In this document: piece by piece, positions 1 to 64,000 of the stretch | Position numbering within the stretch: position 1 is the first letter of the stretch | How the letters are laid out: every line of letters starts with the position of its first letter | Source of the DNA: a virus | IMG/VR virus record: IMGVR_UViG_3300050013_000065 | Coordinates: 1-64,000 of that record | Strand: one strand, 5' to 3' | DNA length: 64,000 nucleotides | Position numbers and translations under genes: made by a program | Notes under the pieces: model-generated | Told to the model about the DNA's origin: nothing | Databases searched by the model: none | The model's input: the letters and a program-made list of their open reading frames with translations, nothing else

Positions 1-90
1 TGTGTTTTACGCTAGGCCATCGCCCCAAGAGAAATTCGAAGAAGTAGCCAGATTTTTAACCAAGAACATTTACAAGATTAAGGAGACACC

Positions 91-654
91 ATGTCCGAAT
101 CAAAATCATGGATCATCGTAAGTGACGCGGGTCCGAGCACCCACCCGGTAAGACACACTTCTTTTGAAGAGGCTAAGACAGAGAGCTTCCGTCTAGCCAA
201 ACTGCGCCCCGACTTGAAGTTCGGAGTGTTTGAACTCGTTGGAACCGCTTCGGCCACGCCAAAGAAGAAAACGGTAACGAAGTGGATGCGGGTTTTGAAT
301 AGCGGTAACGACCTAATTCCCGGCTCCAAGTTTTATGACACGAAACAAGAAGCCAACTGTGTGGTATCAAAATTCGACCCCCGGTACCACGGAGAACCAA
401 TCCCGGTGCTTGTCGAAATCGACGTAGACCAGTCGGTCGCCTTCGAAGTGCCGGACGCGAACCCCGCTGTAGAGTACCGTCTCTACAACGGTATTCCAAC
501 TTGGGGTTTCTCACGAGGGGAGACGTTCTTTCCCTTTAATAGCAAAGAGGGAGCCGAACACGGGACAAAGTACCCCAGCGAAAATTATACGGGACGCCCT
601 GTTTCTGCGTGTCCTCTCGTTCCTGAACCAGGATACGCTTACTACTCATTCTAA
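91..654 (+). CDS. hypothetical phage protein
   Basis: 187-aa ORF with AAGGAG RBS; first of a tightly packed + strand run. Confidence 0.7.
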   Translation: MSESKSWIIVSDAGPSTHPVRHTSFEEAKTESFRLAKLRPDLKFGVFELVGTASATPKKKTVTKWMRVLNSGNDLIPGSKFYDTKQEANCVVSKFDPRYHGEPIPVLVEIDVDQSVAFEVPDANPAVEYRLYNGIPTWGFSRGETFFPFNSKEGAEHGTKYPSENYTGRPVSACPLVPEPGYAYYSF

Positions 655-684
655 CCGTCCATTATCTGGACAAAGGAGATTTCC

Positions 685-1077
685 GTGGCAAAGTTTACCG
701 TACTAACACACAATGACCGCAACCTCGTAATTGAGGCGGACCGTTTCGAACCTAACAACACCGACTATGTGTTCTTGAAGGACGGCAGCGTGGTGGGTTC
801 CATTCCCCGCTCGCCCAGCATCTTTGCAGTCGTCAATCAAGAAGCCGAGAAAGCCGACTTCTACTTCGCAGACCACCAAGACGACGATACCTACGCTCCT
901 CCCGTCTGCGAGTGTACTCCAGAGTTTGACGACGAAACCGACGACGTGTGTCTCGACTGCCGGTTCGAAGAGTTCTTGGAGTCTCAGGAATTCTACAACG
1001 CCGTGGCGGACATCGTCTGCGAGATGACAGGAATCACTGGGGAAGATGAACCCAAAGGCGCGGAGGTGACCGATTGA
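685..1077 (+). CDS. hypothetical acidic protein
   Basis: GTG start after AAAGGAG RBS. Confidence 0.65.
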   Translation: MAKFTVLTHNDRNLVIEADRFEPNNTDYVFLKDGSVVGSIPRSPSIFAVVNQEAEKADFYFADHQDDDTYAPPVCECTPEFDDETDDVCLDCRFEEFLESQEFYNAVADIVCEMTGITGEDEPKGAEVTD

Positions 1078-1134
1078 GCAAGGGATTCTCTTACGCAATC
1101 GTAGAAGGGGGTCTCGGAAGGGACCCCCAATGGA

Positions 1135-1653
1135 GTGACGGACGTGAGCAATAAAGGATACCGAAAAGATCCAGCCGAAAGATTTTGGAAAAAGGTAGAT
1201 TGTCTTGGAGAGGACGAATGCTGGAACTGGTCAGGGGCCTGCACCCACAATGGATACGGAGTCTTGGGTCCTAATCTAAAAGAAAGGCGCGCCCATCGTC
1301 TATCTTGGACTCTTCATTATGGAGAAATTCCAGATGGGGCGCTAGTTTTGCATTCTTGTGACAATAGGAAATGTGTCAACCCTAAACATCTATTTCTCGG
1401 GACTCCGCTGGAAAACACCGAGGATATGTACGCCAAAGGAAGAGAACAAAACCCAGGACCGAGCGTGATTCAGTACGGAGAAAATGTTCCTTCCGCTAAA
1501 ATATCAACGGAAGAAGCTAGACAGATTCGGTCTCTGTATCGTCCTTACCAAAGAGGGTTGACCAAATCTCTTGCCGAAAAGTTTGGTCTATCTCAAGGCC
1601 AAATTCGTGTCATCGCAACAGGCCGTCAGTGGTCACATTTGAAGGAGGAATAG
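1135..1653 (+). CDS. HNH homing endonuclease (HNH_3-like)
   Basis: CWNWSG..NGYG, AHRLSW, VLHSCDNRKCVNPKHLFLGT..EN motif and C-terminal HTH-like segment. Confidence 0.9.
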   Translation: MTDVSNKGYRKDPAERFWKKVDCLGEDECWNWSGACTHNGYGVLGPNLKERRAHRLSWTLHYGEIPDGALVLHSCDNRKCVNPKHLFLGTPLENTEDMYAKGREQNPGPSVIQYGENVPSAKISTEEARQIRSLYRPYQRGLTKSLAEKFGLSQGQIRVIATGRQWSHLKEE

Positions 1654-1654
1654 C

Positions 1655-2107
1655 GTGAGTGGATACATAAACGTTACAGTAGTTGGGAGTTTAGGTCGTG
1701 ATCCAGAGATTCGATCCACCACCTCGGGAAAGAAGATTGCTTCGTTCTCCGTAGCTGTGGATCAAGGCTACGGAGAGAACAAGAAGACCGAGTGGGTGAA
1801 TGTAATCGCTTGGGAAAAGCTAGCCGATCTGGCCGAGAAGTACCTCAAGAAGGGCAAGCAAATTGCCCTATCCGGGAGTCTTCAGACTTCCTCGTGGGAA
1901 GACAAGAAGACCGGCGATAAGAAGTACAAGACGGAGGTCGTAGCCCGAGATATTACCTTCATGGACTCTCCCGGGGGAAAGACCAACGATGCTCCCCGAC
2001 CGGAACGGCAAGCTCCCGCACCTCGACAGCAAGCCGCCCCAACCCCGCGAGCGGCTGCAACTGACAACCCGTTTGACGATGATGATGCGTCAGATATACC
2101 TTTTTGA
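1655..2107 (+). CDS. ssb: single-stranded DNA-binding protein
   Basis: GSLGRDPEIR, KTEWVNVIAW, YLKKG, acidic C-terminal DDDDASDIPF. Confidence 0.97.
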   Translation: MSGYINVTVVGSLGRDPEIRSTTSGKKIASFSVAVDQGYGENKKTEWVNVIAWEKLADLAEKYLKKGKQIALSGSLQTSSWEDKKTGDKKYKTEVVARDITFMDSPGGKTNDAPRPERQAPAPRQQAAPTPRAAATDNPFDDDDASDIPF

Positions 2108-3876
2108 GGAAGGAACTACGATGACTAACTTCTACTATGTCTACAAGGTCGGGGGAGGCAGACCGACCTTTCACCACCCAACATTTGAACAGGCTGTATC
2201 AGAGGCCCAGCGTCTAGTTGACTCGGTCGGCGGTGAGTATGAAATCCTCGAAGCCCGGGCGATTGTAAAGGCTGCTCCGAAGTATGTGATTGAAACGCTC
2301 AATCCATCTCCGTGGACGCCCTATCACTACAACGAGGTAGTGGTAGACGATCCGCCCTTCTAGGAGGCATCGTGTCCGAACAAATTGAATTCAAGAGAGC
2401 CGTGAATGAAATCGTGAAGCTGGCCGAGACAAAAGCCTGGAGTCTACCTTCAGCGGAGTACCGAGACTTCTTCAACGAAATCATCAAGGCTCTCAAAAAG
2501 AAAAGGGATGTGGAATGAGAATCCAAGTTACACAGAAGCATATCAATGCGGGTCTCCGGGGGAGTTGCTCTGGGGACCCAATTTGTTTGGCGATGAAAGA
2601 CGCCGGACTAAAAAATATTTGGGCATCTCCGAGTCAGTTGAGGTATAATGGAAGAATAACAGAAATTCCAGAAGAAGTTTTACAGTTTATGAAAAACTTC
2701 GACAACGAGATGCTTGTCGATCCGTTCGAATTTTTACTGGAGGAATGATGCCCAACGCTTGGAAATACAACGATAACGAAGATTACGATGAGTTCACCGC
2801 GAGGCAAGTAACGGTTCGAGACTTAATCGACTACTTAACCCAGTACTTGAGTGAATCTTCCGAAGGAGAAGGAAGAGAACAGTCCAGTCACAATGCCCCC
2901 TTTGGAGTATACATCTTCGACGAAGATGGTGAGTATTACACTCTCGCAGGTGCGGAGCTAAGCAGACGAATGGGGTGTGGGTGCGAAGACGGAATAAATT
3001 TGAGAATCAAGAAGTTTAGTCCAGATAATGGACAGGAGGAAGTATGAAAATTCTAAGCATGATTCAACGCGCCTTCGGCGAAGCCGACGACCAAGAGCAG
3101 GCTGAATTTCTAAACCAACTTGGCTACAGTCTCCTCGAAGCCTGTAAGTTCGACCACAACAAGGTAGAAGGACAACTCTGCTACGTGTCGTCCAAGTTGG
3201 ACAAGCACGGGAAGGAATTGATCCAACAACTCGCCGCGTTTATTGCCCTTCGAGAAAACGAGGAGCCTAGTCCATTTTCTGGACAGGAGGAGCAATGAAC
3301 AAGCTGGTGTTTAGCACAAACGAATACAGGGGCCACAATGTCCGAGCTTACTACGTTGGAGAATCAGGAGACGCCGAAATAGAGGTGTGCAGACCTGATC
3401 GTGTTGTGCGCGTATTCAAGGTTCCAGCATACAAGATCTGGAATTATGCCGCGCACGATACGGACCTAATTGATTCTATTCTGGATAAGGAGGACTGATG
3501 ATAAGCGGAGGAGGATCAACAACCAACACGACCGTTTGCGCTAGGTGCCTGCGGGACCTTGTGTGGAATGAAAGCCGAAAATCTCCAGTGTGGACAGACG
3601 TGCAGTCCGACAGTATGTATTGCCCTTTTGACGGTCGTCTGTCCCCCTCTGCTTTGGCAAAGGCCCATAAGCCGGTCTCCGGAGAAGCCCGATAATGCCT
3701 ACTTCAACTCCTTTGCCCGTAACTATCTGTGAACTGTGTGGGGCGACAAAAGAACCTACGCAATCTTGGAATCCTGTTTATGGGGACTGGACTTGGTACT
3801 ACGAGCACACTTCCCCGAACAGTTGCATTAAGTACCTGCGGTCTTTAATTGACGACACCAGATCCCGAAGGATTGT

Positions 3877-4914
3877 TTGATGCCCACTAAGAAGAAACCA
3901 ATCCCGAAGCAGATTACCCTCAATGAAGAGCAGCAAGCTGTGGTTGACGCGAGGCTCGGAGTATATGCGGTATATGCTGGGCCAGGAAGTGGGAAAACCA
4001 GTGTTGCTGTCCAAAGAGTAGCCGCTCTCGTCCGGGAAGGAGTAGACCCAAACAACCTGCTTGCCTTGTCTTTTACGGCCACAGCGGCGCGCAACCTACG
4101 GGACCGAGTCGAAGCGTTGACCGGTCCTTTGTCCATTACCCGGACAGCGGGGTCTATGACTCTGCACTCCCTAGCCTTAAAGTTTGCGGAGGAAGAAAGA
4201 AATGAATTTCCGTTTGAGCTCGCCGATTTTCCTTTGGCGACTGAGCCAGTTGCTTATCGTCTATCCGCCGAAGCCTCAAAACGCTATGAGATTGACCCCC
4301 GATCTCTACGCTCCGCGATTAGCTTATTTAAGAGGGGTCGCGTTCGTCCTGGTCAGGCCGTCGCTGACGCTGAATCGAAGGGGGACCCCAAGCAACTTCG
4401 ACTAGCCCTGGCCTACAAAGCGTATGACAAGAAGTGCCGGGAGGAAAAGGTTCTCGATTTCGACTCCCTCATGTTCGAGATGGTGGATTTGATGGGCAAG
4501 AAGAAGGCTGTACGAGACCGGTGGCAGTACCAGTTCGTGACCTGCGACGAGGCTCAAGATTGCTGCAAGACTGACTGGGAACTGTTAAAACTGCTATCGG
4601 AGAAATATGGAAACCTATTGGTAGTAGGCGATCCGGGGCAGTCCGTGTTCGGATTTCGGGGAGCATCTCCGAAACTATTTCTGAATATGGAAGAGATGTT
4701 TCCGGGAACTAAGAAGCTATTTCTGGCAACCAATTATCGAAGCACCCGAGAGCTGGTATCGTTCCTGAAAGAGATAGGACCCGTTCCAGAATTGTCCGAG
4801 CGGTTTACTACTCCAAACGACACCGGAGTTCGTCCCGAAATAAAAGGATTCGTATCCCCAGCACTAGAGGCCGAGTTTGTGGTAAAATGTATTCAGGAGA
4901 CACAAAATGTTTAA
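3877..4914 (+). CDS. UvrD/PcrA-like SF1 helicase, N-terminal half
   Basis: Q motif LNEEQ, Walker A AGPGSGKT, LSFT, DEAQD, VGDPGQSVFGFRGA, LATNYRST; ends at EAEFVVKCIQ. Confidence 0.93.
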   Translation: MMPTKKKPIPKQITLNEEQQAVVDARLGVYAVYAGPGSGKTSVAVQRVAALVREGVDPNNLLALSFTATAARNLRDRVEALTGPLSITRTAGSMTLHSLALKFAEEERNEFPFELADFPLATEPVAYRLSAEASKRYEIDPRSLRSAISLFKRGRVRPGQAVADAESKGDPKQLRLALAYKAYDKKCREEKVLDFDSLMFEMVDLMGKKKAVRDRWQYQFVTCDEAQDCCKTDWELLKLLSEKYGNLLVVGDPGQSVFGFRGASPKLFLNMEEMFPGTKKLFLATNYRSTRELVSFLKEIGPVPELSERFTTPNDTGVRPEIKGFVSPALEAEFVVKCIQETQNV

Positions 4915-5188
4915 CGAAACCTACAGCTATGGTGATCTTCCACCCTCTTCAATATGGTCCGGTTTGTTTGGCCCTGGTTATTCTCCGTATTTCCACGAAG
5001 ATTGGGTTGACCCCGCTCCGGAAGGGTGGAGAAACTGGATCGGAGATACTCCGCCGGAAGGTAAATTGATCCAGCGGTGGAGAAAAGAGTGGGACAAGCC
5101 AGTAACCGGATATTCCCACGAGATCAGTCCGTACGCCAACGTAAATGGACTCTACTGGAGACTAACCGGAATTGCAAAGGAGACCTAA
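4907..5188 (+). CDS. hypothetical protein lying between the helicase halves
   Basis: 93-aa ORF overlapping the upstream stop, AGGAG RBS. Confidence 0.6.
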   Translation: MFNETYSYGDLPPSSIWSGLFGPGYSPYFHEDWVDPAPEGWRNWIGDTPPEGKLIQRWRKEWDKPVTGYSHEISPYANVNGLYWRLTGIAKET

Positions 5189-5273
5189 TGGATGATCTTT
5201 CAATGTTCTTAGGAGCAGTAGGACTTCTGATCTTTCTTTTGATCTGGGCTAAGCTGAACGAGAAGGAGGGACG

Positions 5274-5465
5274 ATGAAGTGGACTAACATAAAAGATCAA
5301 CTACCTGAAGAATCGTGGGATAAATTCTTCCTCGGGAGACTATCACAAGAGCACATGTGGACTACACATAGGACGTGTCCGTATGATGTAGTAAGTGGGG
5401 CTTATTTGAATCGTTTTCCGGGCCTGTATACTCATTGGATGCTTATCCCAGAGGAGTCCGAATGA
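5274..5465 (+). CDS. DUF551-like small phage protein
   Basis: MKW..IKDQLPE...THWMLIPE signature. Confidence 0.65.
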   Translation: MKWTNIKDQLPEESWDKFFLGRLSQEHMWTTHRTCPYDVVSGAYLNRFPGLYTHWMLIPEESE

Positions 5466-5598
5466 ACAACCTAGATTTGTTGTATGAGATCAAAAACCGC
5501 CTCGGGATGCTCGACCTCGGTCTCGCCCTTTGTATCCCTTTGCTTGTTCTTAATATGGCTTTTACTGCCATTCTTCTGAACAGAAAGGAGTCCAGATA

Positions 5599-6423
5599 AT
5601 GGACAAACCGACTACGGCGATCCTCTGCCGGGTGAATGCCGGACTCAGGCCGTTCGAGCAGGCGTTGTCCGAAGCGGGGGTTCCGTTTCACTATATCAAC
5701 CGTGCGGGGTTCTTTTCTCAACCAGAAATCCAATCAAGCCTCGCTTATCTCGGAGCCTGTTTGTTCCCAGCTAACTATTTGATTTCAGGAATGTTGCGTT
5801 CGGATTTTCACCCTACTAAGTTCCTTCCGAAGACTAAACTAGCCGCCCGATTTAAGGAGTTGAAAGCCAACGACCCCGAAGTGTCTTACTGGACTCTGAT
5901 TACCAAGGAACCTAGAACGCTGGTCGATCCGAGAAACTTGGAAGCTCTGCAACACTTCTCACAGTTCGTCCACTCTCTGTCTAGATACCGAGACCTTCCC
6001 CCCTCTGAGGCCCTCAAACAGGTGCTCGGAGCTTTGAAGGTTGGAGACCATTTTGCTGAGCAAGAAACCATTGACAATGACCCCTTGCAGAACCTGTCTG
6101 ACTTGATAAAAATGGCAGGTAAGTATCGGTCCATCAAAGAGTTCCTGGATTTTACACGAAGAGTTGCCGCCGCCTCTCGGGCTAAGAAGGGGGTGGCCCT
6201 CGGAACAATCCACAGCGCCAAGGGCCTTCAGTGGCACTCGGTTTTCCTGGTAAGCTGCCAAGAGGGTATTTTACCTCATTCCAAATCTACTGATCTAGAA
6301 GGCGAACGGAACTGCTTTTTTGTGGCGTGTTCACGGGCCGAACAGAAATTGACTGTAACGTACAGTGGACAGCCAAGCTCATTTGTGATACCATACTTGC
6401 AGGTTAATAAGGAGGAAGCATGA
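5599..6423 (+). CDS. UvrD/PcrA-like SF1 helicase, C-terminal half
   Basis: AILCRVN, motif V TIHSAKGLQW..VF, motif VI ERNCFFVACSRAEQKL; own AAAGGAG RBS. Confidence 0.93.
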   Translation: MDKPTTAILCRVNAGLRPFEQALSEAGVPFHYINRAGFFSQPEIQSSLAYLGACLFPANYLISGMLRSDFHPTKFLPKTKLAARFKELKANDPEVSYWTLITKEPRTLVDPRNLEALQHFSQFVHSLSRYRDLPPSEALKQVLGALKVGDHFAEQETIDNDPLQNLSDLIKMAGKYRSIKEFLDFTRRVAAASRAKKGVALGTIHSAKGLQWHSVFLVSCQEGILPHSKSTDLEGERNCFFVACSRAEQKLTVTYSGQPSSFVIPYLQVNKEEA

Positions 6424-6893
6424 GATTCTGGACGCACAAAATGACAGATGAATCAGCACCGATTGAACCCACGTCTCTCGAACAAGCTCTCAAAGAGTAC
6501 CCAGACAAGGTTCAGGTTCTAGAAACCCCAACGGACCCGCCTCCTGACATGTCCACAAAGCCAAAGGACATTGTTGAGTATTGCTTTGGGTATGCCTGCC
6601 CGAAAAAGCACGTATTTGACCTATTTGACTCAATTACACCGGCTGGATATGATACCCAAAAAGCATGTCCAAAATGTGGGGAGTTGGCGAAACCATCGGT
6701 AATCCGAAAAATAGCAGAGCCGGTGTGGCGTAAGCTTATTTCAGACATGTCCTCGGAAATAAACGATGAATCAGAGTTTAAGTGGCGCACAACTTCCCTA
6801 GTTGGTTATAGAAAAATTACGCTGTGGAGCCGTTATGAGTTTGTCCATTATCTGGACCCAGTTAAGCCTAGACCAAGACGGAGGAAGAAATGA
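6420..6893 (+). CDS. Zn-ribbon hypothetical protein (paralogue of 19889-20338)
   Basis: ACPKKH...CPKCG, ends EFVHYLD. Confidence 0.6.
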   Translation: MRFWTHKMTDESAPIEPTSLEQALKEYPDKVQVLETPTDPPPDMSTKPKDIVEYCFGYACPKKHVFDLFDSITPAGYDTQKACPKCGELAKPSVIRKIAEPVWRKLISDMSSEINDESEFKWRTTSLVGYRKITLWSRYEFVHYLDPVKPRPRRRKK

Positions 6894-8077
6894 GTGTACT
6901 CTACACCAGCGCTTCTGGAAGACAAGTAACCCACAGTTCCTCTAGCGCGCTTGATACTTTTAGACTGTGCCGACGTAAATTCCGCTTGTCCCGCATCGAC
7001 GGATGGAAGCAGAAGGCCCGCAAAGCTAGTTTGGAAATTGGAAAGTGCTTGGAATCCGCCCTCCAGTTCTACCACGATAACGGCCTAAAGGACGGCGACT
7101 TTGAATCAGAGTGGCAGCGACTGTGGCTAAAATTTGCCAATATTGACCTCACCTACACGGACCAGGAGAAGGACTGGAAGAACGTCTATGATCTTGGAAA
7201 GGACTGGGCACGGCTATACCCCATTCTCCTCCCCACATTTCCAATCCGAAACCCCAAGTGGCAGCTTCAGTTCCTCAAGGAATTGTGGCCTAGAGATCCC
7301 TTGTATGGCGGTCTCAGCTTCATGGGATACACCGATATGCTGTCTACGTTAGAAGACGGAACCCGACTAATCATCGACGTGAAGACAGCTGCAAAGGCAC
7401 TCCCAGTAACCTCGGATTTGATGGCTCTCGATGGCCAACTCCGAAAGTACGCATGGGTAAGTGGGATAAACCAAGTCAGTTTCTTAAACTTCGTAAAATG
7501 CGACCCTAGTTCCTTTCGTAAAGGAGTGGACGTAACTCTACTAGAGGATACCCGAGATTGGAAGGCTGGGCAACCCCTGGTCGTTTTCAAAGCTGAAGAG
7601 AAGCAGTTCGGAGCTTCTGAAACTCCTCTCCTGCTGCTTACCCTCGGAACTGCCGAAACTGTCCGGATAATGGACGAAGAGTTAGACATCATCAAGGGGA
7701 AGGGAAGTACGGAAGCCAAGGCGGCGGTAGTCTCTTCTTATCTCTCAGACGGTCGGCTGTGTGTAGTTGAAAGATCGGGGGTCACTAAGGTCAAAATCCA
7801 ATTCGTTCGTGGTACAATACCAGAAGAAGACTTGCCAGAGATCGGGCAACAGATCGGGCAGGATATGATCGCTCTCAAATCCGCGTCTGATACCAACTCC
7901 TTCTTCAAGGATGGTGGTGTGCGATTTCCAAATGCCATTTGTGGGTGGTGCGAATTTTTGCCCATTTGCAACCGAAATGACCAGCGTCGGGACGAGACCT
8001 TAGTTCAAATCAAACCCGCCAACGCCACTGAAGAGAAAGACTGGCTCACCGAATTAGAAAGCGAGGACGGTGAATGA
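6890..8077 (+). CDS. PD-(D/E)xK nuclease (RecB/Cas4-like exonuclease)
   Basis: S.SALDTF..C, GYTD...IIDVKT, QLRKY, C-terminal CGWCEF..IC cluster. Confidence 0.85.
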   Translation: MSVLYTSASGRQVTHSSSSALDTFRLCRRKFRLSRIDGWKQKARKASLEIGKCLESALQFYHDNGLKDGDFESEWQRLWLKFANIDLTYTDQEKDWKNVYDLGKDWARLYPILLPTFPIRNPKWQLQFLKELWPRDPLYGGLSFMGYTDMLSTLEDGTRLIIDVKTAAKALPVTSDLMALDGQLRKYAWVSGINQVSFLNFVKCDPSSFRKGVDVTLLEDTRDWKAGQPLVVFKAEEKQFGASETPLLLLTLGTAETVRIMDEELDIIKGKGSTEAKAAVVSSYLSDGRLCVVERSGVTKVKIQFVRGTIPEEDLPEIGQQIGQDMIALKSASDTNSFFKDGGVRFPNAICGWCEFLPICNRNDQRRDETLVQIKPANATEEKDWLTELESEDGE

Positions 8078-8306
8078 TCATCTATACAAAATCAGGAAGC
8101 AAGTACCGAATCGACCTCGACGCCAAGACCTGGGAACGTCTGCACCATGACCCAACGTCCAACAATCTTCGGACGCCCAGAGGTTCCTACTTGGAAATCC
8201 GACTCAAGCTGGGAGAACCGATGGAGATGCTGTGTCCGCCTCTTGTAGCAGATGCAGACGCCCGGTACGTAGGAACCAGCACTGTAACTAGAATGGAGGA
8301 GGAGTA

Positions 8307-8582
8307 ATGGAACGTATCATACGTAATGCTGCCCGCTGTAAGAAGTGCGGGGATGAACTTGAATCGGAAAACAGACACGATTTCGTGACCTGCTCGTGTG
8401 GCGCGCTGTCCGTAGATGGGGGTCTTGACTACTTGAAGAGGTGCGGAGACCCAACGAACTGCGAGGAACTGTCCGAGTACTCGGACGAACCCGTACTGCC
8501 GAAGCCCCGAGTCAGCCACTACGGACTCCTGCTTGACCAAACCGAAGAGCCTAAGATTCTAGGCGGAAAGTTGACTCGATAA
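8307..8582 (+). CDS. conserved phage Zn-finger protein
   Basis: RNAARCKKCGD..ES..RHDFVTCSCG.LSVDGG. Confidence 0.75.
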   Translation: MERIIRNAARCKKCGDELESENRHDFVTCSCGALSVDGGLDYLKRCGDPTNCEELSEYSDEPVLPKPRVSHYGLLLDQTEEPKILGGKLTR

Positions 8583-8883
8583 TGGCCTACGAATATGTAA
8601 AACAGTATTACGGAGTTCCTGTTGAAATTGGACAGAGGGTTTCTATGGAAGGTCGTAGACTGGAGTACGGGACTGTGGTCCGGAAAAGGGCGTACGATCA
8701 ATATGTCCATGTCCGCTTCGATGGCCAGAAGTTCGATGTCCCCGTACACCCTCTGGACTTGAAGTATCTTGCTCCGGGCGAAGAGATGTCCGGTTAAATG
8801 TCCGGATAATGGATTCCCACGAAACAGGCAGTATAATACTGTTTTACGACTGGAAATAACGTTTTACGACGGAGAGGAGGAAA

Positions 8884-9276
8884 ATGCCAGCACGAGTTAT
8901 TGATGATTCAATCTATCTTTCAGACAAGATCAAAGCTCTCCGTCCCGAACATCGGGCAGAATACTCATATCTACTCCCCCTGACGGAAGCCAACGGGGTA
9001 TTGGAAGCCAACCCAGCCCGTATTTGGTCCGCCGCATACTCGTATCACCGAGAAGGAATTGACATCGAATGGGTCCGAGAATTGCTTGAGGACCTAAAAC
9101 AACAGGACCTTCTCCGAACTTGGGAAGAGGCGGGAAAAACATGGGGGTGGTGGGTAGGAATCGACAAACCGGGCAGGCTCCCCTCCAAGGAACACCTCAA
9201 AAGATACAAGAATTTACCGCCATTTCCGCCCCTACGAATAAGGTCGGATGACGTTGTCCCGGAGCCTCCCGGATAG
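8884..9276 (+). CDS. putative replication initiator, N-terminal domain
   Basis: MPARVIDDSIYLSDKI...helical N-terminus typical of phage Rep proteins; followed by short repeats; strong GGAGGA RBS. Confidence 0.55.
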   Translation: MPARVIDDSIYLSDKIKALRPEHRAEYSYLLPLTEANGVLEANPARIWSAAYSYHREGIDIEWVRELLEDLKQQDLLRTWEEAGKTWGWWVGIDKPGRLPSKEHLKRYKNLPPFPPLRIRSDDVVPEPPG

Positions 9277-9340
9277 GTCCGGTCCGGGACTGGTCCGGTC
9301 CTGAAGGGTATTGGTATGGTATGGTATGGTATGGTGTGGA
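9255..9340. repeat. short repeats (TCCCGGA x2, GGTCC x4, TATGG x4); candidate origin
   Basis: directly visible at the 3' end of the rep-like gene. Confidence 0.6.
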
Positions 9341-9391
9341 GTCTCGCGGAGCGAATTTTAAAACTATTCTGAATAATGGACAAGGAGAAGC

Positions 9392-10054
9392 ATGAAAATC
9401 AAGAAAGAACTTCAAGCGGTGTGCGCGGCTTTCGGGGAAAAACCAGGGGGTTACCAATCAACCTGGGAAGACGCTCAGGCTTTGGCGGTGGTCCACTCTG
9501 TCGGTGCGGTAGTTCGGGACTTCACTGAGTGGATGGAAGAGAACCAAGGGGATGATTTTTCCTACGGACCGGTATCGAAGTATCTGCAAGTAGCCTCAGC
9601 ACGACTTTCCAGTGGTGCCTCGCCTGTCTCAGCGGCTTTGAAGGACCCGGAGGTAGTAGCACTAGTCCGAGAGCTGTCCTACGCGTCTGGGGGCCAAATC
9701 TGCTTCGTAGATAAGCAACGTGCTCGGCTGGCAGAAGTGCTGAAAGAGTTCTCCGCCGAGGAAATCAAGTCCGCGTTCAAAACTTGGGTTGGGGCGCAGG
9801 ACCTGAACGACCCTAAGAACGTATCCTTCCTGCCCGGAAAGTTCGTCCAGATAGTGGACAACCTCACCTACGCCGCCCGGAAGCAGAAGCAAGAAGCCGA
9901 GGAAGCCAAAACCCAGAGGGACGCCGCCGTAGTCAAAATGCAGGAGCAGGCCGAGCTTGAACGGAAACAGGCAGAGGAGAAGAAAGCCAAAGAGGCCCAG
10001 ATTTTTGATCCTCTCGCCGATTTGCTGTCCGAAAATGACCAAACTGTGGTATAA
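9392..10054 (+). CDS. hypothetical replication-associated protein
   Basis: 220 aa, AAGGAG RBS, coiled-coil C-terminus, between rep-like gene and primase. Confidence 0.6.
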   Translation: MKIKKELQAVCAAFGEKPGGYQSTWEDAQALAVVHSVGAVVRDFTEWMEENQGDDFSYGPVSKYLQVASARLSSGASPVSAALKDPEVVALVRELSYASGGQICFVDKQRARLAEVLKEFSAEEIKSAFKTWVGAQDLNDPKNVSFLPGKFVQIVDNLTYAARKQKQEAEEAKTQRDAAVVKMQEQAELERKQAEEKKAKEAQIFDPLADLLSENDQTVV

Positions 10055-10885
10055 TGGTTTTGTGTCCAAAGGAGGAAGTATGAAATACCAGAATATAGCG
10101 AGCGCAGTTGAAGAAGCGGAGAGGTTCATCGCAAAGTCAAAGATTCTCTTGGGGTTGACGGGGGAAGAGAGCGAGTACGTTCTTCAAGGCCGGGAGTCTG
10201 CGTCGGTCCGCAGATGCTCCCTCGAACTGTCCAACCTTTTGTCCCAAATGAGAAAGTCTGATTGGGATGAAGCATGAGGACTTGTGATGTGTGCTCCGAT
10301 GACCAACTCGAAGCGTGGGCAGAAGACATTGGATATGTGAAGACGGAATAGGAGACAACATGGATTGGGAACAGAAATTTAGAGCGATGCAGGCCCTCCT
10401 GATTTTTAAGGGAGATGCCGCCCTCCACATGCGGACTCCGGGAGACTGGTATGTAGGTCTTCCTGGCGTGAGTCTGAAGAAAGAGTTCACGTTGGAGGGG
10501 GTGTCGGGTTCGGGGAATACTCCCGAAGAAGCCATAAACTCAGCATGGAAAAGGTTAACCAATCCGGGACTAGGGCAGTATCTAGTGACTAGGACTCTCA
10601 CCAACCCCAGCAAAGCCGTGAGGTGGAACGGATTCATGTGGGAGGATGTTGCGGAGGAGAAGCAATGCTGATCAGCGAATTCAGTTTGAGAAACAAAGAG
10701 CCACTTCCTGACATCGTCTTGTTCGCGGGTGATCTCCTCGAACATCACGGAGAGCTGTTCGGACATACTTTCGGCGTCCAAACTGCTGTAGACAAAGCTG
10801 CCCGGATGTTGACTATGCAGCTTGAAGAAGATGAAGACTGGGTGTAATTTAGGCGTCTGCTCCGGAGCCAGGATATACAAGGGGA

Positions 10886-12766
10886 TTGGTCATAGTGGAT
10901 AATCTGGACGAAATCAAAGAAAACCCGGCGGTTCTGAAAATCTACGGGCAGTACGTGCATGGGTTGAAAAAGGCTGGGAATCTGTATACCGGCTCGTGCC
11001 CTCTTCATCAGGATTCTCATCCGTCGTTTTCGGTTTACCCGGACATGCGTTGGACTTGCTTCTCTGGGGCGGACTGCGGGTCGGGGAACATTTTTCAGCT
11101 CATCGAGCGTGTAGATAAAATCAGTTTCCAAGAGGCCGTAGAAAAAGTGAAAATCGAGATAGGGCAACCAGACTCGTGGAAGAAGGACAAAGAACGTGTC
11201 GAGAGCGTATTCAAGCCCGTGTCCGAAAAGAAAGTCTACAAGACAATTCAACTGAGTCGTATTGCTTCTTTGGAAGAGGCTTTGAAGAACTCCCCAGAAG
11301 CTATCCATTATCTGGACACGCGGGGGATTACACTTGAGACTGCTCAACAGCTAAGACTTGGATTCGTCCAGAATCTGGGGTCCTTAGCGGGAGAAGAAGG
11401 AAAGGATATTGCCGACAAAGGCTGGCTGGCCTTTAACTACCTCGACGGCGATCTTGTCCGGCTAATCAAGTACCGAAGTCTAGTAAGGAAGCGACCGGGT
11501 GGCTTCGCCCGGCAGTTTGGCATGGAGACTGTTCTCTACGGGATCGAGGATATTGATCCTTTTGAGCCTATTTATCTAGTGTCCGGAGAGTTCGACCGGG
11601 CAGTAATGAAACAAGCCGGGTTTCGTGCGGTCAGCCTAGCCTCAGATACGCATAAACCAACTCCCGAACAAAAAGACCAGTTGATGACTGCGAGTATGAT
11701 AATCCTTGCCGGGGATACTGACACCGTCGGTTCCCAGACTATGGATCGTTTGTGGAAAGAGTTTGGAAACCACTCGTACAAACTAACTTGGCCAGACGGC
11801 TCCAAAGATGCCAACGATGTGTTTCTCAACGCCTGCGGACGCGACCTTTCAAAATTCAAGAATCTTGTAGACGAGTTAACGAGTAAGGCTAAGTCACAGC
11901 CGATGCCTTCTGTATATTCCTTGCAGGAAACTATGCGGTCCGGAGATGACGCGGTTCTCTCTGATCACCCAGATAGAATGCGCGCTCCGTGGCACGACGT
12001 GGACACAATGGTGAATATCATGCCGGGGGACGTGGTCGGAATCAATGCCACGAATAGTGGTATGGGCAAGAGCACTTTTGTGTTACAATGGACTTTGTAT
12101 AATGCCAGGAAGTACGGTCGGTCGTTTGTAAACTTCCAAGCCGAAATGCGTCCTGCTGAGATTGCTACAATGGTAACAGCGCAGGTTCTCAGGAAAGATA
12201 GAAATTTTCTGACCGGCTCTGATAAGAAACAGGCCGCGAATGAGTTGGAAGGCGTGGAATATTACGTGGGGTTTGATCCAGTTTTGAATGGCATCAACGC
12301 GGTCCTTGATCTACTTGAGGCTGCTATTAAACGTTTGTCGCCATATGGGGTCGTGTTGGATCACTTCCACCACCTGACCACGGGAATGAACAACGAGACG
12401 CAGGTGCAGACAGCGGCAATGACCCGGATCAAGCAGATAGCTGAGACCTACAAGGTTGTGTTCTTTAACGTGGGTCAGCCCCGGAAGGCAACGCAGCAGA
12501 CAAAGGGTAAGCAGATTCATCTGACAGATGCAAAAGGTTCCGGAGCTTGGGCGGACGCCTCAAACTCAGTGGTTACGATTCACCGAGAACTAAACAAAGC
12601 AGACGACCCCACGATGACTAAGGGCGTATACGAAGATCGTACGCTCGTCAAGTTACTGAAAGGTAGATCAATGGGAACCGGAAACTCGGCTTGCTATCTG
12701 ACATCGTTTGGTGAGTTCGCCAGCTTTGAGCAAATCGATACAAACCACGAAAGTTACGAAGAATAA
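10886..12766 (+). CDS. DNA primase-helicase (CHC2 Zn finger + TOPRIM + DnaB/SF4 helicase)
   Basis: CPLH..HPSF...C....C; SGEFD, AGDTD, KDAND; Walker A SGMGKS; VVLDH; KGSG. Confidence 0.93.
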   Translation: MVIVDNLDEIKENPAVLKIYGQYVHGLKKAGNLYTGSCPLHQDSHPSFSVYPDMRWTCFSGADCGSGNIFQLIERVDKISFQEAVEKVKIEIGQPDSWKKDKERVESVFKPVSEKKVYKTIQLSRIASLEEALKNSPEAIHYLDTRGITLETAQQLRLGFVQNLGSLAGEEGKDIADKGWLAFNYLDGDLVRLIKYRSLVRKRPGGFARQFGMETVLYGIEDIDPFEPIYLVSGEFDRAVMKQAGFRAVSLASDTHKPTPEQKDQLMTASMIILAGDTDTVGSQTMDRLWKEFGNHSYKLTWPDGSKDANDVFLNACGRDLSKFKNLVDELTSKAKSQPMPSVYSLQETMRSGDDAVLSDHPDRMRAPWHDVDTMVNIMPGDVVGINATNSGMGKSTFVLQWTLYNARKYGRSFVNFQAEMRPAEIATMVTAQVLRKDRNFLTGSDKKQAANELEGVEYYVGFDPVLNGINAVLDLLEAAIKRLSPYGVVLDHFHHLTTGMNNETQVQTAAMTRIKQIAETYKVVFFNVGQPRKATQQTKGKQIHLTDAKGSGAWADASNSVVTIHRELNKADDPTMTKGVYEDRTLVKLLKGRSMGTGNSACYLTSFGEFASFEQIDTNHESYEE

Positions 12767-13644
12767 TGACTAAAATTTGTTCGCTATGCCGCAAGGAAAA
12801 ATCTCTAGAGGATTTTCACCGGGACAGTCAAGGCAAGTACGGAAGAAAGTCTAAATGCAAGGACTGCATCGCACAATACATGCTGAGCAGAAAGAATATC
12901 CCCGGAGTGCGCGAGTCCATATATCGCAATAGCAGAGCATACGACCGCAGAAACCCAGAAGCTAGAATGGCAAATTCGGCAAGAGAAAGATCAAAAAGGA
13001 ACGGTACTCTTTGTACTATAGCTAAAAACGAAATAGTAATTCCTGACTTGTGCCCGATATTGGGCATTCCTCTCAAACGTGGAAATCGATCTTCACACGA
13101 TGACGCTCCTAGTTTGGATAGAATTATTCCCGAGGAGGGGTACGTAGCAGGCAACGTGAACGTAGTATCCTACCGGGCCAATCGTCTGAAAAATAATGGA
13201 ACGCCAGAGGAGCACCGTCTTATTGCCGCTTGGATGTCAAATTCAGGGTTTACAAGTCCAACCAAAAGTGAACAGATTTTAGAAAACTCCCAAAAGGAGA
13301 TGTTTAACGCCTCCCGACAACGGGCAAGGAGACTGGGTCTTAATTTTGGAATACAAATAGGAGACATAAAAATCCCACGCGTATGTCCTATATTAGGAAT
13401 TCCACTAGAACCAGGAAAGGGTAGAGGTAGCAGACACGAGGGATCTCCAACACTAGACAGGACTGATCCAACAAAGGGATACATTCAAGGAAACATTTCT
13501 GTTATTTCTTATCGGGCTAATCGCATCAAAAACGACGGCACCGCCGAGGAGCATTTAAAGATTGCGGATTGGATGGACAGTATGTTACAATCCAAAGTGT
13601 TGGATATGAACCATGAAGAGGAGGACCCAAATGGGTTTGAATGA
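12766..13644 (+). CDS. His-Me finger/HNH-type endonuclease with two tandem nuclease domains
   Basis: N-terminal CSLC..CKDC; two copies of CPILGIPL..SP(S/T)LDR..P.GY..GN..V.SYRAN..K. Confidence 0.85.
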   Translation: MTKICSLCRKEKSLEDFHRDSQGKYGRKSKCKDCIAQYMLSRKNIPGVRESIYRNSRAYDRRNPEARMANSARERSKRNGTLCTIAKNEIVIPDLCPILGIPLKRGNRSSHDDAPSLDRIIPEEGYVAGNVNVVSYRANRLKNNGTPEEHRLIAAWMSNSGFTSPTKSEQILENSQKEMFNASRQRARRLGLNFGIQIGDIKIPRVCPILGIPLEPGKGRGSRHEGSPTLDRTDPTKGYIQGNISVISYRANRIKNDGTAEEHLKIADWMDSMLQSKVLDMNHEEEDPNGFE

Positions 13645-14560
13645 GGATTTAGGAGATCGAGAAAACGTGGGCAACGCCTCTCTGTCTGCTCCGAAGATTG
13701 CTACGAAGACGGATGAACCCACGTATGAAGACCTTGTTGGGGAAGAAGTAGCACACGACGAGGACCTGGAGGAAGATGCAAAACTCAAGGCCCACGACCT
13801 ATTCCTCCGCCTTCAGAGTTCCTTTTCTGCCCCGAACTATATCACTCTGGAGGAGGTTCGAGACGCCACCGGGTTCGACGGACAAAGAACAGCCGACGCA
13901 ATGGCTATCTCGCTATACCGGAGTCGGGGAAAAGCTCTATGGGGGTTCGAATTCAAGGTGTCTCGGTCTGATTGGTTGCACGAGCTGAAGCAGCCAGAGA
14001 AGTCGGAATCGATTCTCAGGTTCTGCGACTACTGGGCGCTCGTAGTTCCAAATAAGGACCTCGTAAAGGTCGGGGAACTCCCCCCAACGTGGGGGATGTA
14101 TGTGGCACAGAAGAACCGTTTGAAATGCGTTGTTCCTTGTCCGAAGCTAGATCCTGTCCCTCTAGATCGGATAATGCTTACCGCTTTGGCCTACGCAATT
14201 GACCGTCGTCAGGCTAAAGTGGACAAAGTAGCTTTGGATGCCGCCAGAGACGAAGGGTATAAACAAGGAGTATCCCGGTCCGGGTCCGACTACTACGAAA
14301 AGTCCTACAGAACTCTCTTGGGGAAAGTAGAAGAGTATGAAAAGGCGTCGGGACTCGACATTCGGTACGGATGGACTTCTCCGGACAAGATAGGGGGCAT
14401 AGTTTCTCAGATTCTGTCCGGGGATAAAAACTTGAAGTCAATCCTGCACGATGTCCATTTCTCACTCAAAAGCAACGAAAGACTCAAGACTCTGTTAGAG
14501 GAACAAGCAAAAGAACTAGAAGCGTTTTTGGGAAGAAAGTCAGAGGAGGAAACAGAATGA
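13631..14560 (+). CDS. MmcB-like PD-(D/E)xK protein
   Basis: RTADAMAISL..SRG..LWGFEFKVSRSDWLHEL..PEK. Confidence 0.75.
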   Translation: MGLNEDLGDRENVGNASLSAPKIATKTDEPTYEDLVGEEVAHDEDLEEDAKLKAHDLFLRLQSSFSAPNYITLEEVRDATGFDGQRTADAMAISLYRSRGKALWGFEFKVSRSDWLHELKQPEKSESILRFCDYWALVVPNKDLVKVGELPPTWGMYVAQKNRLKCVVPCPKLDPVPLDRIMLTALAYAIDRRQAKVDKVALDAARDEGYKQGVSRSGSDYYEKSYRTLLGKVEEYEKASGLDIRYGWTSPDKIGGIVSQILSGDKNLKSILHDVHFSLKSNERLKTLLEEQAKELEAFLGRKSEEETE

Positions 14561-14736
14561 CATCAGCTCGAATTATTAAAGCCTCAGACACAGCGAATGA
14601 GTACACCCGTTTGGAAGATATTAAGGCCGACTCCACCCGCGTTGGCCTCAAGATTTACGGGTGGGCGAATGGCAGGTTTTACGAGGTTTTCCCGGGCGGT
14701 CGCACCATTGAGTACACAGACTTGAGGGAGGAATAA

Positions 14737-15816
14737 TTGAACATCGCAGCCACAGAACTAAAGAAAGCTCTTCGGGTTTTTGCGCCAGTTCGAACCGAGT
14801 TCTACCAAATCGGGGAGCACGGAATTTCTGCCCAGGACTCCGACATCTGGGTAGTATCCGAAAGTCCATTATCCGGACTAGGGGGAATTTTCTCGGTCAA
14901 CGGTAAGAAGCTGTCCCAAGTCGTAGGTCGAATGTCCGGGCAAGTTGAGATCACCAAAGAGGAGAAGCTCCTGTCTCTGAAGTCGGCGCGCGCGAAGATC
15001 GAGTTGGAAATCCAGGACATCAAGCCTCTCAAGATCCCCGATCCCCCCGCCAAGGTCCTGGAACTGGCTTCTGTCGATCTCAAGAAAGCTTTGTCGATAG
15101 CTGTTGCTTCGGCCTCCCCCAATAAGGCTTCAGCGTTCGGGGGTGTTGTCCTGCTCCAGAGCCTGCCTTTGGGAATCGAGGAGGGGTCTCCATCCGGCTA
15201 TCGAATTGTGGGGACAGACGCGAACGTTCTCACCGTAGCCACCGTGGGAAACTCAGTCCAGTTTGAGTTCAAGATGACGTTGAACCTTCCGGCGGCTGCG
15301 ATAGTCCAGATAATGGACGGTACGATCTCCCTCGGAGAATCAAATACGCATCTGTACGCTCAGTCGGGGGGAATCCGTGTGTTCGCCTCCAAGCCGACCC
15401 AGACGTTCCCGAATTTTGACAGCCTTTTGTCCGTTCCTTCGAAGCTGAAGTTCGGATTCAAGACCGAGGAGTGGGTATCAGCTCTCCGCACAGTCGAGAC
15501 TCTGATCGAAGAATCTGTCGATCAAGGAGGAATCGATTTACAATTCGCCGAAGGTGTGGTACAATGGAACAATACTGGAGTAGGGTCAACAGCGTCAGAC
15601 GAAGCGCCCTACGAACAGATTGACCCAGACCCGCTATTTCAGCCGGTAACTGTTTCGAATCTTAGGGTTAAGGCCAAGTACCTGTCCGGATTCTTGGCGA
15701 AGGCTGGGGAAGAATCTACTTTGGGGCTGGTAGACAAGAATAAACCGATCCGACTGGAATCCGGAAATATGACTACTTTGGTAATGCCTATGGCAGGGAA
15801 GAAGGAGACGAAGTAA
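14737..15816 (+). CDS. dnaN: DNA polymerase III beta sliding clamp-like protein
   Basis: 359 aa; VGTDANVL, TFPNF..LL, C-terminal TLVMPM, three-domain length. Confidence 0.75.
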   Translation: MNIAATELKKALRVFAPVRTEFYQIGEHGISAQDSDIWVVSESPLSGLGGIFSVNGKKLSQVVGRMSGQVEITKEEKLLSLKSARAKIELEIQDIKPLKIPDPPAKVLELASVDLKKALSIAVASASPNKASAFGGVVLLQSLPLGIEEGSPSGYRIVGTDANVLTVATVGNSVQFEFKMTLNLPAAAIVQIMDGTISLGESNTHLYAQSGGIRVFASKPTQTFPNFDSLLSVPSKLKFGFKTEEWVSALRTVETLIEESVDQGGIDLQFAEGVVQWNNTGVGSTASDEAPYEQIDPDPLFQPVTVSNLRVKAKYLSGFLAKAGEESTLGLVDKNKPIRLESGNMTTLVMPMAGKKETK

Positions 15817-16535
15817 TGGACGAAATCCAGACAACACCTTCCTACCTGCCCCCTCTAAACCAAGAGGATGCTCTCGTAAAAGGCAAGGAAATTGACGCAC
15901 TCATTGGGCAAATCTGCTCCCACGAGGAGAGGCTTTCCCATTCCTACGCGCGCCTCGGGTCCCTACTCCGGGAGGTAAAGCTCCAGCAGTACTGGATTGC
16001 GTACGGTTTTGACCGATTTTCTTCCTACTTGGAGACGGTTCGTGAAAAAATAGATAGACGCCGGTCACAATTGTATGCTATACTGTCTGTAGCTGAAGTT
16101 TTGCTTCCGCATATTTCTGAGTCCAAGTTGGAAGAGATTGGAATCACTAAAGCTCATGAATTGAGACGGTTGGTTCAGAACGATGGAAATGTGCACGCGG
16201 AAGTTTTGGACCCGGATAACCAGACAGAAGATACCTGCGGGACTGTCCGGATAATGGACTACGCTCTACGCCCCAAGGTAACAGCAGCACAACTTCGGGT
16301 TAAGGTAAACGAGCTTCTTCATATTCACGAACTTCCGTCCGGGCTCTGGCTGGAGCTTCCCGGGTTCTACGCTACGCCAGACGAGAGAAAAGAAATCGAT
16401 GAGTTCTGGAAGTTGGGGAAACAAGTTTTGGAGATCACGTCCGAGTCAGAACACGAAGTTCACAAAGAGGTGTTCTTGGCAGCTATTCGCGAGTGTGTAA
16501 GTTCGTGGATTCCTTTACTACAGGAAGAAAAATGA
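15816..16535 (+). CDS. hypothetical protein (helical, possibly DNA-binding)
   Basis: 239-aa ORF translationally coupled (TAATG). Confidence 0.65.
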   Translation: MDEIQTTPSYLPPLNQEDALVKGKEIDALIGQICSHEERLSHSYARLGSLLREVKLQQYWIAYGFDRFSSYLETVREKIDRRRSQLYAILSVAEVLLPHISESKLEEIGITKAHELRRLVQNDGNVHAEVLDPDNQTEDTCGTVRIMDYALRPKVTAAQLRVKVNELLHIHELPSGLWLELPGFYATPDERKEIDEFWKLGKQVLEITSESEHEVHKEVFLAAIRECVSSWIPLLQEEK

Positions 16536-16738
16536 TTATTTTGGAAAAGCGGTGTCACAAATGTGGGGATACCAAAGATGCCTCGTTTTTTAACAAAGAT
16601 AAAAGCTCTAAGGACGCCCTGAGCCGAGAATTTCCTCCGGACTACCAACTACTGTGCTGCAATTGCAATCGCTCAAAACACTGGGGAAATGGTATTTGTA
16701 TTCACCAGCGAGAAGAAAAGGAGTCTAATGCCGAGTAA
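16532..16738 (+). pseudogene. internally deleted HNH endonuclease remnant
   Basis: N-terminal CHKC finger joined directly to C-terminal FPPDYQLLCCNCN.SK...ICIH; central DH-containing part absent. Confidence 0.6.
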
Positions 16739-17093
16739 AACAGTCCGCGTAGAACTCGGAGAAACCGGTCTCCCGATCCGCATATTCCGGGATAAGCAAT
16801 GGTTAAACTACCCTACGGTAGAAATGACCAAGGCCAAAGCGGTGGGGGGAATTCGAAAGCAAGTATTTCGTAGATGTTGGAATCCATTATCTGGAAACTT
16901 CGAATGCGAAAAGTGTGGACGAACAATCACTTGGACTTCTGGAGAAATGAACGAGAAAATCGCGAAGGGTTCTGGTGGGGAAGTAAGTTTGAGCAACTGT
17001 GAAGCGTTATGTCACAGTTGTCACACAGGAAGTCCGGATTCCGCTCACGGAGACCGGAGATGGCAAACAGCAAAATTGAGTCCGAAGGAATAA
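16728..17093 (+). CDS. HNH-like nuclease (catalytic His apparently substituted)
   Basis: CEKCG...EMNEKIAKGSGG..SLSNCEALCHSCH. Confidence 0.75.
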   Translation: MPSKTVRVELGETGLPIRIFRDKQWLNYPTVEMTKAKAVGGIRKQVFRRCWNPLSGNFECEKCGRTITWTSGEMNEKIAKGSGGEVSLSNCEALCHSCHTGSPDSAHGDRRWQTAKLSPKE

Positions 17094-17095
17094 CA

Positions 17096-17614
17096 ATGGA
17101 CGTTCTTAAATACAAATCGGTAATCAAGCAGGTTTTGTCCGAGCTTAAAATCCCCGCAGATCAGAGGGAAGACATGAGCCAGGAGTGTTACGTAGCCTTG
17201 CTTGAAAAGCAGTCTCACATTGAAAAACGGATTGAAGCCAAAGAGGACTACAAATATGTAGCCCAAATCTGTCGGAGAAAGATCATGTATCTTTGGAGGA
17301 CGGGGCAACACCCTCAGAGGACCAAGGAAAACCCGGGGCCGAGGTTGGTGTCTCTTTCTTTGCCCAAGATCATGCACCAAGTAGAAAAGATACCTCAACC
17401 GACCGCCGAAGTTTCGGACGAGGAGCTATACGGAGCGATTGATAGCCTTCCCCTGGATGAATACCGAGTAATTTACAACGTGTTTGTGGATGGGAAATCA
17501 CAGCGAGAGACCGCCGGAGATTTTGGAATCAGCCGCCGACAGGTGGCAAATTTAGCGGATCGCGGGATCAAAAATCTGAAGAAGTATTTTGAGGTAGAAG
17601 ATGGCCAAGATTGA
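17096..17614 (+). CDS. phage sigma70-family (ECF-like) sigma factor
   Basis: REDMSQECYVALLE region-2-like; AIDSLP..EYRVI..F.DGKSQRETA..FGISRRQV region-4 HTH. Confidence 0.82.
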   Translation: MDVLKYKSVIKQVLSELKIPADQREDMSQECYVALLEKQSHIEKRIEAKEDYKYVAQICRRKIMYLWRTGQHPQRTKENPGPRLVSLSLPKIMHQVEKIPQPTAEVSDEELYGAIDSLPLDEYRVIYNVFVDGKSQRETAGDFGISRRQVANLADRGIKNLKKYFEVEDGQD

Positions 17615-18189
17615 AGGTAGAGGAACTCTAAAAGCCGAAGTGGTCCTAGTTCTGTCTGAGGAAGAGGCGGGAGCCTTGGACGCCTTAGCGGGATACGGAG
17701 ACGATTCGTTCATCGAATGCTTTTACAAACACATGGGGAGGGTATATCTAGAGCCCTACGAGAGGGGCCTACGCAGTCTGCTCAAGTCGGTCAGAACCGG
17801 AGAGGGATGTGTATCTTCTATTTTAGGCCGGGCTCAAAAGGCTAGGCGTATATTCTATGGGGAGGAAAAGTAATGGGAATCCGAAACACAGTCGAAATTA
17901 TTTGTGATTATCCCGAATGTAAAGCTGGACAAAACGGCAAACCCGTGGTATACTCTTGGTGTAAGGATGATGTTGAGAGCGGAAAAGCACAAGCCCCTCC
18001 CGAAGCTCAGTATTTAGTAATCTTCAACCAGGGAGGAGTTACGAAGTCCTTCTGCTGTCAGTTACACGCTGCGAGGTATTTTCTGCCGCCTGGGTACGAT
18101 ATCAAGCAGACCCCGGTGGTGGACATTTCAACGCGAAAGCCCGTCGAACCTTGGACGGAACCAATTCCAGATAATGGACAGGAGGGCCA

Positions 18190-18561
18190 GTGACCGGAAC
18201 AGACTTTAAACAAAGCCAAGTAGCCCTTGCTTGTTGGCGCGCGGCCAAGACAGAACTCCACCAGACAATGCTGGCGGTCTGTCAGGTGTTCATGAATCGA
18301 GCAGCCGCCGGATGGTATGACGGAGACCTATACGAAAACTGCTGTATGTGGCTATCTGAGAATCCCGGCGAGTACCCGGACCCACGCGACCCTCAATTTC
18401 AACAACTGCTGTCCCGGATTGAATCAGTAACTTCAAAGCTGGTGTCAGATGTGACGGGAGGGGCTATCTACTTTACCCCCAAATCCGAACTAGACGAGGA
18501 GACTCTGCCCAAACGGTACAGCATAACTACTACCATTGGAAATATGGTATTCATCAAGTAG
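18190..18561 (+). CDS. SleB/Hydrolase_2-like cell wall hydrolase (divergent)
   Basis: MLAVCQVFMNR, DVTGGAIYF, TTTIGNMVF; expected catalytic Glu not evident. Confidence 0.6.
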   Translation: MTGTDFKQSQVALACWRAAKTELHQTMLAVCQVFMNRAAAGWYDGDLYENCCMWLSENPGEYPDPRDPQFQQLLSRIESVTSKLVSDVTGGAIYFTPKSELDEETLPKRYSITTTIGNMVFIK

Positions 18562-18730
18562 GAGGTAACATGACCAGGAAAAGACTGACTGTCAAAGAGC
18601 TGTATGAAAAGATGGAGGAGATTCACTCCGCTTTGGACTCCTCCGAAGTTTACCACTTTGGATTGTGGGAGGCGATTGCCGGACTTATGGTAGGACTCTC
18701 AATTGGGTATACTCTTGCGAGGATATTCTA

Positions 18731-18898
18731 GTGAGCCCCGTATACAATTACCAGTGCGTAGAGTGCGGGGAGAAGTTCGAGAAGCTGGTCAAGAAGGACA
18801 CCAAACCTCCCCGATGTCCAACTTGCGACAAACCGACTCAGCAGATTTGGAGTGTACCGGCGGTCGCGGTTTGGAAATGCAGTAAGGGAAGTTTATGA
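18731..18898 (+). CDS. FmdB-family Zn-ribbon protein
   Basis: PVYNYQCVECGEKFE...CPTC. Confidence 0.8.
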   Translation: MSPVYNYQCVECGEKFEKLVKKDTKPPRCPTCDKPTQQIWSVPAVAVWKCSKGSL

Positions 18899-19365
18899 CA
18901 CGAAAAGCAAAGCCGAAGACTAAAGTGCAGCTTGACAAAGCCGCCGACCAGAGACTCCAAAAGACGTATAATATCACTCTTCGAGAGTACGAGGAGATGG
19001 CCAAGAGGAACAATAGATGCTGCTGGGTGAGTGGGAAACCGGCAGGAACCCGTCGTCTGCACGTCGATCACGATCATGCGTGGAAGAAGGTCAAGATCGA
19101 GACCGTCAAGGTAAACGGATTGTGGGCGGCGGCGGCTCTCTACAACGAGAGAGAGTATGTTGGTGTAAATTCCAAAAAGTCTTTGGCGGTTCTCCAAGTG
19201 AAACGTCAACTGCTGCGCGCCAGTGTCCGGGGGTTGCTTTCATATCAAATCAATGCCGGGTTACAAAAATTCGCGGATGATCCGATTCTACTGAGGGCGG
19301 CTGCTGACTACCTCGAAAACTTTCAGAAAGGAAGTCCATTATCTGGACAGGAGAAAAATGACTAA
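18895..19365 (+). CDS. recombination endonuclease VII-family protein
   Basis: YNITL.EY, LHVDHDH, VRGLL...N.GL..F.DDP..LR.AADYL. Confidence 0.88.
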   Translation: MTRKAKPKTKVQLDKAADQRLQKTYNITLREYEEMAKRNNRCCWVSGKPAGTRRLHVDHDHAWKKVKIETVKVNGLWAAAALYNEREYVGVNSKKSLAVLQVKRQLLRASVRGLLSYQINAGLQKFADDPILLRAAADYLENFQKGSPLSGQEKND

Positions 19366-19888
19366 ACCGGTTTCAGAATATGCAACACCTCGCAAGTGCT
19401 CCGTTTGCCAGCAACCAGCAACCGTCTGGAGTTTCAAGTCGGACAAAAAGGGAGGTATCAATCTATCCTCTCGTTCCGCTCGGTGCGAAGAGCACAAGGA
19501 GACAGCATGAGCAACGTAACAGTAAATTCTTACCGAGGAATGGGTCTCGGCGGATGGCTTACCCTGATCTTCGTTACTCTCAAGCTGGTGGGGTTTATTA
19601 CGTGGAGTTGGTGGTGGGTACTAATCCCCCTCTGGATCGGGGCGGGCATCTTCCTCGCTGTTTTCCTCTTCATTCTTCTGCTGGCGTTTGTCGTTTCCTT
19701 TGCGGAGATCCTATGACACACGAAATCAAACTCGAACGCCGAACGGTAGAAGCCATCCTGGCCTCTGTATTTGGGGCGGCGGCGGTAGAAGCCTTTATCC
19801 AACGTTCTTGGCTGCTGGGCGGGTTCTCCGCGCTAGTAGGCGTAGCTCTCTTGATTACTGAGAAGGCTGATATTGAAGAGGAGGAAGC

Positions 19889-20338
19889 ATGAGTTGGTTC
19901 AAACCTGCCCCACCCAAACCCGATCCAGAGGTAACCTACCGAATTGGATTTGCCTGCGCTAACGGGCATGTTCAATCTGTTTCATGGAAACAATCTATCG
20001 AGTCCGAGAAAGAAGAGGTGTGTTTGACTTGCGGACTGCGCTCTGCTGTGGCCGTCATTAAAAGGACATTCGAACCTTATTTGGTAGGTTTCTTTGCAGA
20101 GCGTTGGATCACAAGCTCCTGGTTGAGCATGACCGATGAATTTGTCCATTATCTGGACGAAGACTCTAACGTAAAACTCTCGGAAGAAATACTCACCAAG
20201 CTCAAAGTTCGAGCGGCCCGAGATATGACTCGACAAATTTCCACTGAAGAGCTTCATACATACTCTTTGGGGCTACAAGACGGGGAGACAATGACCGCTT
20301 TATGGCTGCTGGGCGAGATTCAAAAGGAGACTAAGTAA
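19889..20338 (+). CDS. Zn-ribbon hypothetical protein (paralogue of 6420-6893)
   Basis: ACANGH...CLTCG...EFVHYLD. Confidence 0.6.
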   Translation: MSWFKPAPPKPDPEVTYRIGFACANGHVQSVSWKQSIESEKEEVCLTCGLRSAVAVIKRTFEPYLVGFFAERWITSSWLSMTDEFVHYLDEDSNVKLSEEILTKLKVRAARDMTRQISTEELHTYSLGLQDGETMTALWLLGEIQKETK

Positions 20339-21828
20339 TGCCTAAGACAACACCGGTTCCAGAAGAACTCAAGACTCGGGTACACGAGTGCGCCGATCTT
20401 AATCCAGAAGCGTCTCATCGATGGATTGCCAAGCAGTTCGGTCTCCACCACAAGACGGTAGATCGAATTCTCGGACAGATTCGTCACCTAAGCTACGAGG
20501 TTCTTCCGAAGGATGCGAGACCAGAAAAGACCTCTGAAGTCGAGGATATGTCCACTCCTGTAGAAAAGGAGGAGCCTGATGGAGACTGGGTACAACGGGA
20601 TCGCTACGTTTACAACGGCCAAACTGACTCGTATATTACATTCCTCAAGTGCCGCCCGAAACCTCTGGTCATCAACGGTGTCAAGTTCCGGTCGATGAAA
20701 AAGGCGTATTCTGATTGGGACGGAAAACCCTCCACAATCAACGAAATTTGCCGAAGGTTTGCAATCCCCCGCGATCAGTTTCAAGAACTTAAAGCAGTAC
20801 ACGGCTGGACCCACGAATCTGAGCCATTTACCCGCGAGGAGATACTATCTCGGGAAGTGGACGATCTCGCTGACGACGCCTTCCAACAGAGACGGCAGGC
20901 TGTATGGGAAGGGTTCGAGAAGAAGCGCTGGCACCAGACAAAGATCGACGCTGAAAAGTGGAATGATCTTGAGCAGAACTTTATCGTTCCGTTGCAGGAC
21001 CACTTGTCTACGCTTATCCCTGCGTATACTCCCCCTGTGTTCAATTTGAAGTCTCCTCGAAATCCCTTTGCAGTAGTCACCAGCGCGGGAGAACTTCACT
21101 ATGGAGGTTCGGGTTGGGAAGTCGAGACCGGAGAAAACTTCAGCCGCAAAGAAGCAGAGGAGCGTCTTGTCTACGCCAGGACGAAACTTTTGGAGGACGT
21201 GGCGGACAAGGGAAGGCCGGATAAGTTTTTCTATACCTCTGGTAATGATTTCTTCACGATAGACAATGACCAAGGTGGGACGACTCGCGGAACTCCACAG
21301 GAACTGGACGGAACTGCCGCACAGATTTTCTCAGAAGGCGTGGACCTTGCGTTCCGAGATGTTGACATGCTTCGAAGTGTGGCCCCAGTCCTGATACTTT
21401 TTGTCCCCGGCAATCATGATCGGCTGCTGAGCTTAGCCTTGCTGAAATGCCTCCAGGTCAAGTATCAATCGGACCCCGCAGTGGAAGTTGTGTTCTCTGC
21501 CAAGACTCGGGCATACGCTTGCTACGGAGACACCCTAATGGGGTTTGCCCACGGAGACGGGGCGCTCAAACCTCCGCAGTACATGGCAACAATGGCGAAG
21601 GAAGAACCGAGGTTGTGGTCCGAGACGATCTACCGTGCTTTCTTCACCGGACATCTGCACCACGAGGTTGTTCAAGAGTTGGTCGGGGGGACTCACTACC
21701 AGATGTCCTCTTTAAGGGGAGCTGACCGATTCCATGAGAGGAATGCGTACTTGGCAGATGCCGCTTTGTCCAGCTACATAGTTGACAGACACCGGGGTGT
21801 TACTGGTACAATTCAGACGAGGGTTTAG
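20338..21828 (+). CDS. calcineurin-like metallophosphoesterase with N-terminal HTH
   Basis: GELHYG, GND, PGNHD, AHGD, TGHLH; N-terminal HRWIAKQFGLHHKTV. Confidence 0.85.
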   Translation: MPKTTPVPEELKTRVHECADLNPEASHRWIAKQFGLHHKTVDRILGQIRHLSYEVLPKDARPEKTSEVEDMSTPVEKEEPDGDWVQRDRYVYNGQTDSYITFLKCRPKPLVINGVKFRSMKKAYSDWDGKPSTINEICRRFAIPRDQFQELKAVHGWTHESEPFTREEILSREVDDLADDAFQQRRQAVWEGFEKKRWHQTKIDAEKWNDLEQNFIVPLQDHLSTLIPAYTPPVFNLKSPRNPFAVVTSAGELHYGGSGWEVETGENFSRKEAEERLVYARTKLLEDVADKGRPDKFFYTSGNDFFTIDNDQGGTTRGTPQELDGTAAQIFSEGVDLAFRDVDMLRSVAPVLILFVPGNHDRLLSLALLKCLQVKYQSDPAVEVVFSAKTRAYACYGDTLMGFAHGDGALKPPQYMATMAKEEPRLWSETIYRAFFTGHLHHEVVQELVGGTHYQMSSLRGADRFHERNAYLADAALSSYIVDRHRGVTGTIQTRV

Positions 21829-21855
21829 TCCAGATAATGGACAAAGGAGACCTGT

Positions 21856-22269
21856 ATGAAGGTTTATCTAGCTGCTAGGTACTCTCGAAAGAAGGAAATC
21901 AAGTCTTTGGTGCCGATTCTTCTTGAGCATAATATCGAAGTGACAAGTAGGTGGCTCGAAGAAACCGGGTCAGATACGGCCCATCTCCACGAGTTCACTC
22001 CAAAGTTCTGCCGCCAAACTGCTTACATCGATTTAGAGGACATCGATAAAGCGGACACGTTTGTGTTCTTCTCCGAAGACCCAACTATCGGTATCCCTCG
22101 CGGTGGTCGCCACACCGAATTTGGGTATGCTCTGGGTACCGGTAAACGACTTATAGTGATTGGTGGAGAAGAAAATATCTTCCACTACCTGCCTCAAGTT
22201 GTCCATTATCCGGACTTAAACTCCTTCTTAGAAGGGGAAAGGATAGACGATGTCATTGCTTCCGACTGA
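21856..22269 (+). CDS. nucleoside 2-deoxyribosyltransferase-like protein
   Basis: MKVYLAARY, DLEDIDKAD, GGRHTEFGYA. Confidence 0.82.
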   Translation: MKVYLAARYSRKKEIKSLVPILLEHNIEVTSRWLEETGSDTAHLHEFTPKFCRQTAYIDLEDIDKADTFVFFSEDPTIGIPRGGRHTEFGYALGTGKRLIVIGGEENIFHYLPQVVHYPDLNSFLEGERIDDVIASD

Positions 22270-22564
22270 CCCGCAGGAGAGGAAGAAGATTCCTCTGTGG
22301 TCGGGGTTGCTACAATATTTTCCCGATGCTTTGGCCGATGTTGCGCATTTATCTTACGTCGGAAACGATCAGCACAACCCTGGAGAAAGCCTACACTGGG
22401 CGCGCGAAAAATCTACCGACCAAGAAGATACCCTTCTTCGACATTTGATGGAGAAGGGAACCCTAGATACGGACGGAATTCGGCACAGTGCAAAAGTGGC
22501 GTGGAGAGCCCTAGCCATGCTACAATTGGAAATCGAAGGAGAAAAATGTCAGAAAACTTTTTGA
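22250..22564 (+). CDS. dATP/dGTP diphosphohydrolase-like (DUF5664-type) protein
   Basis: FPDAL..VA.LS..G..QH, W, LLRHL, D.DGI.H.AKVAWRALA.LQ.E. Confidence 0.75.
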   Translation: MSLLPTDPQERKKIPLWSGLLQYFPDALADVAHLSYVGNDQHNPGESLHWAREKSTDQEDTLLRHLMEKGTLDTDGIRHSAKVAWRALAMLQLEIEGEKCQKTF

Positions 22565-23007
22565 TGAACCGTTTGTTCAGTGCTACTAATCCCTATCAAG
22601 GCAAGTACAAGAAGGTCCTCTGTGTTTGCTCTGCTGGGATTCTTCGGTCGCCCACAGCAGCTCTAGTCTTGGCCCAGGAGCCATACAATTTCAATACAAG
22701 GGCGGTAGGATTGACCGCAGAGTTTGCTTTAGTTCCGGTAGATGAAGTTCTGTTGCACTGGTGTGATGAGTTGGTTTGTATGGATCACCGGCAGGAGCGT
22801 CAGTTGAAAAAGATGCTGAAGGAACCCAAGCCAATTGTGGTCCTCAACATTCCAGACAACTACGAATACCGAGACCCAGATTTGATGAAGGCTATCAAGA
22901 CCGCTTATGACGAGGCCGATCCGAGTTATAAGGCAAAACAACCTCCTCCTCCTATTACGATTGGACAGTATGAATTCACAATCAACGATGACAAAACCAC
23001 CCAGTAG
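22546..23007 (+). CDS. low-molecular-weight protein tyrosine phosphatase-like
   Basis: CX5R loop VCSAGILRSPTA; LNIPD.Y.Y.DP.L. Confidence 0.85.
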   Translation: MSENFLMNRLFSATNPYQGKYKKVLCVCSAGILRSPTAALVLAQEPYNFNTRAVGLTAEFALVPVDEVLLHWCDELVCMDHRQERQLKKMLKEPKPIVVLNIPDNYEYRDPDLMKAIKTAYDEADPSYKAKQPPPPITIGQYEFTINDDKTTQ

Positions 23008-23510
23008 TGGTCCAGATAATGGACAGAGAGGAGGTATTGTGGAAGATTCCGATGGTACAGTAATCGAGAGACAGCAAGCGGAGAGTTTGATTAGTTTGAT
23101 AACCTCACAAAATATTCAAAGCAGGCTGAGAGAGGAAGGACTCATGGTTAATCCTGGTGCAATAGTAGATGCCCTGTCTGGCTTGTATCAATCTAAGCCT
23201 ATCAACGGCTAGTTTATACAGAGTTGTCCCAAATAATGGACAGAATCGAGACGAAATGAAACAAACAGTTAGAAAATACGTGGGCGTGTGGGTTGGATAC
23301 GATAATCCCGACGAACTGAAGTTTGGGGCGTTGCCAGAGTTGCTTGAGACGGATTTTGGAGGGAACGGAACCATTCCAGCCTCAAGGGCTGCTGTGAAAT
23401 ACTACCCCATTGACATTGTAGTAGACCCCTCTGAATTGAACGGCTTTGATAGTTTAGAAGCTGCTCGGGGCGCGCTCAACCACAAAAACAAGTAGTCCAG
23501 ATAATGGACA

Positions 23511-23554
23511 CAGAAAAGCCCCCGAATCCGCAAAGGACCGGGGGCTTCTGTTTT
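23511..23554 (+). terminator. intrinsic terminator (possibly bidirectional) ending the early block
   Basis: AAGCCCCCG...CGGGGGCTT stem with A-tract before and CTGTTTT after. Confidence 0.8.
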
Positions 23555-23679
23555 CCACAGATTTATTGTGTTTTACACAAGATTTCCACAAATATATTTG
23601 TCACGCTAACGATATATTATGCCGATTACCCTCTTTTTATGCTACTATTTAGTAGCGAACAAATTCAAAAGGAGCCGCT

Positions 23680-24672
23680 GTGGAACAACGGAAAGAACAA
23701 CAGAAGAAATATTTTGTTTACCTAATCACGAACCAGATAAACAAAAAAGTATACGTGGGATTTACCTCGAATTGGAAGAAGAGGTGGAAGGAGCATAATT
23801 TAGAGTCCCAGCGAAATCGAAATGATCAGAGGAATCGGCATCTGTACCATGCTATGCGGATGTATGGTCGCGAGAATTTTTCGTTTTGTCTTCTCTGTTC
23901 TGTAGATGATGAAAAGGAGGCTCTACGTTTAGAACAATACTATATTGAACAGTACGGTTCTAAAAATCCGGACAAGGGGTACAACATGACAGCGGGCGGG
24001 GACGGGGTGCGCGTACTGAGAGGAGATAGCCTAGAGAGAATGAGAAAAGCTGTTTCAGAGAGGATGTCTGTCCCTGAAAATACTCCGAATTACCGAGAAG
24101 ATATTTCGACAGAAGAGATTGTGGAATTGTATGTTATAGAGGGGTTGAACACCGTGGCTATCGGAAAGAAACTTGGAATATATCCGGGTCTAGTTAGTTC
24201 CCGTTTAAAAAGGAAAGGAGTAAAAAGAAGAGGACGCCGGATAGAAATAAATGTTGCTGAAGTGCTCCGCCTTTACGAGATTAAGAAGACGGCGGCGGAA
24301 ATAGGAGAAATATTTGGAGTTAGTAAATACAAAATATTATCTGTCCTAAAAGAACAGGGGATAGACAGGAGGAGGTCCGGGGCCAGAAAAACTACGGAGG
24401 GGAGAAAGGAGAAAAGATGCCCGGGGTGCCAAAACATAAAACTTCTCTCCTTCTTCAATAAGAACAAAAGCTCGCACGATGGGTATTCGAGTTTGTGTAA
24501 GCAGTGTATTTCAGACAGAAACAAGATGAAGTTACGGACTAAAAAGGAGATTGCTCCGGAGCCATGTTCAAGTACCGGAGGAACGTTGGGTCCTTCAGAC
24601 GTTCTTGGGGCTGAAGATTCTTCATCGCCTTCGCTATGTACTTCTTTCTCGTCTGAAGGGTCAGAGGCATAA
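23680..24672 (+). CDS. GIY-YIG homing endonuclease
   Basis: FVYLITN..NKKVYVG, RW.EH, LE..YI, GYNMT.GG, HTH repeats and C-terminal Zn finger. Confidence 0.92.
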   Translation: MEQRKEQQKKYFVYLITNQINKKVYVGFTSNWKKRWKEHNLESQRNRNDQRNRHLYHAMRMYGRENFSFCLLCSVDDEKEALRLEQYYIEQYGSKNPDKGYNMTAGGDGVRVLRGDSLERMRKAVSERMSVPENTPNYREDISTEEIVELYVIEGLNTVAIGKKLGIYPGLVSSRLKRKGVKRRGRRIEINVAEVLRLYEIKKTAAEIGEIFGVSKYKILSVLKEQGIDRRRSGARKTTEGRKEKRCPGCQNIKLLSFFNKNKSSHDGYSSLCKQCISDRNKMKLRTKKEIAPEPCSSTGGTLGPSDVLGAEDSSSPSLCTSFSSEGSEA

Positions 24673-27600
24673 GGGCTGTTTTTTCCGTTGGATTCATTTG
24701 GTCATAAAGACGAAGGTATTCCTCTCCCGGCAGTCTGGAAGCTCTAGTGTAGAGAGACGCTAGACTAGAATCCATTCCTTGTGTTTTCTTTATGTTTTCG
24801 GTTATTTTCTTCAGATCATCTTGGTGCAAGTCTCCCGAAGCATACATTTTGTAAACGTCAGGCATGGTCATTTCTCCTGAGCGTACCTTGTCCTCAAAAC
24901 CCATGATTACTCTGTGTCTGGCCATTTGCGCCGGGTCTAACGCCCCGTCTGGATTATGGGAGGCGGCAAGCTCAGAGGCTAACTTCTGAGCCGGGGTTGC
25001 GTACGTCTGCGCAGTACCGCCGACAGATTTCCACACCTGTCCAGGATTGCCGACAGAAGGTCCCGTTCCGGAAACCATCTGTCCGATAGTTTGTGCAGGA
25101 ATCGGGGCCATGTTTCTAAAAACATCACTCCAAAGCTCATCGGGTTGTAGCTTTCTTCCAAACTGGTCACGTTGGGACAGGAGTTCTTCTCCCGTGCGCA
25201 TGGTCGGTGATAGTCTCCCCTTGATGAATCCCACTGGATCGGATGCTGCGTGGAGTAGATCGGTAGGCAGGGTCCTGATTCCGAAGACGGTTTCTTTACC
25301 CTCTTTGTTCTTTACAGCAAGACCGAAGGGGGCTTCATTGTGGAAGTTTCCTGTCGAAGCGTAGTTGAGCACACGAGCTATTCCCCACAAACCTAGAGCC
25401 ATCTTGGCAACTTGGGCGCGACCTAACCCGCCCTCATCTTTGTTAAACAGATTAGCTCCGGAGCGCATTTCTGCCTCTAGCCAGTCCGGAGCGAGTAGTA
25501 ACAAACGGCCCCAATCTTGATTGGTAGCTGACCGTCCCATCTGTCTCCAAGGAATTCCTCCGAATGTATTATTTGCGTGGGTGGCCGCAGCTTTTGCAAC
25601 ATGATCGTCTGACCAATCTGGATGGGCCTCTCGGTATCGGTCAAACATAAGTTCGTAACCACGCGCTTTAAGGGCAGGGATATAGCGTTTGAACAAGAAC
25701 GATTGGTACCAGTCCATAGCATTAGACAGAGGTTTCCCGACTCCAGGGATGAGACGAAGAATTCCGCCACCCGCAGCGACACCTTCAGAATGGTCCTGCA
25801 AGGATTTGTAATCTACTCCTAGTTGGAGGTTATTGCGAACCCCTACATTTATCTTTGTGGGTGAATTAGGGTCGAGCGGGTCTACTTTGGCTCCAGTTAG
25901 AATGTCCGGCCCAGTAATGTGGAAAGGGTTAACCCCGACCATGACTCCGCGTAGTGCTTCTTGGACCATGTGGAACGGAGATAGAGACAGCAACGTCTCC
26001 TTCATTTTAGTCCCCACGCCGAGCAAAGCTTTCCCCACAGCGCTACTTGCGACAGCAGACGGTTCCAGACCCAAACGGTTCTTCAGATACTCGGCAAACT
26101 CCGGGTGAACGCGGATATCTGACCGTACTAGAATGTTATGTCCGGCAGAGTCGTTAGTTACGAAGTTCCAACCCTTCATTGCGTTATTGTTCAGGCTGAT
26201 GTAGTCTTGTGGGTCCCACGCATAAATCTTCTTCTGGGCCTCGTTAAACTCCTTGAGCCCCGAGAAGTCCTTATTGTTTGCCATCGACTTCAGATACATG
26301 ATGTCGGTCGAGAGTTTATTGTTCCCAACTTCGTCGTACTGAGCTTCTTTTCTGGTGGCTTGCTCTTCCAGTTTTTCGATAGCCGCTTGGATATTCGATG
26401 GATGGACATAGGGAGTCAGGTCCTTGATGGTTCCTTCGTCCAGAAATCTTTGAAGGTCTCCTGATTTGTCCAGTTGCTGGACTACTGAATCTGCTATGTT
26501 GATTTTACGAACCCGATTTGGGTCGATGAAGGTCTTTGGGTCCTCGCCGTTTTGTCCGGACACAACTTGGCCTTGTCCTGAGAGCACTACCGCAGGGCGA
26601 CCATCTGACCCACGAGTAAAGGAGTCTCGGAGAGTATCAATTAGCTGCTTGTTGGCCGCCGCTTTGATGAGTTCTCCGCGACCTTTGGCCGTTACAGAAA
26701 CGGGATCAAAATCAATCGGCTTCGGAGATTTCAAAAGCGCTGTCAAGTGAGAGTCGTACACACGTTGACGAGCCATCGTAACCTCTGTAGCGAACTTGCC
26801 CTGCTTGGCTTCAGACGCAACAACCTTGCCCAAAGGATTTAGGTCCTTGTAGGTACGGGTCATATAGTCTTTGACGAACGAGTGCAACAGGTCGTTGGAC
26901 GACCCGATTTGGAAATTACGCGCTTGTTCTTCTCTCAGAACTTTGGCCGCGTCGAGTTCGCGGTCTGACAGTTCTCCGTTGGCAACTCTCTTCAAGGATT
27001 CAAGAACGGTGTTCTGATAGGAAGTAGGAAGGTCTTTGAGTTTGTTATCGGCAATCATCTGGGGAAGATTATCGGGAAGTCCATTATTTGGACTAACCGG
27101 CCCAACATCTAGTCTATCTTCTTTTCCAAGACTCTCGGCCACGGCGTTGTACCACTGCGCGGCCTTGATTTTATCCCCACCCGTAACCACCTGATGAAAC
27201 ACAGAAGCGAGTTCAAGTTCTTTCTGTGCTTTTACGTCGGCTTTTGGGCCAAACACCTTCTCCATAAATCCAGGAGTTTCGTGTCCGAGAATTCCCCGAA
27301 CGCGGTTGTCTAGGTTGATGGATTCTTGTTCGCCAATTGCATGTTGAACTTCTCTTTCTTTGTTGGCTCGGTCCAGTGCCAAAAACTCGTCGTTAGGCCG
27401 GAACTTGTCCGTCTCAAGAAGAGGCTTGAACAACTCGCCTGCTGAGTGCAGGGCGTGAGGCATTCCCAAAATTCCCAAAGCCCCGCCCGCAAAGGCTTCC
27501 GTTCCGTATTCCCACGCTTTGTCGGTATCTCCTTCTTTCAGAGCGTCGAGGAATCGAGGAGACATAGCCGCTGCTGTTTCAAACTGCTGGAGGGTAAACC

Positions 27601-28525
27601 CAGCATTCAAAACAGCGTTCGCAGTCTTGGCCATTCGGGCAGTAGCCGCGACGGGTAGATCGGGAATCGTGTGACGCAGGACTTGGAACGCCCCGTTTTC
27701 GAGCATGTTCTTGGATAGCAAATCTTGCTCGGTCAGACCGTTGTCGTATAACGCTTTCTGAGCGCGCTTCCAAGTATCGACATCTGCTCCTGTTTCGCGT
27801 ACGGCGTCCTCGACCGGATGAAATCCAGCTTTGGCTCCGGCAACTGTGTCACTGGTTTTGCCCAGAGCTTCGAGTTCTTCGGGGGTGAATTTTCCAGATT
27901 CCTTCAGGGCGTTTTGGATCGCGGGCGTACCAAACTCTGCGTCTCGGTTGAGCGGAGACACGAGTTTTCTAGCCCTGTCCAGAAGGCCCATATCGTGGCC
28001 TCCTGCTTCCAGAGCTTGTTGGATGACTGGGTCTACTGACTTTGCTTCCTTGAGAGCACCTAGAGCCGCTTGCGAGCCTTTGACAGCGTCGGCGATCTCA
28101 GTGGCAGACAGTCCGGCTTCTTTGAGAGCAGTAGCCCCCGCACTTTCGATCAAACCACCCGTTCCGAAGGTAGCCGCTGTTAAAGCTAGACTATAGGGCG
28201 CTGTAAATCCAGACGCGATATGCTCAACAGCGCGCTCGAATCCACCAGCTCCCTGACGTTCTTCGGGAATCCCAAACAAACTTTCTGTAAGCGGGGTTGA
28301 AAAGAAATCATGGGCGCGTTTGTACCACGGCTGGGAGGAGTCTTGGTAGATGTGTTGAGCGGGTTCGGATGGTTGAGAAGTTTGTCCAGATAATGGACCA
28401 GAAATTGATCTTCCCCCAAAAGCGGCAAACGGATCAGAGGAAGAAGCGGGAGTCGTCTCATTTTCCGTGTTTTCGGGAGCAGAAATCATTCGACCGCCGA
28501 ATTGTGCAAAAGGATCGTTAGTCAT
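24539..28525 (-). CDS. large internal virion/DNA ejection protein
   Basis: 1328 aa, N-terminal DPFA.FGG repeats, last gene of the structural block. Confidence 0.65.
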   Translation of the reverse strand: MTNDPFAQFGGRMISAPENTENETTPASSSDPFAAFGGRSISGPLSGQTSQPSEPAQHIYQDSSQPWYKRAHDFFSTPLTESLFGIPEERQGAGGFERAVEHIASGFTAPYSLALTAATFGTGGLIESAGATALKEAGLSATEIADAVKGSQAALGALKEAKSVDPVIQQALEAGGHDMGLLDRARKLVSPLNRDAEFGTPAIQNALKESGKFTPEELEALGKTSDTVAGAKAGFHPVEDAVRETGADVDTWKRAQKALYDNGLTEQDLLSKNMLENGAFQVLRHTIPDLPVAATARMAKTANAVLNAGFTLQQFETAAAMSPRFLDALKEGDTDKAWEYGTEAFAGGALGILGMPHALHSAGELFKPLLETDKFRPNDEFLALDRANKEREVQHAIGEQESINLDNRVRGILGHETPGFMEKVFGPKADVKAQKELELASVFHQVVTGGDKIKAAQWYNAVAESLGKEDRLDVGPVSPNNGLPDNLPQMIADNKLKDLPTSYQNTVLESLKRVANGELSDRELDAAKVLREEQARNFQIGSSNDLLHSFVKDYMTRTYKDLNPLGKVVASEAKQGKFATEVTMARQRVYDSHLTALLKSPKPIDFDPVSVTAKGRGELIKAAANKQLIDTLRDSFTRGSDGRPAVVLSGQGQVVSGQNGEDPKTFIDPNRVRKINIADSVVQQLDKSGDLQRFLDEGTIKDLTPYVHPSNIQAAIEKLEEQATRKEAQYDEVGNNKLSTDIMYLKSMANNKDFSGLKEFNEAQKKIYAWDPQDYISLNNNAMKGWNFVTNDSAGHNILVRSDIRVHPEFAEYLKNRLGLEPSAVASSAVGKALLGVGTKMKETLLSLSPFHMVQEALRGVMVGVNPFHITGPDILTGAKVDPLDPNSPTKINVGVRNNLQLGVDYKSLQDHSEGVAAGGGILRLIPGVGKPLSNAMDWYQSFLFKRYIPALKARGYELMFDRYREAHPDWSDDHVAKAAATHANNTFGGIPWRQMGRSATNQDWGRLLLLAPDWLEAEMRSGANLFNKDEGGLGRAQVAKMALGLWGIARVLNYASTGNFHNEAPFGLAVKNKEGKETVFGIRTLPTDLLHAASDPVGFIKGRLSPTMRTGEELLSQRDQFGRKLQPDELWSDVFRNMAPIPAQTIGQMVSGTGPSVGNPGQVWKSVGGTAQTYATPAQKLASELAASHNPDGALDPAQMARHRVIMGFEDKVRSGEMTMPDVYKMYASGDLHQDDLKKITENIKKTQGMDSSLASLYTRASRLPGEEYLRLYDQMNPTEKTALMPLTLQTRKKYIAKAMKNLQPQERLKDPTFLRYLNMAPEQSPF

Positions 28526-28545
28526 TCCCTATTCTTTCTTTTATA

Positions 28546-30339
28546 CTACTTTGCTCTTTTGATTCCCTGACGAATAGCATTGGCTTCGTCGGGATCTACG
28601 TCTAGCTTAGCTATATCTTTCTCCACATCTTCGGGAGACTTTTTCTTCAAGCGGGTGATGGCTCTTTGCACCATCAAGTTGTTATTGTATTTAGAAAGGT
28701 TTGGAGGGTCTATATTCAATTGTTGACGAATATTGTCTTCTTGCGTGAGAGAAATAGAAGGGTTGGATAAAGTCTTCTCTCTCTCGGTGGGAGACATTTC
28801 TCTGAGTTTGTTTATGTCAGGACCCACCGAAGTCTGAGTTGTTCCTCCCAAGGTATTTCCCGAAGAAACTACCGTAGATCCTGGGTTTTGCTGCATAAAT
28901 GCCGACAAATTTTCGGGTGGAACTTCTCCTATTGATCCGTTTGCTAGACGAACCGAAGTAACCTGTGTGGCTGGGTTGACTTGCGAAAGAACACTGTTCG
29001 GGTAAAGTTTTTCGCGGATTCCTTGATACTCTTTGCGGGTCTTTTCGAGTTGGTCACTTAGAACTTTTTGTTGCGCGGGGTCCGACACCGTTTTGAGTTG
29101 GCTTTCGTAGCTACGCATAGTGCTGCCGAGTTGGTCTGCCGCCGCTTTCATCTCCGCCTTTTTTCCGCTATCTATTTCCATTTTGATACGTTGGGTTTCG
29201 TTTGCAATATGAACTCCATCAAGGTAGAGTTGCTTAGTTTCCATTTTAAGTTTACCAAGTTCGGCGGCGTCCTTCATGCCGTTTCCGTACATAGCAACTT
29301 TGTCGGCGGGAGCTACCATATAATCTTTATCGGGGTCAAACATGTTAACTCCCTTGGGAAGTTGCATGATACTATTCAACGCACTTCCCTTGGTGGGCGT
29401 TTTTACAAACATGTTTTGGATTGGAACATCAATTACTTTTATGGAAGTTTGATCCGTCATATTAACAGGCTCGCCTGACGAGTCTATCCAATGTAAGCCG
29501 TTGAAACTAAGTTCTGAATGGTCATGGAGATCAATAAAGTGACGGGTATAAGTTTTTCCATCTCCAACTTGCCGAATTGAAGGGTCTTTTTGATACGCCT
29601 CAACGAGTTGGTTAGCCGTCAAATCTCCCGGCAATTTTCCATCGACGGGTGCAGTCCCTCCTATTTTGGGATCAGTGAGACCATCAATCATCGCTTGTGC
29701 TGCTTTATTGTGGCCGTCAATAGAATCTTGGGTCCGAAAATCTAAATCAGCGTGTTTCGCAGCGGTTGTTGCTTGCACATCTGCTAAGTTAGCTTTCATC
29801 ATCTGAACCCGAAGAGGTTCTTCCTCTTGTTCTCGTTTCTCTTTATTTGCGGTCAGTTGGTCTTGCCACTGTTGACGGGCTTGTTGCTGAGATTTCTGCT
29901 GCTCGGCTTGCTGATTTTGCATACCCGCTTTCGCCCCGGGCATCAAACCGCTAGCAAAACCTCCGTAAGGATTCTGGTTATGAGCTTCTTGTCCAGCGGC
30001 TCCTCCCATAATGGCCCCAGCTAAAATACTACGGAATAGCTGACCCGGTTTGTCTTTAACTTGGGTCGGGACAGGAGGTCCGTTTGGGTTGCTAGTATTT
30101 GGTCCCCAAACCGTATGCTCAGGCATGAGGGCATTCCACATCATTCCCAGTTTGGAGTGGTGGACCGCTTGGGCCTGCGCGGGCGTAGGTAAAGACTGCG
30201 CAGGAATATTCATTTGCTGCGGCGGCTGAGAGTCTAGTTGTGGGGCTCCGGAGTCGGGAGACGGACTCAAAGGAATCGGCGGGGTCGGTCCGGGGGTTAC
30301 TACTGCGGAAACTGCGGAATTCGGAAGAGTATCAGGCAT
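28546..30339 (-). CDS. putative internal virion/ejection protein
   Basis: 597 aa, Q-rich coiled coil, Gly-rich hydrophobic segment, position. Confidence 0.55.
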   Translation of the reverse strand: MPDTLPNSAVSAVVTPGPTPPIPLSPSPDSGAPQLDSQPPQQMNIPAQSLPTPAQAQAVHHSKLGMMWNALMPEHTVWGPNTSNPNGPPVPTQVKDKPGQLFRSILAGAIMGGAAGQEAHNQNPYGGFASGLMPGAKAGMQNQQAEQQKSQQQARQQWQDQLTANKEKREQEEEPLRVQMMKANLADVQATTAAKHADLDFRTQDSIDGHNKAAQAMIDGLTDPKIGGTAPVDGKLPGDLTANQLVEAYQKDPSIRQVGDGKTYTRHFIDLHDHSELSFNGLHWIDSSGEPVNMTDQTSIKVIDVPIQNMFVKTPTKGSALNSIMQLPKGVNMFDPDKDYMVAPADKVAMYGNGMKDAAELGKLKMETKQLYLDGVHIANETQRIKMEIDSGKKAEMKAAADQLGSTMRSYESQLKTVSDPAQQKVLSDQLEKTRKEYQGIREKLYPNSVLSQVNPATQVTSVRLANGSIGEVPPENLSAFMQQNPGSTVVSSGNTLGGTTQTSVGPDINKLREMSPTEREKTLSNPSISLTQEDNIRQQLNIDPPNLSKYNNNLMVQRAITRLKKKSPEDVEKDIAKLDVDPDEANAIRQGIKRAK

Positions 30340-30354
30340 TGTGATCCTTTTGGG

Positions 30355-30382
30355 TTGACAAATGGAAAATCTGTGATATACT
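30355..30382 (+). promoter_or_regulatory. sigma70-type promoter
   Basis: TTGACA-N16-TATACT with TGn extension, upstream of an AAAGGAG RBS. Confidence 0.75.
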
Positions 30383-30411
30383 GATTCTAGAGGTTAGAAA
30401 GGAGATCAACA

Positions 30412-30921
30412 TTGTTGACCCTAGAGGAAATTGAGAGTCTAAAGAAGATGTACGAATCGGAAACCAAAGTCGAGGGTGTTCCTCAATGGCTAATTCCGGC
30501 ACGATCTCAAAGAACGGTTGAAGCTCTAGAGGAACTGATTGCTTGGAGAGATGCCTCGGGAAATAAACCACCCCTAGCTCTGAAATTTGACAAAGATGGT
30601 AAGATGGAAACTGTAATTCCTGGGGGAAAAAGCGTAATCACTGTGCAAAATCTCAAACCACCGAAGGCTCGCCCCTCTCGAAAATCAGCGTCCCAACGGC
30701 AACTAGAGAACGCCCGCAGCGCGACTCGCGTAGCGCGCGGCGCTACGAGAAACCCTCACGAACTTTTTCGTGTGGTAGGGATACACCCCGAACCTAGAAA
30801 GTATAACGGAGTACAACTCGTCCAGATAATGGACAAAGGAGAAAGTAATGGAGAAATTCTACCGCACATCAGAGATAAAAGAAGATCCGGAAATCAAAAT
30901 TGCTACCAAAGTAAGCATTGA
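30412..30921 (+). CDS. hypothetical protein, antisense cassette
   Basis: own promoter and RBS. Confidence 0.6.
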   Translation: MLTLEEIESLKKMYESETKVEGVPQWLIPARSQRTVEALEELIAWRDASGNKPPLALKFDKDGKMETVIPGGKSVITVQNLKPPKARPSRKSASQRQLENARSATRVARGATRNPHELFRVVGIHPEPRKYNGVQLVQIMDKGESNGEILPHIRDKRRSGNQNCYQSKH

Positions 30922-31195
30922 TTTTCCAGAGAGACATTGGATTCCCGGAAACCCATATCCGGCGACCTACGATAATGTAGTTGCCCACTTTTTGGGCGTT
31001 GTGGTTCGCAAAGAAAATGGGGAATACGAATCAAAACTGGAGTATGGTCTGGATGTCGGACGCGCTCCCAAAAATCCAGAATCGCAGAATATAGGGGATG
31101 CCGTGGAAAAAATAGTCCCATTTCTCAACAGAACTGCCGAGGAATTTCGGGAACAAACAGCGCGCCTAAACTCTGTTTTGCCTCGAAGTTCTTAA
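30848..31195 (+). CDS. hypothetical protein
   Basis: AAAGGAG RBS immediately after a 15-bp motif copy. Confidence 0.6.
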   Translation: MEKFYRTSEIKEDPEIKIATKVSIDFPERHWIPGNPYPATYDNVVAHFLGVVVRKENGEYESKLEYGLDVGRAPKNPESQNIGDAVEKIVPFLNRTAEEFREQTARLNSVLPRSS

Positions 31196-31238
31196 CCACG
31201 CCTACAGAAAATAAGCAGTCCAGATAGTGGACAAAAAC

Positions 31239-31311
31239 GGGGCCACCCGGGGGATTCTTCTGGAATGCCAAGGTCCAGAACACGTTGGTTCGATTCCAAC
31301 GGGCCTCACCA
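31239..31311 (+). ncRNA. atypical tRNA-like element
   Basis: 73 nt; T arm GTTGG-TTCGATT-CCAAC, acceptor GGGGCC/GGCCTC, 3' ACCA; D arm and anticodon loop non-canonical. Confidence 0.5.
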
Positions 31312-31363
31312 ACTTATACCGTCCAGATTCTCGGAGTGCCGGGAGTCGTCTGATGCTAAAATC

Positions 31364-31750
31364 TTAGCTTTCGACAAAATATGCCAAGGGAATCTTAGTG
31401 GTCAAACTCGGGTCTTTGAGCGCGCGCTTCAGGAATTTAACTATCTGGTCTTGGCCTAGCTTCTCAGTTATTCCTAAGACGCGCAATAGATTTTCGAGCA
31501 GGTCGGTAGGCTTGAGATTGGCGCGAGACTCTCCCTTGCATTTGATCGTTAGATCAAACACAGCCGCTCGATACCCGGCGAGAAAAGTCTTGAACACTCT
31601 TCGGCCAACACTGTCTATCTCATTTTTTCCTGGACGGGAAAAGCTCATAGTACCAATCGGGTTTCGAATCTGGTACAAATCAGAGTCCGGATTAGTGGAC
31701 GAACCCCGCAAGTGGGAAATAGCATCAACCAGGGCTTCGATTCTATCCAT
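31364..31750 (-). CDS. hypothetical virion-associated protein
   Basis: 128 aa, coupled to the upstream gene. Confidence 0.6.
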   Translation of the reverse strand: MDRIEALVDAISHLRGSSTNPDSDLYQIRNPIGTMSFSRPGKNEIDSVGRRVFKTFLAGYRAAVFDLTIKCKGESRANLKPTDLLENLLRVLGITEKLGQDQIVKFLKRALKDPSLTTKIPLAYFVES

Positions 31751-32514
31751 TACAATCCTCCCAAGAAGTTCATTCCTTGTTCACCAAGAGAGGAACCTCC
31801 GGTGGTGTCGAGATTTCCAAAACCACCCATAATAGAACCCGCCATTCCTCCCAACATACCCAGCGGACTGGCCGCGTTGTTTGCTTGAGAAACAGCGTTC
31901 GCCTCTGAGTTGGCAGTAGACCCGGCGCTATTAGCAGCAGTAGCCGTTCCGTTCGGGTCGTACATACCAGCTACTCCTCCTAGTTGTCCGATAGCCGACT
32001 CGTAGTCATTATGGCCCTGCTGATACCCAGATTGTTGAATTCCAAGAAGCTGGCTTGAGGCTTGGTTGGCCGCAGAAGAAGCAAGTCCGGCTTGCTGCTG
32101 AGAAGATACTCCAGACGGAAGTAAAGAATTCCCACCTCCCTGCGCCGCTTGGTTAGCCCTCAGAGACTTGCTAGCGTTTGCATACTGCTGCCCGGTTCCT
32201 TGAATAGCCTGCGAATTTAGATTATTGGTTTCAGCCGCGTTGTATCCGAATTGATTTTTACCGGCAGAAATGATCGGATTCAGGGAGTTTTTGAGCGTCG
32301 AAAGTATGGAATTTTTATTAGCAAACTGCGTGCTGTAATCGGACGAAAGGGTGTTGTAGAAATTCTGTTGGCTGTCCACCAAACTAGTCTGTTGGCTCGA
32401 CGCACCCTTGCATAACAAGATCGGTCCCGTCCAGAAAATGGACTTTCTTTTTACCAACAGATACTTAGATTGTTTATCGCTCCAAGTAAATTCAGCTTTT
32501 TGGGTGATCCACAT
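31750..32514 (-). CDS. putative pilot/ejection protein
   Basis: N-terminal ...LCKG motif, Q/N/A/G-rich low complexity, Gly-rich C-terminus. Confidence 0.6.
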   Translation of the reverse strand: MWITQKAEFTWSDKQSKYLLVKRKSIFWTGPILLCKGASSQQTSLVDSQQNFYNTLSSDYSTQFANKNSILSTLKNSLNPIISAGKNQFGYNAAETNNLNSQAIQGTGQQYANASKSLRANQAAQGGGNSLLPSGVSSQQQAGLASSAANQASSQLLGIQQSGYQQGHNDYESAIGQLGGVAGMYDPNGTATAANSAGSTANSEANAVSQANNAASPLGMLGGMAGSIMGGFGNLDTTGGSSLGEQGMNFLGGL

Positions 32515-32926
32515 TTTTTCCCTCCAAATCCGCTAGCTTAGTTCTGTAAATCTTCATGGGTACTTCCTCGAAAATATGATTGGAGGCGAATTCGGCGGTA
32601 TCCGTATCGCTCGCCAAAAAATAGATTTCTCCAGAACCCCGGACGTGCGCTAAAGTGATGGCGTTCTGAGTTAACTCCCTTAGACAGCAGGCAGTTTGTG
32701 CAGAAGATAACCCAGGACGCAGGGCTAGAGATTCCAGCATAATTGGTTGCTGAAGGGTCTGATAAGCGAGAGGGCCGTCTTTGTCGTAGGCGCACCATGT
32801 GGTCGATGATGAAAATAAGGCTACCGCAGGGTCAAATTCGTTTTTATCCTTGTTTTCAATCGCCCAGCTAAAGTACGTCTGGACTTCTTCAGGAAGTGCG
32901 GGTCGAACATAAACTCGGTTTGGCAT
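32492..32926 (-). CDS. GNAT-like fold protein
   Basis: VYVRPA..EE N-terminus; position before ejection genes as in many podoviruses. Confidence 0.45.
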   Translation of the reverse strand: MPNRVYVRPALPEEVQTYFSWAIENKDKNEFDPAVALFSSSTTWCAYDKDGPLAYQTLQQPIMLESLALRPGLSSAQTACCLRELTQNAITLAHVRGSGEIYFLASDTDTAEFASNHIFEEVPMKIYRTKLADLEGKNVDHPKS

Positions 32927-32929
32927 AGT

Positions 32930-33235
32930 TCAAGGCATCCTGGCTAAGACGAGCCGGAGATCATCTCTCATGTTCCCCAGCCCCTCTTTTAAATCGTCGC
33001 GTAGTCCGGCGATGTTCAGGTTTACTTTGACAAGTTCTTCCTGCACGTGGGGGAGATGGCTTGTTTTGATTGTTTCCATGTCCGTTCGAAGTTCGGTGAT
33101 GGCGGTTCCGTAAGAAGCGAAACGATTAACCACGATATATCCTTTATACAAGAATAGGCCGATGGATATCCAGCCAACTAGATATATCCAGTTTTGGGCG
33201 ATCCACGCTGCGGGGTTCCAACTAAAAGGGGGCAT
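32930..33235 (-). CDS. membrane protein with coiled coil (holin-like candidate)
   Basis: one hydrophobic segment WIYLVGWISIGLFLY followed by heptad-rich tail. Confidence 0.45.
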   Translation of the reverse strand: MPPFSWNPAAWIAQNWIYLVGWISIGLFLYKGYIVVNRFASYGTAITELRTDMETIKTSHLPHVQEELVKVNLNIAGLRDDLKEGLGNMRDDLRLVLARMP

Positions 33236-33506
33236 TATTTTACCTAACGAAGAGAGTTTGGGGGATTGATTCTGTATTGTGGGATAACCCCTCCGGCGTA
33301 ATGCTGGCGGAGGTTGTCGGGATTGACAATATTTCCCGACGTTGGTAAAGGACAGCGAAGAGTTGTATTGACGATTGGGGTTGGATTTGATCCCCAAATT
33401 CCCGTTGGAAGAGGGGGGCGAGCCATAATCGGAGCTACAGTAGACGTTCCGGAATAAGACGACGAGGGAGAGACTATTCTAGAAGCTATGCTCGGCATGT
33501 AAGTCC

Positions 33507-36500
33507 TTATTTTTCTTGACTAAAAGACCCAAATAGCGTGGTGGACAACAACTCATTTCTGACAGTATCAGTGCCCCAGTCAAATTGAATCTGAAGATGT
33601 CTGCATACTGCTGGTTGTTGTGTTTGAGATAAGTAGAATCTCTGAGCATAAACTGACAAACTGGGAGAAAGCTGTGTCGGGTCCGGGGTGTATAAAGTAA
33701 GAGGTTCAAAATACGTACCGGTTTGTCCGTACGGAATCCTCTGAATTTCGTCGAGCTGAACTGCTAGAGAAATTGGAGTTCCAATTGCCACAGAGTCGGT
33801 CGTAAAACTCTCTACTTCTGCCAACTGCCCAGGTTGGGCCAGAACCATGCTTCCTAAAACAGCAAAAGAGTTGTATGCTGATCCGTTGTCGGAATAAACC
33901 CCATAGTCTCTCTTGAGAATGGGTCCTCCTGCGGAAGGAGGACCAACCAATAGATTATAGGTTCCGGGTACCACCTCAACAGATTGTACCGCCGAAAATC
34001 CTGAAGCTATCTGGGCCTTGGGACTCCATGTTGTTCCGGACTCGGGGGAAGGGGTTGGGCACATTCTCCACCATGTTCCTTGATAATCCGAAACGTACAA
34101 ACCTTTATCTTGAGAACCGGCAACATGCCAAGTTACTCTTGTACTGGTAGGAGTAAAAGTTCCTGTTCCGTTATTTGGACCGAATTGATCTCCGATTGGA
34201 AAACCAACCTCGGAGACTCCGGAACTAGGATCGAGACTAAGAAGTTGATTATCCGACGTATACATGTATACAATGCTTCCGTTAACCGCAAAAGCATCAT
34301 AAGAGAGTAGTCCAACGTGTCGAAGAAAAGGAGAGGAGTACAACGAAGAAGAGGAGGTATTGGTTCCTTGAATAATATAAATATCAGAGGAGGTGAAAAC
34401 CAAAAGACCGGAGGTGGTTGGAAACATGACTGTTACTGAAGACGGAAAGACAAACACATTGCTCGGACTCCACGCCGTGTTTCCGTTTCCCGAAGTGACC
34501 AAGGGGCCGTCGGAATATCTGACAGAGTTTCCGAGTGCCGCCCAAACACACCCCAAGTGGTACGAGAGCGCCGTAATACCCACGGGAGGGGGATCGTTTT
34601 CGTTATTAATTGGAGCTTCAATCAACTCATTAAGATAGGTGTCGGGGATATAGTCTGTAAATGTCCAATTAGAGGCAGTTCCTGGGGTTGGATTTGCTAT
34701 CGAAGAGTCAAAGAATAGAGTTGACGAAGAACCCCCTTGAACCGATCTCCAAATCCAAACCGAAGTTATTTGTTGATCTGCTGGAAAACTTCCGGATATG
34801 ATAGCTCTAGGATTGTTAGAAGGACCTAGAACGTAAGACCCATAATTTTGCGCGGCAAAGGGGGCGGAAGTACTTATGCTTCCGTCAGTTCCGACCCAAC
34901 TGTATGCGTAGTACACGTTTCCAGTAATTATTACCGATCCCGTTCCAACGCAAGTCCATGTTATGGTTCCGTCCGATGTGGTAGACCCTACGGTCGAAGA
35001 CCAAGAAGGAGCAGAAGTTCCCGTGTGAGACCCACTGCCAGCGCCGTTAGTCGCGATCTGAAGATTCCCGTTGGTGTCTAAAACACACATAAAAGTTTGA
35101 TACGCAGTACTAGCTGACCACACCAGGATAGGCCCACAATTTTGCCAAACCACTCCGTTGTCAAGAGTCTGACCGCCTGCCCCGTTTGTCAAAGAGGGTT
35201 CTGTGGCGTTCCAAGTAGGTGAAATAGCTCCAGTAATGTATCCTATTCCTGAGACGTAATTTATGGCCACTTCTACGTCGTTGTTTTTGTCAAGAACAGA
35301 ATACCACTCATATAAGGTAGTGTTAGCAACCCATTGACGATTTCCAGAAGCAGGAGTTACAGTCGGAGCAAGAGTAGGCGCAGCTATTCCCCAGTTATAG
35401 AGAGGAACACCAAAATTCTGCCAAGTCAGTTGATTGTCGAGGGTATATCCTCCGAGAGAGCTGTTCCATGTGGGAGAAGAAGTGCTGCTCAACCCCGACC
35501 CTGTGGAAGACGTAGAGGTCGCTGTTCCTGTATCGGCAGCAGGGCCATAAACAGACGTGGCCGCTGTTGTAAAATACGCAACATTAGAATAGGGGGGAAG
35601 ATAGTTGTTGTTAACAACCACGGTTTGTGATTGTGAGTTAATCGAGGTATAAGTGGTTACGCCAGAAAAACTGACTTGCGTACCTTGCGTCCAGAATACA
35701 CTAGAGTCAAAGGTGACTTGTAGAAAATAGCCGATCGGGCCTAGAGGTAAACCAAGGCTTGAACTAACTATTTGTATTTGAGTAACATTCGCTGTGCCCG
35801 TTCCCTGAACTATTTGTAGATTTCCGTTGGGATCTAGAATTTGATCGCCGTCGTTAAAAGTCTGGCCGGGTGCCCAGACAAGACTCGGGGTTATTAGTTT
35901 CTTCTGATCCGCGCCGTCTGTAAAATACAGAGAATTTCCCACGGATTGGAAATAAGTACTACCCGCCCCGACGGATTTAGTAAAAAGTGTTTTGTTAGTT
36001 GAAGGTCTCGTCACGTCTCGGATGGTCCCCCCAACCAGAGGAAAAACCCCAGTAACTGCTGATGTTCCTGTATCCGAGGCGGGGCCGTATAGAGCCGAAC
36101 CAAACAGAAAGGTTGCCACATTTCCTGTTACAGATACAGAGCCTCCAGGAATTACTTGTCCATTTAAAGAGGTATAGTTTGTTATGCCGGAAAAAGACCA
36201 AGTCTGACCAACCGCCGGTTCCGGCGGTGTTGTTGTAAAAGTAACATTGGCAAAATACTCATATACAATAGGACCCGGAGGGAACGTTCTCTGTTGTCGA
36301 GTGACCTGTATGGAGGAAATATTATACGTCTGGGTGGAAGGACCCGATGCGCTTACGTCCGCGATTACGTTTATGTTTTCTGTAGCCGCCGTTTGAGAAG
36401 CATTATAAACCGTTGTTCTATTTTCGTAAAATCGTTTTATGGCTGGAAATGTTTGACTATTGTAGACAGAGGTTCCTGGTCTTCTGATGAACGTAAGAGA

Positions 36501-36701
36501 CGGACTGATTTCGCAGTTCAAACCATCGATCAGCGCATCTCCGCGCGCCCCATAAAACTCTTCTTCTATTCTCGTAGAAGCGGCATCACGAAGAGGAGAC
36601 CTTTGGGTCCATATTCCGGTCGCAAAACGATTTGACCAAAGAACTCCATACCTTACCGGTTTAGAAGATTGTGCTCCGAATTTAGATAGCCAGTTACTCA
36701 T
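33507..36701 (-). CDS. tail tubular/nozzle (virion stabilisation) protein
   Basis: 1064 aa beta-rich; SVRYSD, beta-propeller-like C-terminal half; position. Confidence 0.65.
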   Translation of the reverse strand: MSNWLSKFGAQSSKPVRYGVLWSNRFATGIWTQRSPLRDAASTRIEEEFYGARGDALIDGLNCEISPSLTFIRRPGTSVYNSQTFPAIKRFYENRTTVYNASQTAATENINVIADVSASGPSTQTYNISSIQVTRQQRTFPPGPIVYEYFANVTFTTTPPEPAVGQTWSFSGITNYTSLNGQVIPGGSVSVTGNVATFLFGSALYGPASDTGTSAVTGVFPLVGGTIRDVTRPSTNKTLFTKSVGAGSTYFQSVGNSLYFTDGADQKKLITPSLVWAPGQTFNDGDQILDPNGNLQIVQGTGTANVTQIQIVSSSLGLPLGPIGYFLQVTFDSSVFWTQGTQVSFSGVTTYTSINSQSQTVVVNNNYLPPYSNVAYFTTAATSVYGPAADTGTATSTSSTGSGLSSTSSPTWNSSLGGYTLDNQLTWQNFGVPLYNWGIAAPTLAPTVTPASGNRQWVANTTLYEWYSVLDKNNDVEVAINYVSGIGYITGAISPTWNATEPSLTNGAGGQTLDNGVVWQNCGPILVWSASTAYQTFMCVLDTNGNLQIATNGAGSGSHTGTSAPSWSSTVGSTTSDGTITWTCVGTGSVIITGNVYYAYSWVGTDGSISTSAPFAAQNYGSYVLGPSNNPRAIISGSFPADQQITSVWIWRSVQGGSSSTLFFDSSIANPTPGTASNWTFTDYIPDTYLNELIEAPINNENDPPPVGITALSYHLGCVWAALGNSVRYSDGPLVTSGNGNTAWSPSNVFVFPSSVTVMFPTTSGLLVFTSSDIYIIQGTNTSSSSLYSSPFLRHVGLLSYDAFAVNGSIVYMYTSDNQLLSLDPSSGVSEVGFPIGDQFGPNNGTGTFTPTSTRVTWHVAGSQDKGLYVSDYQGTWWRMCPTPSPESGTTWSPKAQIASGFSAVQSVEVVPGTYNLLVGPPSAGGPILKRDYGVYSDNGSAYNSFAVLGSMVLAQPGQLAEVESFTTDSVAIGTPISLAVQLDEIQRIPYGQTGTYFEPLTLYTPDPTQLSPSLSVYAQRFYLSQTQQPAVCRHLQIQFDWGTDTVRNELLSTTLFGSFSQEK

Positions 36702-37067
36702 TCAGCTTCCTTGTTTTGTTTTCTTGATCTCTTTGCTGGGGTGTTCGGGAGAGGAGTATATCGTATATAGTTTCAAAGTAGAGGTCTTGGACTTGTTGAT
36801 TACGTTGTGGTAGGAACCACCGGGGACTACTACAGAATCTCCATCTCGGGCAATGAATACATCTTCCTTGTTCAAAACGAAGATTGCGGTACCTTGCTCA
36901 ACGCGGAAGAACTGATCGGAGGGGTGTTTCTCTTCGCCAATTTCTTCTTCTGGCTTCAGAGACATCAGAACCAGTTGGAGCTTTCCCGTGAATAGTACCT
37001 TTCGATAGGCAGAATTGTCGCGGGTCTTGTCTTCGATATTTCCATAGAAAGGTTTCATTTTGTCCAT
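36702..37067 (-). CDS. cupin-domain protein
   Basis: QLVLMSL.P.EEIG.E.H..DQFFRVEQG; VVPGG..HNVIN; LKLYTIYS.PEH. Confidence 0.9.
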   Translation of the reverse strand: MDKMKPFYGNIEDKTRDNSAYRKVLFTGKLQLVLMSLKPEEEIGEEKHPSDQFFRVEQGTAIFVLNKEDVFIARDGDSVVVPGGSYHNVINKSKTSTLKLYTIYSSPEHPSKEIKKTKQGS

Positions 37068-37083
37068 TATCTGGATTTTTCGG

Positions 37084-37113
37084 TTGACAGAAAGAGGGGA
37101 GAAGTGGTAAAAT
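37084..37113 (+). promoter_or_regulatory. sigma70-type promoter, probably giving a leaderless mRNA
   Basis: TTGACA-N18-TAAAAT ending 6 nt before ATG 37120; no RBS. Confidence 0.7.
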
Positions 37114-37119
37114 GTTTCT

Positions 37120-37848
37120 ATGAGAGAAATAACAGAAGAAAGATCAAAAGAACTTCAAACCGCAATACACGAGTATGTCGATGGCTTATCTTCGGCTAAG
37201 GTGTGCAAAAAGTACAAAATAGACCACAAAACTTTGGCGAAGATGGTCGTTGAATCCGGACACCACGTTCGAAGTCGTGCAGAAGTGGTTCAGCTCATGT
37301 ATGGGGTTAACCACGCGACGCAAAAGGATGACAGCACTTGGGTAAAAGTGTGTAAAGAGTGTGGGCAAGAAAAATCGGTAGAAGTTTTTCATCCCGACAA
37401 GGAGTATGCAGACGGAAGAGGAAGTATTTGTTACGATTGTAAAAATGCCAAAAGAAGACCTCGCGAACGAACTCGGTACCAAAACGATCCGGAGTACCGA
37501 GATAAAGCCATCGCGGAGTCCAAAAAATACTACGCGGAGCATCCAGAAACTATCAAAGCATATCACATAAAAAGTACGTATGGCTTGGAGTTTGAGGACT
37601 ATACGAAAAAGTTAGAAGAACAAGGAAATTGTTGTGCGGCTTGCGGTGCTACATCTCCTGGAGTAGTGGGGAGAACTTGGCATGTAGATCATGACCATTC
37701 TTGTTGTTCTGGAAAAAAGAAAGCTTGCGGAAAGTGCGTACGAGGTTTGTTGTGTCAACCCTGTAACTTGATACTGGGCATGGCAAAGGATAGTCCTGAA
37801 ACTCTCCGGAGCCTAATTTCTTACTTAGAAAAATACAAGAGAGGCTAA
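37120..37848 (+). CDS. endonuclease VII-family homing endonuclease
   Basis: YGLEFEDY, CAACG, WHVDHDH, CVRGLLC..CN..LG..KD. Confidence 0.92.
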   Translation: MREITEERSKELQTAIHEYVDGLSSAKVCKKYKIDHKTLAKMVVESGHHVRSRAEVVQLMYGVNHATQKDDSTWVKVCKECGQEKSVEVFHPDKEYADGRGSICYDCKNAKRRPRERTRYQNDPEYRDKAIAESKKYYAEHPETIKAYHIKSTYGLEFEDYTKKLEEQGNCCAACGATSPGVVGRTWHVDHDHSCCSGKKKACGKCVRGLLCQPCNLILGMAKDSPETLRSLISYLEKYKRG

Positions 37849-38945
37849 CTTCCATACCCTGGCGAGAAAAATGCAGAACCAAAAGGCTGAGCTGCCCCGA
37901 TACCAGCCGCTCCGTAAGGAAATCCATTTCCCCCGAGGATCGTGCTGGAAGGGGTGAGCACATTATTTTCCTGCTGACGATCCGCGCCATTGAGGCTTTT
38001 GCGTAAAACTTCTTCCCACTCTGCATACGCTTGCGCGCCTTTTGGGTTACCATTAAACATTTGTAACTGCGCGCGAACACCGGCCCTAAAGAGGTAACTC
38101 ATAGAGAGCGGAATCGGGTCAATCGTCTGCTGCATTGTCAGCAAAGTTGGAGGTAACTGCTGATATTGCCCGCCAATATACCAACAGAGCCCGTTCAGAG
38201 CAGGCAGCGGAGCAACTCTCCAGCAAATGCCGTTGGGGTCTGCAACTGTCCAAATCACCGATCCATCTTGAACCAAAGTCCCAGGTGTTGCGTCAGGGTC
38301 GGCGGCAGGTTGTACACTTCCAGAAACACCATAAGGAGAAGTGGACGGGAGAGGAATCGTAGTTCCTGTGTATCCGGGGGACTCAATAGTAATCCCTAAC
38401 TGAGTTGAATCGATGAACAGGATGTTCCCATTCTCGTCTTGGAATTGCTGGATCGGAGACTTGGGAAGCTGAGCTACCCCGTATCCGCAACCGTACGCCG
38501 TGTTCGCCTGCCACTGCCCCATGTAAGCTTGGTAGTTATACACAAAAGCTATCTGGAATGGCACGTTTTGGACTGATGTACTGACAAGGTCACGGACTGT
38601 CTCCATCGGACGAATTGGCTTAGGAGCCCCGTTAGAATTGGACGTAGAGTTGTTGATGTCTACAATCCAGCAGGCTTCGAGCCAGCTTACGTCGGTCAAG
38701 TTAGTACAGTAGTCTTGCTGGAGAGATACCGTCAAGAAAGGAGGGATAACCTTGCGGTTCCACTTCCAGGGCATACTCTCGTCCAGAATCCGGCACATGA
38801 CATCGTTGCAGGCCGTCAGCAACGGTTCCGTCGAATACCCAGCAGTGCCCCCGAGAACGTTGTAGAACTCGGGGTTCACTTTCATCTGCTTACTAAGGTC
38901 CGCTACTGTGATCGAAGTAGATTGATTGCCCGGTACTATTGGCAT
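37845..38945 (-). CDS. putative head-tail adaptor protein
   Basis: PWKWNR..PPF..VSLQQDY motif shared with 44499-45209. Confidence 0.55.
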   Translation of the reverse strand: MPIVPGNQSTSITVADLSKQMKVNPEFYNVLGGTAGYSTEPLLTACNDVMCRILDESMPWKWNRKVIPPFLTVSLQQDYCTNLTDVSWLEACWIVDINNSTSNSNGAPKPIRPMETVRDLVSTSVQNVPFQIAFVYNYQAYMGQWQANTAYGCGYGVAQLPKSPIQQFQDENGNILFIDSTQLGITIESPGYTGTTIPLPSTSPYGVSGSVQPAADPDATPGTLVQDGSVIWTVADPNGICWRVAPLPALNGLCWYIGGQYQQLPPTLLTMQQTIDPIPLSMSYLFRAGVRAQLQMFNGNPKGAQAYAEWEEVLRKSLNGADRQQENNVLTPSSTILGGNGFPYGAAGIGAAQPFGSAFFSPGYGS

Positions 38946-38987
38946 ATCTTCTCCTGGTCAAAACTCATTCTGATCCCTTTCATGCTT

Positions 38988-39455
38988 CTACCGTACAACA
39001 GATCGAAGCGATGCCACCTGAGTTCCTGTATCCGGAACGGCTACGCTGGCAGTGGTAGTGCTTTTTGCCCCGGTTACCGAGGTTGGGGCAACTGGATTTG
39101 CAGGAACCACGTAAGGCCCTGCTGTTGCGCTGGCGACTGAATATGCCCCGCCCAAATCAGTTTGAGCCACATAGCATACCGTTAAACCTGCTGCGGTCTT
39201 GTCCGTGTAGGCAACTGTACTAGTCTCAGCACCGCTGTTGAGGGAAGCATACGTACCCGTGGTTGCCACAGGACAGGTCACAGCCCCTGATGTCACCGCG
39301 ATGCGGCTGAATAGGTAGGTGCAAGAGTTTCCTGTGCAGATGGATGGGGCTGTCCCATTTATAGCTACCACATGTGTAGTAGCAGGAACCTGTGCATGGC
39401 ATCCAATAGAAACTAGTAGAAATGCCAGAGTCATGAGAAAAGAAATTCGTTTCAT
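38988..39455 (-). CDS. secreted beta-rich (FN3-like) protein
   Basis: signal-peptide-like N-terminus ending CHAQ; YTD...CYVA. Confidence 0.6.
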   Translation of the reverse strand: MKRISFLMTLAFLLVSIGCHAQVPATTHVVAINGTAPSICTGNSCTYLFSRIAVTSGAVTCPVATTGTYASLNSGAETSTVAYTDKTAAGLTVCYVAQTDLGGAYSVASATAGPYVVPANPVAPTSVTGAKSTTTASVAVPDTGTQVASLRSVVR

Positions 39456-39467
39456 TTTACCCTCTTT

Positions 39468-41705
39468 TTAGTTGATTGTGAAGTTTCCAGAGATGACCAC
39501 ATTGCCAGTAATTTGTGGTGGCATTAGGGACGCTGATGAATAGCAGGTTGCCGCGTTAAACGAGATTGGAGATCCCGCACCGCCGTAGCTGCCACCCGAT
39601 GTGCCCAGATAGCAAGCCTGTGCCGGAATGGATGTCGTCTCCGAAACGTGCCCGCCGGGTCCGCTCCCTCCGGTAACGTCCGGGCCAATAGCTGGGTACG
39701 GAAGCGATCCCCACCACGAAGGTTTGGCGCTTAAATAAAAAGACGCCGGAAGGGTGTGCGTCAGGCCAGTGGTCCAATAGACGGAGTTGGAGATGTCGCC
39801 GTAGTTTCCGTGCAGCAGCGAAGTGGAATAAGCCAGCGTTGAATCCAACGCCCAGGTGCCGTCGTCTCCGGCCTCTCCGTAGCCGAAGGCGTAATCGTAC
39901 ATGATGGAGTCGTAGGATCGAGAGCCGGGCCACTGGAGAACATCAGTTTGTGGAGAGCCAGAGTTGTAGACTGTTACTCCCTCCCCCCCATAACCGAGGT
40001 TATTGATTTGCCAAGCGCTTCCTACTACGTTACCAAGCAGGTTGGTCCCAAGCGTAAGATACGAGATGTTGACTGCTCGCCCGCCTTGGAACTGGTAGCA
40101 GGACTTTCCGCTTGTTATGCCGGTGCAAGGAACCGCCGCCCCTCCCGCGCTGACCGCGTTCCGGCCTGCGGCAATGGGATTGTTGACCGCCATAGACCCT
40201 GTTGTCCAGTTCCGATAATAGGTCGAGTGAATCGAGGTTCCCCAAATTGAATCTGGCTGGAACTCTTGCAGGATGTTCCCCTCAAACAAGTTGAACTCAG
40301 GATGCGCGCCGTGGAACTCAATTGCCCCAGTCACGAAATCAACGCTCCCCACATCGAAGGGAGCTTGGATGAAGTTGTAGGAAACCACATTTCCAGATGC
40401 ACCTTTTTCAAGGTTGATACCTATGTGCAACCGCTCCAATATGTTGTTGTCGAAGAGAAGTAGCGATGTCTTGGAGTCAATTTGGACGCAGGAATCGTAA
40501 GTTCCAGAAGTGTGCAAGATCGCGTTCGAGAAATAACTTTGTGTGATTTCGCCGCCGTAATCCCAACTTGCCAGAACGTGATCCGCGTCTGTGTAGTTGT
40601 CTTCGACGCCGGAAACAAAGCAATACTCGCACTGATTGATTGAGATATTCGGGCCAACAAGGGTATCCGTCCCACCGTTCACAGTGTAAAGTTGCAGGTT
40701 CTTCACGCCCGCTTCGACGGTTGGCGTGAAGGGAGTAGCCAGAGGGCTGGTCGTGGTGCCTGCGCCGAGGTCAAGCCAGTTACAGGTTCCGTCTGTGAAC
40801 TGACTTCCATTTGTGGGGAAGCTGGACGCGGATGTTCCGCTCACGCAGTTATAGTTCGCGGTGCCGTAATTCGCTCCGCTGCCTGGACTGATGACGTTGA
40901 AGTAGATGTGTCCCTTCGTCGTGACATTCTGGCCTTCATAGTAGGTCGTGCTCGCCACCCACGAGGGCAGTGTCGTTCCATAAGTCCAGTACAGACCGGG
41001 CGAGATTGTGACGGTTGTCCCGCTCACATTCGTGACCTTGACCGTCTGACCGCTTGACCTGCTACCGTTGTAGTTGTCGCAGAAGTTGCAGAATCCCTCC
41101 GAGCCGGTCGAGTTGACGTTGTTTGACGCGCTGTTCAACTCCGAGATGGAGAGCAGAGAGCCTACAGAAATATGCGCAGCACTGGCTACTGCGATGCTCG
41201 TAGACCCTGCCGACAGTCCGCCAGTAATTGCCGTATCGTTCGCTGTAGACGGAGCAGCCGGAGAGCCGCCCGACATTGGCGCGCCAAGATTGATCTCGCC
41301 GTTCCCACTGGTACTGGTGAATTGCAGGATGGTAGAGTTCGCGCCCTGGCCGTTCAGGTAGCAATAGCTGGAGGGAATGAGTGGACCGGATAGGACAAAC
41401 GTTCCTGCCGCCAAGTTGACGTACTTGACTGCTCCGGAAGATCCGCCGCAAGCCGCCAGTGCCGCATTGATCGCGGAGGTCTGGTCTGAGCCAGTAGCCG
41501 CGATTGTGCTGCCCGTCTGCGTACCTGTGGGGACGCCACCCGGGATGCCCGACCCGCTCCAGTCCACCGCACATCCGGACGGTGTAGCTCCCGTGCAGGT
41601 TCCCGAGCCAGGCGGGTAAAGCAATCCGCTCCACAACTGTGAAAAGCAGGGCTTCGCAGAGACCGCAGAGAGGGAGAGAAGAAGGAAAAAGAGAAATTTC
41701 TTCAT
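39468..41705 (-). CDS. pectate-lyase-like beta-helix protein with signal peptide
   Basis: DQTSAINAALAAC..V.L.AGTF; L.G.G...TIL; repeated beta-helix N-ladders; LPASFYLS.KP.WW. Confidence 0.75.
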   Translation of the reverse strand: MKKFLFFLLLSLSAVSAKPCFSQLWSGLLYPPGSGTCTGATPSGCAVDWSGSGIPGGVPTGTQTGSTIAATGSDQTSAINAALAACGGSSGAVKYVNLAAGTFVLSGPLIPSSYCYLNGQGANSTILQFTSTSGNGEINLGAPMSGGSPAAPSTANDTAITGGLSAGSTSIAVASAAHISVGSLLSISELNSASNNVNSTGSEGFCNFCDNYNGSRSSGQTVKVTNVSGTTVTISPGLYWTYGTTLPSWVASTTYYEGQNVTTKGHIYFNVISPGSGANYGTANYNCVSGTSASSFPTNGSQFTDGTCNWLDLGAGTTTSPLATPFTPTVEAGVKNLQLYTVNGGTDTLVGPNISINQCEYCFVSGVEDNYTDADHVLASWDYGGEITQSYFSNAILHTSGTYDSCVQIDSKTSLLLFDNNILERLHIGINLEKGASGNVVSYNFIQAPFDVGSVDFVTGAIEFHGAHPEFNLFEGNILQEFQPDSIWGTSIHSTYYRNWTTGSMAVNNPIAAGRNAVSAGGAAVPCTGITSGKSCYQFQGGRAVNISYLTLGTNLLGNVVGSAWQINNLGYGGEGVTVYNSGSPQTDVLQWPGSRSYDSIMYDYAFGYGEAGDDGTWALDSTLAYSTSLLHGNYGDISNSVYWTTGLTHTLPASFYLSAKPSWWGSLPYPAIGPDVTGGSGPGGHVSETTSIPAQACYLGTSGGSYGGAGSPISFNAATCYSSASLMPPQITGNVVISGNFTIN

Positions 41706-44497
41706 TTCACCACCCACGCGCTTCCGTTGCAAAAGGCTGGCTCAGTGTACCCTCCGCCACCTGGAGAGATAGCGGCACCCCAAGTATCAGTCGGCGCATC
41801 GTTGACGCTTGCACGCATTCCAGTATAGGTGGAACTGCACGGATAAGCCGCATTCAGGGTGGAATAGCTGACTACGGGGAGTTGGATTGTAGCGGTCCCG
41901 CTTCCAGTGCCTTTGTACCCAGGAGCCGCAATCGTCTCTGTTGAGGTAATCGTGCTTACTGTAGTCACACCATCATCAATATGACTGGTGCCCCAGGCAC
42001 TTGACCCCGCATATAGCGGATAGTAGTTGGTTTGCGTTGGCCACGTCATGCCGCTGCACGCTGCCCACGATCTTATGCCTGAGCCGTTGTCGTATAAACA
42101 GCCCGGTGTACCTGTAGCTGAAGGCGCAAGCTGCACATACCCCGTTGCTGGACCCTGATTGCCAAGTGCCGTCGAGGGAATGACCGTGCCATTGGCGTTG
42201 GTGTAGTTTGAAAACAGCACATTTGGCGGCGTGGATGAGGCCGTTTGATTCCCGCTGAGATACGGATTCGTCGCGCTCCCGCTATTGATCGGCGTCGTCA
42301 CCCCAGACCACAAAACGTTATCGACAATCTGAGGCCGCGTTCCCTCTGTAAGTATGCCTGTGCCACTGTTGGTGATCGTGTTGGCCCGGAATATCTGGTC
42401 GGTGCCTCGATCAGAGATTCCGTATAGGCTCACTCCTTTGATCTTGTTAGCGGTGAAGCTGCTGTTCGCTCCCAGCGCTATAATGCCAAAATTCATCCCT
42501 GAAACCGTGCTGCCGTCTCCATAGCCATCTATGCTGACGCCGGTCACATTGACGTTATTCGTATTGACCCCAAAGTAAATACCCGAATTACCGCCAGTTA
42601 AAGACGGAGCATAGACAGAGCCTCCCGTGATATTGATGTCAGCGTCATAGCCTTGGAAGTAGTACCCTAAACCGGTCGGAGACATCCAAATATCGTTGTT
42701 CCCGAAGGTGCATTTGTAGCAGTTAGAGACTGAGGTTCCCGTGTCACCGATGCCTGAATGCCCGGCATTCCTTATCGTGTTCCCGGTCACGTTGATGTGC
42801 TCCGCACCCTTGAGATTGATCCCGTTTCCGTAGCCACCAGTAAGGTTTTCAAAGGTGTTTCCAGTAATCGATGTAGAGTACACCCCCGCCAGTGAAACCC
42901 CGTCGCTGATTGGGTTTCCACTACAAACATTCCCTGTTATAGTGCCTCCCCACACAGCGGACAGCCCAATGCAGGATTGCGGCAAAGAAGATGCCGATAG
43001 GTTCTGATCGCACTGCGAAAGGGTGTTGTGTTCGACGGTGGGAGTCGCAACGCCCTGCAAATAAATGCATCCTCCCGCCGTATTGGTTATAATGTTTCCA
43101 ATAATCTGCGGAGAGGAGATCGCGTGCTTCAAACTTGCGTTCGGCGAAGAGATGGAGTCATCCGGCGCGGTTTGTGCCCAGGTGAAGGTTGTTCCGGTCA
43201 CGCCTGTAAGTGTGAATACTCCGTTGAAATCCGTTCCGTTCGGTCCAAACTGACTCTGCGTAACTAGGACCTGCATCCCGCTTGTGAAAGTGAACGATGG
43301 GGCGCTAGGCAGTATCGCCGTGACCACATTCGATGTGCGCGAGATGCTGGATAGCACGTCGGTTCCACTGATCTCGTAGTACACGATCCCATAGCCCTGC
43401 CCGACTCCATCGGCAGAGTTATACATATCGTTCTGGTCGATAACGTTGTTTTCAGCATCGCATTCGGTACAGTTATAAAGTCCGAAGGAAATCCCAGTGT
43501 TTGATGAGAACACTCGATTGTTGCGAAGGTGCAGCCGGGTTGTAAATTTGTTGTCGTAATTGGTCCAAACGTCATATCCTTGCGGATTTGTCCCGCCGGT
43601 CGGACCTACGCCGTTTGCTGTGAAAATGTTGCGCTCTACCCACAAATCCGATGATCCATTCCCAATTATAAGGGCACCAGAATAGCCACTGCCGACACCT
43701 ACTTGAGTTCCCGCTTGCGTGATAGTGTTGTCGTGAAAGCGGAATTGGCTTACCCCGTAGGCTTGCACTGTAAATCTTCCAGTCGTTCCCTCAAACGTGA
43801 TCCCATCCACTTCCACGTTTGAACCAGTGAACGTGATTCCGTTCGTATTGCTGAACTGGATGAACGCGCAATCCCTTCCTGCGCCATGCAGATGCATGTT
43901 GGTACTAGATAATGACCTTGCTGTCAAGGTCCACGTACCGCACGGTAGGTTGATGGTAATGTTTGAACCAAGCGCTAGGTCGGCGGCAAGCTCTGCGGAT
44001 GTGGTTGGGGTGTAGGTAATGTTGGTTTGAGCACTGACCGAAACGCCAGCCACGAGGGTGCCTGAGAACGATGCGCTGGTGCCGTTGACTACGTTTGGGG
44101 TTGTGCTGCCCAAAACAGGCGGGGTGGCAAACAGGGCAACGGAGGACCCCGTGTTCTCACAAATGTTGGTGGTGGTATACGACCCGGCTCCGGGGGAAGA
44201 TACTGTTTCATCTACGCAGTAGTTCAAGGGAATATAGTAGTCGTAATTTCCGTTTGCGTCCGATGTTACAGATCCTGATGCGATTTGGGAGGTAAGCAGC
44301 GGGTCTCTGTAAATAGTAGCTAAAAGTCCCGTCGCCGCGCTGGTAACATGGATAGTTCCACGCGGGACTATTTGAGCGTAGGCCCCCGAGGTTCCTCGCT
44401 GGAGAAGCTGGTTAACTCTATGATATCCGGTAGTGACTTGGCCAAACGCGCAAGTAGTCCAGATAATGGACAAAATGATGGTAAGGGTTTTCTGCAC
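41702..44497 (-). CDS. tailspike-like right-handed beta-helix protein
   Basis: N-terminal LATIYRDP...SDANGNYDYY head-binding-like domain; I.GN repeats. Confidence 0.75.
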   Translation of the reverse strand: MQKTLTIILSIIWTTCAFGQVTTGYHRVNQLLQRGTSGAYAQIVPRGTIHVTSAATGLLATIYRDPLLTSQIASGSVTSDANGNYDYYIPLNYCVDETVSSPGAGSYTTTNICENTGSSVALFATPPVLGSTTPNVVNGTSASFSGTLVAGVSVSAQTNITYTPTTSAELAADLALGSNITINLPCGTWTLTARSLSSTNMHLHGAGRDCAFIQFSNTNGITFTGSNVEVDGITFEGTTGRFTVQAYGVSQFRFHDNTITQAGTQVGVGSGYSGALIIGNGSSDLWVERNIFTANGVGPTGGTNPQGYDVWTNYDNKFTTRLHLRNNRVFSSNTGISFGLYNCTECDAENNVIDQNDMYNSADGVGQGYGIVYYEISGTDVLSSISRTSNVVTAILPSAPSFTFTSGMQVLVTQSQFGPNGTDFNGVFTLTGVTGTTFTWAQTAPDDSISSPNASLKHAISSPQIIGNIITNTAGGCIYLQGVATPTVEHNTLSQCDQNLSASSLPQSCIGLSAVWGGTITGNVCSGNPISDGVSLAGVYSTSITGNTFENLTGGYGNGINLKGAEHINVTGNTIRNAGHSGIGDTGTSVSNCYKCTFGNNDIWMSPTGLGYYFQGYDADINITGGSVYAPSLTGGNSGIYFGVNTNNVNVTGVSIDGYGDGSTVSGMNFGIIALGANSSFTANKIKGVSLYGISDRGTDQIFRANTITNSGTGILTEGTRPQIVDNVLWSGVTTPINSGSATNPYLSGNQTASSTPPNVLFSNYTNANGTVIPSTALGNQGPATGYVQLAPSATGTPGCLYDNGSGIRSWAACSGMTWPTQTNYYPLYAGSSAWGTSHIDDGVTTVSTITSTETIAAPGYKGTGSGTATIQLPVVSYSTLNAAYPCSSTYTGMRASVNDAPTDTWGAAISPGGGGYTEPAFCNGSAWVVK

Positions 44498-44498
44498 T

Positions 44499-45209
44499 TT
44501 ATCGTCCTTGTTGAACCTTGTTCATTTCTCTGATACTGTTGACGCGGTCTTGAAGCCAGATGTTCTTTTGACTCTCAGTCAGCCCCTCGGATACGTTTGC
44601 TAACTCTGTGTAAAACAGTTGCATTGTTCCTTGAAATCGAGGATCATTCATGTACTGGAAAGACAAGGCGTCGAATCCCATGTTATATATGTATGACATA
44701 TAGTCGGGGATCGGTGCCCACGTTTGAGTTGCCACTGTAAATAGGGGCGCAGCTTTCTGCCACTCCACTACAATGTTATACTCATCATCAGGAGGCGGAA
44801 ACAGTCGGAATACAATGTTTCCCGAGTCGTCATCATACTGGGCAGCAATACGTGCCGGTTCGTTTTGGAGGGACTCCCCACCGGAGACTAGGCCGACCTG
44901 TAGCTCAAAGGCTCGGAAGCCATCGGCCACATCGTATCCAACCGCTTTCTCGATCCATCCAAAGTTGGGGAGTGAAACCGGGTAATCAGAAACTCCTGGG
45001 GTAGTTGTAAACGTCGGGGCCGTAGGAGTTGCCGTAGAGTTCCTGTTCCATCTCCACGCGAATGGAGGCGCTAGTATTGTCTGCATAACCCAGTCTGCGT
45101 TTGAGAACGCGGGATCGTTCGCCGTATTAGACGCAAACGTCAAAGGAGCCAGTCTAATAAACTGGCTACTTCTGTTTATCGTCCTTTGAAGCTGAATTGT
45201 ACTTGCCAT
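44499..45209 (-). CDS. putative head-tail adaptor protein
   Basis: PFAWRWNR, GVSDY, LFPPPD..Y; paralogous to 37845-38945. Confidence 0.55.
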   Translation of the reverse strand: MASTIQLQRTINRSSQFIRLAPLTFASNTANDPAFSNADWVMQTILAPPFAWRWNRNSTATPTAPTFTTTPGVSDYPVSLPNFGWIEKAVGYDVADGFRAFELQVGLVSGGESLQNEPARIAAQYDDDSGNIVFRLFPPPDDEYNIVVEWQKAAPLFTVATQTWAPIPDYMSYIYNMGFDALSFQYMNDPRFQGTMQLFYTELANVSEGLTESQKNIWLQDRVNSIREMNKVQQGR

Positions 45210-45621
45210 GTTTTACCTTGGGAAAAGGAGGGATAATATCTTCGGGGAGGGTCTTCAGAAACGCCATCGTCAGCTTTTGGGTTTGCTGTTCGAGTGTTCT
45301 CATGAATAGAGGAGTTGTTGTGCTCGATAGATAGGGTTCCATACAGTCCTGAAAAGGGTCAAGAAAAATGTGAACCAATTCGTGAACAATCGACATTACG
45401 AGAAGATTACCTTCTCCCTCTTCGAAATCTATCTTCGACTGCTGGTAGAGAGTAATAGTCGAAAACTGGTAAGGAGAATTTATGTTGTTGTCCGCGTAGC
45501 ACCCGCTCTTGGATTCCTCGTTTCTGAATTCAACGTGGATGGTCCACCCGGCGAGGTCAAAATACTCGGACACATTCTTTACGAACTGAGTTACCCAACT
45601 TTCGTAAGACAGGTTTTTCAC
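45166..45621 (-). CDS. HExxH metallopeptidase-like protein
   Basis: IVHELVH. Confidence 0.55.
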   Translation of the reverse strand: MKNLSYESWVTQFVKNVSEYFDLAGWTIHVEFRNEESKSGCYADNNINSPYQFSTITLYQQSKIDFEEGEGNLLVMSIVHELVHIFLDPFQDCMEPYLSSTTTPLFMRTLEQQTQKLTMAFLKTLPEDIIPPFPKVKHGKYNSASKDDKQK

Positions 45622-45642
45622 TCGGGCCTCGTTTAGATGGGA

Positions 45643-46251
45643 TTAATCGTCGTCTCGTAAAAAGGAATCATGCGCCGCTTGCACTGGGTTACTGAACCGA
45701 CGTTCTGTTCCGGCGGTAGACAGCTTATTGATGGAAGCTTTTCTGCGCCAATACACGTAGTCGTGACCTTGCGCGTCAACTGGGTCTTCTGGGTGGAACA
45801 ACCTGCCACAAGTAGTGCAAATACCAACATCTATTCCAATGTCTGTTCTGTGCCAAACAATACAAGTCTTTCCATGAACTTCCGGAACTTCTCCCAGACT
45901 TCCAGCAACGTGGTCGCACAAATTCTGCCCACGTTTCTTGGTTTCTTTCTGTCGCCGGGACAGTTCCCTCGCCTGCTCGTAGAACATTCTATCGTTCTCT
46001 TCCCGGGCTAGTTGTTCTTTTGACTTCAGAACTTCACGAGGCTTAGTAGTCTCCAAAATAGCTTCAGCGAGTTTAGCATTTGCTTCTGCGGCGGCGGTTT
46101 GGGAGGCGAGCAACTGCTGTTGCATCGAGGCGATTAGCGTGAACAGAGCGTCTGTAGAAATAGGTGTTACGCGGCTATTGAAAGTCTGAGGGGTTTCCTC
46201 AACGGCTTCGGTTTCTTCATTTTGGTTCTTGGGTGGTCTTCCTGCGGGCAT
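45643..46251 (-). CDS. hypothetical protein with C-terminal Cys/His domain
   Basis: CDHVAG..IVWH..GICTTC; AGGAG RBS. Confidence 0.7.
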   Translation of the reverse strand: MPAGRPPKNQNEETEAVEETPQTFNSRVTPISTDALFTLIASMQQQLLASQTAAAEANAKLAEAILETTKPREVLKSKEQLAREENDRMFYEQARELSRRQKETKKRGQNLCDHVAGSLGEVPEVHGKTCIVWHRTDIGIDVGICTTCGRLFHPEDPVDAQGHDYVYWRRKASINKLSTAGTERRFSNPVQAAHDSFLRDDD

Positions 46252-46852
46252 ACATTCTCCTATGGCTAATCCAAGCCAAACGGGTTGTCCATTAATCGGA
46301 CTGGTTAAGCAATTTTCTTTGCGTTACGGTGGTTGTTCAGTTTCTTGTACCAAAGCGAATTGACGCCACCCGAAGGGGGTCCGAATTCCTTTTCACACTG
46401 TTCTTCTGTTAGGAACAAAGAACATTCTATCGTTCTCTTCCCGGGCTAGTTGTTCTTTTGACTTCAGAACTTCACGAGGCTTAGTAGTCTCCAAAATAGC
46501 TTCAGCGAGTTTAGCATTTGCTTCTGCGGCGGCGGTTTGGGAGGCGAGCAACTGCTGTTGCATCGAGGCGATTAGCGTGAACAGAGCGTCTGTAGAAATA
46601 GGTGTTACGCGGCTATTGAAAGTCTGAGGGGTTTCCTCAACGGCTTCGGTTTCTTCATTTTGGTTCTTGGGTGGTCTTCCTGCGGGCATACATTCTCCTA
46701 TGGCTAATCCAAGCCAAACGGGTTGTCCATTAATCGGACTGGTTAAGCAATTTTCTTTGCGTTACGGTGGTTGTTCAGTTTCTTGTACCAAAGCGAATTG
46801 ACGCCACCCGAAGGGGGTCCGAATTCCTTTTCACACTGTTCTTCTGTTAGGA
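45981..46852. repeat. tandem duplication, 434 bp x2 (45981-46414 and 46419-46852)
   Basis: apparently identical copies at offset 438. Confidence 0.93.
46393..46689 (-). pseudogene. truncated duplicate of 45643-46251
   Basis: first about 90 aa identical, then a junction-derived tail. Confidence 0.8.
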
Positions 46853-47450
46853 TGTTGTTTTCAATGAACCTGAGAAGCACAGATCGCCAACCAATATCGA
46901 TACAACGAATCATCACATCTCGTTCGTTGAATTCGTATCTTGAATACTCGGGCCGAACGCCCAAAGTGATGTACCCAAGATACTTGAAGCTGTTATTGGA
47001 CCACTCTGGCTTATTAATTCCTGAGGTTGCATAGAGCGCTAGATCGACAACCACACCATTTATCATTACACCGCCTTGCGCCACGTACAATTGTGGGTAG
47101 ACGTGTAACAGTTTCTGTAGGAACAAAGAACATTCTATCGGTCTTCCGGGCCGGTCGTCAATGATGTCAAGAGTATCTGCGTGTCTCTGCCGTCTCGTCC
47201 CCTCGGAATTATAGTTCATCTCTTGGAGTCGGGCCGTATGCTCTTTAATGCTCAGCTTCGGTTGTTTCAGGCAGTTATAGCACTGGGGACCATATCCGGA
47301 TTTATAGGTCGAGTTCTTCGGAAAGAACCCACCCGAAAATGTCAGCAATCTGTGGCATGACGCACACTCAGCTCCGAGAATGTCATCAGAAACTCCAGCA
47401 TCGTAATCTATGACATCAAACTCGTCTATGATCATTGGTTTGGCACCCAC
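46743..47450 (-). CDS. hypothetical protein
   Basis: 235 aa, CASC...CYNC. Confidence 0.65.
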   Translation of the reverse strand: MGAKPMIIDEFDVIDYDAGVSDDILGAECASCHRLLTFSGGFFPKNSTYKSGYGPQCYNCLKQPKLSIKEHTARLQEMNYNSEGTRRQRHADTLDIIDDRPGRPIECSLFLQKLLHVYPQLYVAQGGVMINGVVVDLALYATSGINKPEWSNNSFKYLGYITLGVRPEYSRYEFNERDVMIRCIDIGWRSVLLRFIENNILTEEQCEKEFGPPSGGVNSLWYKKLNNHRNAKKIA

Positions 47451-47827
47451 AACTTACTAGGCTCTGGTTTGTTTGGATCGGGGAAAGCTTCGTTCAACTT
47501 AGCTTCGATGGTTTTAACCACGGACTCGGCTAACTGGTTGTCCTCGAAGTTGTCGGCGTGAGCTGCAATCTCTCGTTCCAATGAGATTTCCCCCGAGGGT
47601 TGCCGAACGACTGCGGCAATTACATAACCGATGACGTTTTCGAAACCTCCGATGGGGTCTTCTTGTGCTCTTAGAACCGCGATAGCAACTGACATTTGAT
47701 TCCTTAGTCCATTATTCGGACAAGTTGTTGCGGGTGTTCTCGATATCTCACGTTTGGTTTTACTGAGAGACCCCGAGACCCGTGTACCCGCTCTGCGCAT
47801 TACTACGTAGAGACACCCGCACGTCGT

Positions 47828-48520
47828 TTAGAACTGCGACAAGTTGAGTTCCACCGGAGTGATTGTGTTGGCCGCGCCTGTATTGAACTTCACAGATTGG
47901 AAGAAGAACAAGTCAGTCGGAGAAGCGATTGTGATTGGAGTAAGGGCGGTACGCACCGTATAAGTTCCACCTACTGTTGCCTCAGCCCACCCATTCAGCA
48001 AGTGAGAAACAGCGTCCCAAACCAAATTGACCTGGATCAAGTAGTTGTAACTACCCGCCGCTAGGGTAGCAGAAGATAGAGCCGAGAAAATTGTATTCTT
48101 GGTAGTTAGCTGGGCACCGTTCGCGGCGGTAGCTTGGTACAAATTAATAGCGTGAGCGGTGGCCGAGTCAACTGCTGACGTAGTGAAATACCCAGACGCC
48201 TGCAAACAGAAAGGACGACCATTAAAGCTATTCGAGTTAAAGTACGGGCGCGCGCCTCGGTAATCCTGCCCAGGACGGCCTAGATTGCCGCCCATGCTGC
48301 TCCCGTTTTCATTCTGATCTAGAGGAGCATTGCTCCCGATGATATCAGTCTGAAGGGGGGCGCGAACAAACGCGGCTACCCCCGTTGTAAGGGAGGAATC
48401 CGTGGCCATATTGACTACGGTCTCAGTGGTTCCTAGACCAGTTAGGGGAAGAAGATTGTTACGGTAGGTTGGGTTGCCCGTTAGGACGCCGGAAAGTCCG
48501 GCAAAGGTATCGCTATTCAT
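47828..48520 (-). CDS. putative virion structural protein
   Basis: 230 aa, T/A/S/N-rich beta composition, AAGGAG RBS. Confidence 0.55.
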   Translation of the reverse strand: MNSDTFAGLSGVLTGNPTYRNNLLPLTGLGTTETVVNMATDSSLTTGVAAFVRAPLQTDIIGSNAPLDQNENGSSMGGNLGRPGQDYRGARPYFNSNSFNGRPFCLQASGYFTTSAVDSATAHAINLYQATAANGAQLTTKNTIFSALSSATLAAGSYNYLIQVNLVWDAVSHLLNGWAEATVGGTYTVRTALTPITIASPTDLFFFQSVKFNTGAANTITPVELNLSQF

Positions 48521-48569
48521 GTAAAACTCCTTAGAGGTAGTTGGTTGATTATCTTTGCCACTACGGGCA

Positions 48570-49388
48570 CTAGGTTATCGTTTCTGCGTGTGTGCCAGAA
48601 ATAAGAAGAGGTTTGAAGATTTGTTCCGCATTAAAATCTGGGTATTTATCTCCTTTGGCAAGATTATCCCCAGACCAAAGCGGCTGAAGATTCAGGTAGT
48701 AGCAAGCCAAAACAACATGTTGACGCTCCCCCAAGTCATAGGCGGACAAGGGAATTATGTGGTCTATGTTCCATCGATCCTCCCCTATTCCCCAGTTCTC
48801 CCAAGTCATTCCAGTTTGGAATTTAGATTCAAGGTGCGCCTTTAGTTCTTCTATAGAGCATCCTAAGTCTCGAACAGCCGATCCAGTCTTCGTGTTCGAT
48901 TTAATTGCTTGGTTAAGGCGAGTACGTAAATCACAAGCGAGTTTATAGTTGAGGTCTTCTTCCTTCTTTTGTTTCTCAAACTCATTCCTATGTCTACGAT
49001 ATTCGGGACTTTTACTCTTCTCTCTTTTATTAGCTTTATGCTCTTCGCTGGTATATCGTTTTCTACTTTTTTCTTTAGATTCAGGAAGATTTCGATACGC
49101 GGTATTTCTAGCAGATATTTCTGGTTTTAGTTGAATATATCTGTTTGCGTGGTACTCAGAAATTCGTTGTTTATGGATTTCGTAATACTCGTGATTCTTC
49201 TGCGAAAATCTTGAGAAATATTCCGGGTCTTGTTTCTTTTCTCGACGAGTTTGGTTACGGCAATCTTTACACCAAGAGTCTAAGCCGTTTTTCTTATTTT
49301 TATTTGCCCCAAAACAATCTCTACTTTTTCTCTCTTTGCACTTAGAGCAGAGCGCCGAGGTAGCTATTTCCAAGAATTCTGTTTCCAT
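48570..49388 (-). CDS. HNH endonuclease
   Basis: LGCSIEELKAHLESKF..GMTWENWG..WNIDHIIPL...NLQPLW..DNLAKG. Confidence 0.9.
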   Translation of the reverse strand: METEFLEIATSALCSKCKERKSRDCFGANKNKKNGLDSWCKDCRNQTRREKKQDPEYFSRFSQKNHEYYEIHKQRISEYHANRYIQLKPEISARNTAYRNLPESKEKSRKRYTSEEHKANKREKSKSPEYRRHRNEFEKQKKEEDLNYKLACDLRTRLNQAIKSNTKTGSAVRDLGCSIEELKAHLESKFQTGMTWENWGIGEDRWNIDHIIPLSAYDLGERQHVVLACYYLNLQPLWSGDNLAKGDKYPDFNAEQIFKPLLISGTHAETIT

Positions 49389-49411
49389 TATTCCTCTGAA
49401 AAATGAATATT

Positions 49412-50047
49412 TTACGAGATTGTTTCCGACCTCGTTCCCGGGGGTGTATTGGTCGGCCTGAAAATTGGATCTGCCACTACTTTTCCATTATTCAGGTAAA
49501 TAGCAACGATTCCCCCCGGCTCTACCAAAATACTCTTGTGGTCGTTATACAGCATACTTCCAACTTCATGGACTATGCTACTATGGGCAACCACAATAGT
49601 AGGAACTCCACATTTTAGAGCTATATCCACGGCCTCTGTGATGCAGGGCCTAATCCTACTTTTGAAGTTATTCAGCGATTCCCCGCCGGGTATATCTGTT
49701 GACGGGTGATCTATGAATACCTGTAATGCGGCTTCTGACTCTTTTGTTCTTAGTTTTCCGGAAAAATCCCCCACGTCAAGAGCGCGCAAACTTTCTGACC
49801 TATGTATGGGTAGTTTTGCCGATTTTCCTATCTCCTCAGCAGTTGTAGTGGCCCGGAGTCGGTCGGAACAAAATATATGGGATATTTCTACGGGTTCTAG
49901 AAGTTTGGCCACCATTTCCGCCTGTCGAATGCCGACACTATCTAAAGGCGGATTGCTATTGCCTCTAAAACATCCATCTGCATTGAGCGTAGTCCTCCCG
50001 TGCCTAACGACGTAACACAGAACATTTGTTTTATCCGCTAGTTGCAT
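49412..50047 (-). CDS. histidine phosphatase (phosphoglycerate mutase family)
   Basis: VRHG.T, SD.LRA..TA, PGGES, VVAH. Confidence 0.92.
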   Translation of the reverse strand: MQLADKTNVLCYVVRHGRTTLNADGCFRGNSNPPLDSVGIRQAEMVAKLLEPVEISHIFCSDRLRATTTAEEIGKSAKLPIHRSESLRALDVGDFSGKLRTKESEAALQVFIDHPSTDIPGGESLNNFKSRIRPCITEAVDIALKCGVPTIVVAHSSIVHEVGSMLYNDHKSILVEPGGIVAIYLNNGKVVADPIFRPTNTPPGTRSETIS

Positions 50048-50372
50048 TGCTGTCTCCAGAATTTACTGTCACGTCGGGACCAAACATAGTCTTCGTTGTT
50101 ACTCCGGCTGTAAAAGGACCCGGGCCTTGCTCTACTTCTGGGACTGGAAATTCGAACGAGATTCCCTCGTATTCGGCTTCCAACTCCTGGACAAATTCTC
50201 GGAGATCCGTGTGCTTGACGTAGGGAGATTTGCGGACCCACAGAAGCTCCACAGCAAATTTACGATAGTCTCTGGGGGCAGCGTCATTGCGAGCTAAGTC
50301 GCGGAGGGTAGAGTCGGGGAGGGGGTTAAGATGGCGGTACCCATCTGAAAAAGGATCGGCTATTTTTGGCAT
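50031..50372 (-). CDS. hypothetical protein
   Basis: GAGG RBS before MPKIAD. Confidence 0.6.
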   Translation of the reverse strand: MPKIADPFSDGYRHLNPLPDSTLRDLARNDAAPRDYRKFAVELLWVRKSPYVKHTDLREFVQELEAEYEGISFEFPVPEVEQGPGPFTAGVTTKTMFGPDVTVNSGDSNATSG

Positions 50373-50676
50373 TGTTCCTCTGGGTAGATACAAATCGCAG
50401 ACCGTAGTAGAAAGTTAAGATCGGACGTTGCCCGGTTGGAGTCGTAATCTGACTACGATAGTAGAGGTCATCTAAAATCTTGTCGGAGCGACCCAACCTG
50501 CCCAACCTGCCTCCTCGCTCATTCAGGGCTAGTGAACGATTGGATTGGCTGGTTCTCTTGCGGTCTGCATACGTCCATTATCTGGACAAACTTGGGAGGC
50601 CGGGACAGTTGAAAGGAGGAAGAAAGAACTGTCCCGGCAGGCTGTCCTATATTTATGAAGGAGGCGGACAGCCGAT

Positions 50677-50898
50677 CTAACGAACTCTGGTGTTCTTGTG
50701 TGCGTTACGAATGTGTTGGTGGAAATACGACCCGGGACTATCCGCTTGTTCAAGTCCGTCTATAAGTTCTTGCGGCACTTGGTGGTAGGCCACAGTTGCA
50801 CCATTCAGAACGGTAGTCAAGCGTTCTGTATCCGGGTCGTAGGTCGATCCTTCGTGAATCTGACTGCTCTTCTTCTTGAGTTTTAATGGGCGGTCCAT
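50677..50898 (-). CDS. KTSC-domain protein
   Basis: SSQI...YD..TE.L......Y..VP......L..ADS.GSYF...IR. Confidence 0.85.
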   Translation of the reverse strand: MDRPLKLKKKSSQIHEGSTYDPDTERLTTVLNGATVAYHQVPQELIDGLEQADSPGSYFHQHIRNAHKNTRVR

Positions 50899-51071
50899 TA
50901 CTTGCCTTTTGCGATCTTCTTCATGTTTTGGGCAAAGACGGCTTTCTTGGCCTCAGCGCCTCCGGCTTTCTTACCAGCCGCAATCTTCTTTCCGGTGGCC
51001 TTGCCGAAGGACCCTATCGTGCCCTTCTTCTCCATTTTCTTCGTAGCGTTCTGAATCCATTTTTCGGCCAT
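50898..51071 (-). CDS. small basic protein (57 aa, MAEKWIQNATKK...AVFAQNMKKIAKGK), not in the ORF track
   Basis: AAAGGAG RBS, own promoter, TAATG overlap with the KTSC gene. Confidence 0.75.
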   Translation of the reverse strand: MAEKWIQNATKKMEKKGTIGSFGKATGKKIAAGKKAGGAEAKKAVFAQNMKKIAKGK

Positions 51072-51094
51072 GTTGTCTCCTTTGATTTAAGAAC

Positions 51095-51123
51095 ATTGTA
51101 CTACAGTTTGGTGGGTTTGTCAA
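51095..51123 (-). promoter_or_regulatory. sigma70-type promoter
   Basis: TTGACA-N17-TACAAT. Confidence 0.8.
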
Positions 51124-51576
51124 CACTTTTACGGAATTTTTATCCAAAAACCAGGAGAGTACTCATAGACAACCCCTCGGTGTGCTAGGAGCGGTCGAAA
51201 ATCATCAGGAAACCTAACCAACTTGTCCATGAATTATTTCAACTTCCAAAAGAGATTAGCTACGTGCATCAAGCCGGGCTCCCCAAATCCAGACCATGTT
51301 TCTTTCGCAAAATCCGAACCGTTCATTCGAAATAGCACAAACTCGGCCAGAGTGTTTTCAGGAGGAGGAGACTTCCAATATTTAGTTAGTCCCTCTAAGT
51401 TTGGGGGAAACTCTGATTTTTCAACCACGTGTTTGTCCATTATTCGGACTCCTTCTTCGGAGTGATATTCCAGACCCATCCAGAATTGCAAGCAGCCAAG
51501 TGCTCCAAAGGAATCTGGTTGGGCGGGTAGATCACACCCTCTTTGTAGATTCTCGGAACTCCATCAGTTAGCCGCT

Positions 51577-51690
51577 TCATTTCTTCTTGGTCTTCTTTGC
51601 TTTCTTGGGCTTGGGTTTAGGTTTGGCTCCGTAGTACGTCGCGGTCGTGCTGGGCATTGATGGGCCGGTGGTTACTGAGGCGTTAGGCAT
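51577..51690 (-). CDS. 37-aa Lys-rich peptide MPNASVTTGPSMPSTTATYYGAKPKPKPKKAKKTKKK
   Basis: GAGGA RBS, ATGA overlap with the next ORF. Confidence 0.6.
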   Translation of the reverse strand: MPNASVTTGPSMPSTTATYYGAKPKPKPKKAKKTKKK

Positions 51691-51768
51691 TGGCGAAATC
51701 CTCACATGAGAGTTTGGGCTTCCGGGGACCGCGGTGAGGCGCGGCCCCCTTCAACCGTTTGTTCGAAC
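51688..51768 (-). promoter_or_regulatory. pseudoknot leader RNA, copy 1
   Basis: stem GGGGGCCGCG/CGCGGTCCCC, loop CCTCAC complementary to GTGAGG over the RBS. Confidence 0.6.
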
Positions 51769-51821
51769 ATAGTAGTATTATATCACACTTTCGTGCAATT
51801 GCAACAACTATTTTCGAATTT

Positions 51822-54800
51822 TTACGATGACGACGTTTCTGACTGCAAACGCTGCTTGTTGCGTCCATTATCTGGACGGGTCGATCATTTCTGTCGGCCT
51901 CATACGGTTTCGTTTTCCGTATGGTCGGACTGTTGCATACTCTTTCGAGTCTTCTTCGCTCAGTCTCTCACGGTCTCTTTCGAGTTCCGCCTCGTCACCA
52001 TTTCAGGGTTCGAGTCAATCAGAAGAAGTTTAGGCTCCGCCGCTGCTTTAACGGAGTGTCATCGTGCTTCCCGGCACATGTTACTCATTCTAAACATCTT
52101 AGAACGGAGTAGATCGTTTCCGTCTACTTCATACGGTTTTTGTTTCCCGTATGCTCGGACTATTGCATGTCCATTATCTGGACCCGCTTCGCTTAGTCTC
52201 TCAGCCTGCTTTCGCTTGGCCCTCCTTGGCATTTCAGCGTCGGAGTCAATCAGAAGTGGTTTATACTGCGCCCGTATGTTAACGCAGTGTGTTGGTGTAG
52301 CGCACATTGTAAGAAACCCATCCGCCAATTTGGCGAGCTGGATCGCTCACGCTTCCCTGCTCAGGAGCACTCTGAATAAACAGCTTATAGTTCTTCGAGC
52401 CGTCATTCGGGTTCTTCCCGCGTATGTTACTCATTCTAAACATCTTAGAACGGAGTAGATCGTTTCCGTCTACTTCATGCAGTTACTATTTCTGCATGTC
52501 CAGACTATTGCATCGTCCATTATCTGGACGCCACTTCGCTTAGTCGTTCACGGTCTCTTTCGAGTTCCGCCTCGTCACCATTTCAGGGTTCGAGTCAATC
52601 AGAAGTGGTTTTCCTACGCAGATTACGCTGCGAGGTCCCCGGAGTTAAGGAACACAGAGAAGATAGCATCGTCGCCGAAAATGTAACTATTGTAATACGT
52701 ATTGCCTGAAATAGTCACAGTGGGGGCAGTGGATGTCTGTTTGAAAGTAACACCCGCGAACGAGATGGTATCCTCATTCTTAGGCAGTTCAAACAGCATG
52801 TTGCGCATCTCGTCGCTTCTCTTGATGATGTCCGACAATCCGTTGAAGGAGGTGTCGTTCAAAACATCTCTGACAACATTAGGTAATTTTGTTAATCGGA
52901 GTTTTTACTTCCATCCGTGGTGTTCCGAGATTAGAACGCAGGGTGTTGCCTCGTTCAATAAATCCCCGGTCTCCCATGGGTGACCCACTCCGTACAGGTC
53001 AGTCACCTGATCTGTTTTCTTACAGTCGCCTGTAAGTTCGGACTCTATCTTCGCCGTCCATTTTTCGGACGGGTCCGGCGTATTAGTCTCTACGGGTTTG
53101 CCTTTGCGATTCAATTCTTTACAAAGAGAAATAATCTCATCTCTGCGCTCCATGCTTCCGAATCTATTCAGTTGCACATATTCTAACAACAGAGCCGCTT
53201 GTCTTTGTTTTATCTTCAGATGAGGTATTATGCCCTTCAACAGAACTTCTTTGCTTTCGTTTCCGAGAGCAACCCAGGTCCATTGGTTCTTCCACTTTTT
53301 CTTAGCCATAGGTCTGAAATAAACGGTACCCCCAAATTTCTCCAATAACCAATCTAGAGGTTCTTTGGTGGTAAGACTCATGGATATTCGGGAGTCCCGG
53401 TGTATGTAGGGCTTTCCCTTTGTGGATATAGAACGACCGCGAGATTTTGTTTTGTGAGACGTGGCCGCTATGTGGCCTTCTCCGTCTATTAGTCCCGCTG
53501 CGTACGCAAAATCTACTTCTGAAATAATTGAATCAGGCATCTTCCCTCGGTATTGTCTGGAATTTCACTACAACAAGTCTATCACAAACGACAGAAATTG
53601 TCAACCAGAGATTCACCGATTTAGCCAGATTTTATATCCACCCTATATACGGCTTACGCCGCTTGGTGATAGTTTTGATAATGGATAATTCCACCAAATT
53701 TGTTGTCCACGAGAGGACGAGCGTTGACGCTTACCAGCGACTGAGCAGCAGACCGGATGTTATTCGCGGTCAGATACGAGCCGTTCGCAAGCTGGATGTT
53801 GACCAAGCTATCGACCGCAACAGCCGAGTCAGCGGTAAGCTGGACCAAGGAGTTGAGGGTGAGGGCTAGGCGGTAGTTTAGTTCGTTCCTTTTTGTTACC
53901 GTCCAGATAACGGGCGGGGCTGGTCATTTCTGCCAGCCTCTATACATCGCTGCATAGAGCGGACTATCGCATCACCCCGAAGGGCGTCCTCTTGTTTAGT
54001 CTCTACTGCTGCCCAGCCGAAGCCTGCTTGCAGTCTGTTGTCTCCTTGCGGAGAGTTCCAGCTTAATTAAAGAGGATTTATACTGGCCCATTGGGTTAAG
54101 CCAGATTCTGCAATAAACCCGGGTCATCTATCGCGACATCCAACGCTAGGTCAGATGAATTGATGAAGTCGGCATATTGCCCGCAATGTGTTTAGGCAAC
54201 CAACATCACTGTTGGTGCGCTCTCGCAGTCGCCTACGAGGTCAGACTCTATCATCTGTCCGTTATCCGGACAGGCAACCGTATTAGTCGTTAGGGATATT
54301 CCGCGATGATTTAGTACTCGAAATTTTTTGATAACTTCTCGGGTCTCATCATCAGAAAGATTTCTTCGGTTTCGAAACCAGTCAAGTAGGAGAATAGCTT
54401 GCTCTCGTTTAGTAACCATATAAGGCAAAATAGCTAAGAGAGTAGTTTCCAAGAATCGGGTCGGTAGTACCCAATTTCCTAGTTCACGATGTTCTCTTTT
54501 GGAAGAGCTTACGCTGCCGCCAAACTTTTCAAGAAGGAAATCGAACACTCTCATGTCCGTATTGGGAAGCTGAATCTTGGGGTCGAAAGAACGTTTTGAT
54601 TCATACAAACTCAAAGTTCCTTCGGCGTCTAAAATTCCGGCTAAATATTGATAGTCGTCCTTGCTCGCTGTAACTTCTTCTACATCTCTGTGCATTCTTT
54701 TTACTGGCTCAAAAAATCCGTTCCTAAAAGAAACGTAATCAGACAGTTCTTTTCTAGCATCAGAATTGTGGTAGCTTCTCCCCCCCAATCCAATAAATTG

Positions 54801-56494
54801 AACTATCGTTTCTCCTTGTCTCCGTTTCAACTTCAGAAGAGGGGAAACCATTTTCAATAGATTAAGTTGGTGTTCAGAATTACTCACATACCAATGATGA
54901 TTTGGTTTACGATTTGGACGCTTATCCTGTGTCGTGTAAAATTGTCCTCCGAAAGTATCGGATAGCCATTTTACCGTAGGCAGGTGCGTGGTCGCTACTT
55001 CTACCGTTGCATCATAGTTAATGTAGTTTTGTTCGTGCGGGTGGACTGCTATTCCCAAAGAACCATCGCCGTCTATTAAACCGGCTAGGTAGTTCCATCT
55101 TGCGGGGCTTATTTTTGTCTTATCTTTCAAACGGGTTTCCTCGGTATTGTCTACTCCAACTACTATACTACTACACCAAGTAGTATTTTGTCAAGCAGAT
55201 GTTCACCGATTTAGGCTGCTTTTTCGACCACCGATATATTCATGGTCGCTACGATCTTGTTGCTGGACTCGCTGATGGGCGATCCAACGGTTCCCTCAGC
55301 AGCCTGATTTAGGTTTGCTGCGAGCAGAGCGTAGGTGAAGACTTTTGTGTTTAGGCCGTCAGTATCTCTACTGGGGCGCTCTCATCGTCGCCGATGAGAA
55401 CAGGCTGTATCTTCGGTAGGTTGAGATAACGAATTACATCGCACAACTTCTTGCGGAGTTCCCTATTCGGAGAACTAGGAAGACGAACAAGCTCCAAAGC
55501 GATCTTGGCTTGCGGTCTCTTGATTCTTAGGTAGGGAAGAACTTGGAGGAGGAATTGTTCCCGCCTTTCTTTTCCCGTCAACTCCCAAGTATAAAACTCC
55601 TCGGTGTTGTCGTGGGCCTTTGTCGTATGAAACCAACCTCCGTAGAGATCGAGAAACATTTGGACAAGGGGGCGGTAGTTGTTTCCCATCCGAATTCGTA
55701 GCATCGGTTTATTGTCTGGGGTGAAGGCGGCAGATACGCAACCTTCTCCGTCCATAATTCCGGCTATATACGCATGTGTTAGTTTATCTTCAACTTTTCC
55801 GTCTAGCGTCTCAGTCGTTAGGCATTCCCTGTTCTTCATTCCGCGAATCGTTTCCATAAGCTCTTGGCGTCTGGAAGGATTCTGTGCGTCTCCCAAGCTA
55901 TAGAACTCCTGAAGTACGAGAGCCTCAGCTTTTTTGATGCGAAGATACGGAAGAATGTATGAGAGGAATTCGGGGGCAAACTTTTTGCCGTTGAGGTTCC
56001 ACTGGTACCAAACCTGCCCTTTCTTAGGGGTGTGTTTGGTAAAGAAGCCACCGAAAGTTCTAACCAGCCATTTGACTATCGGCAGATTAGTATTACTCAA
56101 AACAATGCGTGGTTGGTAGTTGGTGCAGGGGCCGTTCGGTTTAACTGTTGGTTTGTAAATCGAAAAGCAACCCTCGGCGTCCATCAGTCCGGCTACGTAT
56201 GCTTTTGTTCGTTCTCTCATAGGGTCTTTGCTCGGTATTGTCTAGTTGACAAGATAAGAATACCACACCAGCATTCTATTGTCAATAGGGTTCCACCGAT
56301 ATAGCTAGATTTTAATTCAGCACTATTCAATACTGAATCTGGTTTCCCTGACGGAGCGGCAGCGGACGCTGCTTCGTCATGCTAAGGAAGGGTGTTTGTG
56401 CCTTCAGGTTAGGAATTGCTTCACGTTCATAGTGAATAGCTACGAGGTTGGGCAAAGCGCCCGAAGTCACAATTGATGCAGGTGAGTAACTCAT
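51822..56494 (-). CDS. major capsid protein, N4-gp56-like, 327 aa, 8 exons: 56494-56332, 55341-55242, 54183-54099, 53887-53681, 52883-52648, 52420-52282, 52074-52051, 51851-51822
   Basis: exons sum to 984 nt with no internal stop; motifs LP..GNQIQF, EG, ATIGQYAD, AIDDP, IIHP....D, AGV.F, IFG.DA, DP.RQ.G.WV.Y; AAAGGAG RBS; directly downstream of the scaffold gene. Confidence 0.92.
51852..52050 (-). mobile_element. group I intron 7 (199 nt, ORF-less)
   Basis: P1 CTCCGT/GCGGAG; in-frame TAA start; compensated P7 GACTG/CAGTC; ends in G. Confidence 0.88.
52075..52281 (-). mobile_element. group I intron 6 (207 nt, ORF-less)
   Basis: P1 ACTGCGT/GCGCAGT; in-frame TAA start; GAGACTA and AATAGTCC; ends in G. 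Confidence 0.88.
52421..52647 (-). mobile_element. group I intron 5 (227 nt, ORF-less)
   Basis: P1 GTTCCT/GGGGAC; ACGACTA and AATAGTCT; ends in G; restores CT+C codon. Confidence 0.88.
52884..53680 (-). mobile_element. group I intron 4 (797 nt) with LAGLIDADG ORF; terminal nucleotide A
   Basis: P1 ATCCAT/GTGGAT; P10 TAGG/CCTA; GAGACTA and AAGATAGAGTCC. Confidence 0.85.
52905..53540 (-). CDS. single-motif LAGLIDADG homing endonuclease (intron 4)
   Basis: YAAGLIDGEG; FGG, IPHLKIK..QA. Confidence 0.92.
   Translation of the reverse strand: MPDSIISEVDFAYAAGLIDGEGHIAATSHKTKSRGRSISTKGKPYIHRDSRISMSLTTKEPLDWLLEKFGGTVYFRPMAKKKWKNQWTWVALGNESKEVLLKGIIPHLKIKQRQAALLLEYVQLNRFGSMERRDEIISLCKELNRKGKPVETNTPDPSEKWTAKIESELTGDCKKTDQVTDLYGVGHPWETGDLLNEATPCVLISEHHGWK
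53888..54098 (-). mobile_element. group I intron 3 (211 nt, ORF-less)
   Basis: P1 CTGGCT/GGCCAG; starts with in-frame TAA; GAGACTA and GATAGTCC; ends in G. Confidence 0.88.
54184..55241 (-). mobile_element. group I intron 2 (1058 nt) with LAGLIDADG ORF
   Basis: P1 CGACCAT/GTGGTCG; P3 GCAGCC/GGTTGC; ACGACTA and GATAGAGTCT; ends in G. Confidence 0.9.
54192..55130 (-). CDS. double-motif LAGLIDADG homing endonuclease (intron 2)
   Basis: YLAGLIDGDG and YLAGILDAEG. Confidence 0.93.
   Translation of the reverse strand: MKDKTKISPARWNYLAGLIDGDGSLGIAVHPHEQNYINYDATVEVATTHLPTVKWLSDTFGGQFYTTQDKRPNRKPNHHWYVSNSEHQLNLLKMVSPLLKLKRRQGETIVQFIGLGGRSYHNSDARKELSDYVSFRNGFFEPVKRMHRDVEEVTASKDDYQYLAGILDAEGTLSLYESKRSFDPKIQLPNTDMRVFDFLLEKFGGSVSSSKREHRELGNWVLPTRFLETTLLAILPYMVTKREQAILLLDWFRNRRNLSDDETREVIKKFRVLNHRGISLTTNTVACPDNGQMIESDLVGDCESAPTVMLVA
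55342..56331 (-). mobile_element. group I intron 1 (990 nt) with LAGLIDADG ORF
   Basis: P1 ATTCAGT/GCTGAAT with U.G; P3 TCTAGC/GCTAGA; ACGACTG and AAGATACAGCC core strands; ends in G. Confidence 0.9.
55351..56220 (-). CDS. double-motif LAGLIDADG homing endonuclease (intron 1)
   Basis: YVAGLMDAEG and YIAGIMDGEG; LPYLRIK twice. Confidence 0.93.
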   Translation of the reverse strand: MRERTKAYVAGLMDAEGCFSIYKPTVKPNGPCTNYQPRIVLSNTNLPIVKWLVRTFGGFFTKHTPKKGQVWYQWNLNGKKFAPEFLSYILPYLRIKKAEALVLQEFYSLGDAQNPSRRQELMETIRGMKNRECLTTETLDGKVEDKLTHAYIAGIMDGEGCVSAAFTPDNKPMLRIRMGNNYRPLVQMFLDLYGGWFHTTKAHDNTEEFYTWELTGKERREQFLLQVLPYLRIKRPQAKIALELVRLPSSPNRELRKKLCDVIRYLNLPKIQPVLIGDDESAPVEILTA

Positions 56495-56521
56495 TTAGAG
56501 ATACTCCTTTGTTGTTAGTTT

Positions 56522-57697
56522 TTAGCGCCGACTTTGAGCACGTGCCCGACGAATAGCATTGAGGGTGTTCGCAACTTCTTCGTCTGTCATGTTCTCAAAA
56601 TCCTCGGCTGAGGGTGCGTTCGGAGACTCCGGAGGTTTGACGGGTGTTACGTCATTCCTGCCAATTCCTAGTGCCGCTCTCGGGCGCGTAACCTGACTTA
56701 CAATCCGTGAGTCGGGACGCGGCGCAGGTGCCGGTTCGTGTTGAACCGCTACCGGCGGAGGGGGTTCCACCGTTTCCGGTGAAGGTGTTTTGGGTTGCCT
56801 TGGTGCCTGAATCATCAAACCATCGTTGTTCAGGTCTTGGAAGGCTTCCTCAAGATTTTCGGCTGTGTAGTTTCCGGTGGAGAGTAGATTATTGAATACC
56901 GCTTCTTCATCTCCCTTTCGGATTGATTCACCGAGTTTGAACTTCGCTAGCCACTGAAGTAGCAGGTTGAAGTTCTGAAAATTTGTGTCCGCATAATAGT
57001 CGGGGTTATTCGCCAAGAAGGTTTTATTTGCCTGCTCGGCAGTAAGCTGATTGGCCGCGTACGATCCTTGCTTTGCTCCCTGCTGGGCGAGGTTCAGGAC
57101 TTGGTCCATAGTCACCCCGCGAGTTTTTTGGAGTAAGAAGTCGTTGGCGGCTGCTGGATCTGACTCCCACAAAGTCCGGTATTCAAAAATCTCGTCTGCG
57201 GTGAGTTGCCGGACAGGAGACGGCTGAGGGGTCTGTGTTTGTGCTACTGGCTTCGCGGGAATAGCTCCGAACTTGATCTTGGCATTCTGCTCCCGAATCT
57301 TCTTGGTAGCATTTGCCTGAGCCTTTAGAACTTCCAGAATCAACTTGTTCTTGGTAGCTCCTTTGTAGACTTGGGCGCTTCCCGCGCAACCTACGACCGA
57401 ACCAACCCACACTCCTTTGTCTTTACTCAGGACTAGTTGGGTACCATCTTCGAGGTCCATTGTTTCTGGTTCTTCTGGTTCCTCGGGGGGTGGGGGCGGA
57501 CCTGCTACAGGAGGAGTCTCGATAATTTCCGGGTCTAGGTTTTCCTGAGATGTGAGAACTGGATCTTGGTCATTAATATCTTCGTCGAGGTTGGGAAGAT
57601 CGGGCATATTCCAATCTACGTTGTTTGCGAATGGGTCGGGGCTTCCGTCAGAGTTCAGGAGCCAGGGGTCAGATACAGGCTTACTCATGTTGTTCAT
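56522..57697 (-). CDS. putative capsid scaffolding protein
   Basis: acidic Pro-rich N-terminus, helical middle, C-terminal FENMTDEE; immediately upstream of the capsid gene. Confidence 0.7.
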   Translation of the reverse strand: MNNMSKPVSDPWLLNSDGSPDPFANNVDWNMPDLPNLDEDINDQDPVLTSQENLDPEIIETPPVAGPPPPPEEPEEPETMDLEDGTQLVLSKDKGVWVGSVVGCAGSAQVYKGATKNKLILEVLKAQANATKKIREQNAKIKFGAIPAKPVAQTQTPQPSPVRQLTADEIFEYRTLWESDPAAANDFLLQKTRGVTMDQVLNLAQQGAKQGSYAANQLTAEQANKTFLANNPDYYADTNFQNFNLLLQWLAKFKLGESIRKGDEEAVFNNLLSTGNYTAENLEEAFQDLNNDGLMIQAPRQPKTPSPETVEPPPPVAVQHEPAPAPRPDSRIVSQVTRPRAALGIGRNDVTPVKPPESPNAPSAEDFENMTDEEVANTLNAIRRARAQSRR

Positions 57698-58028
57698 TCC
57701 TCTTGATATAATCCAATATCAACGGGTAGGTGTTTAAGGAAAAAGTATACGTTATTTCTTAGTGGAATTGTCCATTATTCGGACTTTCAGCCAATGTTTG
57801 TGGAAGTACGAGTTATCCAAGCTTGGCCGGTGGCCCAGGACCAATCACCAACGTACGGCTGCGGGTATCCGGGCCAAGGCTGAATATACGGAGAGGATAG
57901 TGGGTTCTTTCTACCACAACATGGGCAATACCCACAATTGGGGCAAACGTGTTGCGTCTGCTGATTAGGTTCCCCTCCGCACGAAAGTTGTGTATATGTG
58001 CTTGCTTGTCCTACGAGATTCTCGTCCA

Positions 58029-58370
58029 CTACGCCTCCTGCTGTTTCAAAACATCAAGTTTATCTCGGAACCCACTTAAGTACGCCGTGAACTCCGTATC
58101 TGGGTGTAGTGCGAATTCCATTGCATTTTCGAGGTCCTGCTTGAAGAAAGTCTCGAATTGACTCAGGACAGAAAGTCCGGCATGGGAGGCTACTACTGCG
58201 GGGTCTCCCGGCGGAAGAGATCGATGCGCTTGGTCAGTACCATCTACGTAGCTGTGGACAGTATCAAAGATGATCTCCCAGGCTTGGTCTGGTACTGTTC
58301 GTAGAATCCGTCCCCGTTCGTACACATCAATCTTGCCTTCTAGTTCATCGGGGTAGATAATGTCGGTCAC
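58029..58370 (-). CDS. hypothetical protein
   Basis: 113 aa between portal and scaffold. Confidence 0.6.
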   Translation of the reverse strand: MTDIIYPDELEGKIDVYERGRILRTVPDQAWEIIFDTVHSYVDGTDQAHRSLPPGDPAVVASHAGLSVLSQFETFFKQDLENAMEFALHPDTEFTAYLSGFRDKLDVLKQQEA

Positions 58371-58575
58371 GACTGCCCTCCGTACCGCTTAATAAGCCCG
58401 TCGATGTCTACATACCCTTTTTGAGGGGGAGGAGGTGCGGCGGATACTCGGCCCATACGTCCTGTTTTGACTTGGTGGGCTTGGTTGATTAGGTTCTGAA
58501 TCTCGGCGTCCGACATTCGATCATAATCGGTGGCGGGGATAGCGTTGTCTTTAGTACTAAAATTTGGTTGAGTCA

Positions 58576-59361
58576 TTAGTAGTCGTCATCCCTCCAATCG
58601 TCGTAGTCGTACTCTGGCTCGTTTTCTTCCTCTAGTTTTTCCGGAGGGATGATGTCGGTTCTCACACTCCACTCCGGCCCAGAAAAGATTTTCTCTAACG
58701 CTTTCTCAGGGTTCTTGAGGGCTTTGCGGTATTCCCGAACGCCCACAAAAAGTTTATTGATCTGGTCGTCTGAGAGAGCGTCCAGACCTTCCGCCGGGTA
58801 CGCGTAGCCCCCGATAGACTTTCTTTCGTCCTCTACCTTTTGGTAAAGTTCTTCTTGTGTATAGGAGGGGGTGAACTCTTCTTCCGAGTTTTGGGATGTG
58901 GGAAATTGCGTTATTCTCCCGTCCGGCCAGAATCTTGTGCCCGCAGAAGACCATCTATTAAACGAAGGCTTTGCGCGCCATTCCGCGTAATCTTTGTCTT
59001 CCGGGAGGAAAATTCTTTGGCAGACAGTACAGATTCCAACAGCCGCACCCGTATCCAAAGTGTGCCAGACGATGCTCGTCCTTCCAAAGGTATCTTGCAT
59101 TTCGCTTAGAGGATTACAGCCAGCAACGTGGGGGCAGTTGTCTTGCTCGTCTTTCTTGTAACGCTCTTGTCTTTCTCGTAATTCTTTCGCTAGTTTTCTA
59201 AACGTAGATTCACGAGTTTCTTCTTCCAGGAGCGCCTGCGCTTTTCTCTTGAATTCTTTCAGAAAATCCTCTAGTGCGGAAAGAAGAGGCTGTAACAAAT
59301 CTTCTAACTTTTGGGCCATCGTGTCTCCTGCATCAATCCGATGCCTCGGGGGTTTGTCCAT
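58576..59361 (-). CDS. hypothetical protein with Cys/His domain (paralogue of 45643-46251)
   Basis: CPHVAG..IVWH..GICTVC. Confidence 0.7.
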   Translation of the reverse strand: MDKPPRHRIDAGDTMAQKLEDLLQPLLSALEDFLKEFKRKAQALLEEETRESTFRKLAKELRERQERYKKDEQDNCPHVAGCNPLSEMQDTFGRTSIVWHTLDTGAAVGICTVCQRIFLPEDKDYAEWRAKPSFNRWSSAGTRFWPDGRITQFPTSQNSEEEFTPSYTQEELYQKVEDERKSIGGYAYPAEGLDALSDDQINKLFVGVREYRKALKNPEKALEKIFSGPEWSVRTDIIPPEKLEEENEPEYDYDDWRDDDY

Positions 59362-60376
59362 TATCTGGACGGTTTAGTTGGGTGTCTATCCAATCGGCTA
59401 TTTGGCGGTGTTCGGCGGCGGTGCCCACGTTCTTGATTCTGTTTGCTCGCCAACTGATTACCGCAACATTTCCGGGAACGTATCCGAGTTCGGGGATGAT
59501 CTTGTCTAGAGTCGGCGAACTGTCTTGCATCTTTCCAAGACCGGGCCTGATAGGTATTCCGAGAATGGGACAAATACTGGGAATGAGAAAATCCTCTTTT
59601 GTGATAGAGAACGGAAATCCACCTCTCTTTGCCCGCCCTTTCGCGCTAGCGGTAAGCCGGTACAAATGCTTTTTAACAGCCGGAGTTGTCTCAAATACAA
59701 AAGAAGAAATACCTTCGATCCAGTTGGCAATCAGCCGGTGTTCTTTAGCCGTCCCGTCAGTCTTTAAAGTATTCGCCCGGTAGCTTATTACTGCGACATT
59801 TTCCCGAATGTATCCCAACTCAGGAACAATTCTATCCAAACTTGGAGATTCATCGTGATGAACTCCGGTCCCCCGTTCTAACGGTATCCCCAGAATAGGG
59901 CACAAGCGGGGAATGACCACATCTTCCTCCACCAAAGAAAAGGGTATATTATTCTCTTTGGCGCGGTTTTTAGCGGCATAAAAAATAGAGTACGAGGGTC
60001 TCTTCCGTCGCTTATCTTTCTGTTCTTCTAGAATGCGAGGCTTATTTTCCTCGTAAAAATCTTTACTTCTCGCAATATTTTTATCTCGGTTTATGACGTG
60101 ACGAGATCGACGATATTGCTTTATTTCTTCTGAGTGGGTTTCGTTATACGCTTTTTCTGCTTTGCGAATAGAGTCTCTATTTTTTAGATTATATTCTCGA
60201 TTTTTAGCGAGTATTTCTTCTTTGTTCTCCGCGTAGTACTCTCTTCTTCTCCGGGAAAAGCAGGATTTACAGTCGTTTCGAAACCCATCTTTCTTGCTTA
60301 AGTCTTTGTAAAACTCTGTTAACGGTTTAACTTCGCCGCACTTAGAGCAGCGTTTCATCATGGCTTCTTCTGTCAT
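59333..60376 (-). CDS. His-Me finger/HNH-type endonuclease with two tandem nuclease domains
   Basis: CSKC..CKSC; two CPILGIP...SP.LD.I.PELGY...NVAVIS.RAN..K domains; start placed after the AGGA RBS. Confidence 0.87.
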   Translation of the reverse strand: MTEEAMMKRCSKCGEVKPLTEFYKDLSKKDGFRNDCKSCFSRRRREYYAENKEEILAKNREYNLKNRDSIRKAEKAYNETHSEEIKQYRRSRHVINRDKNIARSKDFYEENKPRILEEQKDKRRKRPSYSIFYAAKNRAKENNIPFSLVEEDVVIPRLCPILGIPLERGTGVHHDESPSLDRIVPELGYIRENVAVISYRANTLKTDGTAKEHRLIANWIEGISSFVFETTPAVKKHLYRLTASAKGRAKRGGFPFSITKEDFLIPSICPILGIPIRPGLGKMQDSSPTLDKIIPELGYVPGNVAVISWRANRIKNVGTAAEHRQIADWIDTQLNRPDNGQTPEASD

Positions 60377-60452
60377 TTGGCTCATCCTGAATATGAGGTA
60401 GGGCTTTGGGGACGATGATTCAGGCACCGACCCCTCTGCCGTTAGTTCGAAC
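60374..60452 (-). promoter_or_regulatory. pseudoknot leader RNA, copy 2
   Basis: stem GGGGTCGGTG/CATCGTCCCC, loop CCTGAAT complementary to ATTCAGG over the RBS. Confidence 0.6.
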
Positions 60453-60459
60453 TAAAGAT

Positions 60460-60488
60460 AGTATACCACATCCTTTACAAAAAGTCAA
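60460..60488 (-). promoter_or_regulatory. sigma70-type promoter
   Basis: TTGACT-N17-TATACT with TGn extension. Confidence 0.78.
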
Positions 60489-60496
60489 CTGTTTTC

Positions 60497-62575
60497 TTAT
60501 AGATTCCCGCCGAATCCGGAACTACCTGTGTTTGGCTGGCCTGTTAATACATCTGGCTCAACGGCTCGTTTGAATGATTCGCGCAGCACGTCACGCGCGC
60601 TCCGGGCAATATTTTCGCTGTCTGCTTGTTCGGCTTGTAGTTGTGCCTTCTGCGCCAACAGAGCCTGTTGCTGCTGGAACTTGACTTGCATTGCCCCACT
60701 TTGACTCTTCTGCTGTTGGCGTTGTAGGTCTTCTGGGGTCATATCGACGATTACATCGTTCTGGTTACGGAACTCAGAGGCTTCGAACCACATCCTACAG
60801 ATTTCGTTTACGTCTATCTTTTTACCTTCCATAGCTAGCTGTTCCACCACGGAGGGATTGGCCAAGAATTGACTTAGGAGAGGAAGACCCTGTGACATGT
60901 TTCTCCTCGTAGTCATTTTGCTCCCGGCCAATACGGCGAACTTCACCTTGGCATTGAGGACCGAAACAAGATCGCCCCCATTTTGCACGTACTCGTGTTT
61001 TAGTTCATCCGAAAGGATAAATTCCAACTGCGAATAGGGCAACATCATCTGGTTCATTTCAGAAACGTCATACAAATAAGGCACCAGCACCTGATTAGCC
61101 AGTTTATCGATACAATCGGAGATGATATTTGACGCGCCCTGTCCGAGTAGTGAAGCTCCGGCGGAGGATCGGGCGAGGTTAGAGTGCCCAGCCGACCCAG
61201 CATTTCCCTGAGAGGTAATTGGGTTAGCGCCCGACACAGAATCCACCCTCTGCTGAGACATGGCAAAGAGCTGGTTGGCTTCTTGTACTGGATCTCCGAA
61301 CTTCAGAGGTTGTAGATCGCCTTGGGCGTCCACTTCGATCATTTTGTTGGGGCCGATGCGGATGCTTTGTGTCGGGACCGACTTTCCTTTTACACGAACC
61401 ATAGGAGCGTTCAACTTCAGGTTCGCGATGTTCATCATCAGGTTTGTAATACCGGCTTGGACACGCTGTTCTGTGCCGATCAGCCGACCAAGACCGATAG
61501 ACCAGAAAGCTCCGGGCTGGTCCCACCAACCGATACTCAGGAACGGGATTTTACCGTAGGCGTTCTGTCCGTTGTAGATGACCACCTTTTTCTGGATCAC
61601 TACGATTAGGGTTTTGTTGTCCCACCGTTCGAGGACTTCCAGAGGTTGCTGGAAAGGATCGACCGTGGTAGCTTCCCACGGAGATTCCGCGCGCGCGTCC
61701 CACAAAGGATTGCGTCCGCCTTCTTGCTGGGGATTGGATTCGACGGGTTCCTTCGGGGGGAGAAACAACTCAAGCATCTTCTCGCGAGATGGAATATCGT
61801 AGCCTTCACGGTCGCGCAGCTTGTCAATATCGTCCCAGGTCATATACCGGCGGCGGACAATATATTTAGCTTTGCGGATGTCTGGGACTTCGAGACCTGG
61901 GTCCACCAGAATTTCCCGAAGATTGACTATGTGCTCAAAAGTAGGTCTGTCGATTACTTCTTCGATCTCTTCTACTTCGAGTTCGTCATCAGATATTGAG
62001 GTCTCAGGAGCGCCGGGAATAGTGCTTGGAATTTTGACAACTGGATTCTTCCGCTTGACGATCTTTCGAGTCTTGGTGTATTTTTCCCACCCTTCGGCGA
62101 AAATGGCTGTTCCGAACAGTAGACAGTTCATCAAACCAAGACGGAGTTCTTCTCGGAAGTTGATGTCTTCCAGTTGATAGCCGAGAAGGGCCGACACGGC
62201 GCGCGCACACTGCGCTGAGGTTCCGCTCCGTTCTTGAACCATAAAAGGGGGATTTTCGTAGAACAATCCGGCCAAAAGCTGGGGGTTGATGCCGTTGACC
62301 GCCGTAGCCACCGTGAAGAAATTTACCGAAGAAGCTTCAATTGAGGTACCCGGCCAGAAGTTCGGGGCATAAATCGAAGTATAGAGGTCTCGGGAAGAAA
62401 CCCAGGCCATTATCCAGCTTTTTCTCTGCTCATCGGATTCTGCCCTCTCCGTATCTTGGACTACGAGAGCAAGAGACGCGGGGTCTCCGAAAGTCCCGGT
62501 ATGCAGAAACTCTAACGCTTCGTCTTTTGTTATGTCCTGGTGCGGGTCGCGGACTGGTTCTGGAAGCTGGCTCAT
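60497..62575 (-). CDS. portal protein (P22/T7-like podovirus type)
   Basis: 692 aa; LLFGTAI, EILVDP, VLERW, YGKIPF, FWSIGLG.LI...Q, Q-rich barrel C-terminus. Confidence 0.85.
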   Translation of the reverse strand: MSQLPEPVRDPHQDITKDEALEFLHTGTFGDPASLALVVQDTERAESDEQRKSWIMAWVSSRDLYTSIYAPNFWPGTSIEASSVNFFTVATAVNGINPQLLAGLFYENPPFMVQERSGTSAQCARAVSALLGYQLEDINFREELRLGLMNCLLFGTAIFAEGWEKYTKTRKIVKRKNPVVKIPSTIPGAPETSISDDELEVEEIEEVIDRPTFEHIVNLREILVDPGLEVPDIRKAKYIVRRRYMTWDDIDKLRDREGYDIPSREKMLELFLPPKEPVESNPQQEGGRNPLWDARAESPWEATTVDPFQQPLEVLERWDNKTLIVVIQKKVVIYNGQNAYGKIPFLSIGWWDQPGAFWSIGLGRLIGTEQRVQAGITNLMMNIANLKLNAPMVRVKGKSVPTQSIRIGPNKMIEVDAQGDLQPLKFGDPVQEANQLFAMSQQRVDSVSGANPITSQGNAGSAGHSNLARSSAGASLLGQGASNIISDCIDKLANQVLVPYLYDVSEMNQMMLPYSQLEFILSDELKHEYVQNGGDLVSVLNAKVKFAVLAGSKMTTRRNMSQGLPLLSQFLANPSVVEQLAMEGKKIDVNEICRMWFEASEFRNQNDVIVDMTPEDLQRQQQKSQSGAMQVKFQQQQALLAQKAQLQAEQADSENIARSARDVLRESFKRAVEPDVLTGQPNTGSSGFGGNL

Positions 62576-62969
62576 TTATTCTCTCGTTAGGCCAAGGGCC
62601 TTTATTTTGTTAGAAACAGTGTGGTGATCAGACCTAGTCGTTTTCCGATTTCTCGTAACGATATTGATACCGTTCAATGCGCCGATGATTGCCATGCGAC
62701 CCCTTAGATTGAAACCTTATTGAGTACCGCCGCTGGCAGTCCGGAAAGCAACACACGGGCTGTCTGAACTCCCAACTCATAGCCGGACTTGAAGTCCTCG
62801 GAGGCATTAGGTACGGCGGAATGCAGCTCTTTCCGCTGATCCGGCAAAACCCACGCCTCCGCGCTGAAAGCTGTAGGCGATTGCAATTGGTCAATCGCCG
62901 CTTCGATCATCATCGCCGCTGGTACAATCATTTCTCGCCTCCCTGGAGCCTCGCCGGGCGTACAAATCC

Positions 62970-63450
62970 CTAACTGCACCCCGTGATAGTAACCGACCCA
63001 GTCCCACTTATCGTGATTTTTCCTGTAGTGCCTACTGTGATGGTGCAGGAACTGGAAGGTGTGGTGATCGTGTACAGCGCCGAGCTAACCGCACTGTTGG
63101 TGTATCCGGATTTCACTGCCAGCGCCTTGACGGTCGTGGTCGTCACAATCGAGAACGGCGCAGCATAGAGAGTCGAAGAGGTCGTGGGATTGGTGCCATT
63201 TGTAGTGTAGTAAATCGCCGCGCCGCTGGTGCTGCTGGCGAGGGCTACTGACTGAGCTACGGTGTACGTACCTGCCACGGGACTGAACGTGGGAGTTGCG
63301 GCGGTTGGAGGCGTGGTGGTGATGGTGTACGCGGCGGAGCCAACTGTCGAGTTGGTGTATCCGGACTCGGTTGCGATCGCATAGAGCGTTTGCGTTGATG
63401 CCACGGTCACCGCACCCGTCGCCTGAGTCGCGCCGGTGCAGGAGGCACCA
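62970..63450 (-). pseudogene. 5'-truncated gene with chitobiase/beta-hexosaminidase C-terminal (Fn3-associated) repeats
   Basis: ATPTFSP.AGTY..AQSV.L...GAAIYYTTNGT.PT..S.LY; frame begins mid-repeat just after a TAA, with no RBS. Confidence 0.6.
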
Positions 63451-63534
63451 TGTTTTTATTCCAAGCACCGCAGTGCCATCATTATCGTTGCCTGACTCCC
63501 ACCTGACGATTAGGCACCGTTCAGATGTATTCAG

Positions 63535-64000
63535 CTACGGCCTTGGCTTCAGCGAGTAGACGATCACCGCATTCCCCGGTGCTCCGCCTAAAGTGCTGGT
63601 CAGCGTGACGGTACCGGAACAGGTGGCAGTGCCACTCGTGCATGTGGCCGTAGTGGGTGCGGCTGTGCAGCTTTGCCCTCGCGAGGTGATTGTGATCGCT
63701 CCGGCCACTCCGCTTGTGACTGCCATTGTTGCCGTAGCTGTGCAGGCAGCATTGAAAGTCCCCAGTGATACGTTTCCTGTCCCGCTAAGCGGGAGGCTGC
63801 TCACATACGTTGCTGTTGCCACGCCTGTGGCTATAAATCCTATCTCAGGCTGTAAGTTTTTCGTTGTCGTTGAACTGACAGTTATCGGTGAATATGTATT
63901 TTCTGCGGCTACCAGGGATGCGCTGGAAAAGTTCCCCGACATAAACTCCGATACGCTAAGGACGGATGGAGAGAGAGCGACAATGTTGTAATTGATTTCT
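63535..64000 (-). CDS. C-terminal part of a T/S/G-rich virion fibre-like protein (runs off the window)
   Basis: ATATMAVTSG..AITITSRGQ.CT.APT repeat-like segment. Confidence 0.5.
   Translation of the reverse strand, partial: EINYNIVALSPSVLSVSEFMSGNFSSASLVAAENTYSPITVSSTTTKNLQPEIGFIATGVATATYVSSLPLSGTGNVSLGTFNAACTATATMAVTSGVAGAITITSRGQSCTAAPTTATCTSGTATCSGTVTLTSTLGGAPGNAVIVYSLKPRP

Follow-up and report, generated by a model that had tools for sequence, protein, structure and literature searches.

A dispersed 15-bp quasi-dyad word in a phage and its relatives as a probable set of binding sites for a protein of the phage

The viral DNA analysed here, a window of 64,000 nucleotides from an uncultured phage of peat, carries an array of a 15-bp word that most likely represents docking points for a DNA-binding protein of the phage, with a preferred word that shifted between lineages. 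Exact copies of GTCCAGATAATGGAC were found 18 times, the first at 657-671 and the last at 59356-59370, versus 0 expected (0 in 100 dinucleotide shuffles), and all 18 lie exactly where the initial annotation had implied. Scanning the window with up to three mismatches gave 46 matches, corresponding to 45 distinct sites (1.6 expected, largest 7), and recovered all 21 variants listed by that annotation. Sites 4131, 10895, 11303, 23227, 26468 and 34166 are additional; the three-mismatch matches 10895, 26468 and 34166 are doubtful members of the array (Table 1). The whole viral contig of 75.5 kb holds 52 sites.

Table 1. Sites of the 15-bp word in the window and two candidate proteins (numbers with G denote related genomes)
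Position	Strand	Match	Context and conservation
657-671	-	exact	intergenic, 13 nt 5' of GTG start 685, then AAAGGAG; 15/15 conserved in G001
3019-3033	+	exact	end of gene 2745-3047, 10 nt 5' of ATG 3044, then AGGAGG
3270-3284	-	1 mismatch	antisense, 10 nt 5' of ATG 3295, then AGGAGG
4131-4145	-	2 mismatches	helicase gene 3877-4914 (LSITRT); relatives LTTTRT without motif
5590-5604	+	exact	TAATG = stop of 5435-5599 and start of UvrD_C gene 5599-6423
6843-6857	-	exact	Zn-ribbon gene 6420-6893 (VHYLD); kept in G002, G003
7661-7675	+	1 mismatch	exonuclease gene 6890-8077 (VRIMD); kept in G001-G003, lineage-type centres
8800-8814	+	2 mismatches	intergenic, end 17 nt upstream of TATAAT
9845-9859	+	1 mismatch	gene 9392-10054 (VQIVD); kept in G001, G002
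10895-10909	-	3 mismatches	start of primase-helicase gene; doubtful
11303-11317	-	1 mismatch	primase-helicase gene (IHYLD); relatives: other residues, no indel
14864-14878	-	1 mismatch	sliding-clamp gene (SPLSGL)
15304-15318	+	exact	sliding-clamp gene (VQIMD); kept in G001, G002, G003
16245-16259	+	1 mismatch	within candidate reader gene (VRIMD); kept in G001-G003, lineage-type centres
16882-16896	-	2 mismatches	upstream of sigma-like gene
18165-18179	+	1 mismatch	10 nt 5' of GTG 18190, then AGGAGG
19334-19348	-	exact	end of Endo VII gene, then AGGAG and ATG
20144-20158	-	exact	Zn-ribbon paralogue 19889-20338 (VHYLD)
21828-21842	+	exact	first G = end of TAG stop of 20338-21828; then AAAGGAG, ATG 21856
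22201-22215	-	1 mismatch	gene 21856-22269 (VHYPD)
23010-23024	+	exact	intergenic, then GAGGAGG
23227-23241	+	3 mismatches	right half TAATGGAC intact
23495-23509	+	exact	G = end of TAG stop; ATG = start of gene 23504-23725
26468-26482		GTCCA/TGGAC arms, unrelated centre	doubtful
27079-27093	-	1 mismatch	1328-aa gene (SPNNGL); kept in G002, G003
28384-28398	+	exact	1328-aa gene (GPLSGQ); flipped in G002, G003 (xPNNGQ)
30820-30834	+	exact	non-coding, antisense to arm
31218-31232	+	1 mismatch	
32429-32443	+	1 mismatch	gene 31750-32514 (SIFWT); kept in G001, G002, flipped in G003
34166-34180	-	3 mismatches	doubtful
37062-37076	-	1 mismatch	its ATG = start of gene 36702-37067
44457-44471	+	exact	near 5' end of tailspike gene 41702-44497
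46287-46301	-	variant GTCCGATTAATGGAC	just past one copy of 300-nt perfect direct repeat
46725-46739	-	variant GTCCGATTAATGGAC	matching position beside second copy of the 300-nt repeat
47707-47721	-	variant GTCCGAATAATGGAC	(CPNNGL); kept in G001, G002
50573-50587	-	exact	
51435-51449	-	variant GTCCGAATAATGGAC	
51863-51877	-	exact	capsid-gene intron zone
52169-52183	-	exact	then ATGCAATAGTC (J8/7-P7-like); in repeated 230-350-nt unit
52515-52529	-	exact	then GATGCAATAGTC; in same repeated 230-350-nt unit as 52169
53056-53070	-	variant GTCCGAAAAATGGAC	P8 of weak group I intron hit; within RNA-skipped 52884-53690
53901-53915	+	2 mismatches	antisense; within RNA-skipped 53889-55247
54257-54271	-	variant GTCCGGATAACGGAC	P8 of second weak group I intron hit; within RNA-skipped stretch
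57770-57784	-	variant GTCCGAATAATGGAC	intergenic
59356-59370	-	exact	its ATG = start of gene 58576-59361
15816-16535	+		candidate reader, 239 aa; weak ParB/Spo0J/KorB-type HTH fold match, predicted homodimer
17009-17614	+		sigma-70 region-4 protein; rival reader or separate promoter system

Selection on the nucleic acid, rather than on the encoded peptides, had been proposed together with a binding array for a dimeric protein, and six observations support this view, of which three are given first. Synonymous-codon shuffling of 82 coding sequences (500 shuffles) left 0.50 copies on average and never more than 4, versus 17 in-gene copies observed. Between G000 and G001, identity is 93.8% in motif columns and 84.1% in the flanks (p=2e-4). 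At 28384 and 32429 the orientation was flipped in place, and the peptide changed with the flip. About 10 of the 17 in-gene sites persist in relatives at 45-60% amino-acid identity.

Across 300 sites from seven genomes, density is 4.6-fold higher in junction or non-coding DNA, and more than 40% of the copies lie inside genes. About a quarter of copies are located 10-13 nt ahead of a start codon, directly 5' of the Shine-Dalgarno (SD) sequence. As annotated, copies adjoin ribosome binding sites (RBS; 657, 3019, 3270, 18165, 19334, 21828 and 72567) or supply a start ATG, partly as TAATG overlap (5590, 23495, 37062, 59356 and 70345), and those in mid-gene encode VHYLD, VQIMD/VRIMD, SPLSG, SIIWT and PDNG/PNNG peptides in different frames. 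Copies were also said to reside in introns, which is confirmed in part. In weak Rfam hits to group I introns, 53056 and 54257 take the place of the P8 hairpin. A contig from an RNA library joins across 52884-53690, 53889-55247 and 55342-56331, whereas the DNA run does not, and the three copies 53056, 53901 and 54257 fall in stretches spliced out of the RNA contig.

The general word is GTCC-RRN-TAATGGAC. Its halves are inverted, as in the quasi-palindrome originally described, but it is not a simple palindrome, since TAATGGAC is far more constrained than GTCC, and AATGGA is the most invariant stretch. Both orientations occur on both transcription arms, in agreement with the earlier observation of both within one transcription unit. 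Over seven genomes the ratio of sense to antisense copies is 200:100 (123:50 at junctions, 77:50 in genes), and the two kinds are equally conserved. No conserved flanks were detected around the sites out to 35 nt.

About ten related phages from peat and permafrost harbour 25-60 copies each, with their own consensus per lineage. The centres are lineage-specific (AGA, GAA, AGG, AGT or A8), and in G006 both outer bases were switched symmetrically, resulting in TTCC...GGAA. Sites were gained by substitution and not by insertion, as motif-less orthologues are free of 15-nt indels. A homologue locus with 35% identity displays the related word GTCCAG(A/T)TCCGGACA. Among published cases, the 17-bp dyad repeat of Cluster O mycobacteriophages comes closest to this array.

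Enrichment, lineage-specific words, origin by substitution, in-place flips, conserved antisense copies and spliced-out copies therefore argue for double-stranded DNA that is read by a co-evolving trans-acting factor, and they point away from an RNA hairpin, a promoter or a mobile element. The antisense conservation, the lineage consensuses including the symmetric switch, and the lack of conserved flanks within 35 nt are the other three observations in support of the suggested binding array for a dimeric protein. Taking all lines together, we consider it probable that the sites serve one sequence-specific trans-acting protein, likely the phage's own, with the 239-aa protein encoded at 15816-16535 as candidate and silencing as the favoured function. 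Such a protein would read a quasi-dyad of 15-17 bp in which TAATGGAC is the strong half, the inverted GTCC the weaker one, and the centre differs by lineage. About one site per 1.5-2 kb would be maintained by selection at places where the sequence tolerates it: in the few free bases between stop codon and RBS, in the TAATG overlap, in peripheral hairpins of group I introns and at tolerant spots of proteins. For a homodimer, the asymmetry of the site is pronounced, and the non-random orientation is not what a purely symmetric function of the DNA would predict; use of the sense form for TAATG stop/start overlaps may explain part of this bias. In G002, moreover, only 2 of 17 strong promoters overlap a site.

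No obvious cognate repressor had been noticed in the window. The protein 15816-16535 is a plausible, albeit weakly supported, candidate and at present the best lead for a reader of the sites. Homologues were found in every motif-bearing relative, and a 28%-identical one in the motif-less relative G008. Profile searches of PDB sequences and Pfam returned nothing. Its AF2 model (pLDDT 78.7) retrieved Spo0J-parS (4umk, E 0.29, prob 0.84-0.89), Noc and a ParB DNA-binding domain (DBD) as top Foldseek rows. Among 48,161 chains, VIA-align ranked ParB DBD-parS best (6s6h_B, Z 7.7, rmsd 6.4, 127 aligned) and Spo0J second (1vz0_A, Z 7.6, rmsd 4.0, 109 aligned), with the KorB DBD-operator complex at Z 5.9 (1r71_A); these matches (Z < 8, Foldseek E 0.3) are below the level where helical proteins can match by chance. 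Modelled as a homodimer, the protein scored 0.76 versus 0.00 for the best control, a mark that 20 of 30 known homodimers attained, as did 1 of 23 proteins with single-chain structures. At least 91% of contacts were common to the runs, with partner pLDDT of at least 81. The predicted interface comprises residues 14-63 together with 173-235, while residues 64-125 stay free, so that the dimer would expose two ParB/KorB-like helix-turn-helix (HTH) units. Like the motif, the HTH segment hardly varies. Immediately ahead of it the protein has DRRR or GRER, a difference that parallels A versus G at motif position 5 (about 77% of sites and 7 of 8 lineages in either direction); with the protein tree unresolved, this association may be one of phylogenetic inertia. 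The gene is placed in the replication module and not beside an integrase. Partition, one of the roles suggested before, is not supported: neither a ParA partner nor the CTP-binding ParB N-terminal domain (ParB_N) was found. The protein would thus be a plain site binder and not a sliding partition clamp.

An RNA element is unlikely, namely a 5-bp stem with pentaloop 5' of RBSs and in intron P8/P9 that acts in processing, stability or translation or binds an RNA-binding protein. The word does fold (-7.0 kcal/mol sense, -5.8 antisense), and the placement ahead of SD sequences, the sense bias and the P8 alignments would suit such a role; position-5 A/G variation keeps A-U or G-U pairing, and the G006 switch keeps the pair (G1:C15 to T1:A15). 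However, the equally conserved antisense third and the flips at orthologous sites conflict with it, in both the unpaired centre and the 3' arm it is the sequence that is invariant and not merely the pairing, and intron copies leave the mature mRNA. Single-arm changes (AT..AC 25, GT..AT 17, GT..AA 9) are much more frequent than compensated ones outside G006, and the hairpins of the G006 and GAA variants are weaker (-4.5 and -4.9 kcal/mol). Since whole lineages change loop or outer pair at all sites together, a reader and not a fold is indicated. The DNA-level evidence would fit a host regulator, nucleoid protein or defence factor, recruited, titrated or evaded by the phage, equally well, and different hosts could have slightly different orthologues. 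Yet the words differ among related phages of the same peat and permafrost habitats and track residues of a phage protein. A host reader is quite improbable, but on the earlier suggestion that a host regulator is sponged the evidence is neutral. In 185,579 species genomes the exact 15-mer had at least 120 matches; among the matches listed all were single-copy, in unrelated taxa and at about chance level, which is weak evidence against this reading.

Promoters for the sigma-like factor 17009-17614 are very unlikely, even though this sigma-70 region 4 protein weakly matches a solved sigma factor and the phage has an SU10/phiEco32-like portal. AATGGA resembles the -10-like element of phiEco32 gp36 promoters, which have the consensus AATGTA centred at -11.5 (PMC12276001). 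Junction copies favour sense, and masked G000 yielded no other strongly over-represented word. But promoters are directional, whereas 33% of the copies are antisense, equally conserved and able to flip in place, and many lie within genes. Several sense copies provide the start ATG or are followed by only about 10 nt, in which the SD is already located, and a transcript would therefore begin after the SD. The two-fold symmetric switch in G006 would be meaningless in a -10 element, 12 of 15 motif positions are invariant although the sigma region 4 recognition helix is hypervariable from lineage to lineage, and G002 possesses a separate, oriented promoter word, TGTGGTATAATG. Sites for a phage endonuclease or nickase, or another DNA-processing enzyme, have a slimmer chance still. 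Localized single-strand interruptions are found in T5 and LUZ24-like phages, where nick sites of T5 and tf/LUZ24 look like dispersed conserved words on both strands, and many nucleases of the HNH, Endo VII and LAGLIDADG types are encoded in the genome. Yet only Endo VII is conserved across all motif-bearing genomes, nicks do not show in assembled contigs, and nick sites are not known for positional conservation of this degree. A selfish or mutational origin without function (a miniature mobile palindrome, scars left by recombination where modules meet, or templated correction of quasi-palindromes) is already disfavoured and scarcely credible. The length of 15 nt equals five codons, in-place flips suggest hairpin-templated events, and blastn block ends between G000 and G001 fall near copies in 13 of 94 cases versus 2.95 for random positions, but this excess disappeared when gene junctions alone were compared (odds ratio ~1). 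The absence of indels in motif-less orthologues, conservation above the flanks and concerted change across lineages also speak against it.

Binding by the phage's own protein thus being the preferred reading, we infer a genome-wide repressor or roadblock, or a genome organiser, as its possible roles. The array would work like stoperators, though largely irrespective of orientation. Since a tyrosine integrase is present in the relatives G001, G002, G006 and G007 and the drift of the word is like that of an immunity specificity, we favour a role in the genome-wide silencing or the immunity of a temperate phage.

The motif GTCCAGATAATGGAC occurs in 18 exact copies in the window, versus none in 100 shuffles. 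Allowing up to three mismatches, we found 46 matches representing 45 distinct sites, where 1.6 were expected, and these scans recovered all motif coordinates listed in the initial annotation. The 75,483-bp IMG/VR contig (~70% complete according to CheckV), of which the window is the first 64 kb, carries 20 exact copies and 52 sites in total. Matching DNA was found in peat and permafrost metagenomes, and the phage genome collection contained no near match. Up to ~24.6 kb, the plus strand encodes replication and recombination proteins (SSB, a UvrD-like helicase, exonucleases, a T7 gp4-like primase-helicase, a sliding clamp, Endo VII and a sigma-like protein). From there on, the minus strand encodes structural proteins including an SU10-type portal and beta-helix tailspikes. 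No tRNAs were found in the window. The motif is absent from a region of beta-helix, pectate-lyase-like tailspike and tail-fibre genes, whose G+C content is higher than elsewhere, as expected for recently acquired DNA.

Across this genome (G000) and its relatives, GTCC at positions 1–4 and (T/A)AATGGAC at positions 8–15 were invariant, and positions 5–7 read R-R-N. Mirror symmetry is limited to positions 1–5 versus 11–15 (GTCC/GGAC plus A5:T11); the invariant T8–A10 has no mirror partners. The right half, TAATGGAC, occurred 39 times in G000, 32 of them within full sites. The site is therefore a quasi-dyad whose right half is by far the stronger. The flanks displayed a weak preference for T two bases 5' and for AA 3' of the word, and no further information was found out to 35 nt from it. 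This leaves the word without any partner resembling a -35 or -10 element.

We classified 300 sites from seven genomes by position. Junctions and other non-interior DNA, which make up ~23% of the sequence, held 58% of the sites (a 4.6-fold higher density), and gene interiors held 42%. Sense copies outnumbered antisense copies 200 to 100 (33% antisense), a bias that may partly be due to the usefulness of TAATG at gene junctions. About a quarter of the copies are start-linked, in both orientations, and the individual sites (Table) bear out the previous observation that copies precede an RBS or supply a TAATG stop-start overlap. The remaining copies are intragenic and occur in every permitted frame. 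A codon-preserving shuffle had been proposed in the initial annotation. When synonymous codons were shuffled in 82 genes, a mean of 0.50 copies arose (maximum 4 in 500 shuffles) compared to 17 observed, indicating that codons are arranged to spell the word.

Several genes of the contig are additionally of note. In two Zn-ribbon paralogues, an antisense copy of the motif encodes the peptide EFVHYLD, at corresponding positions of both proteins. A 300-nt direct repeat, with the motif variant GTCCGATTAATGGAC directly beyond each of its copies, goes back to a recent tandem duplication of a small gene in the structural arm, unless it is an assembly repeat. The coding sequence of the UvrD-like helicase is divided in two, and its second part starts at the ATG of a motif copy; possible explanations are gene splitting, an intron and an inserted cassette.

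Coordinates of motif copies and associated features (contig positions, unless preceded by a locus name)
Feature	Position	Details
Copies filling the stop-to-RBS gap, either orientation	3019, 3270, 18165, 19334, 21828, 657, 72567	GGAC-AGGAGG-ATG
Copies whose TAATG/ATG serves as stop and start	5590, 23495, 37062, 59356, 70345	
In-gene sites still carrying the word in relatives	6843, 7661, 9845, 15304, 16245, 27079, 28384, 32429, 47707, 54257	
Substitution in word-less orthologue	68978	ASIIWT vs SSVMWG
Substitution in word-less orthologue	11303	IHYLD vs IEWLQ
Substitution in word-less orthologue	4131	LSITRT vs LTTTRT
Inverted orthologous site	28384	GPLSGQ vs xPNNGQ
Inverted orthologous site	32429	copy flipped in G003
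Zn-ribbon paralogues	6420-6893, 19889-20338	CxxH...CxxC
UvrD-like helicase, core	3877-4914	
Small ORFs between the helicase pieces	4907-5599	three ORFs
UvrD-like helicase, UvrD_C domain	5599-6423	
Adjacent genes next to the primase-helicase	8884-9276, 9392-10054	
Candidate reader	15816-16535 (+)	239 aa
Sigma-like protein	17009-17614 (+)	201 aa
Tailspike/tail-fibre region	37100-44400	0 motif copies; G+C 0.54
Direct repeat	45981-46280, 46419-46718	300 nt, 100% identical, 438 nt start-to-start
Interrupted capsid gene region	51800-56500 (-)	
Copies followed by J8/7-like strings	52169, 52515	members of a repeated 230-350-nt unit
Conserved short ORF piece	52623-52862	83-96% identical in relatives
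Weak Rfam group I intron match	53019-53179	E=8e-4
Weak Rfam group I intron match	54222-54385	E=0.5
Joints in RNA-library contig	52883>53691, 53888>55248, 55341>56332	not seen in DNA run
Ro60/TROVE plus vWA protein, G002	L123:7370-8752	
Tyrosine integrase, G002	L122:15181-16266	
TGTGGTATAATG examples, G002	L122:7583, L127:4527	

The same 15-mer was multi-copy in other IMG/VR contigs. We compared whole records (G001, G002, G003, G004, G006, G007 and G008) and further loci, comprising 48 portal loci and 17+25 loci around the candidate reader gene described below. G001 is syntenic with G000 at ~80% nucleotide identity; G002 (110 kb) is complete and G007 (106 kb) 98% complete. Every relative with a portal at least ~64% identical carried the array, with 25–60 sites per genome. 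It was not found in relatives with a portal at most 59% identical, nor in G008. Since G008 is related through the structural module only, the array goes with the replication/regulation module. A tyrosine integrase was present in all four of the more complete relatives profiled (G001, G002, G006 and G007), and the integrase region is missing from G000; the clade is thus probably temperate. In G002, RecT, a family A DNA polymerase, a clamp loader and the integrase are encoded in ~28 kb lacking from the G000 contig. G002 furthermore encodes a Ro60/TROVE plus vWA protein.

The word itself differs by lineage. Its consensus was AGA-T in G000 and G001, GAA-T in G002, G003 and G009 (the G002-type word, GTCCGAATAATGGAC), AGG or GGG-T in G004, and AGA-A in G007; several short contigs had AGT. 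G006 shows a switch of both outer bases, to TTCCAGATAATGGAA; this switch is almost complete in the right arm and affects about two-thirds of the sites in the left arm. A distant locus, L330 (IMGVR_UViG_3300012922_000007), contains a related but re-spaced word, GTCCAG(A/T)TCCGGACA, in about 5–9 copies in 20 kb, together with a homologue of the candidate reader (35% identical). G007 (loci L183–L188) has a second over-represented word, ACGCGCACTCGGCC-like and unrelated to the motif, in ~15 copies. Concerted, lineage-wide change of the word at 40–50 places points to a trans-acting reader that co-evolves with its sites.

We then compared individual sites between genomes. Between G000 and G001, motif columns were 93.8% identical versus 84.1% in the 30-nt flanks (p=2e-4), and antisense copies were as well conserved as sense copies (~14.5 of 15 positions each). 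Seventeen in-gene sites could be aligned at the protein level to relatives of 45–60% identity, and about ten of them kept the word. Orthologues without the word differed by substitutions and showed no 15-nt indel in all informative comparisons, and a mobile insertion or miniature palindromic element was therefore rejected. At two orthologous positions the word was present in both genomes, but inverted, with an altered peptide and with the centre typical of its own genome. If selection acted on the peptide or on a directional signal, such in-place flips would be difficult to explain. Together with the excess over the synonymous shuffle, they uphold the earlier claim that selection acts on the nucleic acid. 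Ends of blastn blocks lay near copies in 13 of 94 cases versus 2.95 when all positions were considered; this excess was gone among gene junctions only (odds ratio 0.99 and 1.1), and a recombination scar or mosaic boundary was therefore rejected.

Could the motif be a promoter? A host sigma-70 -10 element is contradicted by the lack of a -35 partner and by the hexamer, which reads GATAAT in G000 but GGTAAT in G004. Moreover, G002 possesses a promoter word of its own, the extended -10 sequence TGTGGTATAATG, in ~17 copies oriented with the local genes (loci L122–L127), of which only two overlap a motif site; TGnTATAAT occurs only three times in G000. Recognition by the phage's own sigma-like protein, which contains sigma-70 region 4 and weakly matches a solved sigma factor, seems very improbable to us. 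The invariant core AATGGA does resemble AATGTA, found at -11.5 in promoters of phiEco32 gp36 (PMC12276001). However, the motif does not behave as a directional element upstream of transcription units, given its antisense share, its many copies in gene interiors and the in-place flips. The symmetric switch in G006 likewise speaks against this reading, as does the region-4 recognition helix, which is hypervariable, differing in almost every lineage, whereas the word is nearly invariant.

An RNA hairpin fits the motif slightly better, but we still consider it unlikely. The word is foldable (-7.0 and -5.8 kcal/mol), and its sense form is favoured 2:1. Against this, conservation is just as high in antisense copies, the bases left unpaired do not vary, most arm changes outside G006 lack compensation, and all sites of a lineage change together.

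Some copies lie in putative structured RNA. Rfam gave no match in the window at the gathering threshold and two weak group I intron matches below it (Table). In both, a motif copy forms the P8 hairpin directly before J8/7-P7. The capsid gene region on the minus strand is interrupted, and its short, highly conserved ORF pieces look like exons. A contig of a close variant from an RNA library (depth 90.5) joins distant positions of this region at three places. Because the DNA run showed no such joint, copies 53056, 53901 and 54257 lie within sequence removed from the mature capsid mRNA, and to this extent the initial placement of copies in introns holds. Joints, Rfam matches and conserved ORF pieces together support a multi-intron capsid gene.

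The best candidate for the reader is a 239-aa protein, which is among the genes common to all motif genomes. Using its AF2 model (pLDDT 78.7), Foldseek returned Spo0J-parS, Noc and ParB DNA-binding domains first, though weakly (E 0.29–1.5). A Foldseek-independent scan of 48,161 chains ranked the ParB DNA-binding domain-parS structure 6s6h_B (Z 7.7) and Spo0J 1vz0_A (Z 7.6) first, with the KorB DNA-binding domain at Z 5.9; all these scores are under 8, a range where chance matches between helical proteins can occur. Profile searches against PDB sequences and Pfam revealed nothing relevant. The nearest named cluster in the ESM Atlas was DUF3102 alone (0.91), whose HMM gave no match. A homologue search detected 145 relatives. 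The 120 listed have no Pfam domain and are almost all unnamed or 'hypothetical', with one labelled regulator of RNase E activity. To our eye, RRRSQLYAILSVAEVLLP...IGITKAHELRRLV looks like the ParB helix-turn-helix (HTH) and its following helix.

Structure prediction also suggested a homodimer, with a score of 0.76 versus 0.00 for the best control, a mark reached by 20 of 30 known homodimers and by one of 23 proteins whose solved structure is a single chain. At least 91% of contacts were common to the runs, and pLDDT was at least 81. The modelled interface consists of the N- and C-terminal helices and leaves the HTH region free. This predicted arrangement agrees with the dimeric binder put forward in the initial annotation. 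Across lineages the HTH segment hardly varies, and neither does the word. For the four residues preceding the HTH segment, two classes predominate: DRRR in 36 and GRER in 58 of 116 homologues. The G002-type orthologue belongs to the GRER class, and the G006-type orthologue has DRRK/ATD. Motif position 5 is A in ~77% of the sites of DRRR-type lineages and G in ~77% of those of GRER-type lineages, a rule followed by seven of eight lineages on each side in a comparison that drew on IMG/VR and metagenome loci; since the protein tree lacks resolution, this association may reflect shared ancestry. A second correspondence, in which the residue after AE in the helix (AET) would track A at motif position 8, was rejected, as GRER+AET lineages have T8.

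The ParB N-terminal CTPase domain (PF02195) had no match in G000, G001, G002, G006 and G007, while a control search recovered the family from 11 of 14 well-known genomes; the partner ATPase ParA (PF13614) was absent from five genomes as well. Thus, a sliding partition clamp with CTPase is not indicated, and partition, one of the functions initially considered, is not supported. No repressor homologue was recognised. When genome contigs were searched for the exact 15-mer as a sign of a host array, only single copies were present among the matches listed, and these pointed to neither a host nor an array in one. Another possible DNA-binding or initiator protein is encoded next to the primase-helicase, as two adjacent genes in G000, G002 and G003 and as one protein of 375–419 aa in G001, G006 and G007.

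Short palindromes dispersed over many places of a single replicon and bound by a ParB-family HTH dimer are known from KorB and its OB operators in the IncP plasmid RK2 and from Noc and its NBS sites. The KorB and Noc arrays serve global control, not partition alone, and KorB, Noc and ParB possess a CTP-binding N-terminal domain. The model of the candidate reader best matches, if weakly, the DNA-binding domains of KorB, Spo0J, ParB and Noc; in contrast to these proteins, the candidate has neither the CTP-binding domain, nor a ParA, nor a sequence-profile link. In Cluster K mycobacteriophages, start-associated sequences (SAS) place a conserved short word directly ahead of many translation starts. 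SAS are asymmetric, start-tied and contain the RBS, unlike our motif, with its start-linked minority in both orientations. SAS are mentioned in PMC4351075.

Among published cases, the 17-bp dyad repeat TGTTCGG-NNN-CCGAACA of Cluster O mycobacteriophages (Cresawn et al. 2015, PMC4351075) comes closest. More than 30 copies occur per genome, many intergenic and about one-third intragenic, with a variable, mildly asymmetric centre and no consistent orientation to transcription. Most are not at promoters, and the authors predicted that a dimeric protein binds these repeats of unknown function (PMC4351075). Our array likewise comprises more than 30 dispersed copies of one short dyad, inter- and intragenic and not tied to promoters, and shares the copy number, in-gene copies and variable centre. 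However, the Cluster O arms are 7 bp long, perfectly symmetric and invariant, whereas the motif lacks perfect two-fold symmetry and is dominated by TAATGGAC. Cluster O phages also belong to a different lineage and habitat and have no integrase, in contrast to the relatives studied here, and neither word drift by lineage nor in-place flips have been described for them.

In the temperate Cluster A mycobacteriophages, stoperators (L5 gp71 and relatives) offer the repressor up to 30 sites per genome, both intra- and intergenic. Their motif is similar without being identical among related phages and follows the genetic distance between the repressors (PMC6550527, PMC9283540). Site number, placement and a word differing between related phages recur in our array, with 52 sites within and between genes in 75 kb. 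Yet stoperators are 13 bp long, asymmetric, predominantly in one orientation and read by a monomeric two-domain repressor (PMC6550527, PMC9283540). The sites described here are not one-way: they form a quasi-dyad, one-third of the copies have the opposite orientation, some have flipped in place, and no repressor homologue was found.

We propose that a phage-encoded dimer would bind about 50 quasi-dyad sites on double-stranded DNA, that selection would keep these sites wherever they can be written, and that protein and word would drift jointly into groups of distinct specificity. That the sites are bound, which protein binds them and what the array does are inferred. We favour genome-wide repression or a roadblock in the prophage state, with an immunity-like role; organisation of the genome would be the alternative. 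In its fullest form, the proposal is a tentative one, possible rather than probable: ~100-kb temperate peat phages would exert chromosome-wide control through a stripped-down ParB-type HTH dimer without CTPase or ParA. It would read a quasi-palindromic 15-mer at ~50 places, with sites written even into essential genes and into the peripheral hairpins of introns that splice themselves. Word and protein would co-evolve as distinct, immunity-like specificity groups, and a site could invert in place and still function.

Dispersed dyad words in phages have been published before for Cluster O, without explanation. New here are the asymmetry, the in-place flips, the intron-embedded copies and a well-resolved series of lineage-specific words. 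The clade is unusually informative, as about ten related genomes use the same system with different words (lineage-specific centres, one outer-base switch and one re-spaced word in a distant relative) and one conserved candidate reader. Swapping protein and site variants could therefore test the protein–DNA code directly, and could also reveal which role the array plays, be it silencing, the grouping of immunity types or organisation of the genome. The case further illustrates to what extent a signal in the DNA can mould the sequences of proteins and the structure of introns.

Follow-up and report, generated by a model that had tools for sequence, protein, structure and literature searches.

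An interrupted major capsid gene

The window analysed here is a stretch of 64,000 nt, positions 1 to 64,000 of the IMG/VR record IMGVR_UViG_3300050013_000065. Its positions 51822-56494 hold, on the minus strand, what we take with a probability of about 0.92 to be the sole major capsid gene (MCP) of a peat phage, divided into eight exons by seven group I introns. The list of open reading frames (ORFs) of the window contains none that is capsid-like. When the eight exons are joined, they form a reading frame of 984 nt that encodes 327 amino acids (aa) and a stop. Exons and introns are listed below from the start codon onward; residue numbers refer to an uninterrupted 327-aa homologue, P0003.

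56332..56494, minus strand: MCP exon 1, 163 nt, aa 1-54 plus 1 nt, with the ATG at 56494; P0003 residues 1-55
55342..56331, minus strand: intron 1, 990 nt, class B group I with a LAGLIDADG ORF, terminal G
55242..55341, minus strand: MCP exon 2, 100 nt
54184..55241, minus strand: intron 2, 1058 nt, class B group I, ORF located in the P6 region, terminal G
54099..54183, minus strand: MCP exon 3, 85 nt, 100% match to P0003 residues 89-116
53888..54098, minus strand: intron 3, 211 nt, class A group I, no ORF, terminal G
53681..53887, minus strand: MCP exon 4, 207 nt
52884..53680, minus strand: intron 4, 797 nt, class B group I with an ORF, terminal A
52648..52883, minus strand: MCP exon 5, 236 nt
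52421..52647, minus strand: intron 5, 227 nt, class A group I, no ORF, additional P2 hairpin, terminal G
52282..52420, minus strand: MCP exon 6, 139 nt
52075..52281, minus strand: intron 6, 207 nt, class A group I, no ORF, terminal G
52051..52074, minus strand: MCP exon 7, a 24-nt micro-exon (PGSTMTLR), 8/8 identical to P0003 residues 311-318
51852..52050, minus strand: intron 7, 199 nt, class A group I, no ORF, terminal G
51822..51851, minus strand: MCP exon 8, 30 nt including the stop (RLQSETSSS*), 9/9 identical to the P0003 C-terminus

P0003, which sits on a 1227-nt contig that is possibly a metatranscript, is identical to the joined protein at 311/327 positions (95%) with zero gaps, and an independent tblastn search of the window with P0003 recovered the same exon blocks. 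Other full-length homologues (326-330 aa) are 69-81% identical to the joined protein. The initial annotation had joined eight exons into 984 nt, or 327 aa, without an internal stop, with codon phases 1,2,0,0,2,0,0 and about 79% of the locus as intron. Our reconstruction reproduced the join and the phases, with exons making up 21% of the locus, and the alignment to an intron-less homologue that it had proposed is the gapless one described above, micro-exons of 24 and 30 nt included. The inserts lie in three codon phases and each brings an in-frame stop within 0-10 codons: UAA opens introns 3, 6 and 7, and UGA lies one codon into intron 1.

Since P0003 is 95% identical to the window protein, it was used as a stand-in for it in family searches. 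It matched TIGR04387 (N4-gp56 family) over residues 12-198 with 39.9 bits (E=3e-10; NCBI equivalog cut-off 60) and the phrog_1357 major head protein with E=1e-15. An earlier assignment of the protein to the N4-gp56 family therefore holds for relatedness, which both matches support, and fails for membership; by these profile scores the capsid protein is a distant N4-gp56 relative that lies below the NCBI family cut-off and hence is not a member. On the reading that we favour, the 327-aa product is the single MCP of the phage, an HK97-type protein with a distant likeness to N4 gp56. An AlphaFold model built from a shallow 41-sequence alignment was poor (pLDDT 50); the top Foldseek matches of that pLDDT-50 model were phage N4 capsid chains and other tailed-phage capsids, with a TM of about 0.3. 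A profile search of PDB sequences with the capsid protein gave no match. Neither a DNA search nor an exon-5 protein search found a match in 50,697 GenBank phage records; the phage has no sequenced cultured relative there. Among the library matches of exon 5 are numerous fragments (140-290 aa), frequently annotated as hypothetical or unnamed. Gene callers miss the capsid gene completely; consequently, marker-gene surveys of peat and soil phages would undercount or misplace this clade.

We considered whether the locus is a decaying capsid pseudogene, with the working gene in the missing part of the genome. The 75-kb record has an estimated completeness of only 70%, which is in favour of such a reading. 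However, the joined exons run for 984 nt without a stop or frameshift, and comparison of the joined reading frame with intron-less alleles gave a dN/dS of 0.04-0.05 at a near-saturated synonymous divergence (dS about 1.5-1.7). The joined exons are under strong purifying selection. The gene is also in the canonical position, preceded upstream by a portal gene (60497-62575) and then a scaffold-like gene (56522-57697), and relatives on 90-110 kb contigs have the same single interrupted gene. With the open frame, the selection, the position and the relatives all against it, we rejected the pseudogene reading as barely credible. Another intact capsid gene, named in the initial annotation as an observation that would speak against its reading, was not found: the 75-kb record contains no second copy.

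Group I anatomy of the seven inserts

The core elements of the introns and the ORFs that three of them carry are as follows; every P1 helix (5' exon strand/guide strand) includes the U.G pair.

Intron 1, minus strand: guide 56321-56315, P7 5' strand 55819-55808 (mid-ORF), P7 3' strand 55411-55401; P1 AUUCAGU/GCUGAAU, P3 UCUAGC/GCUAGA
Intron 2, minus strand: guide 55231-55225, P7 5' strand 54291-54280, P8 54273-54255, P7 3' strand 54252-54242; P1 CGACCAU/GUGGUCG
Intron 3, minus strand: P1 CUGGCU/GGCCAG, P3 CCUCUU/AAGAGG
Intron 4, minus strand: guide 53641-53635, P7 5' strand 53091-53080, P8 53072-53054, P7 3' strand 53049-53039; P1 UAUCCAU/GUGGAUA
Intron 5, minus strand: P1 GUUCCU/GGGGAC, P3 CCACUUC/GAAGUGG
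Intron 6, minus strand: P1 ACUGCGU/GCGCAGU
Intron 7, minus strand: P1 CUCCGU/GCGGAG
55351..56220, minus strand: intron 1 ORF, 289 aa, double-motif LAGLIDADG; PF00961 35.3 bits (cut-off 23.1), phrog_5046 E=3e-41
54192..55130, minus strand: intron 2 ORF, 312 aa, double-motif LAGLIDADG; PF00961 25.4 bits (cut-off 23.1), phrog_5046 E=7e-34
52905..53540, minus strand: intron 4 ORF, 211 aa, single-motif LAGLIDADG-type (AGLIDGEGH); phrog_5046 E=2.5e-19

In 7/7 introns the core elements follow one another in the correct order: P1 with its U.G, P3, the 5' strand of P7, P3', P8 and the 3' strand of P7. The 5' exon ends in U in all seven, and the U.G pair closes a P1 helix of 6-7 bp (by direct reading for intron 3). 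The P7 strands, GACU(A/G) and (U/C)AG(U/C)C, are in the right order in each intron, and 6/7 introns (1, 2, 3, 5, 6 and 7) have a terminal G. The U.G-closed P1, the terminal G in six of seven and the P7-type strands on which the initial annotation had relied were all borne out. The P7 of intron 1 has one A.C mismatch adjoining the guanosine pocket, and relatives show the same; compared with introns 3, 5 and 6, the P7 of intron 7 (GACUG/CAGUC) is changed in a compensatory way. Model R1 scored introns 3, 5, 6 and 7 at 171, 157, 224 and 218 bits, respectively, introns 6 and 7 being training sequences of R1.

Related introns gave evidence for the same fold. In class A (36 introns), 94.9% of the cells were paired as compared to 33-42% in slid controls, with double changes at 42/49 pairs; the P7 pseudoknot was 100% paired, though absent from the search model. 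In class B (36 introns), for which the alignment was a structure-blind MAFFT one, 87.0% were paired as compared to 32-44% in slid controls, with double changes at 41/47 pairs. Compensatory changes over the 72 related introns thus back the fold. The guanosine-pocket G-C pair in P7 is invariant (72/72; 36/36 in each class) and present in all seven window introns, and the pair flanking it covaries G-C/A-U. Guide and exon sequences covary, both from site to site and among introns at one site (ACUCCCU/GGGGAGU versus ACACCCU/GGGGUGU), and a P1 of at least 6 bp was found in 52% of 97 related introns versus 14% when exon tails were combined with introns from other sites. A chance origin of these signals is excluded. 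Anatomy and covariation together identify all seven inserts as group I introns of two related structural classes.

A search with Rfam RF00028, which the initial annotation had proposed, did not go its way. The gathering score (50 bits) was reached by 0/7 introns, the best scores being 27.1 bits (E=9e-4) for intron 4 and 17.7 bits for intron 2; the four small introns gave no match, and nothing in the window scored at Rfam gathering thresholds. A single model, RF00028, stands for a class of great diversity, and we therefore read these scores as a limit of the model. Other kinds of insert were also considered. Inteins are out because of the three codon phases, the in-frame stops within 0-10 codons and the lack of a Hint domain in the ORFs; group II introns are out because of the U|...G| ends, the size of four of the inserts (about 200 nt), the LAGLIDADG ORFs and the lack of a group II Rfam match. 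Translational bypassing was likewise rejected.

By the PF00961 / PF14528 test, the ORFs of introns 1 and 2 are predicted LAGLIDADG homing endonucleases; the Pfam matches of the intron 4 ORF (14-15 bits) are under the cut-offs. In the expression scheme that we propose, a late transcript would span the whole 4.7-kb locus and each ribozyme would excise itself via the two usual transesterifications. The first attack, by an outside guanosine, would fall just 3' of the U in the U.G pair of P1; the second, by the 5' exon so released, would fall just 3' of the last intron nucleotide, giving the 984-nt mRNA. Ribosomes entering an unspliced intron would soon meet one of the stops noted above. The most abundant virion protein would then depend on seven ribozyme reactions, with exons down to 24 nt, which makes heavy demands on the efficiency and the order of splicing in the bacterial cell.

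Joined RNA contigs and the integrity of the assembly

In contigs of three metatranscriptomes, exons are joined exactly at the predicted junctions of introns 1, 2, 3 and 5. The depth of the joined RNA contigs was 20-153, versus 0-26 in depth bins over the introns; window stretches without cover in the RNA runs were left out of the evidence. The DNA run had a flat depth of about 100-170 without such joints. Over the exons compared, the joined RNA contigs depart from the window sequence by roughly 3-5%, and relatives with DNA alleles lacking introns exist; strains without introns may therefore be the source of these transcripts. Consequently, in vivo splicing of the capsid transcript is likely, not proven. 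The RNA contig that joins exons 4 and 5 has an exon 4 ending in C and so cannot derive from intron 4 of the window. The exon variants of the RNA contigs are mixed: exons 1-2 are like those of the intron-bearing relative L001 (16/17 positions), exon 4 is identical to that of the window and exon 5 resembles those of L030/L032, which makes the RNA strain another recombinant.

Several strains with different intron sets are present in the same DNA run, among them a second haplotype with an intron at site 548. The contig might accordingly merge co-occurring strains, each with a subset of the seven introns, stitched across repeated intron sequence: the 3' halves of introns 5 and 6 are 86% identical, and DNA-run contigs break inside stretches common to introns 5, 6 and 7. 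However, one 13-kb DNA-run contig covers introns 1-3 and part of exon 4 with zero differences, and overlapping pieces of similar depth (about 96-146) cover intron 4 to exon 5, intron 6 through exon 6 to the end of intron 5, and intron 7 to exon 8. Moreover, the same 24-nt exon is flanked by the same pair of introns in relative L041, the exon pattern is repeated in L042-L044 from three other samples, and L051 has eight introns on a single 106-kb contig. We therefore hold such a merger to be very improbable. Because of the short-read breaks in introns 5-7, the presence of all seven introns in one genome rests on the assembly and on the even depth.

Intron turnover, known systems and the terminal A

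The relatives have 0 to 8 introns in the capsid gene, at no fewer than 27 insertion sites, with precise empty sites; recombinant introns and duplicated sites also occur. All of the intron model matches in the relatives (83/83) fall inside the capsid gene, which is 19% of the DNA searched (flanks included). Two kinds of intron occur as alternatives at site 263, one of about 200 nt without an ORF and one of 1058-1312 nt with an ORF. The initial annotation had suggested that splicing could act as a timing gate on capsid production. This idea is unsupported: intron number and position vary freely among close relatives, a pattern that belongs to selfish mobile elements and not to built-in regulation. 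Seven mobile group I introns would have colonised the capsid gene as selfish passengers, tolerated because they are well spliced, with no regulatory role. In mixed infection, the three endonucleases would cut intron-less alleles and the introns would be copied in (homing). The ORF-less introns may have spread by co-conversion with such homing events or, alternatively, by guide-directed reverse splicing into neighbouring sites whose 5' flank resembles that of the original site. The capsid gene is an insertion hot spot and a natural data set on how endonuclease-free group I introns spread.

A similar hot spot for group I introns is the fungal mitochondrial cox1 gene, which is conserved and highly expressed, with dozens of alternative sites across a population, LAGLIDADG endonucleases, ORF-less derivatives and very short exons. 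These features recur here, but cox1 is organellar and uniparental, whereas the present locus belongs to a lytic-type phage population that recombines in co-infection. Among phages, Twort orf142 reportedly has three introns. The initial annotation placed the classical phage introns mostly in DNA-metabolism genes, a view now out of date: capsid genes with introns have been described in LittleE and, as cited in the same paper, in Tuc2009 (PMC3706429), and in crAss-like phages (PMC7886860). In the crAss-like Zeta group, also a metagenomic find, the MCP is in five fragments, with intron endonuclease domains in 3/4 spacers (Yutin et al. 2021, PMC7886860). That MCP, too, has several group I introns carrying homing endonuclease genes, but its spacers number four, as against seven introns here in a gene a third shorter, and four tiny ORF-less introns and exons of 24 and 30 nt are particular to the present locus. 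Unlike in the Zeta group, there is no alternative genetic code here and the introns are confined to one gene instead of being genome-wide. The mycobacteriophage LittleE has a group I intron with a LAGLIDADG-type ORF in its major capsid gene, and splicing was proven by RT-PCR (Pope et al. 2013, PMC3706429), so that efficient splicing can go together with the production of hundreds of capsid subunits. That intron is single, with its ORF on the opposite strand, whereas the seven described here are known from sequence, and the ORFs of the three that carry one lie on the sense strand and overlap the ribozyme core. The Jug jumbo phages have many small (about 206 nt) group I introns, 18.5 per genome, with splicing confirmed by metatranscriptome reads for about half (PMC12880540). 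There, too, compact ORF-less introns split essential genes, but in those genomes of 360-400 kb they are dispersed among many genes, each with two or three; here a single gene of 984 nt has all seven, in a phage of roughly 100 kb. Phage capsid genes with several introns are thus already published, and this locus is an extreme case of a known selfish element.

What sets intron 4 apart is its last nucleotide. In the textbook mechanism, a terminal A instead of G should cripple exon ligation; if functional, it would touch a textbook rule of group I splicing. The final A is kept in the orthologues L005, L017 and L034, and 4/8 of the introns at site 218 in relatives end in A. No alternative in-frame junction ending in G lies within 13 nt of the end of intron 4. 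The P7 G-C pair is unchanged in terminal-A introns, so there is no visible compensation for the A. Nothing relevant emerged when the literature was searched for natural group I introns with a terminal A. One explanation, which we consider rather unlikely, is that at least one insert, most probably intron 4, has lost autonomous splicing and may need a helper, either its own LAGLIDADG protein as a maturase or a host factor, capsid production thereby being conditional. The recurrent and uncompensated terminal A and the A.C mismatch in P7 of intron 1 are consistent with this, and LAGLIDADG maturases are established for organellar group I introns. However, diverged copies in genomes that appear viable have kept the terminal A, with cores otherwise intact; this argues that the arrangement works and does not by itself indicate the mechanism.

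Two readings reach further, and we give them somewhat less than even odds. In one, the terminal-A lineage, to which intron 4, its orthologues and half of the site-218 introns would belong, completes exon ligation with A in place of the near-universal G and with a normal guanosine pocket. In the other, the ORF-less introns multiply within the gene by guide-directed reverse splicing into similar sites a few dozen bases off. To our knowledge, this mobility pathway has been shown mainly in the laboratory; should the second reading be right, the population would be a natural record of it. Pairs of insertion sites have 5' hexamers in common in 17 cases, versus 5.6 expected (P about 4e-4), and sites 930 and 954 of L041 share ACACUGCGU.

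Structure of the capsid gene

None of the ORFs between 50.5 and 58 kb of the window is capsid-like; on the minus strand this region holds short frames and three ORFs with LAGLIDADG motifs. The major capsid gene was instead rebuilt from the sequence as the eight exons listed here; the closest match of their joined product is P0003, an uninterrupted capsid homologue of 327 aa.

Exons of the capsid gene
56494-56332, minus strand, exon 1
55341-55242, minus strand, exon 2
54183-54099, minus strand, exon 3
53887-53681, minus strand, exon 4
52883-52648, minus strand, exon 5
52420-52282, minus strand, exon 6
52074-52051, minus strand, exon 7 (PGSTMTLR, 24 nt)
51851-51822, minus strand, exon 8 (RLQSETSSS)

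Joined, they give 984 nt with codon phases 1, 2, 0, 0, 2, 0, 0 and zero internal stops. The product aligns with P0003 without gaps (311/327 identities, exons 7 and 8 included), and a tblastn search of the window with P0003 independently returned the same exon blocks. The single frame over eight exons proposed in the initial annotation was thus rebuilt exactly, and the structure is confirmed to the nucleotide. When exon 5 was used as a protein query, 95 longer proteins were matched, among them 41 of 326-330 aa, several with the source name N4-gp56 family major capsid protein.

P0003 matched the major head protein phrog_1357 (E=1e-15) and TIGR04387 (E=3e-10). The latter score, 39.9 bits, is below the cut-off of 60, so the capsid is a distant N4-gp56 relative and not a member at the NCBI threshold. 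The best PDB matches of a low-confidence AlphaFold model (pLDDT 50) were the capsids of phage N4, Moo19, B2 and other tailed phages. No second capsid homologue was found in the 75.5-kb viral record containing the window, which is estimated to be 70% complete. Two virion-related genes lie upstream:

60497-62575, portal gene
56522-57697, scaffold-like gene, rich in proline and acidic residues

Relative to three alleles without introns, dN/dS of the joined coding sequence is 0.04-0.05 at a dS of ~1.5-1.7. Selection thus constrains the eight exons as a single reading frame, and this requires that the inserts be removed from RNA.

Three free-standing HNH / endonuclease VII-like ORFs occur among the phage genes, at 12766-13644 (plus strand), 48570-49388 and 59333-60427 (both minus), one of which separates the portal gene from the scaffold-like gene near the capsid locus; these could be further homing endonucleases. 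On the 3' side of the capsid gene, 50000-51800 (minus strand) holds only short ORFs, such as a lysine-rich 57-aa frame at 50898-51071, and gave no intron-profile matches. Contigs of the RNA libraries X15 and X17 cover 50072-51006.

Group I anatomy and covariation

In all seven inserts the elements follow the group I order: guide sequence, P3 5', P4-P6, P7 5', P3 3', P8, P7 3' and P9 hairpins. The 5' exon ends in each case in a U paired with a G that closes a P1 helix of 6-7 bp, and the P7 strands are GACUA or GACUG (5') and UAGUC, CAGUC or CAGCC (3'); the 5' junctions and P7-type strands of the initial annotation were accordingly recovered in all seven, the latter in group I order. Introns 3, 5, 6 and 7 (class A) are 199-227 nt long and ORF-less. 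Introns 1, 2 and 4 (class B) have a UCGGUG/ACCGA P4 helix and LAGLIDADG ORFs. In introns 2 and 4 the ORF begins in the P6 region and extends as far as the 3' core. The intron 1 ORF has the P7 5' and P3 3' strands in its middle (55819-55802), so that one endonuclease domain is encoded on either side of them.

Introns 3, 6 and 7 open with an in-frame UAA stop codon (54096-54098, 52279-52281, 52048-52050), and intron 1 has an in-frame UGA one codon past the 5' splice site (56327-56329); ribosomes would therefore halt before reaching the ribozyme. One hairpin, GUCCAGAUAAUGGAC, is the P8 of introns 6 (52169-52183) and 5 (52515-52529), and in intron 7 (51866-51880) it makes up a peripheral stem on the 3' side. 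Related hairpins, near-copies of it at 54255-54273 and 53054-53072, form P8 of introns 2 and 4.

A class A covariance model, R1, built from three of introns 3, 5, 6 and 7, matched the four window copies and gave 83 matches, each on the strand of the gene, in 49 loci of relatives. In 36 class A introns fitted to R1, 94.9% of cells were paired (33-42% in slid controls), with double changes at 42/49 pairs; a structure-blind MAFFT alignment of 36 ORF-less class B introns gave 87.0% (32-44%) and 41/47. The class A search model contained no P5, P6 or P7 pairs; P7 was 100% paired in this class. The guanosine-pocket G-C pair is invariant in 72/72 introns. The guide sequence follows the exon both between and within sites, as in UAUCCAU/GUGGAUA vs CAUCCAU/GUGGAUG and GGCAU/GUGCC vs GGUGU/GCACC. 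Covariation for the group I fold is strong. Rfam RF00028 scored 27.1 bits for intron 4 and 17.7 bits for intron 2, and the small introns had no match to it; the inserts are identified as group I by their anatomy and covariation rather than by the Rfam library. Inteins and group II introns were ruled out by codon phases, in-frame stops, insert sizes, splice-site ends and ORF type.

Splicing, assembly and published parallels

The locus is present in peat and permafrost sequencing runs. Contigs in three RNA libraries contain exact exon joins at 53887|54099, 54183|55242 and 55341|56332, and exon 5 is also joined to the start of exon 6, via a loose end. The joined contigs have a depth of 20-153, as against 0-26 in the intron depth bins; the DNA run that is the probable source has an even depth over the locus (~100-170) and lacks such joints. 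In the exons compared, the RNA contigs with joins diverge by ~3-5% from the window, much less than do the intron-less DNA alleles compared (L003, L004 and L021, ~79% identical). Their variants are mosaic: exons 1-2 resemble contig L001, exon 4 the window, and exon 5 L030/L032. In the RNA join of exons 4 and 5, exon 4 ends in C, so this is not the product of the window's intron 4; one DNA haplotype that shares the exon-5 variants of the joined contigs has an intron at site 548 (numbered by position in the coding sequence). Splicing in vivo is likely, on the evidence of RNA contigs that come from near-relatives of the window strain.

Short-read contigs end within the sequence common to introns 5-7, as they might if the seven-intron locus were an assembly chimera. 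We hold this to be very improbable, because introns 1-3 lie on one contig, the remainder is joined by overlapping pieces at even depth, and the same tandem arrangement occurs in independent samples.

Group I introns are already known in phage capsid genes: in LittleE, verified by RT-PCR (PMC3706429), in Tuc2009, as cited in that paper, and in a crAss-like phage MCP (PMC7886860). The seven-intron gene is therefore an extreme case of a known kind, and of the published cases compared none has as many introns in a single phage gene; the crAss-like MCP is split into five pieces, whereas the window gene is split into eight. Jug phages average 18.5 small introns per genome (PMC12880540).

Intron variation and the terminal A

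Junctions were placed by protein-guided search in 61 related viral contigs. The capsid gene has zero introns in L003, L004, L021, L022, L046, L047, L050, L052, L055, L058 and L059, and eight, one above the window's seven, in L051 (5800-9400 of a 106-kb contig; sites 64, 163, 218, 263, 744, 791, 832 and ~904). The initial annotation had suggested that splicing could be a timing gate on capsid production; this has no support, and the fact that close relatives vary freely in intron number argues for selfish passengers.

The relatives have at least 27 well-defined insertion sites, with 86/97 junctions preceded by T and 74/97 introns ending in G. In relatives the capsid gene makes up 19% of the searched DNA and holds all 83 model matches, and both intron profiles matched the 75-kb record at 51853-56329 only. 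Site 263 is occupied either by an ORF-less intron of ~200 nt or by an ORF-bearing one of 1058-1312 nt. Introns 5, 6 and 7 are mosaic, 70-78% identical overall, with 86% identity between the 3' halves of 5 and 6. Seventeen pairs of insertion sites have a 5' hexamer in common, against 5.6 +/- 2.4 pairs for random U positions (P ~4e-4). The 24-nt micro-exon recurs in L041, where both flanking sites share ACACUGCGU, and L042-L044 have the same exon pattern. From the site sharing, the mosaics, the presence or absence of an ORF at site 263 and the confinement to the capsid gene, we infer spread by homing with co-conversion and by guide-directed insertion into look-alike sites.

Short inserts near nt 890 of the coding sequence (46 nt in L009, L010, L013-L015 and L041-L044; 56 nt in L020; 59 nt in L028 and L029) are too small for a ribozyme core and absent from the window. 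In L030 (347-1567) a 1209-nt insert near codon 34 has two separate intron-model matches (1143-1336 and 1396-1593) and may be tandem or nested introns; the junction call is unreliable there.

As first annotated, one of the seven introns lacks a terminal G: the last nucleotide of intron 4 is an A (AAAAUUA|CCUAAU, 52884-52890). The protein's invariant His-Pro, a 7-bp P1 and a 4-bp P10 (UAGG with CCUA) fix this junction, and the 13 nt upstream of it contain no G. The other three distinct introns of this insertion site (site 555; L005, L017, L034) also end in A, as do four of eight distinct introns at site 218 (L026, L038, L040, L048), where A- and G-ending copies coexist among relatives. The P7 strands of A-ending introns are identical to those of G-ending copies, and no compensating change was seen in the introns compared. 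A literature search found no precedent for a group I intron with a terminal A. If anything here is truly new, it could be this terminal-A lineage and the pattern of site duplication. The A-ending introns form an ORF-bearing group I lineage with an unchanged G-C guanosine pocket.

Follow-up and report, generated by a model that had tools for sequence, protein, structure and literature searches.

We asked why the introns that interrupt the capsid gene of a peat phage carry, in their peripheral hairpins, a 15-mer that is also dispersed over the phage genome, and whether the genome or the introns are its source. The window, the whole stretch of 64,000 nucleotides analysed here, is part of the 75.5-kb genome of an uncultured peat phage, for which blastn and tblastn against GenBank phages revealed no close relative, a distant portal similarity to an Acidobacteria phage being the sole informative match.

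Seven capsid introns and their motif copies

The 15-mer, GTCCAGATAATGGAC, is present 38 times in the window at no more than 2 mismatches, against 0.13 copies expected, and 52 times in the 75.5-kb genome at no more than 3 mismatches. Genome-wide its density is about 0.6 copies per kb, and roughly every second copy falls within an ORF. The spacing of the sites is near random (CV 0.77-0.97), which does not support a regular or tiling array. Searching the literature for the motif strings gave no match. The exact 15-mer was also found in bacterial genomes, as a single match in each of at least 120 stretches, 80 of them listed; one match per stretch among the matches listed rules out a bacterial host repeat as the identity of the motif.

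The initial annotation had assigned copies to P8 in introns 2, 4, 5 and 6 and to the 3' P9 region in introns 3 and 7, some with extra flanking pairs. Each of these six introns indeed holds one copy at the position indicated and intron 1 holds none, as laid out below.

51822..56494, minus strand: major capsid gene, N4-gp56 family, with 8 exons and 7 group I introns; exon pieces colinear with homologue P0007
55342..56331, minus strand: intron 1, 990 nt, with a LAGLIDADG endonuclease ORF (55351-56220), without the motif
54184..55241, minus strand: intron 2, 1058 nt, with a LAGLIDADG ORF (54192-55130); its P8 hairpin (54255-54273) is the motif
54257-54271: motif copy of intron 2, GTCCGGATAACGGAC, with a G-C closing pair in place of A-T
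53888..54098, minus strand: intron 3, 211 nt, without an ORF; a plain hairpin with a UUCG loop (53973-53986) forms its P8
53899-53917: P9.2 of intron 3, the terminal hairpin, formed by the flipped motif 13 nt before the 3' splice site
53901-53915: motif copy of intron 3, in opposite orientation and with 2 mismatches; its stem has one C x A mispair
52884..53680, minus strand: intron 4, 797 nt, with a LAGLIDADG-like ORF (52905-53540); its P8 hairpin (53054-53072) is a motif copy
53056-53070: motif copy of intron 4, GTCCGAAAAATGGAC, 3 mismatches
52421..52647, minus strand: intron 5, 227 nt; P8 (52514-52530) is the exact motif plus one C-G pair
52515-52529: motif copy of intron 5, exact
52432-52452: P9.2 of intron 5, a hairpin unrelated to the motif
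52075..52281, minus strand: intron 6, 207 nt; P8 (52169-52183) is the exact motif
52169-52183: motif copy of intron 6, exact
52086-52106: P9.2 of intron 6, a hairpin unrelated to the motif
51852..52050, minus strand: intron 7, 199 nt; P8 (51939-51950) is a plain ACTC-GAAA-GAGT hairpin
51862-51878: P9.2 of intron 7, an exact motif copy extended by one C-G pair; the 3' splice site follows after 11 nt
51863-51877: motif copy of intron 7, exact
57770..57784, minus strand: nearest motif copy upstream of the intron array, ahead of a scaffold-like gene
51435..51449, minus strand: closest motif copy on the downstream side of the array, with a TAA that is the stop codon of a small ORF

Intron borders were set by colinearity with the uninterrupted 327-aa homologue P0007, and removal of the introns restores an uninterrupted frame of 327 aa colinear with it. 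Exons joined exactly at the junctions of introns 1-4 were found in metatranscriptome contigs, which are several percent off the window and whose joins look the same as those of the intron-less DNA alleles that exist; RNA ends at motif sites are not readable from contigs. All seven introns are connected with each other by nhmmer, which found no further member of the family elsewhere in the phage genome. The Rfam group I model RF00028 gave no match within the window at its gathering threshold (50 bits), the top scores, both below it, being 27.1 bits for intron 4 and 17.7 bits for intron 2. By reading the sequence, a P1 helix of 6-7 bp closing with U-G at the 5' splice site can be drawn in introns 1, 2, 3, 4, 6 and 7, and in intron 5 the splice-site U is paired with A, not G. 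The terminal G (omega G) is present in six of the seven; the last base is A in intron 4 and in its orthologues L295-L298. RNAalifold on 41 family introns supported P7, P9, P9.1 and P9.2 by covariation, 21 of 24 pairs showing double changes.

Within this architecture, the motif in introns 2, 4, 5 and 6 lies between P3' and J8/7 and touches J8/7, so that it is P8, directly 5' of J8/7; the Rfam model, at its below-threshold score, also places the hairpins of introns 2 and 4 at its P8. In introns 3 and 7 the motif is P9.2, the final hairpin ahead of the 3' splice site. In intron 1, with P7-P3' at 55801-55821 and J8/7 at 55403-55413, the P8 position is occupied by about 390 nt of the ORF, half of the endonuclease gene. 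The extended stem described for intron 2, CTGTCCG-GATAA-CGGACAG, was confirmed, and introns 3, 4, 5 and 7 have one or two added pairs flanking the motif, the P8 of intron 4 being CCGTCCG-AAAAA-TGGACGG. Minimum-energy folds of introns 5, 6 and 7 show the motif as its own hairpin. Relative to the remainder of the genome, copies are also enriched in the introns (6 in 3.69 kb, 2.4 expected, P=0.03), above all in the ORF-less ones (4 in 0.84 kb, 0.54 expected, P=0.002).

The intron 4 copy is the weakest of the six. The orthologous P8 of a relative is similar in architecture, and that relative uses this very sequence as its own genome-wide motif.

Motif versions across related capsid loci

We then compared 80 related capsid loci. 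Across the family, introns are inserted at more than 20 sites, and next to the seven introns found here there are at least eight in the relative L293. Among relatives, 38 of the 39 intron-borne motif copies are located in P8 (23) or P9.2 (15), which are ordinary variable hairpins of this intron family, mostly capped by GNRA or UUCG. Covariation of P8 by alignment columns failed because its register varies, and hairpins were called per sequence instead. P8 differs even among orthologous introns that are 70-93% identical, and what one intron has at one and the same site varies from genome to genome: an ordinary hairpin with a tetraloop, the motif in either orientation, or a different version of it. 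Roughly one in two related introns is without the motif, and 7 of the 39 copies are flipped, giving a different RNA loop. The P8 stems of several relatives already hold TCC...GGA.

Each genome has its own version, or dialect, of the motif. The phage studied here has GATAA in the centre, G008 GAAAA and L289 AATAA; G009 has a TTCC/GGAA stem, and the genome-wide motifs of G004 and G012 are GTCCGCAAAACGGAC and TCCGGAAACCGGA. The introns follow these versions, as in the aa185 intron of G004, whose P8 is AATCCGCAAAACGGATT. Overall, 21 of the 39 intron copies are identical to a 15-mer in the flanks of their own contig, versus 5.8 +/- 2.7 under contig permutation, where none of 5000 permutations reached 21 (maximum 16), in a set of mutually related contigs whose statistics are thus not fully independent. 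The idea, already in the initial annotation, that the introns took on the signature of the phage where any stem-loop is tolerated is therefore borne out by the variability of P8 and P9.2 and by copies that match the version of their own genome. The same hairpin is not common in introns of contigs lacking the canonical motif: the canonical version was present in 38 of 81 introns and in 0 of 13 from contigs without it, a Fisher test valid for that version only, since G004 and G012 were first misclassed as motif-free and this class consists in part of other dialects.

The versions also turn over outside the introns. At an orthologous intergenic site both dialect and orientation change between genomes; the site at 57770..57784 carries the own version of each relative, sometimes flipped. 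Copies embedded in coding sequence are substitutions, not 5-codon indels, and keep the same codons in orthologues only about 50% identical. Some motif-rich genomes (G006, L227, L228) have an uninterrupted capsid gene, and for this reason the direction from genome to intron is likely. As the relatives show the same pattern with the version of each genome, it is probably the genome that imposes its signature on the introns.

A proposed genome signature on free intron hairpins

How the motif came to occupy these hairpins can be read in several ways. We moderately favour the view that the 15-mer is a genome-wide, DNA-level cis element that the genome imposes on free intron hairpins. It would be a cis element of the phage lineage, with a slightly different dialect per genome, maintained by selection on the DNA, and a docking site for a putative phage-encoded sequence-specific factor is what fits best. 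The capsid introns, as selfish DNA, would have arrived without it. The sequence of P8 and P9.2 would be free provided that a short stem-loop forms, the P8 stems of the family often already having TCC...GGA, and the motif of the genome would repeatedly have displaced an ordinary tetraloop hairpin there, usually adding one or two closing pairs. At the RNA level it would merely serve as the P8 or P9.2 stem-loop, presumably neutral for splicing. The long domestication proposed initially is possible under this scheme and not required by it, and turnover at both hairpins looks fast.

An action on RNA is the reading suggested by orientation, as copies at gene boundaries (49:24) and in introns (32:7) are biased to sense. 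Many copies precede a Shine-Dalgarno sequence by 0-13 nt or supply the start ATG, the intron copies have gained extra closing pairs, variants compatible with G-U pairing (GTCCG...TGGAC) are the commonest, and the RNA hairpin is stable enough to form, the bare 5-bp stem being weak (-5.5 kcal/mol). As a boxB-like hairpin of five base pairs and a GNRA-like pentaloop, the motif could be bound by a phage protein in mRNAs and intron RNA, next to ribosome sites, and affect processing, translation or antitermination, possibly also intron folding or splicing. We consider this unlikely, as the antisense orientation, which would show a UUAUC loop, is taken by about 40% of copies overall and by half of those deep in coding sequence (45 sense versus 49 antisense), seven intron copies are flipped, the motif is missing from intron 1 and from roughly one in two related introns, some motif-rich relatives have no capsid introns, and no RNA-binding protein was found. 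The flipped copies, the introns without motif, the uninterrupted capsid genes of motif-rich genomes and the deep-coding copies without strand preference also argue against the initial proposal of a motif-binding factor linking the array to capsid splicing, so that a splicing role of the motif is not supported. The sense bias of non-coding copies leaves room for a role in RNA; it is also explicable by the use of the TAA and ATG of the motif at boundaries, together with a preference of the ribozyme for a GNRA-like purine loop.

Spread or homogenisation by mutation, without functional selection and with pre-existing hairpins of the P8/P9.2 type as preferred targets, seems improbable to the same degree. 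It could take the form of a selfish micro-palindrome, of hairpin-to-hairpin template switching or of short-patch conversion from master copies, and it would account well for versions homogenised within each genome, orientation flips at orthologous sites, the change from hairpin to motif without change of length, partly decayed look-alikes in P9.2 and the enrichment of copies in unconstrained, hairpin-forming DNA, in a genome rich in nucleases that include three endonuclease VII homologues. Against it, the same codons still carry exact copies in orthologues at about 50% amino-acid identity, which points to purifying selection on the DNA motif; moreover, target-site duplications and insertion footprints are absent, coding copies are substituted and not inserted as five codons, and no transposase was found. 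Somewhat more doubtful still is an active, template-directed process by which the lineage overwrites short hairpins, in either orientation, with the current master 15-mer of the genome. If true, incoming selfish introns would be "stamped" at P8/P9.2 soon after arrival by a new DNA-level homogenising mechanism, and the dialect of an intron would record its residence time in the genome. Finally, the intron hairpins might be ancestral features of the family or chance look-alikes unrelated to the dispersed motif, as the TCC...GGA of relatives and the 3 mismatches of the intron 4 copy could suggest. This is highly improbable and largely refuted by three exact 15-mers within 0.6 kb of intron RNA, the dialect matching that no permutation equalled, the plain tetraloop hairpins of orthologous introns and the 0 of 13 introns from contigs without the canonical motif.

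We also searched for a factor that could act on the DNA-level element. Pfam and PHROGs revealed no ParB, Y1 transposase or obvious repressor in about 60 ORFs, many of them without annotation. A sigma-r4 protein (17009-17614) at first looked specific to motif-bearing genomes; it was rejected as a motif-specific factor because motif-free G001 has a syntenic sigma-r4 ORF. A 215-aa protein near 73.5 kb was set aside as it occurs in motif-free genomes too. A Zn-ribbon protein (18665-18898) is a weak candidate. Gene presence and absence was compared between two motif-rich and two "motif-free" contigs, a contrast confounded by divergence and by G004, which was scored motif-free and carries its own version.

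If the genome does impose the 15-mer, the dispersed signature of a host genome would be written into invading selfish ribozymes, of which we found no description for phage introns in the literature. Match or mismatch of motif versions could then serve as a marker of the residence time of an intron in a genome and of intron transfer between phages. The loci also constitute a natural mutagenesis series, in which P8 and P9.2 of a compact family accept a foreign hairpin of 15-19 nt in either orientation, and they expose a cis element that evolves fast and is spread genome-wide in phages of peat and permafrost, the same phages whose capsid genes are hit by introns at more than 20 sites.

Comparison with known systems

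In Cluster A mycobacteriophages, a genome of about 50 kb has some 30 stoperators, each a copy of a 13-14-bp motif. They differ in version between related phages, tracking a co-evolving binding protein (PMC6550527, PMC9283540), and mostly have one orientation relative to transcription (PMC6550527). The 15-mer is likewise far above chance and has lineage-specific versions; unlike stoperators, it has no predominant orientation (45:49 deep in coding sequence, 49:24 at boundaries), is quasi-palindromic, lies half in ORFs and comes without a repressor among about 60 ORFs, and no stoperator has been reported inside intron hairpins.

REP/RAYT elements and ParB, KorB or Noc sites are also many short palindromes with genome- or lineage-specific versions, and docking sites of the Noc/KorB type also lie inside genes. 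REP elements, however, are extragenic, whereas about half of the 15-mers are in ORFs; the centre of the 15-mer is asymmetric and conserved, and the roughly 60 ORFs have no RAYT, Y1_Tnp or ParB match. In lambda and P22, boxB is an RNA hairpin of 15 nt, five base pairs capped by a GNRA-like pentaloop whose sequence is GAAAA in lambda and GACAA in P22; it is present once or twice per genome, in sense only, within nut sites. The 15-mer resembles it in length and in its GNRA-like pentaloop when read in sense orientation only (GATAA here, GAAAA in G008), and differs by about 50 copies in both orientations.

Palindromic elements of fungal mitochondria occupy peripheral loops of introns. Optional palindromic or GC-cluster elements are short hairpin repeats of genomes rich in group I introns (PMC4478555), and double-hairpin elements are cited in PMC7218506. 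As the 15-mer does, they colonise intergenic and permissive DNA and are present or absent at orthologous sites; at 30-50 bp or more they exceed it in length, arise by insertion and not substitution, and are regarded as mobile, and no genome-specific version in P8 or P9.2 has been described, whereas 15-mer sites have no insertion footprint or gain of length, the motif replacing a hairpin of similar size. Lastly, self-splicing-type introns, some with homing endonucleases, are found in phage structural genes such as the multi-intron orf142 of Twort, and the capsid gene of a Cluster J phage has a group I intron (PMC3706429). The capsid gene described here differs from both in holding seven introns, with the motif dispersed over the host genome set into their peripheral hairpins.

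Interrupted capsid gene and its introns

The virus genome is a single contig of 75,483 bp (49.5% G+C), its first 64 kb being the window, and DNA runs bearing the window come from peat, permafrost and freshwater metagenomes. No close relative was found among GenBank phages; the portal protein has a distant likeness to that of an Acidobacteria phage. Three features lead into the capsid region:

60497-62575, minus strand: portal
56522-57697, minus strand: scaffold-like gene (391 aa), after the portal
start at 56494, minus strand: short ORF, after the scaffold-like gene

A 79-aa exon piece matched relatives annotated as "N4-gp56 family major capsid protein", some of which are uninterrupted and 327-329 aa long. 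Searching the region with the capsid relatives (tblastn) revealed eight colinear exon pieces, which join into a 327-aa protein colinear with P0007, an uninterrupted homologue. Junctions were placed by the rule of a U before the intron, with G as the last intron base in six cases.

Introns of the capsid gene (first to last base)
Intron 1: 56331-55342, minus strand
Intron 2: 55241-54184, minus strand
Intron 3: 54098-53888, minus strand
Intron 4: 53680-52884, minus strand
Intron 5: 52647-52421, minus strand
Intron 6: 52281-52075, minus strand
Intron 7: 52050-51852, minus strand

As the best scores of the Rfam group I model against the window were only 27 and 18 bits, we consider the seven to be compact, divergent group I introns. 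An HMM of small family members matched all of them and nothing else genome-wide. A P1 helix with U-G is readable in six; at the 5' splice site of intron 5 (52645-52650) the last exon U stands opposite A, not G (TTCCT/AGGAA), and the P1 loop of 32 nt holds a small hairpin of its own. Intron 4 ends ...AAAATTA|CCT (52884-52890), with A instead of the near-universal G, its junction being fixed by P1 (TATCCAT/GTGGATA, U-G) and a 4-bp P10 (CCTA/TAGG); its codon-185 orthologues in capsid loci L295-L298 likewise end ATTA|CC.

Introns 1, 2 and 4 contain LAGLIDADG-type endonuclease ORFs. By eye, a TTGACA-N17-TAnnnT-like sequence lies close upstream of each of these ORFs (56270-56300, 55170-55200, 53590-53620) and could act as an internal promoter. 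Nuclease genes are numerous in this genome (HNH, GIY-YIG, three endonuclease VII-like ORFs, three LAGLIDADG). Besides the intron genes, free-standing ones lie at 1135-1653, 12766-13644, 18895-19365, 23680-24672 and 37120-37848, a set made up of HNH_3, three endonuclease VII-like genes (one an endonuclease VII/HNH double) and GIY-YIG.

In metatranscriptome contigs of peat and permafrost origin, exons are joined precisely where the junctions of introns 1, 2 and 3 had been predicted, and in a variant strain this also holds for intron 4. The contigs show several percent of divergence from the window, and alleles lacking the introns exist as DNA; the joins are compatible with splicing without proving it.

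Motif hairpins in the genome and in its introns

In the dispersed motif, GTCCAGATAATGGAC, a stem of 5 bp carries GATAA as its loop. The window contains 38 matches against 0.13 expected when up to 2 mismatches are allowed, and the whole genome 52 when up to 3 are allowed, in both orientations and with near-random spacing. About 44% of copies lie at gene boundaries (73/167 by a crude classification in three genomes), some of them 0-13 nt upstream of a Shine-Dalgarno sequence; the others lie within ORFs, in every frame that makes no stop. The motif ATG or GTG is the start codon of seven predicted genes (window 5590, 23495, 31218, 37062 and 59356; genome 70345 and 72567), and its TAA is in some cases the stop of the upstream gene, giving a TAATG overlap. 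A UvrD-like helicase is encoded in two ORFs, N-terminal and C-terminal (3877-4914 and 5599-6423), the latter starting at the ATG within motif copy 5590-5604; the gap of about 680 nt, with small ORFs, gave no nhmmer match to the capsid intron family. Two variants, GTCCGATTAATGGAC, at 46287-46301 and 46725-46739, 438 nt apart, share 10-nt flanks on both sides and probably belong to a longer duplicated leader.

The initial annotation had placed the motif in six of the seven introns, and all six copies are present; the observation is correct and well above chance. Relative to the rest of the genome, copies are enriched in intron DNA (P=0.03) and in the four ORF-less introns (P=0.002). The hairpin lies between P3' and J8/7, adjoining J8/7, in introns 2, 4, 5 and 6, as described there, and in introns 2 and 4 it aligns to P8 of the Rfam model. 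Introns 3 and 7 have it as their last hairpin, at distances of 13 and 11 nt before the 3' splice site; we call this position P9.2 from an RNAalifold consensus of 41 family members (P7, P9, P9.1 and the last hairpin), in which 21/24 pairs have double changes. Minimum-energy folds of whole introns 5, 6 and 7 return the motif as its own hairpin. Intron 1 has no short P8, with ORF sequence between P7-P3' (55801-55821) and J8/7 (55403-55413). The sibling introns are natural P8/P9.2 hairpin swaps:

Intron 7: P8, ACTC-GAAA-GAGT; P9.2, motif
Introns 5 and 6: P8, motif; P9.2, unrelated hairpin
Intron 3: P8, UUCG hairpin; P9.2, flipped motif

Relatives and their motif dialects

Scanning IMG/VR with P0007 gave 80 capsid loci. 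Many of them contain introns, which occupy over 20 distinct codon positions, with at least eight introns in locus L293. Micro-exons (24-50 nt) occur commonly in this gene family (L293 of genome G008, L276, L286 and others). All but two of 63 distinct small introns fall into one sequence family. Alignment of the P7-P3'-P8-J8/7 block of this family shows P8 as a short hairpin that is free in sequence, usually with 4-5 bp of stem under GAAA, GCAA or UUCG; in a subset of introns it is the motif. Non-redundant introns carry 39 copies, of which 23 form P8, 15 form P9.2 and 1 lies elsewhere; 32 are sense and 7 flipped. Introns at the same site share 70-93% identity across the ribozyme parts, yet their P8 differs. 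At codon 264, the intron 5 site, P8 varies by genome among the GATAA motif, two variants (GAATAA and ATAAAA), a flipped copy of the ACAAAA type and a plain UUCG hairpin.

Each genome has its favoured version of the motif, its dialect.

Favoured versions by genome or capsid locus
Own genome, G007: GTCCAGATAATGGAC
G008 (L293): GTCCAGAAAATGGAC
L289: GTCCAAATAATGGAC
G009 (L269): TTCCAGATAATGGAA
L262: TTCCGGATAATGGAA
L300, L294: GTCCAGTTAATGGAC

Whole contigs contain 28-68 dialect copies against at most 1 for a control pattern. Intron copies take the dialect of their own genome: for 21/39, the flanks of the contig that bears the intron contain an identical 15-mer, against 5.8 +/- 2.7 with contigs permuted (maximum 16 in 5000 permutations). 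Pattern searches with one genome's motif overlook quite different versions, such as GTCCGCAAAACGGAC and TCCGGAAACCGGA, the latter dispersed in G012. G004 (L290, 96 kb; L303-L307) has its own dialect GTCCGCAAAACGGAC, with 28 hairpins on a GTCCG/CGGAC stem; P8 of its codon-185 intron (intron 4 site) is AATCCGCAAAACGGATT. Three related genomes (G001, G002, G003) have neither motif nor capsid introns, and in G005, with no clear motif, the P8 and P9.2 of its three introns are unrelated hairpins. We looked among the relatives for the same hairpin in related introns of motif-less genomes and found no such case. The contrast of 38/81 with 0/13 (the latter being introns from contigs that lack the canonical motif) is valid for the canonical dialect only and, the contigs being mutually related, P values are indicative. 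In L225, L264 and L274 the last codons of the capsid gene overlap with a variant, GTCCAGCTAATGGAC or ATCCAGCTAATGGAT, whose TAA is the capsid stop; the window has no such copy (51822-51840), the intron 7 copy lying about 30 nt upstream of the stop.

Age and role of the motif

Three motif-rich relatives have an uninterrupted capsid gene (G006 (L226), L227, L228). Copies embedded in coding sequence keep their codon positions between orthologues whose surrounding identity is only about 50%, for example VQIMD (sliding clamp), VRIMD (the gene after it) and SPNNGL (a 1328-aa protein). They appear to be substitutions rather than 5-codon insertions; the orthologue loci were retrieved via the motif, which brings some ascertainment bias to this comparison. 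Most motif-bearing relatives also have the motif at an intergenic site upstream of the capsid gene (distance about 1.25 kb), in the local dialect and twice flipped. Taken together, the motif-rich genomes with an uninterrupted capsid gene, the shared codons and the occupied intergenic site indicate an old element kept by selection, whose version drifts genome-wide and which introns gain secondarily.

Concerning its role, we favour a DNA-level docking site for a putative phage factor. Deep-coding copies have no strand preference (45:49), and flipped copies are found everywhere. Changes in the stem are symmetric (A-T to G-C; G-C to T-A), which fits base pairing and a dimeric reader alike. An RNA-hairpin role and a self-homogenising hairpin are live rivals. 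In favour of some RNA-level component, sense copies predominate at gene boundaries (49:24) and within introns (32:7); the boundary bias can come from use of the motif TAA and ATG, and the intron bias from ribozyme preference for a GNRA-like purine loop. No ParB, RAYT or obvious repressor was found in Pfam and PHROGs scans of about 60 ORFs, and a sigma-r4 candidate for the factor failed a synteny check.

The suggestion that the motif links these introns to capsid splicing gained no support, and a specific link is unlikely. The comparative data give strong support to the proposal that introns took on the signature of the genome at tolerant hairpins. According to published tertiary contacts of group I introns, tandem C-G pairs within P8 are able to act as a tetraloop receptor; this would account for the frequent presence of TCC...GGA in P8 stems beforehand and for their easy conversion.
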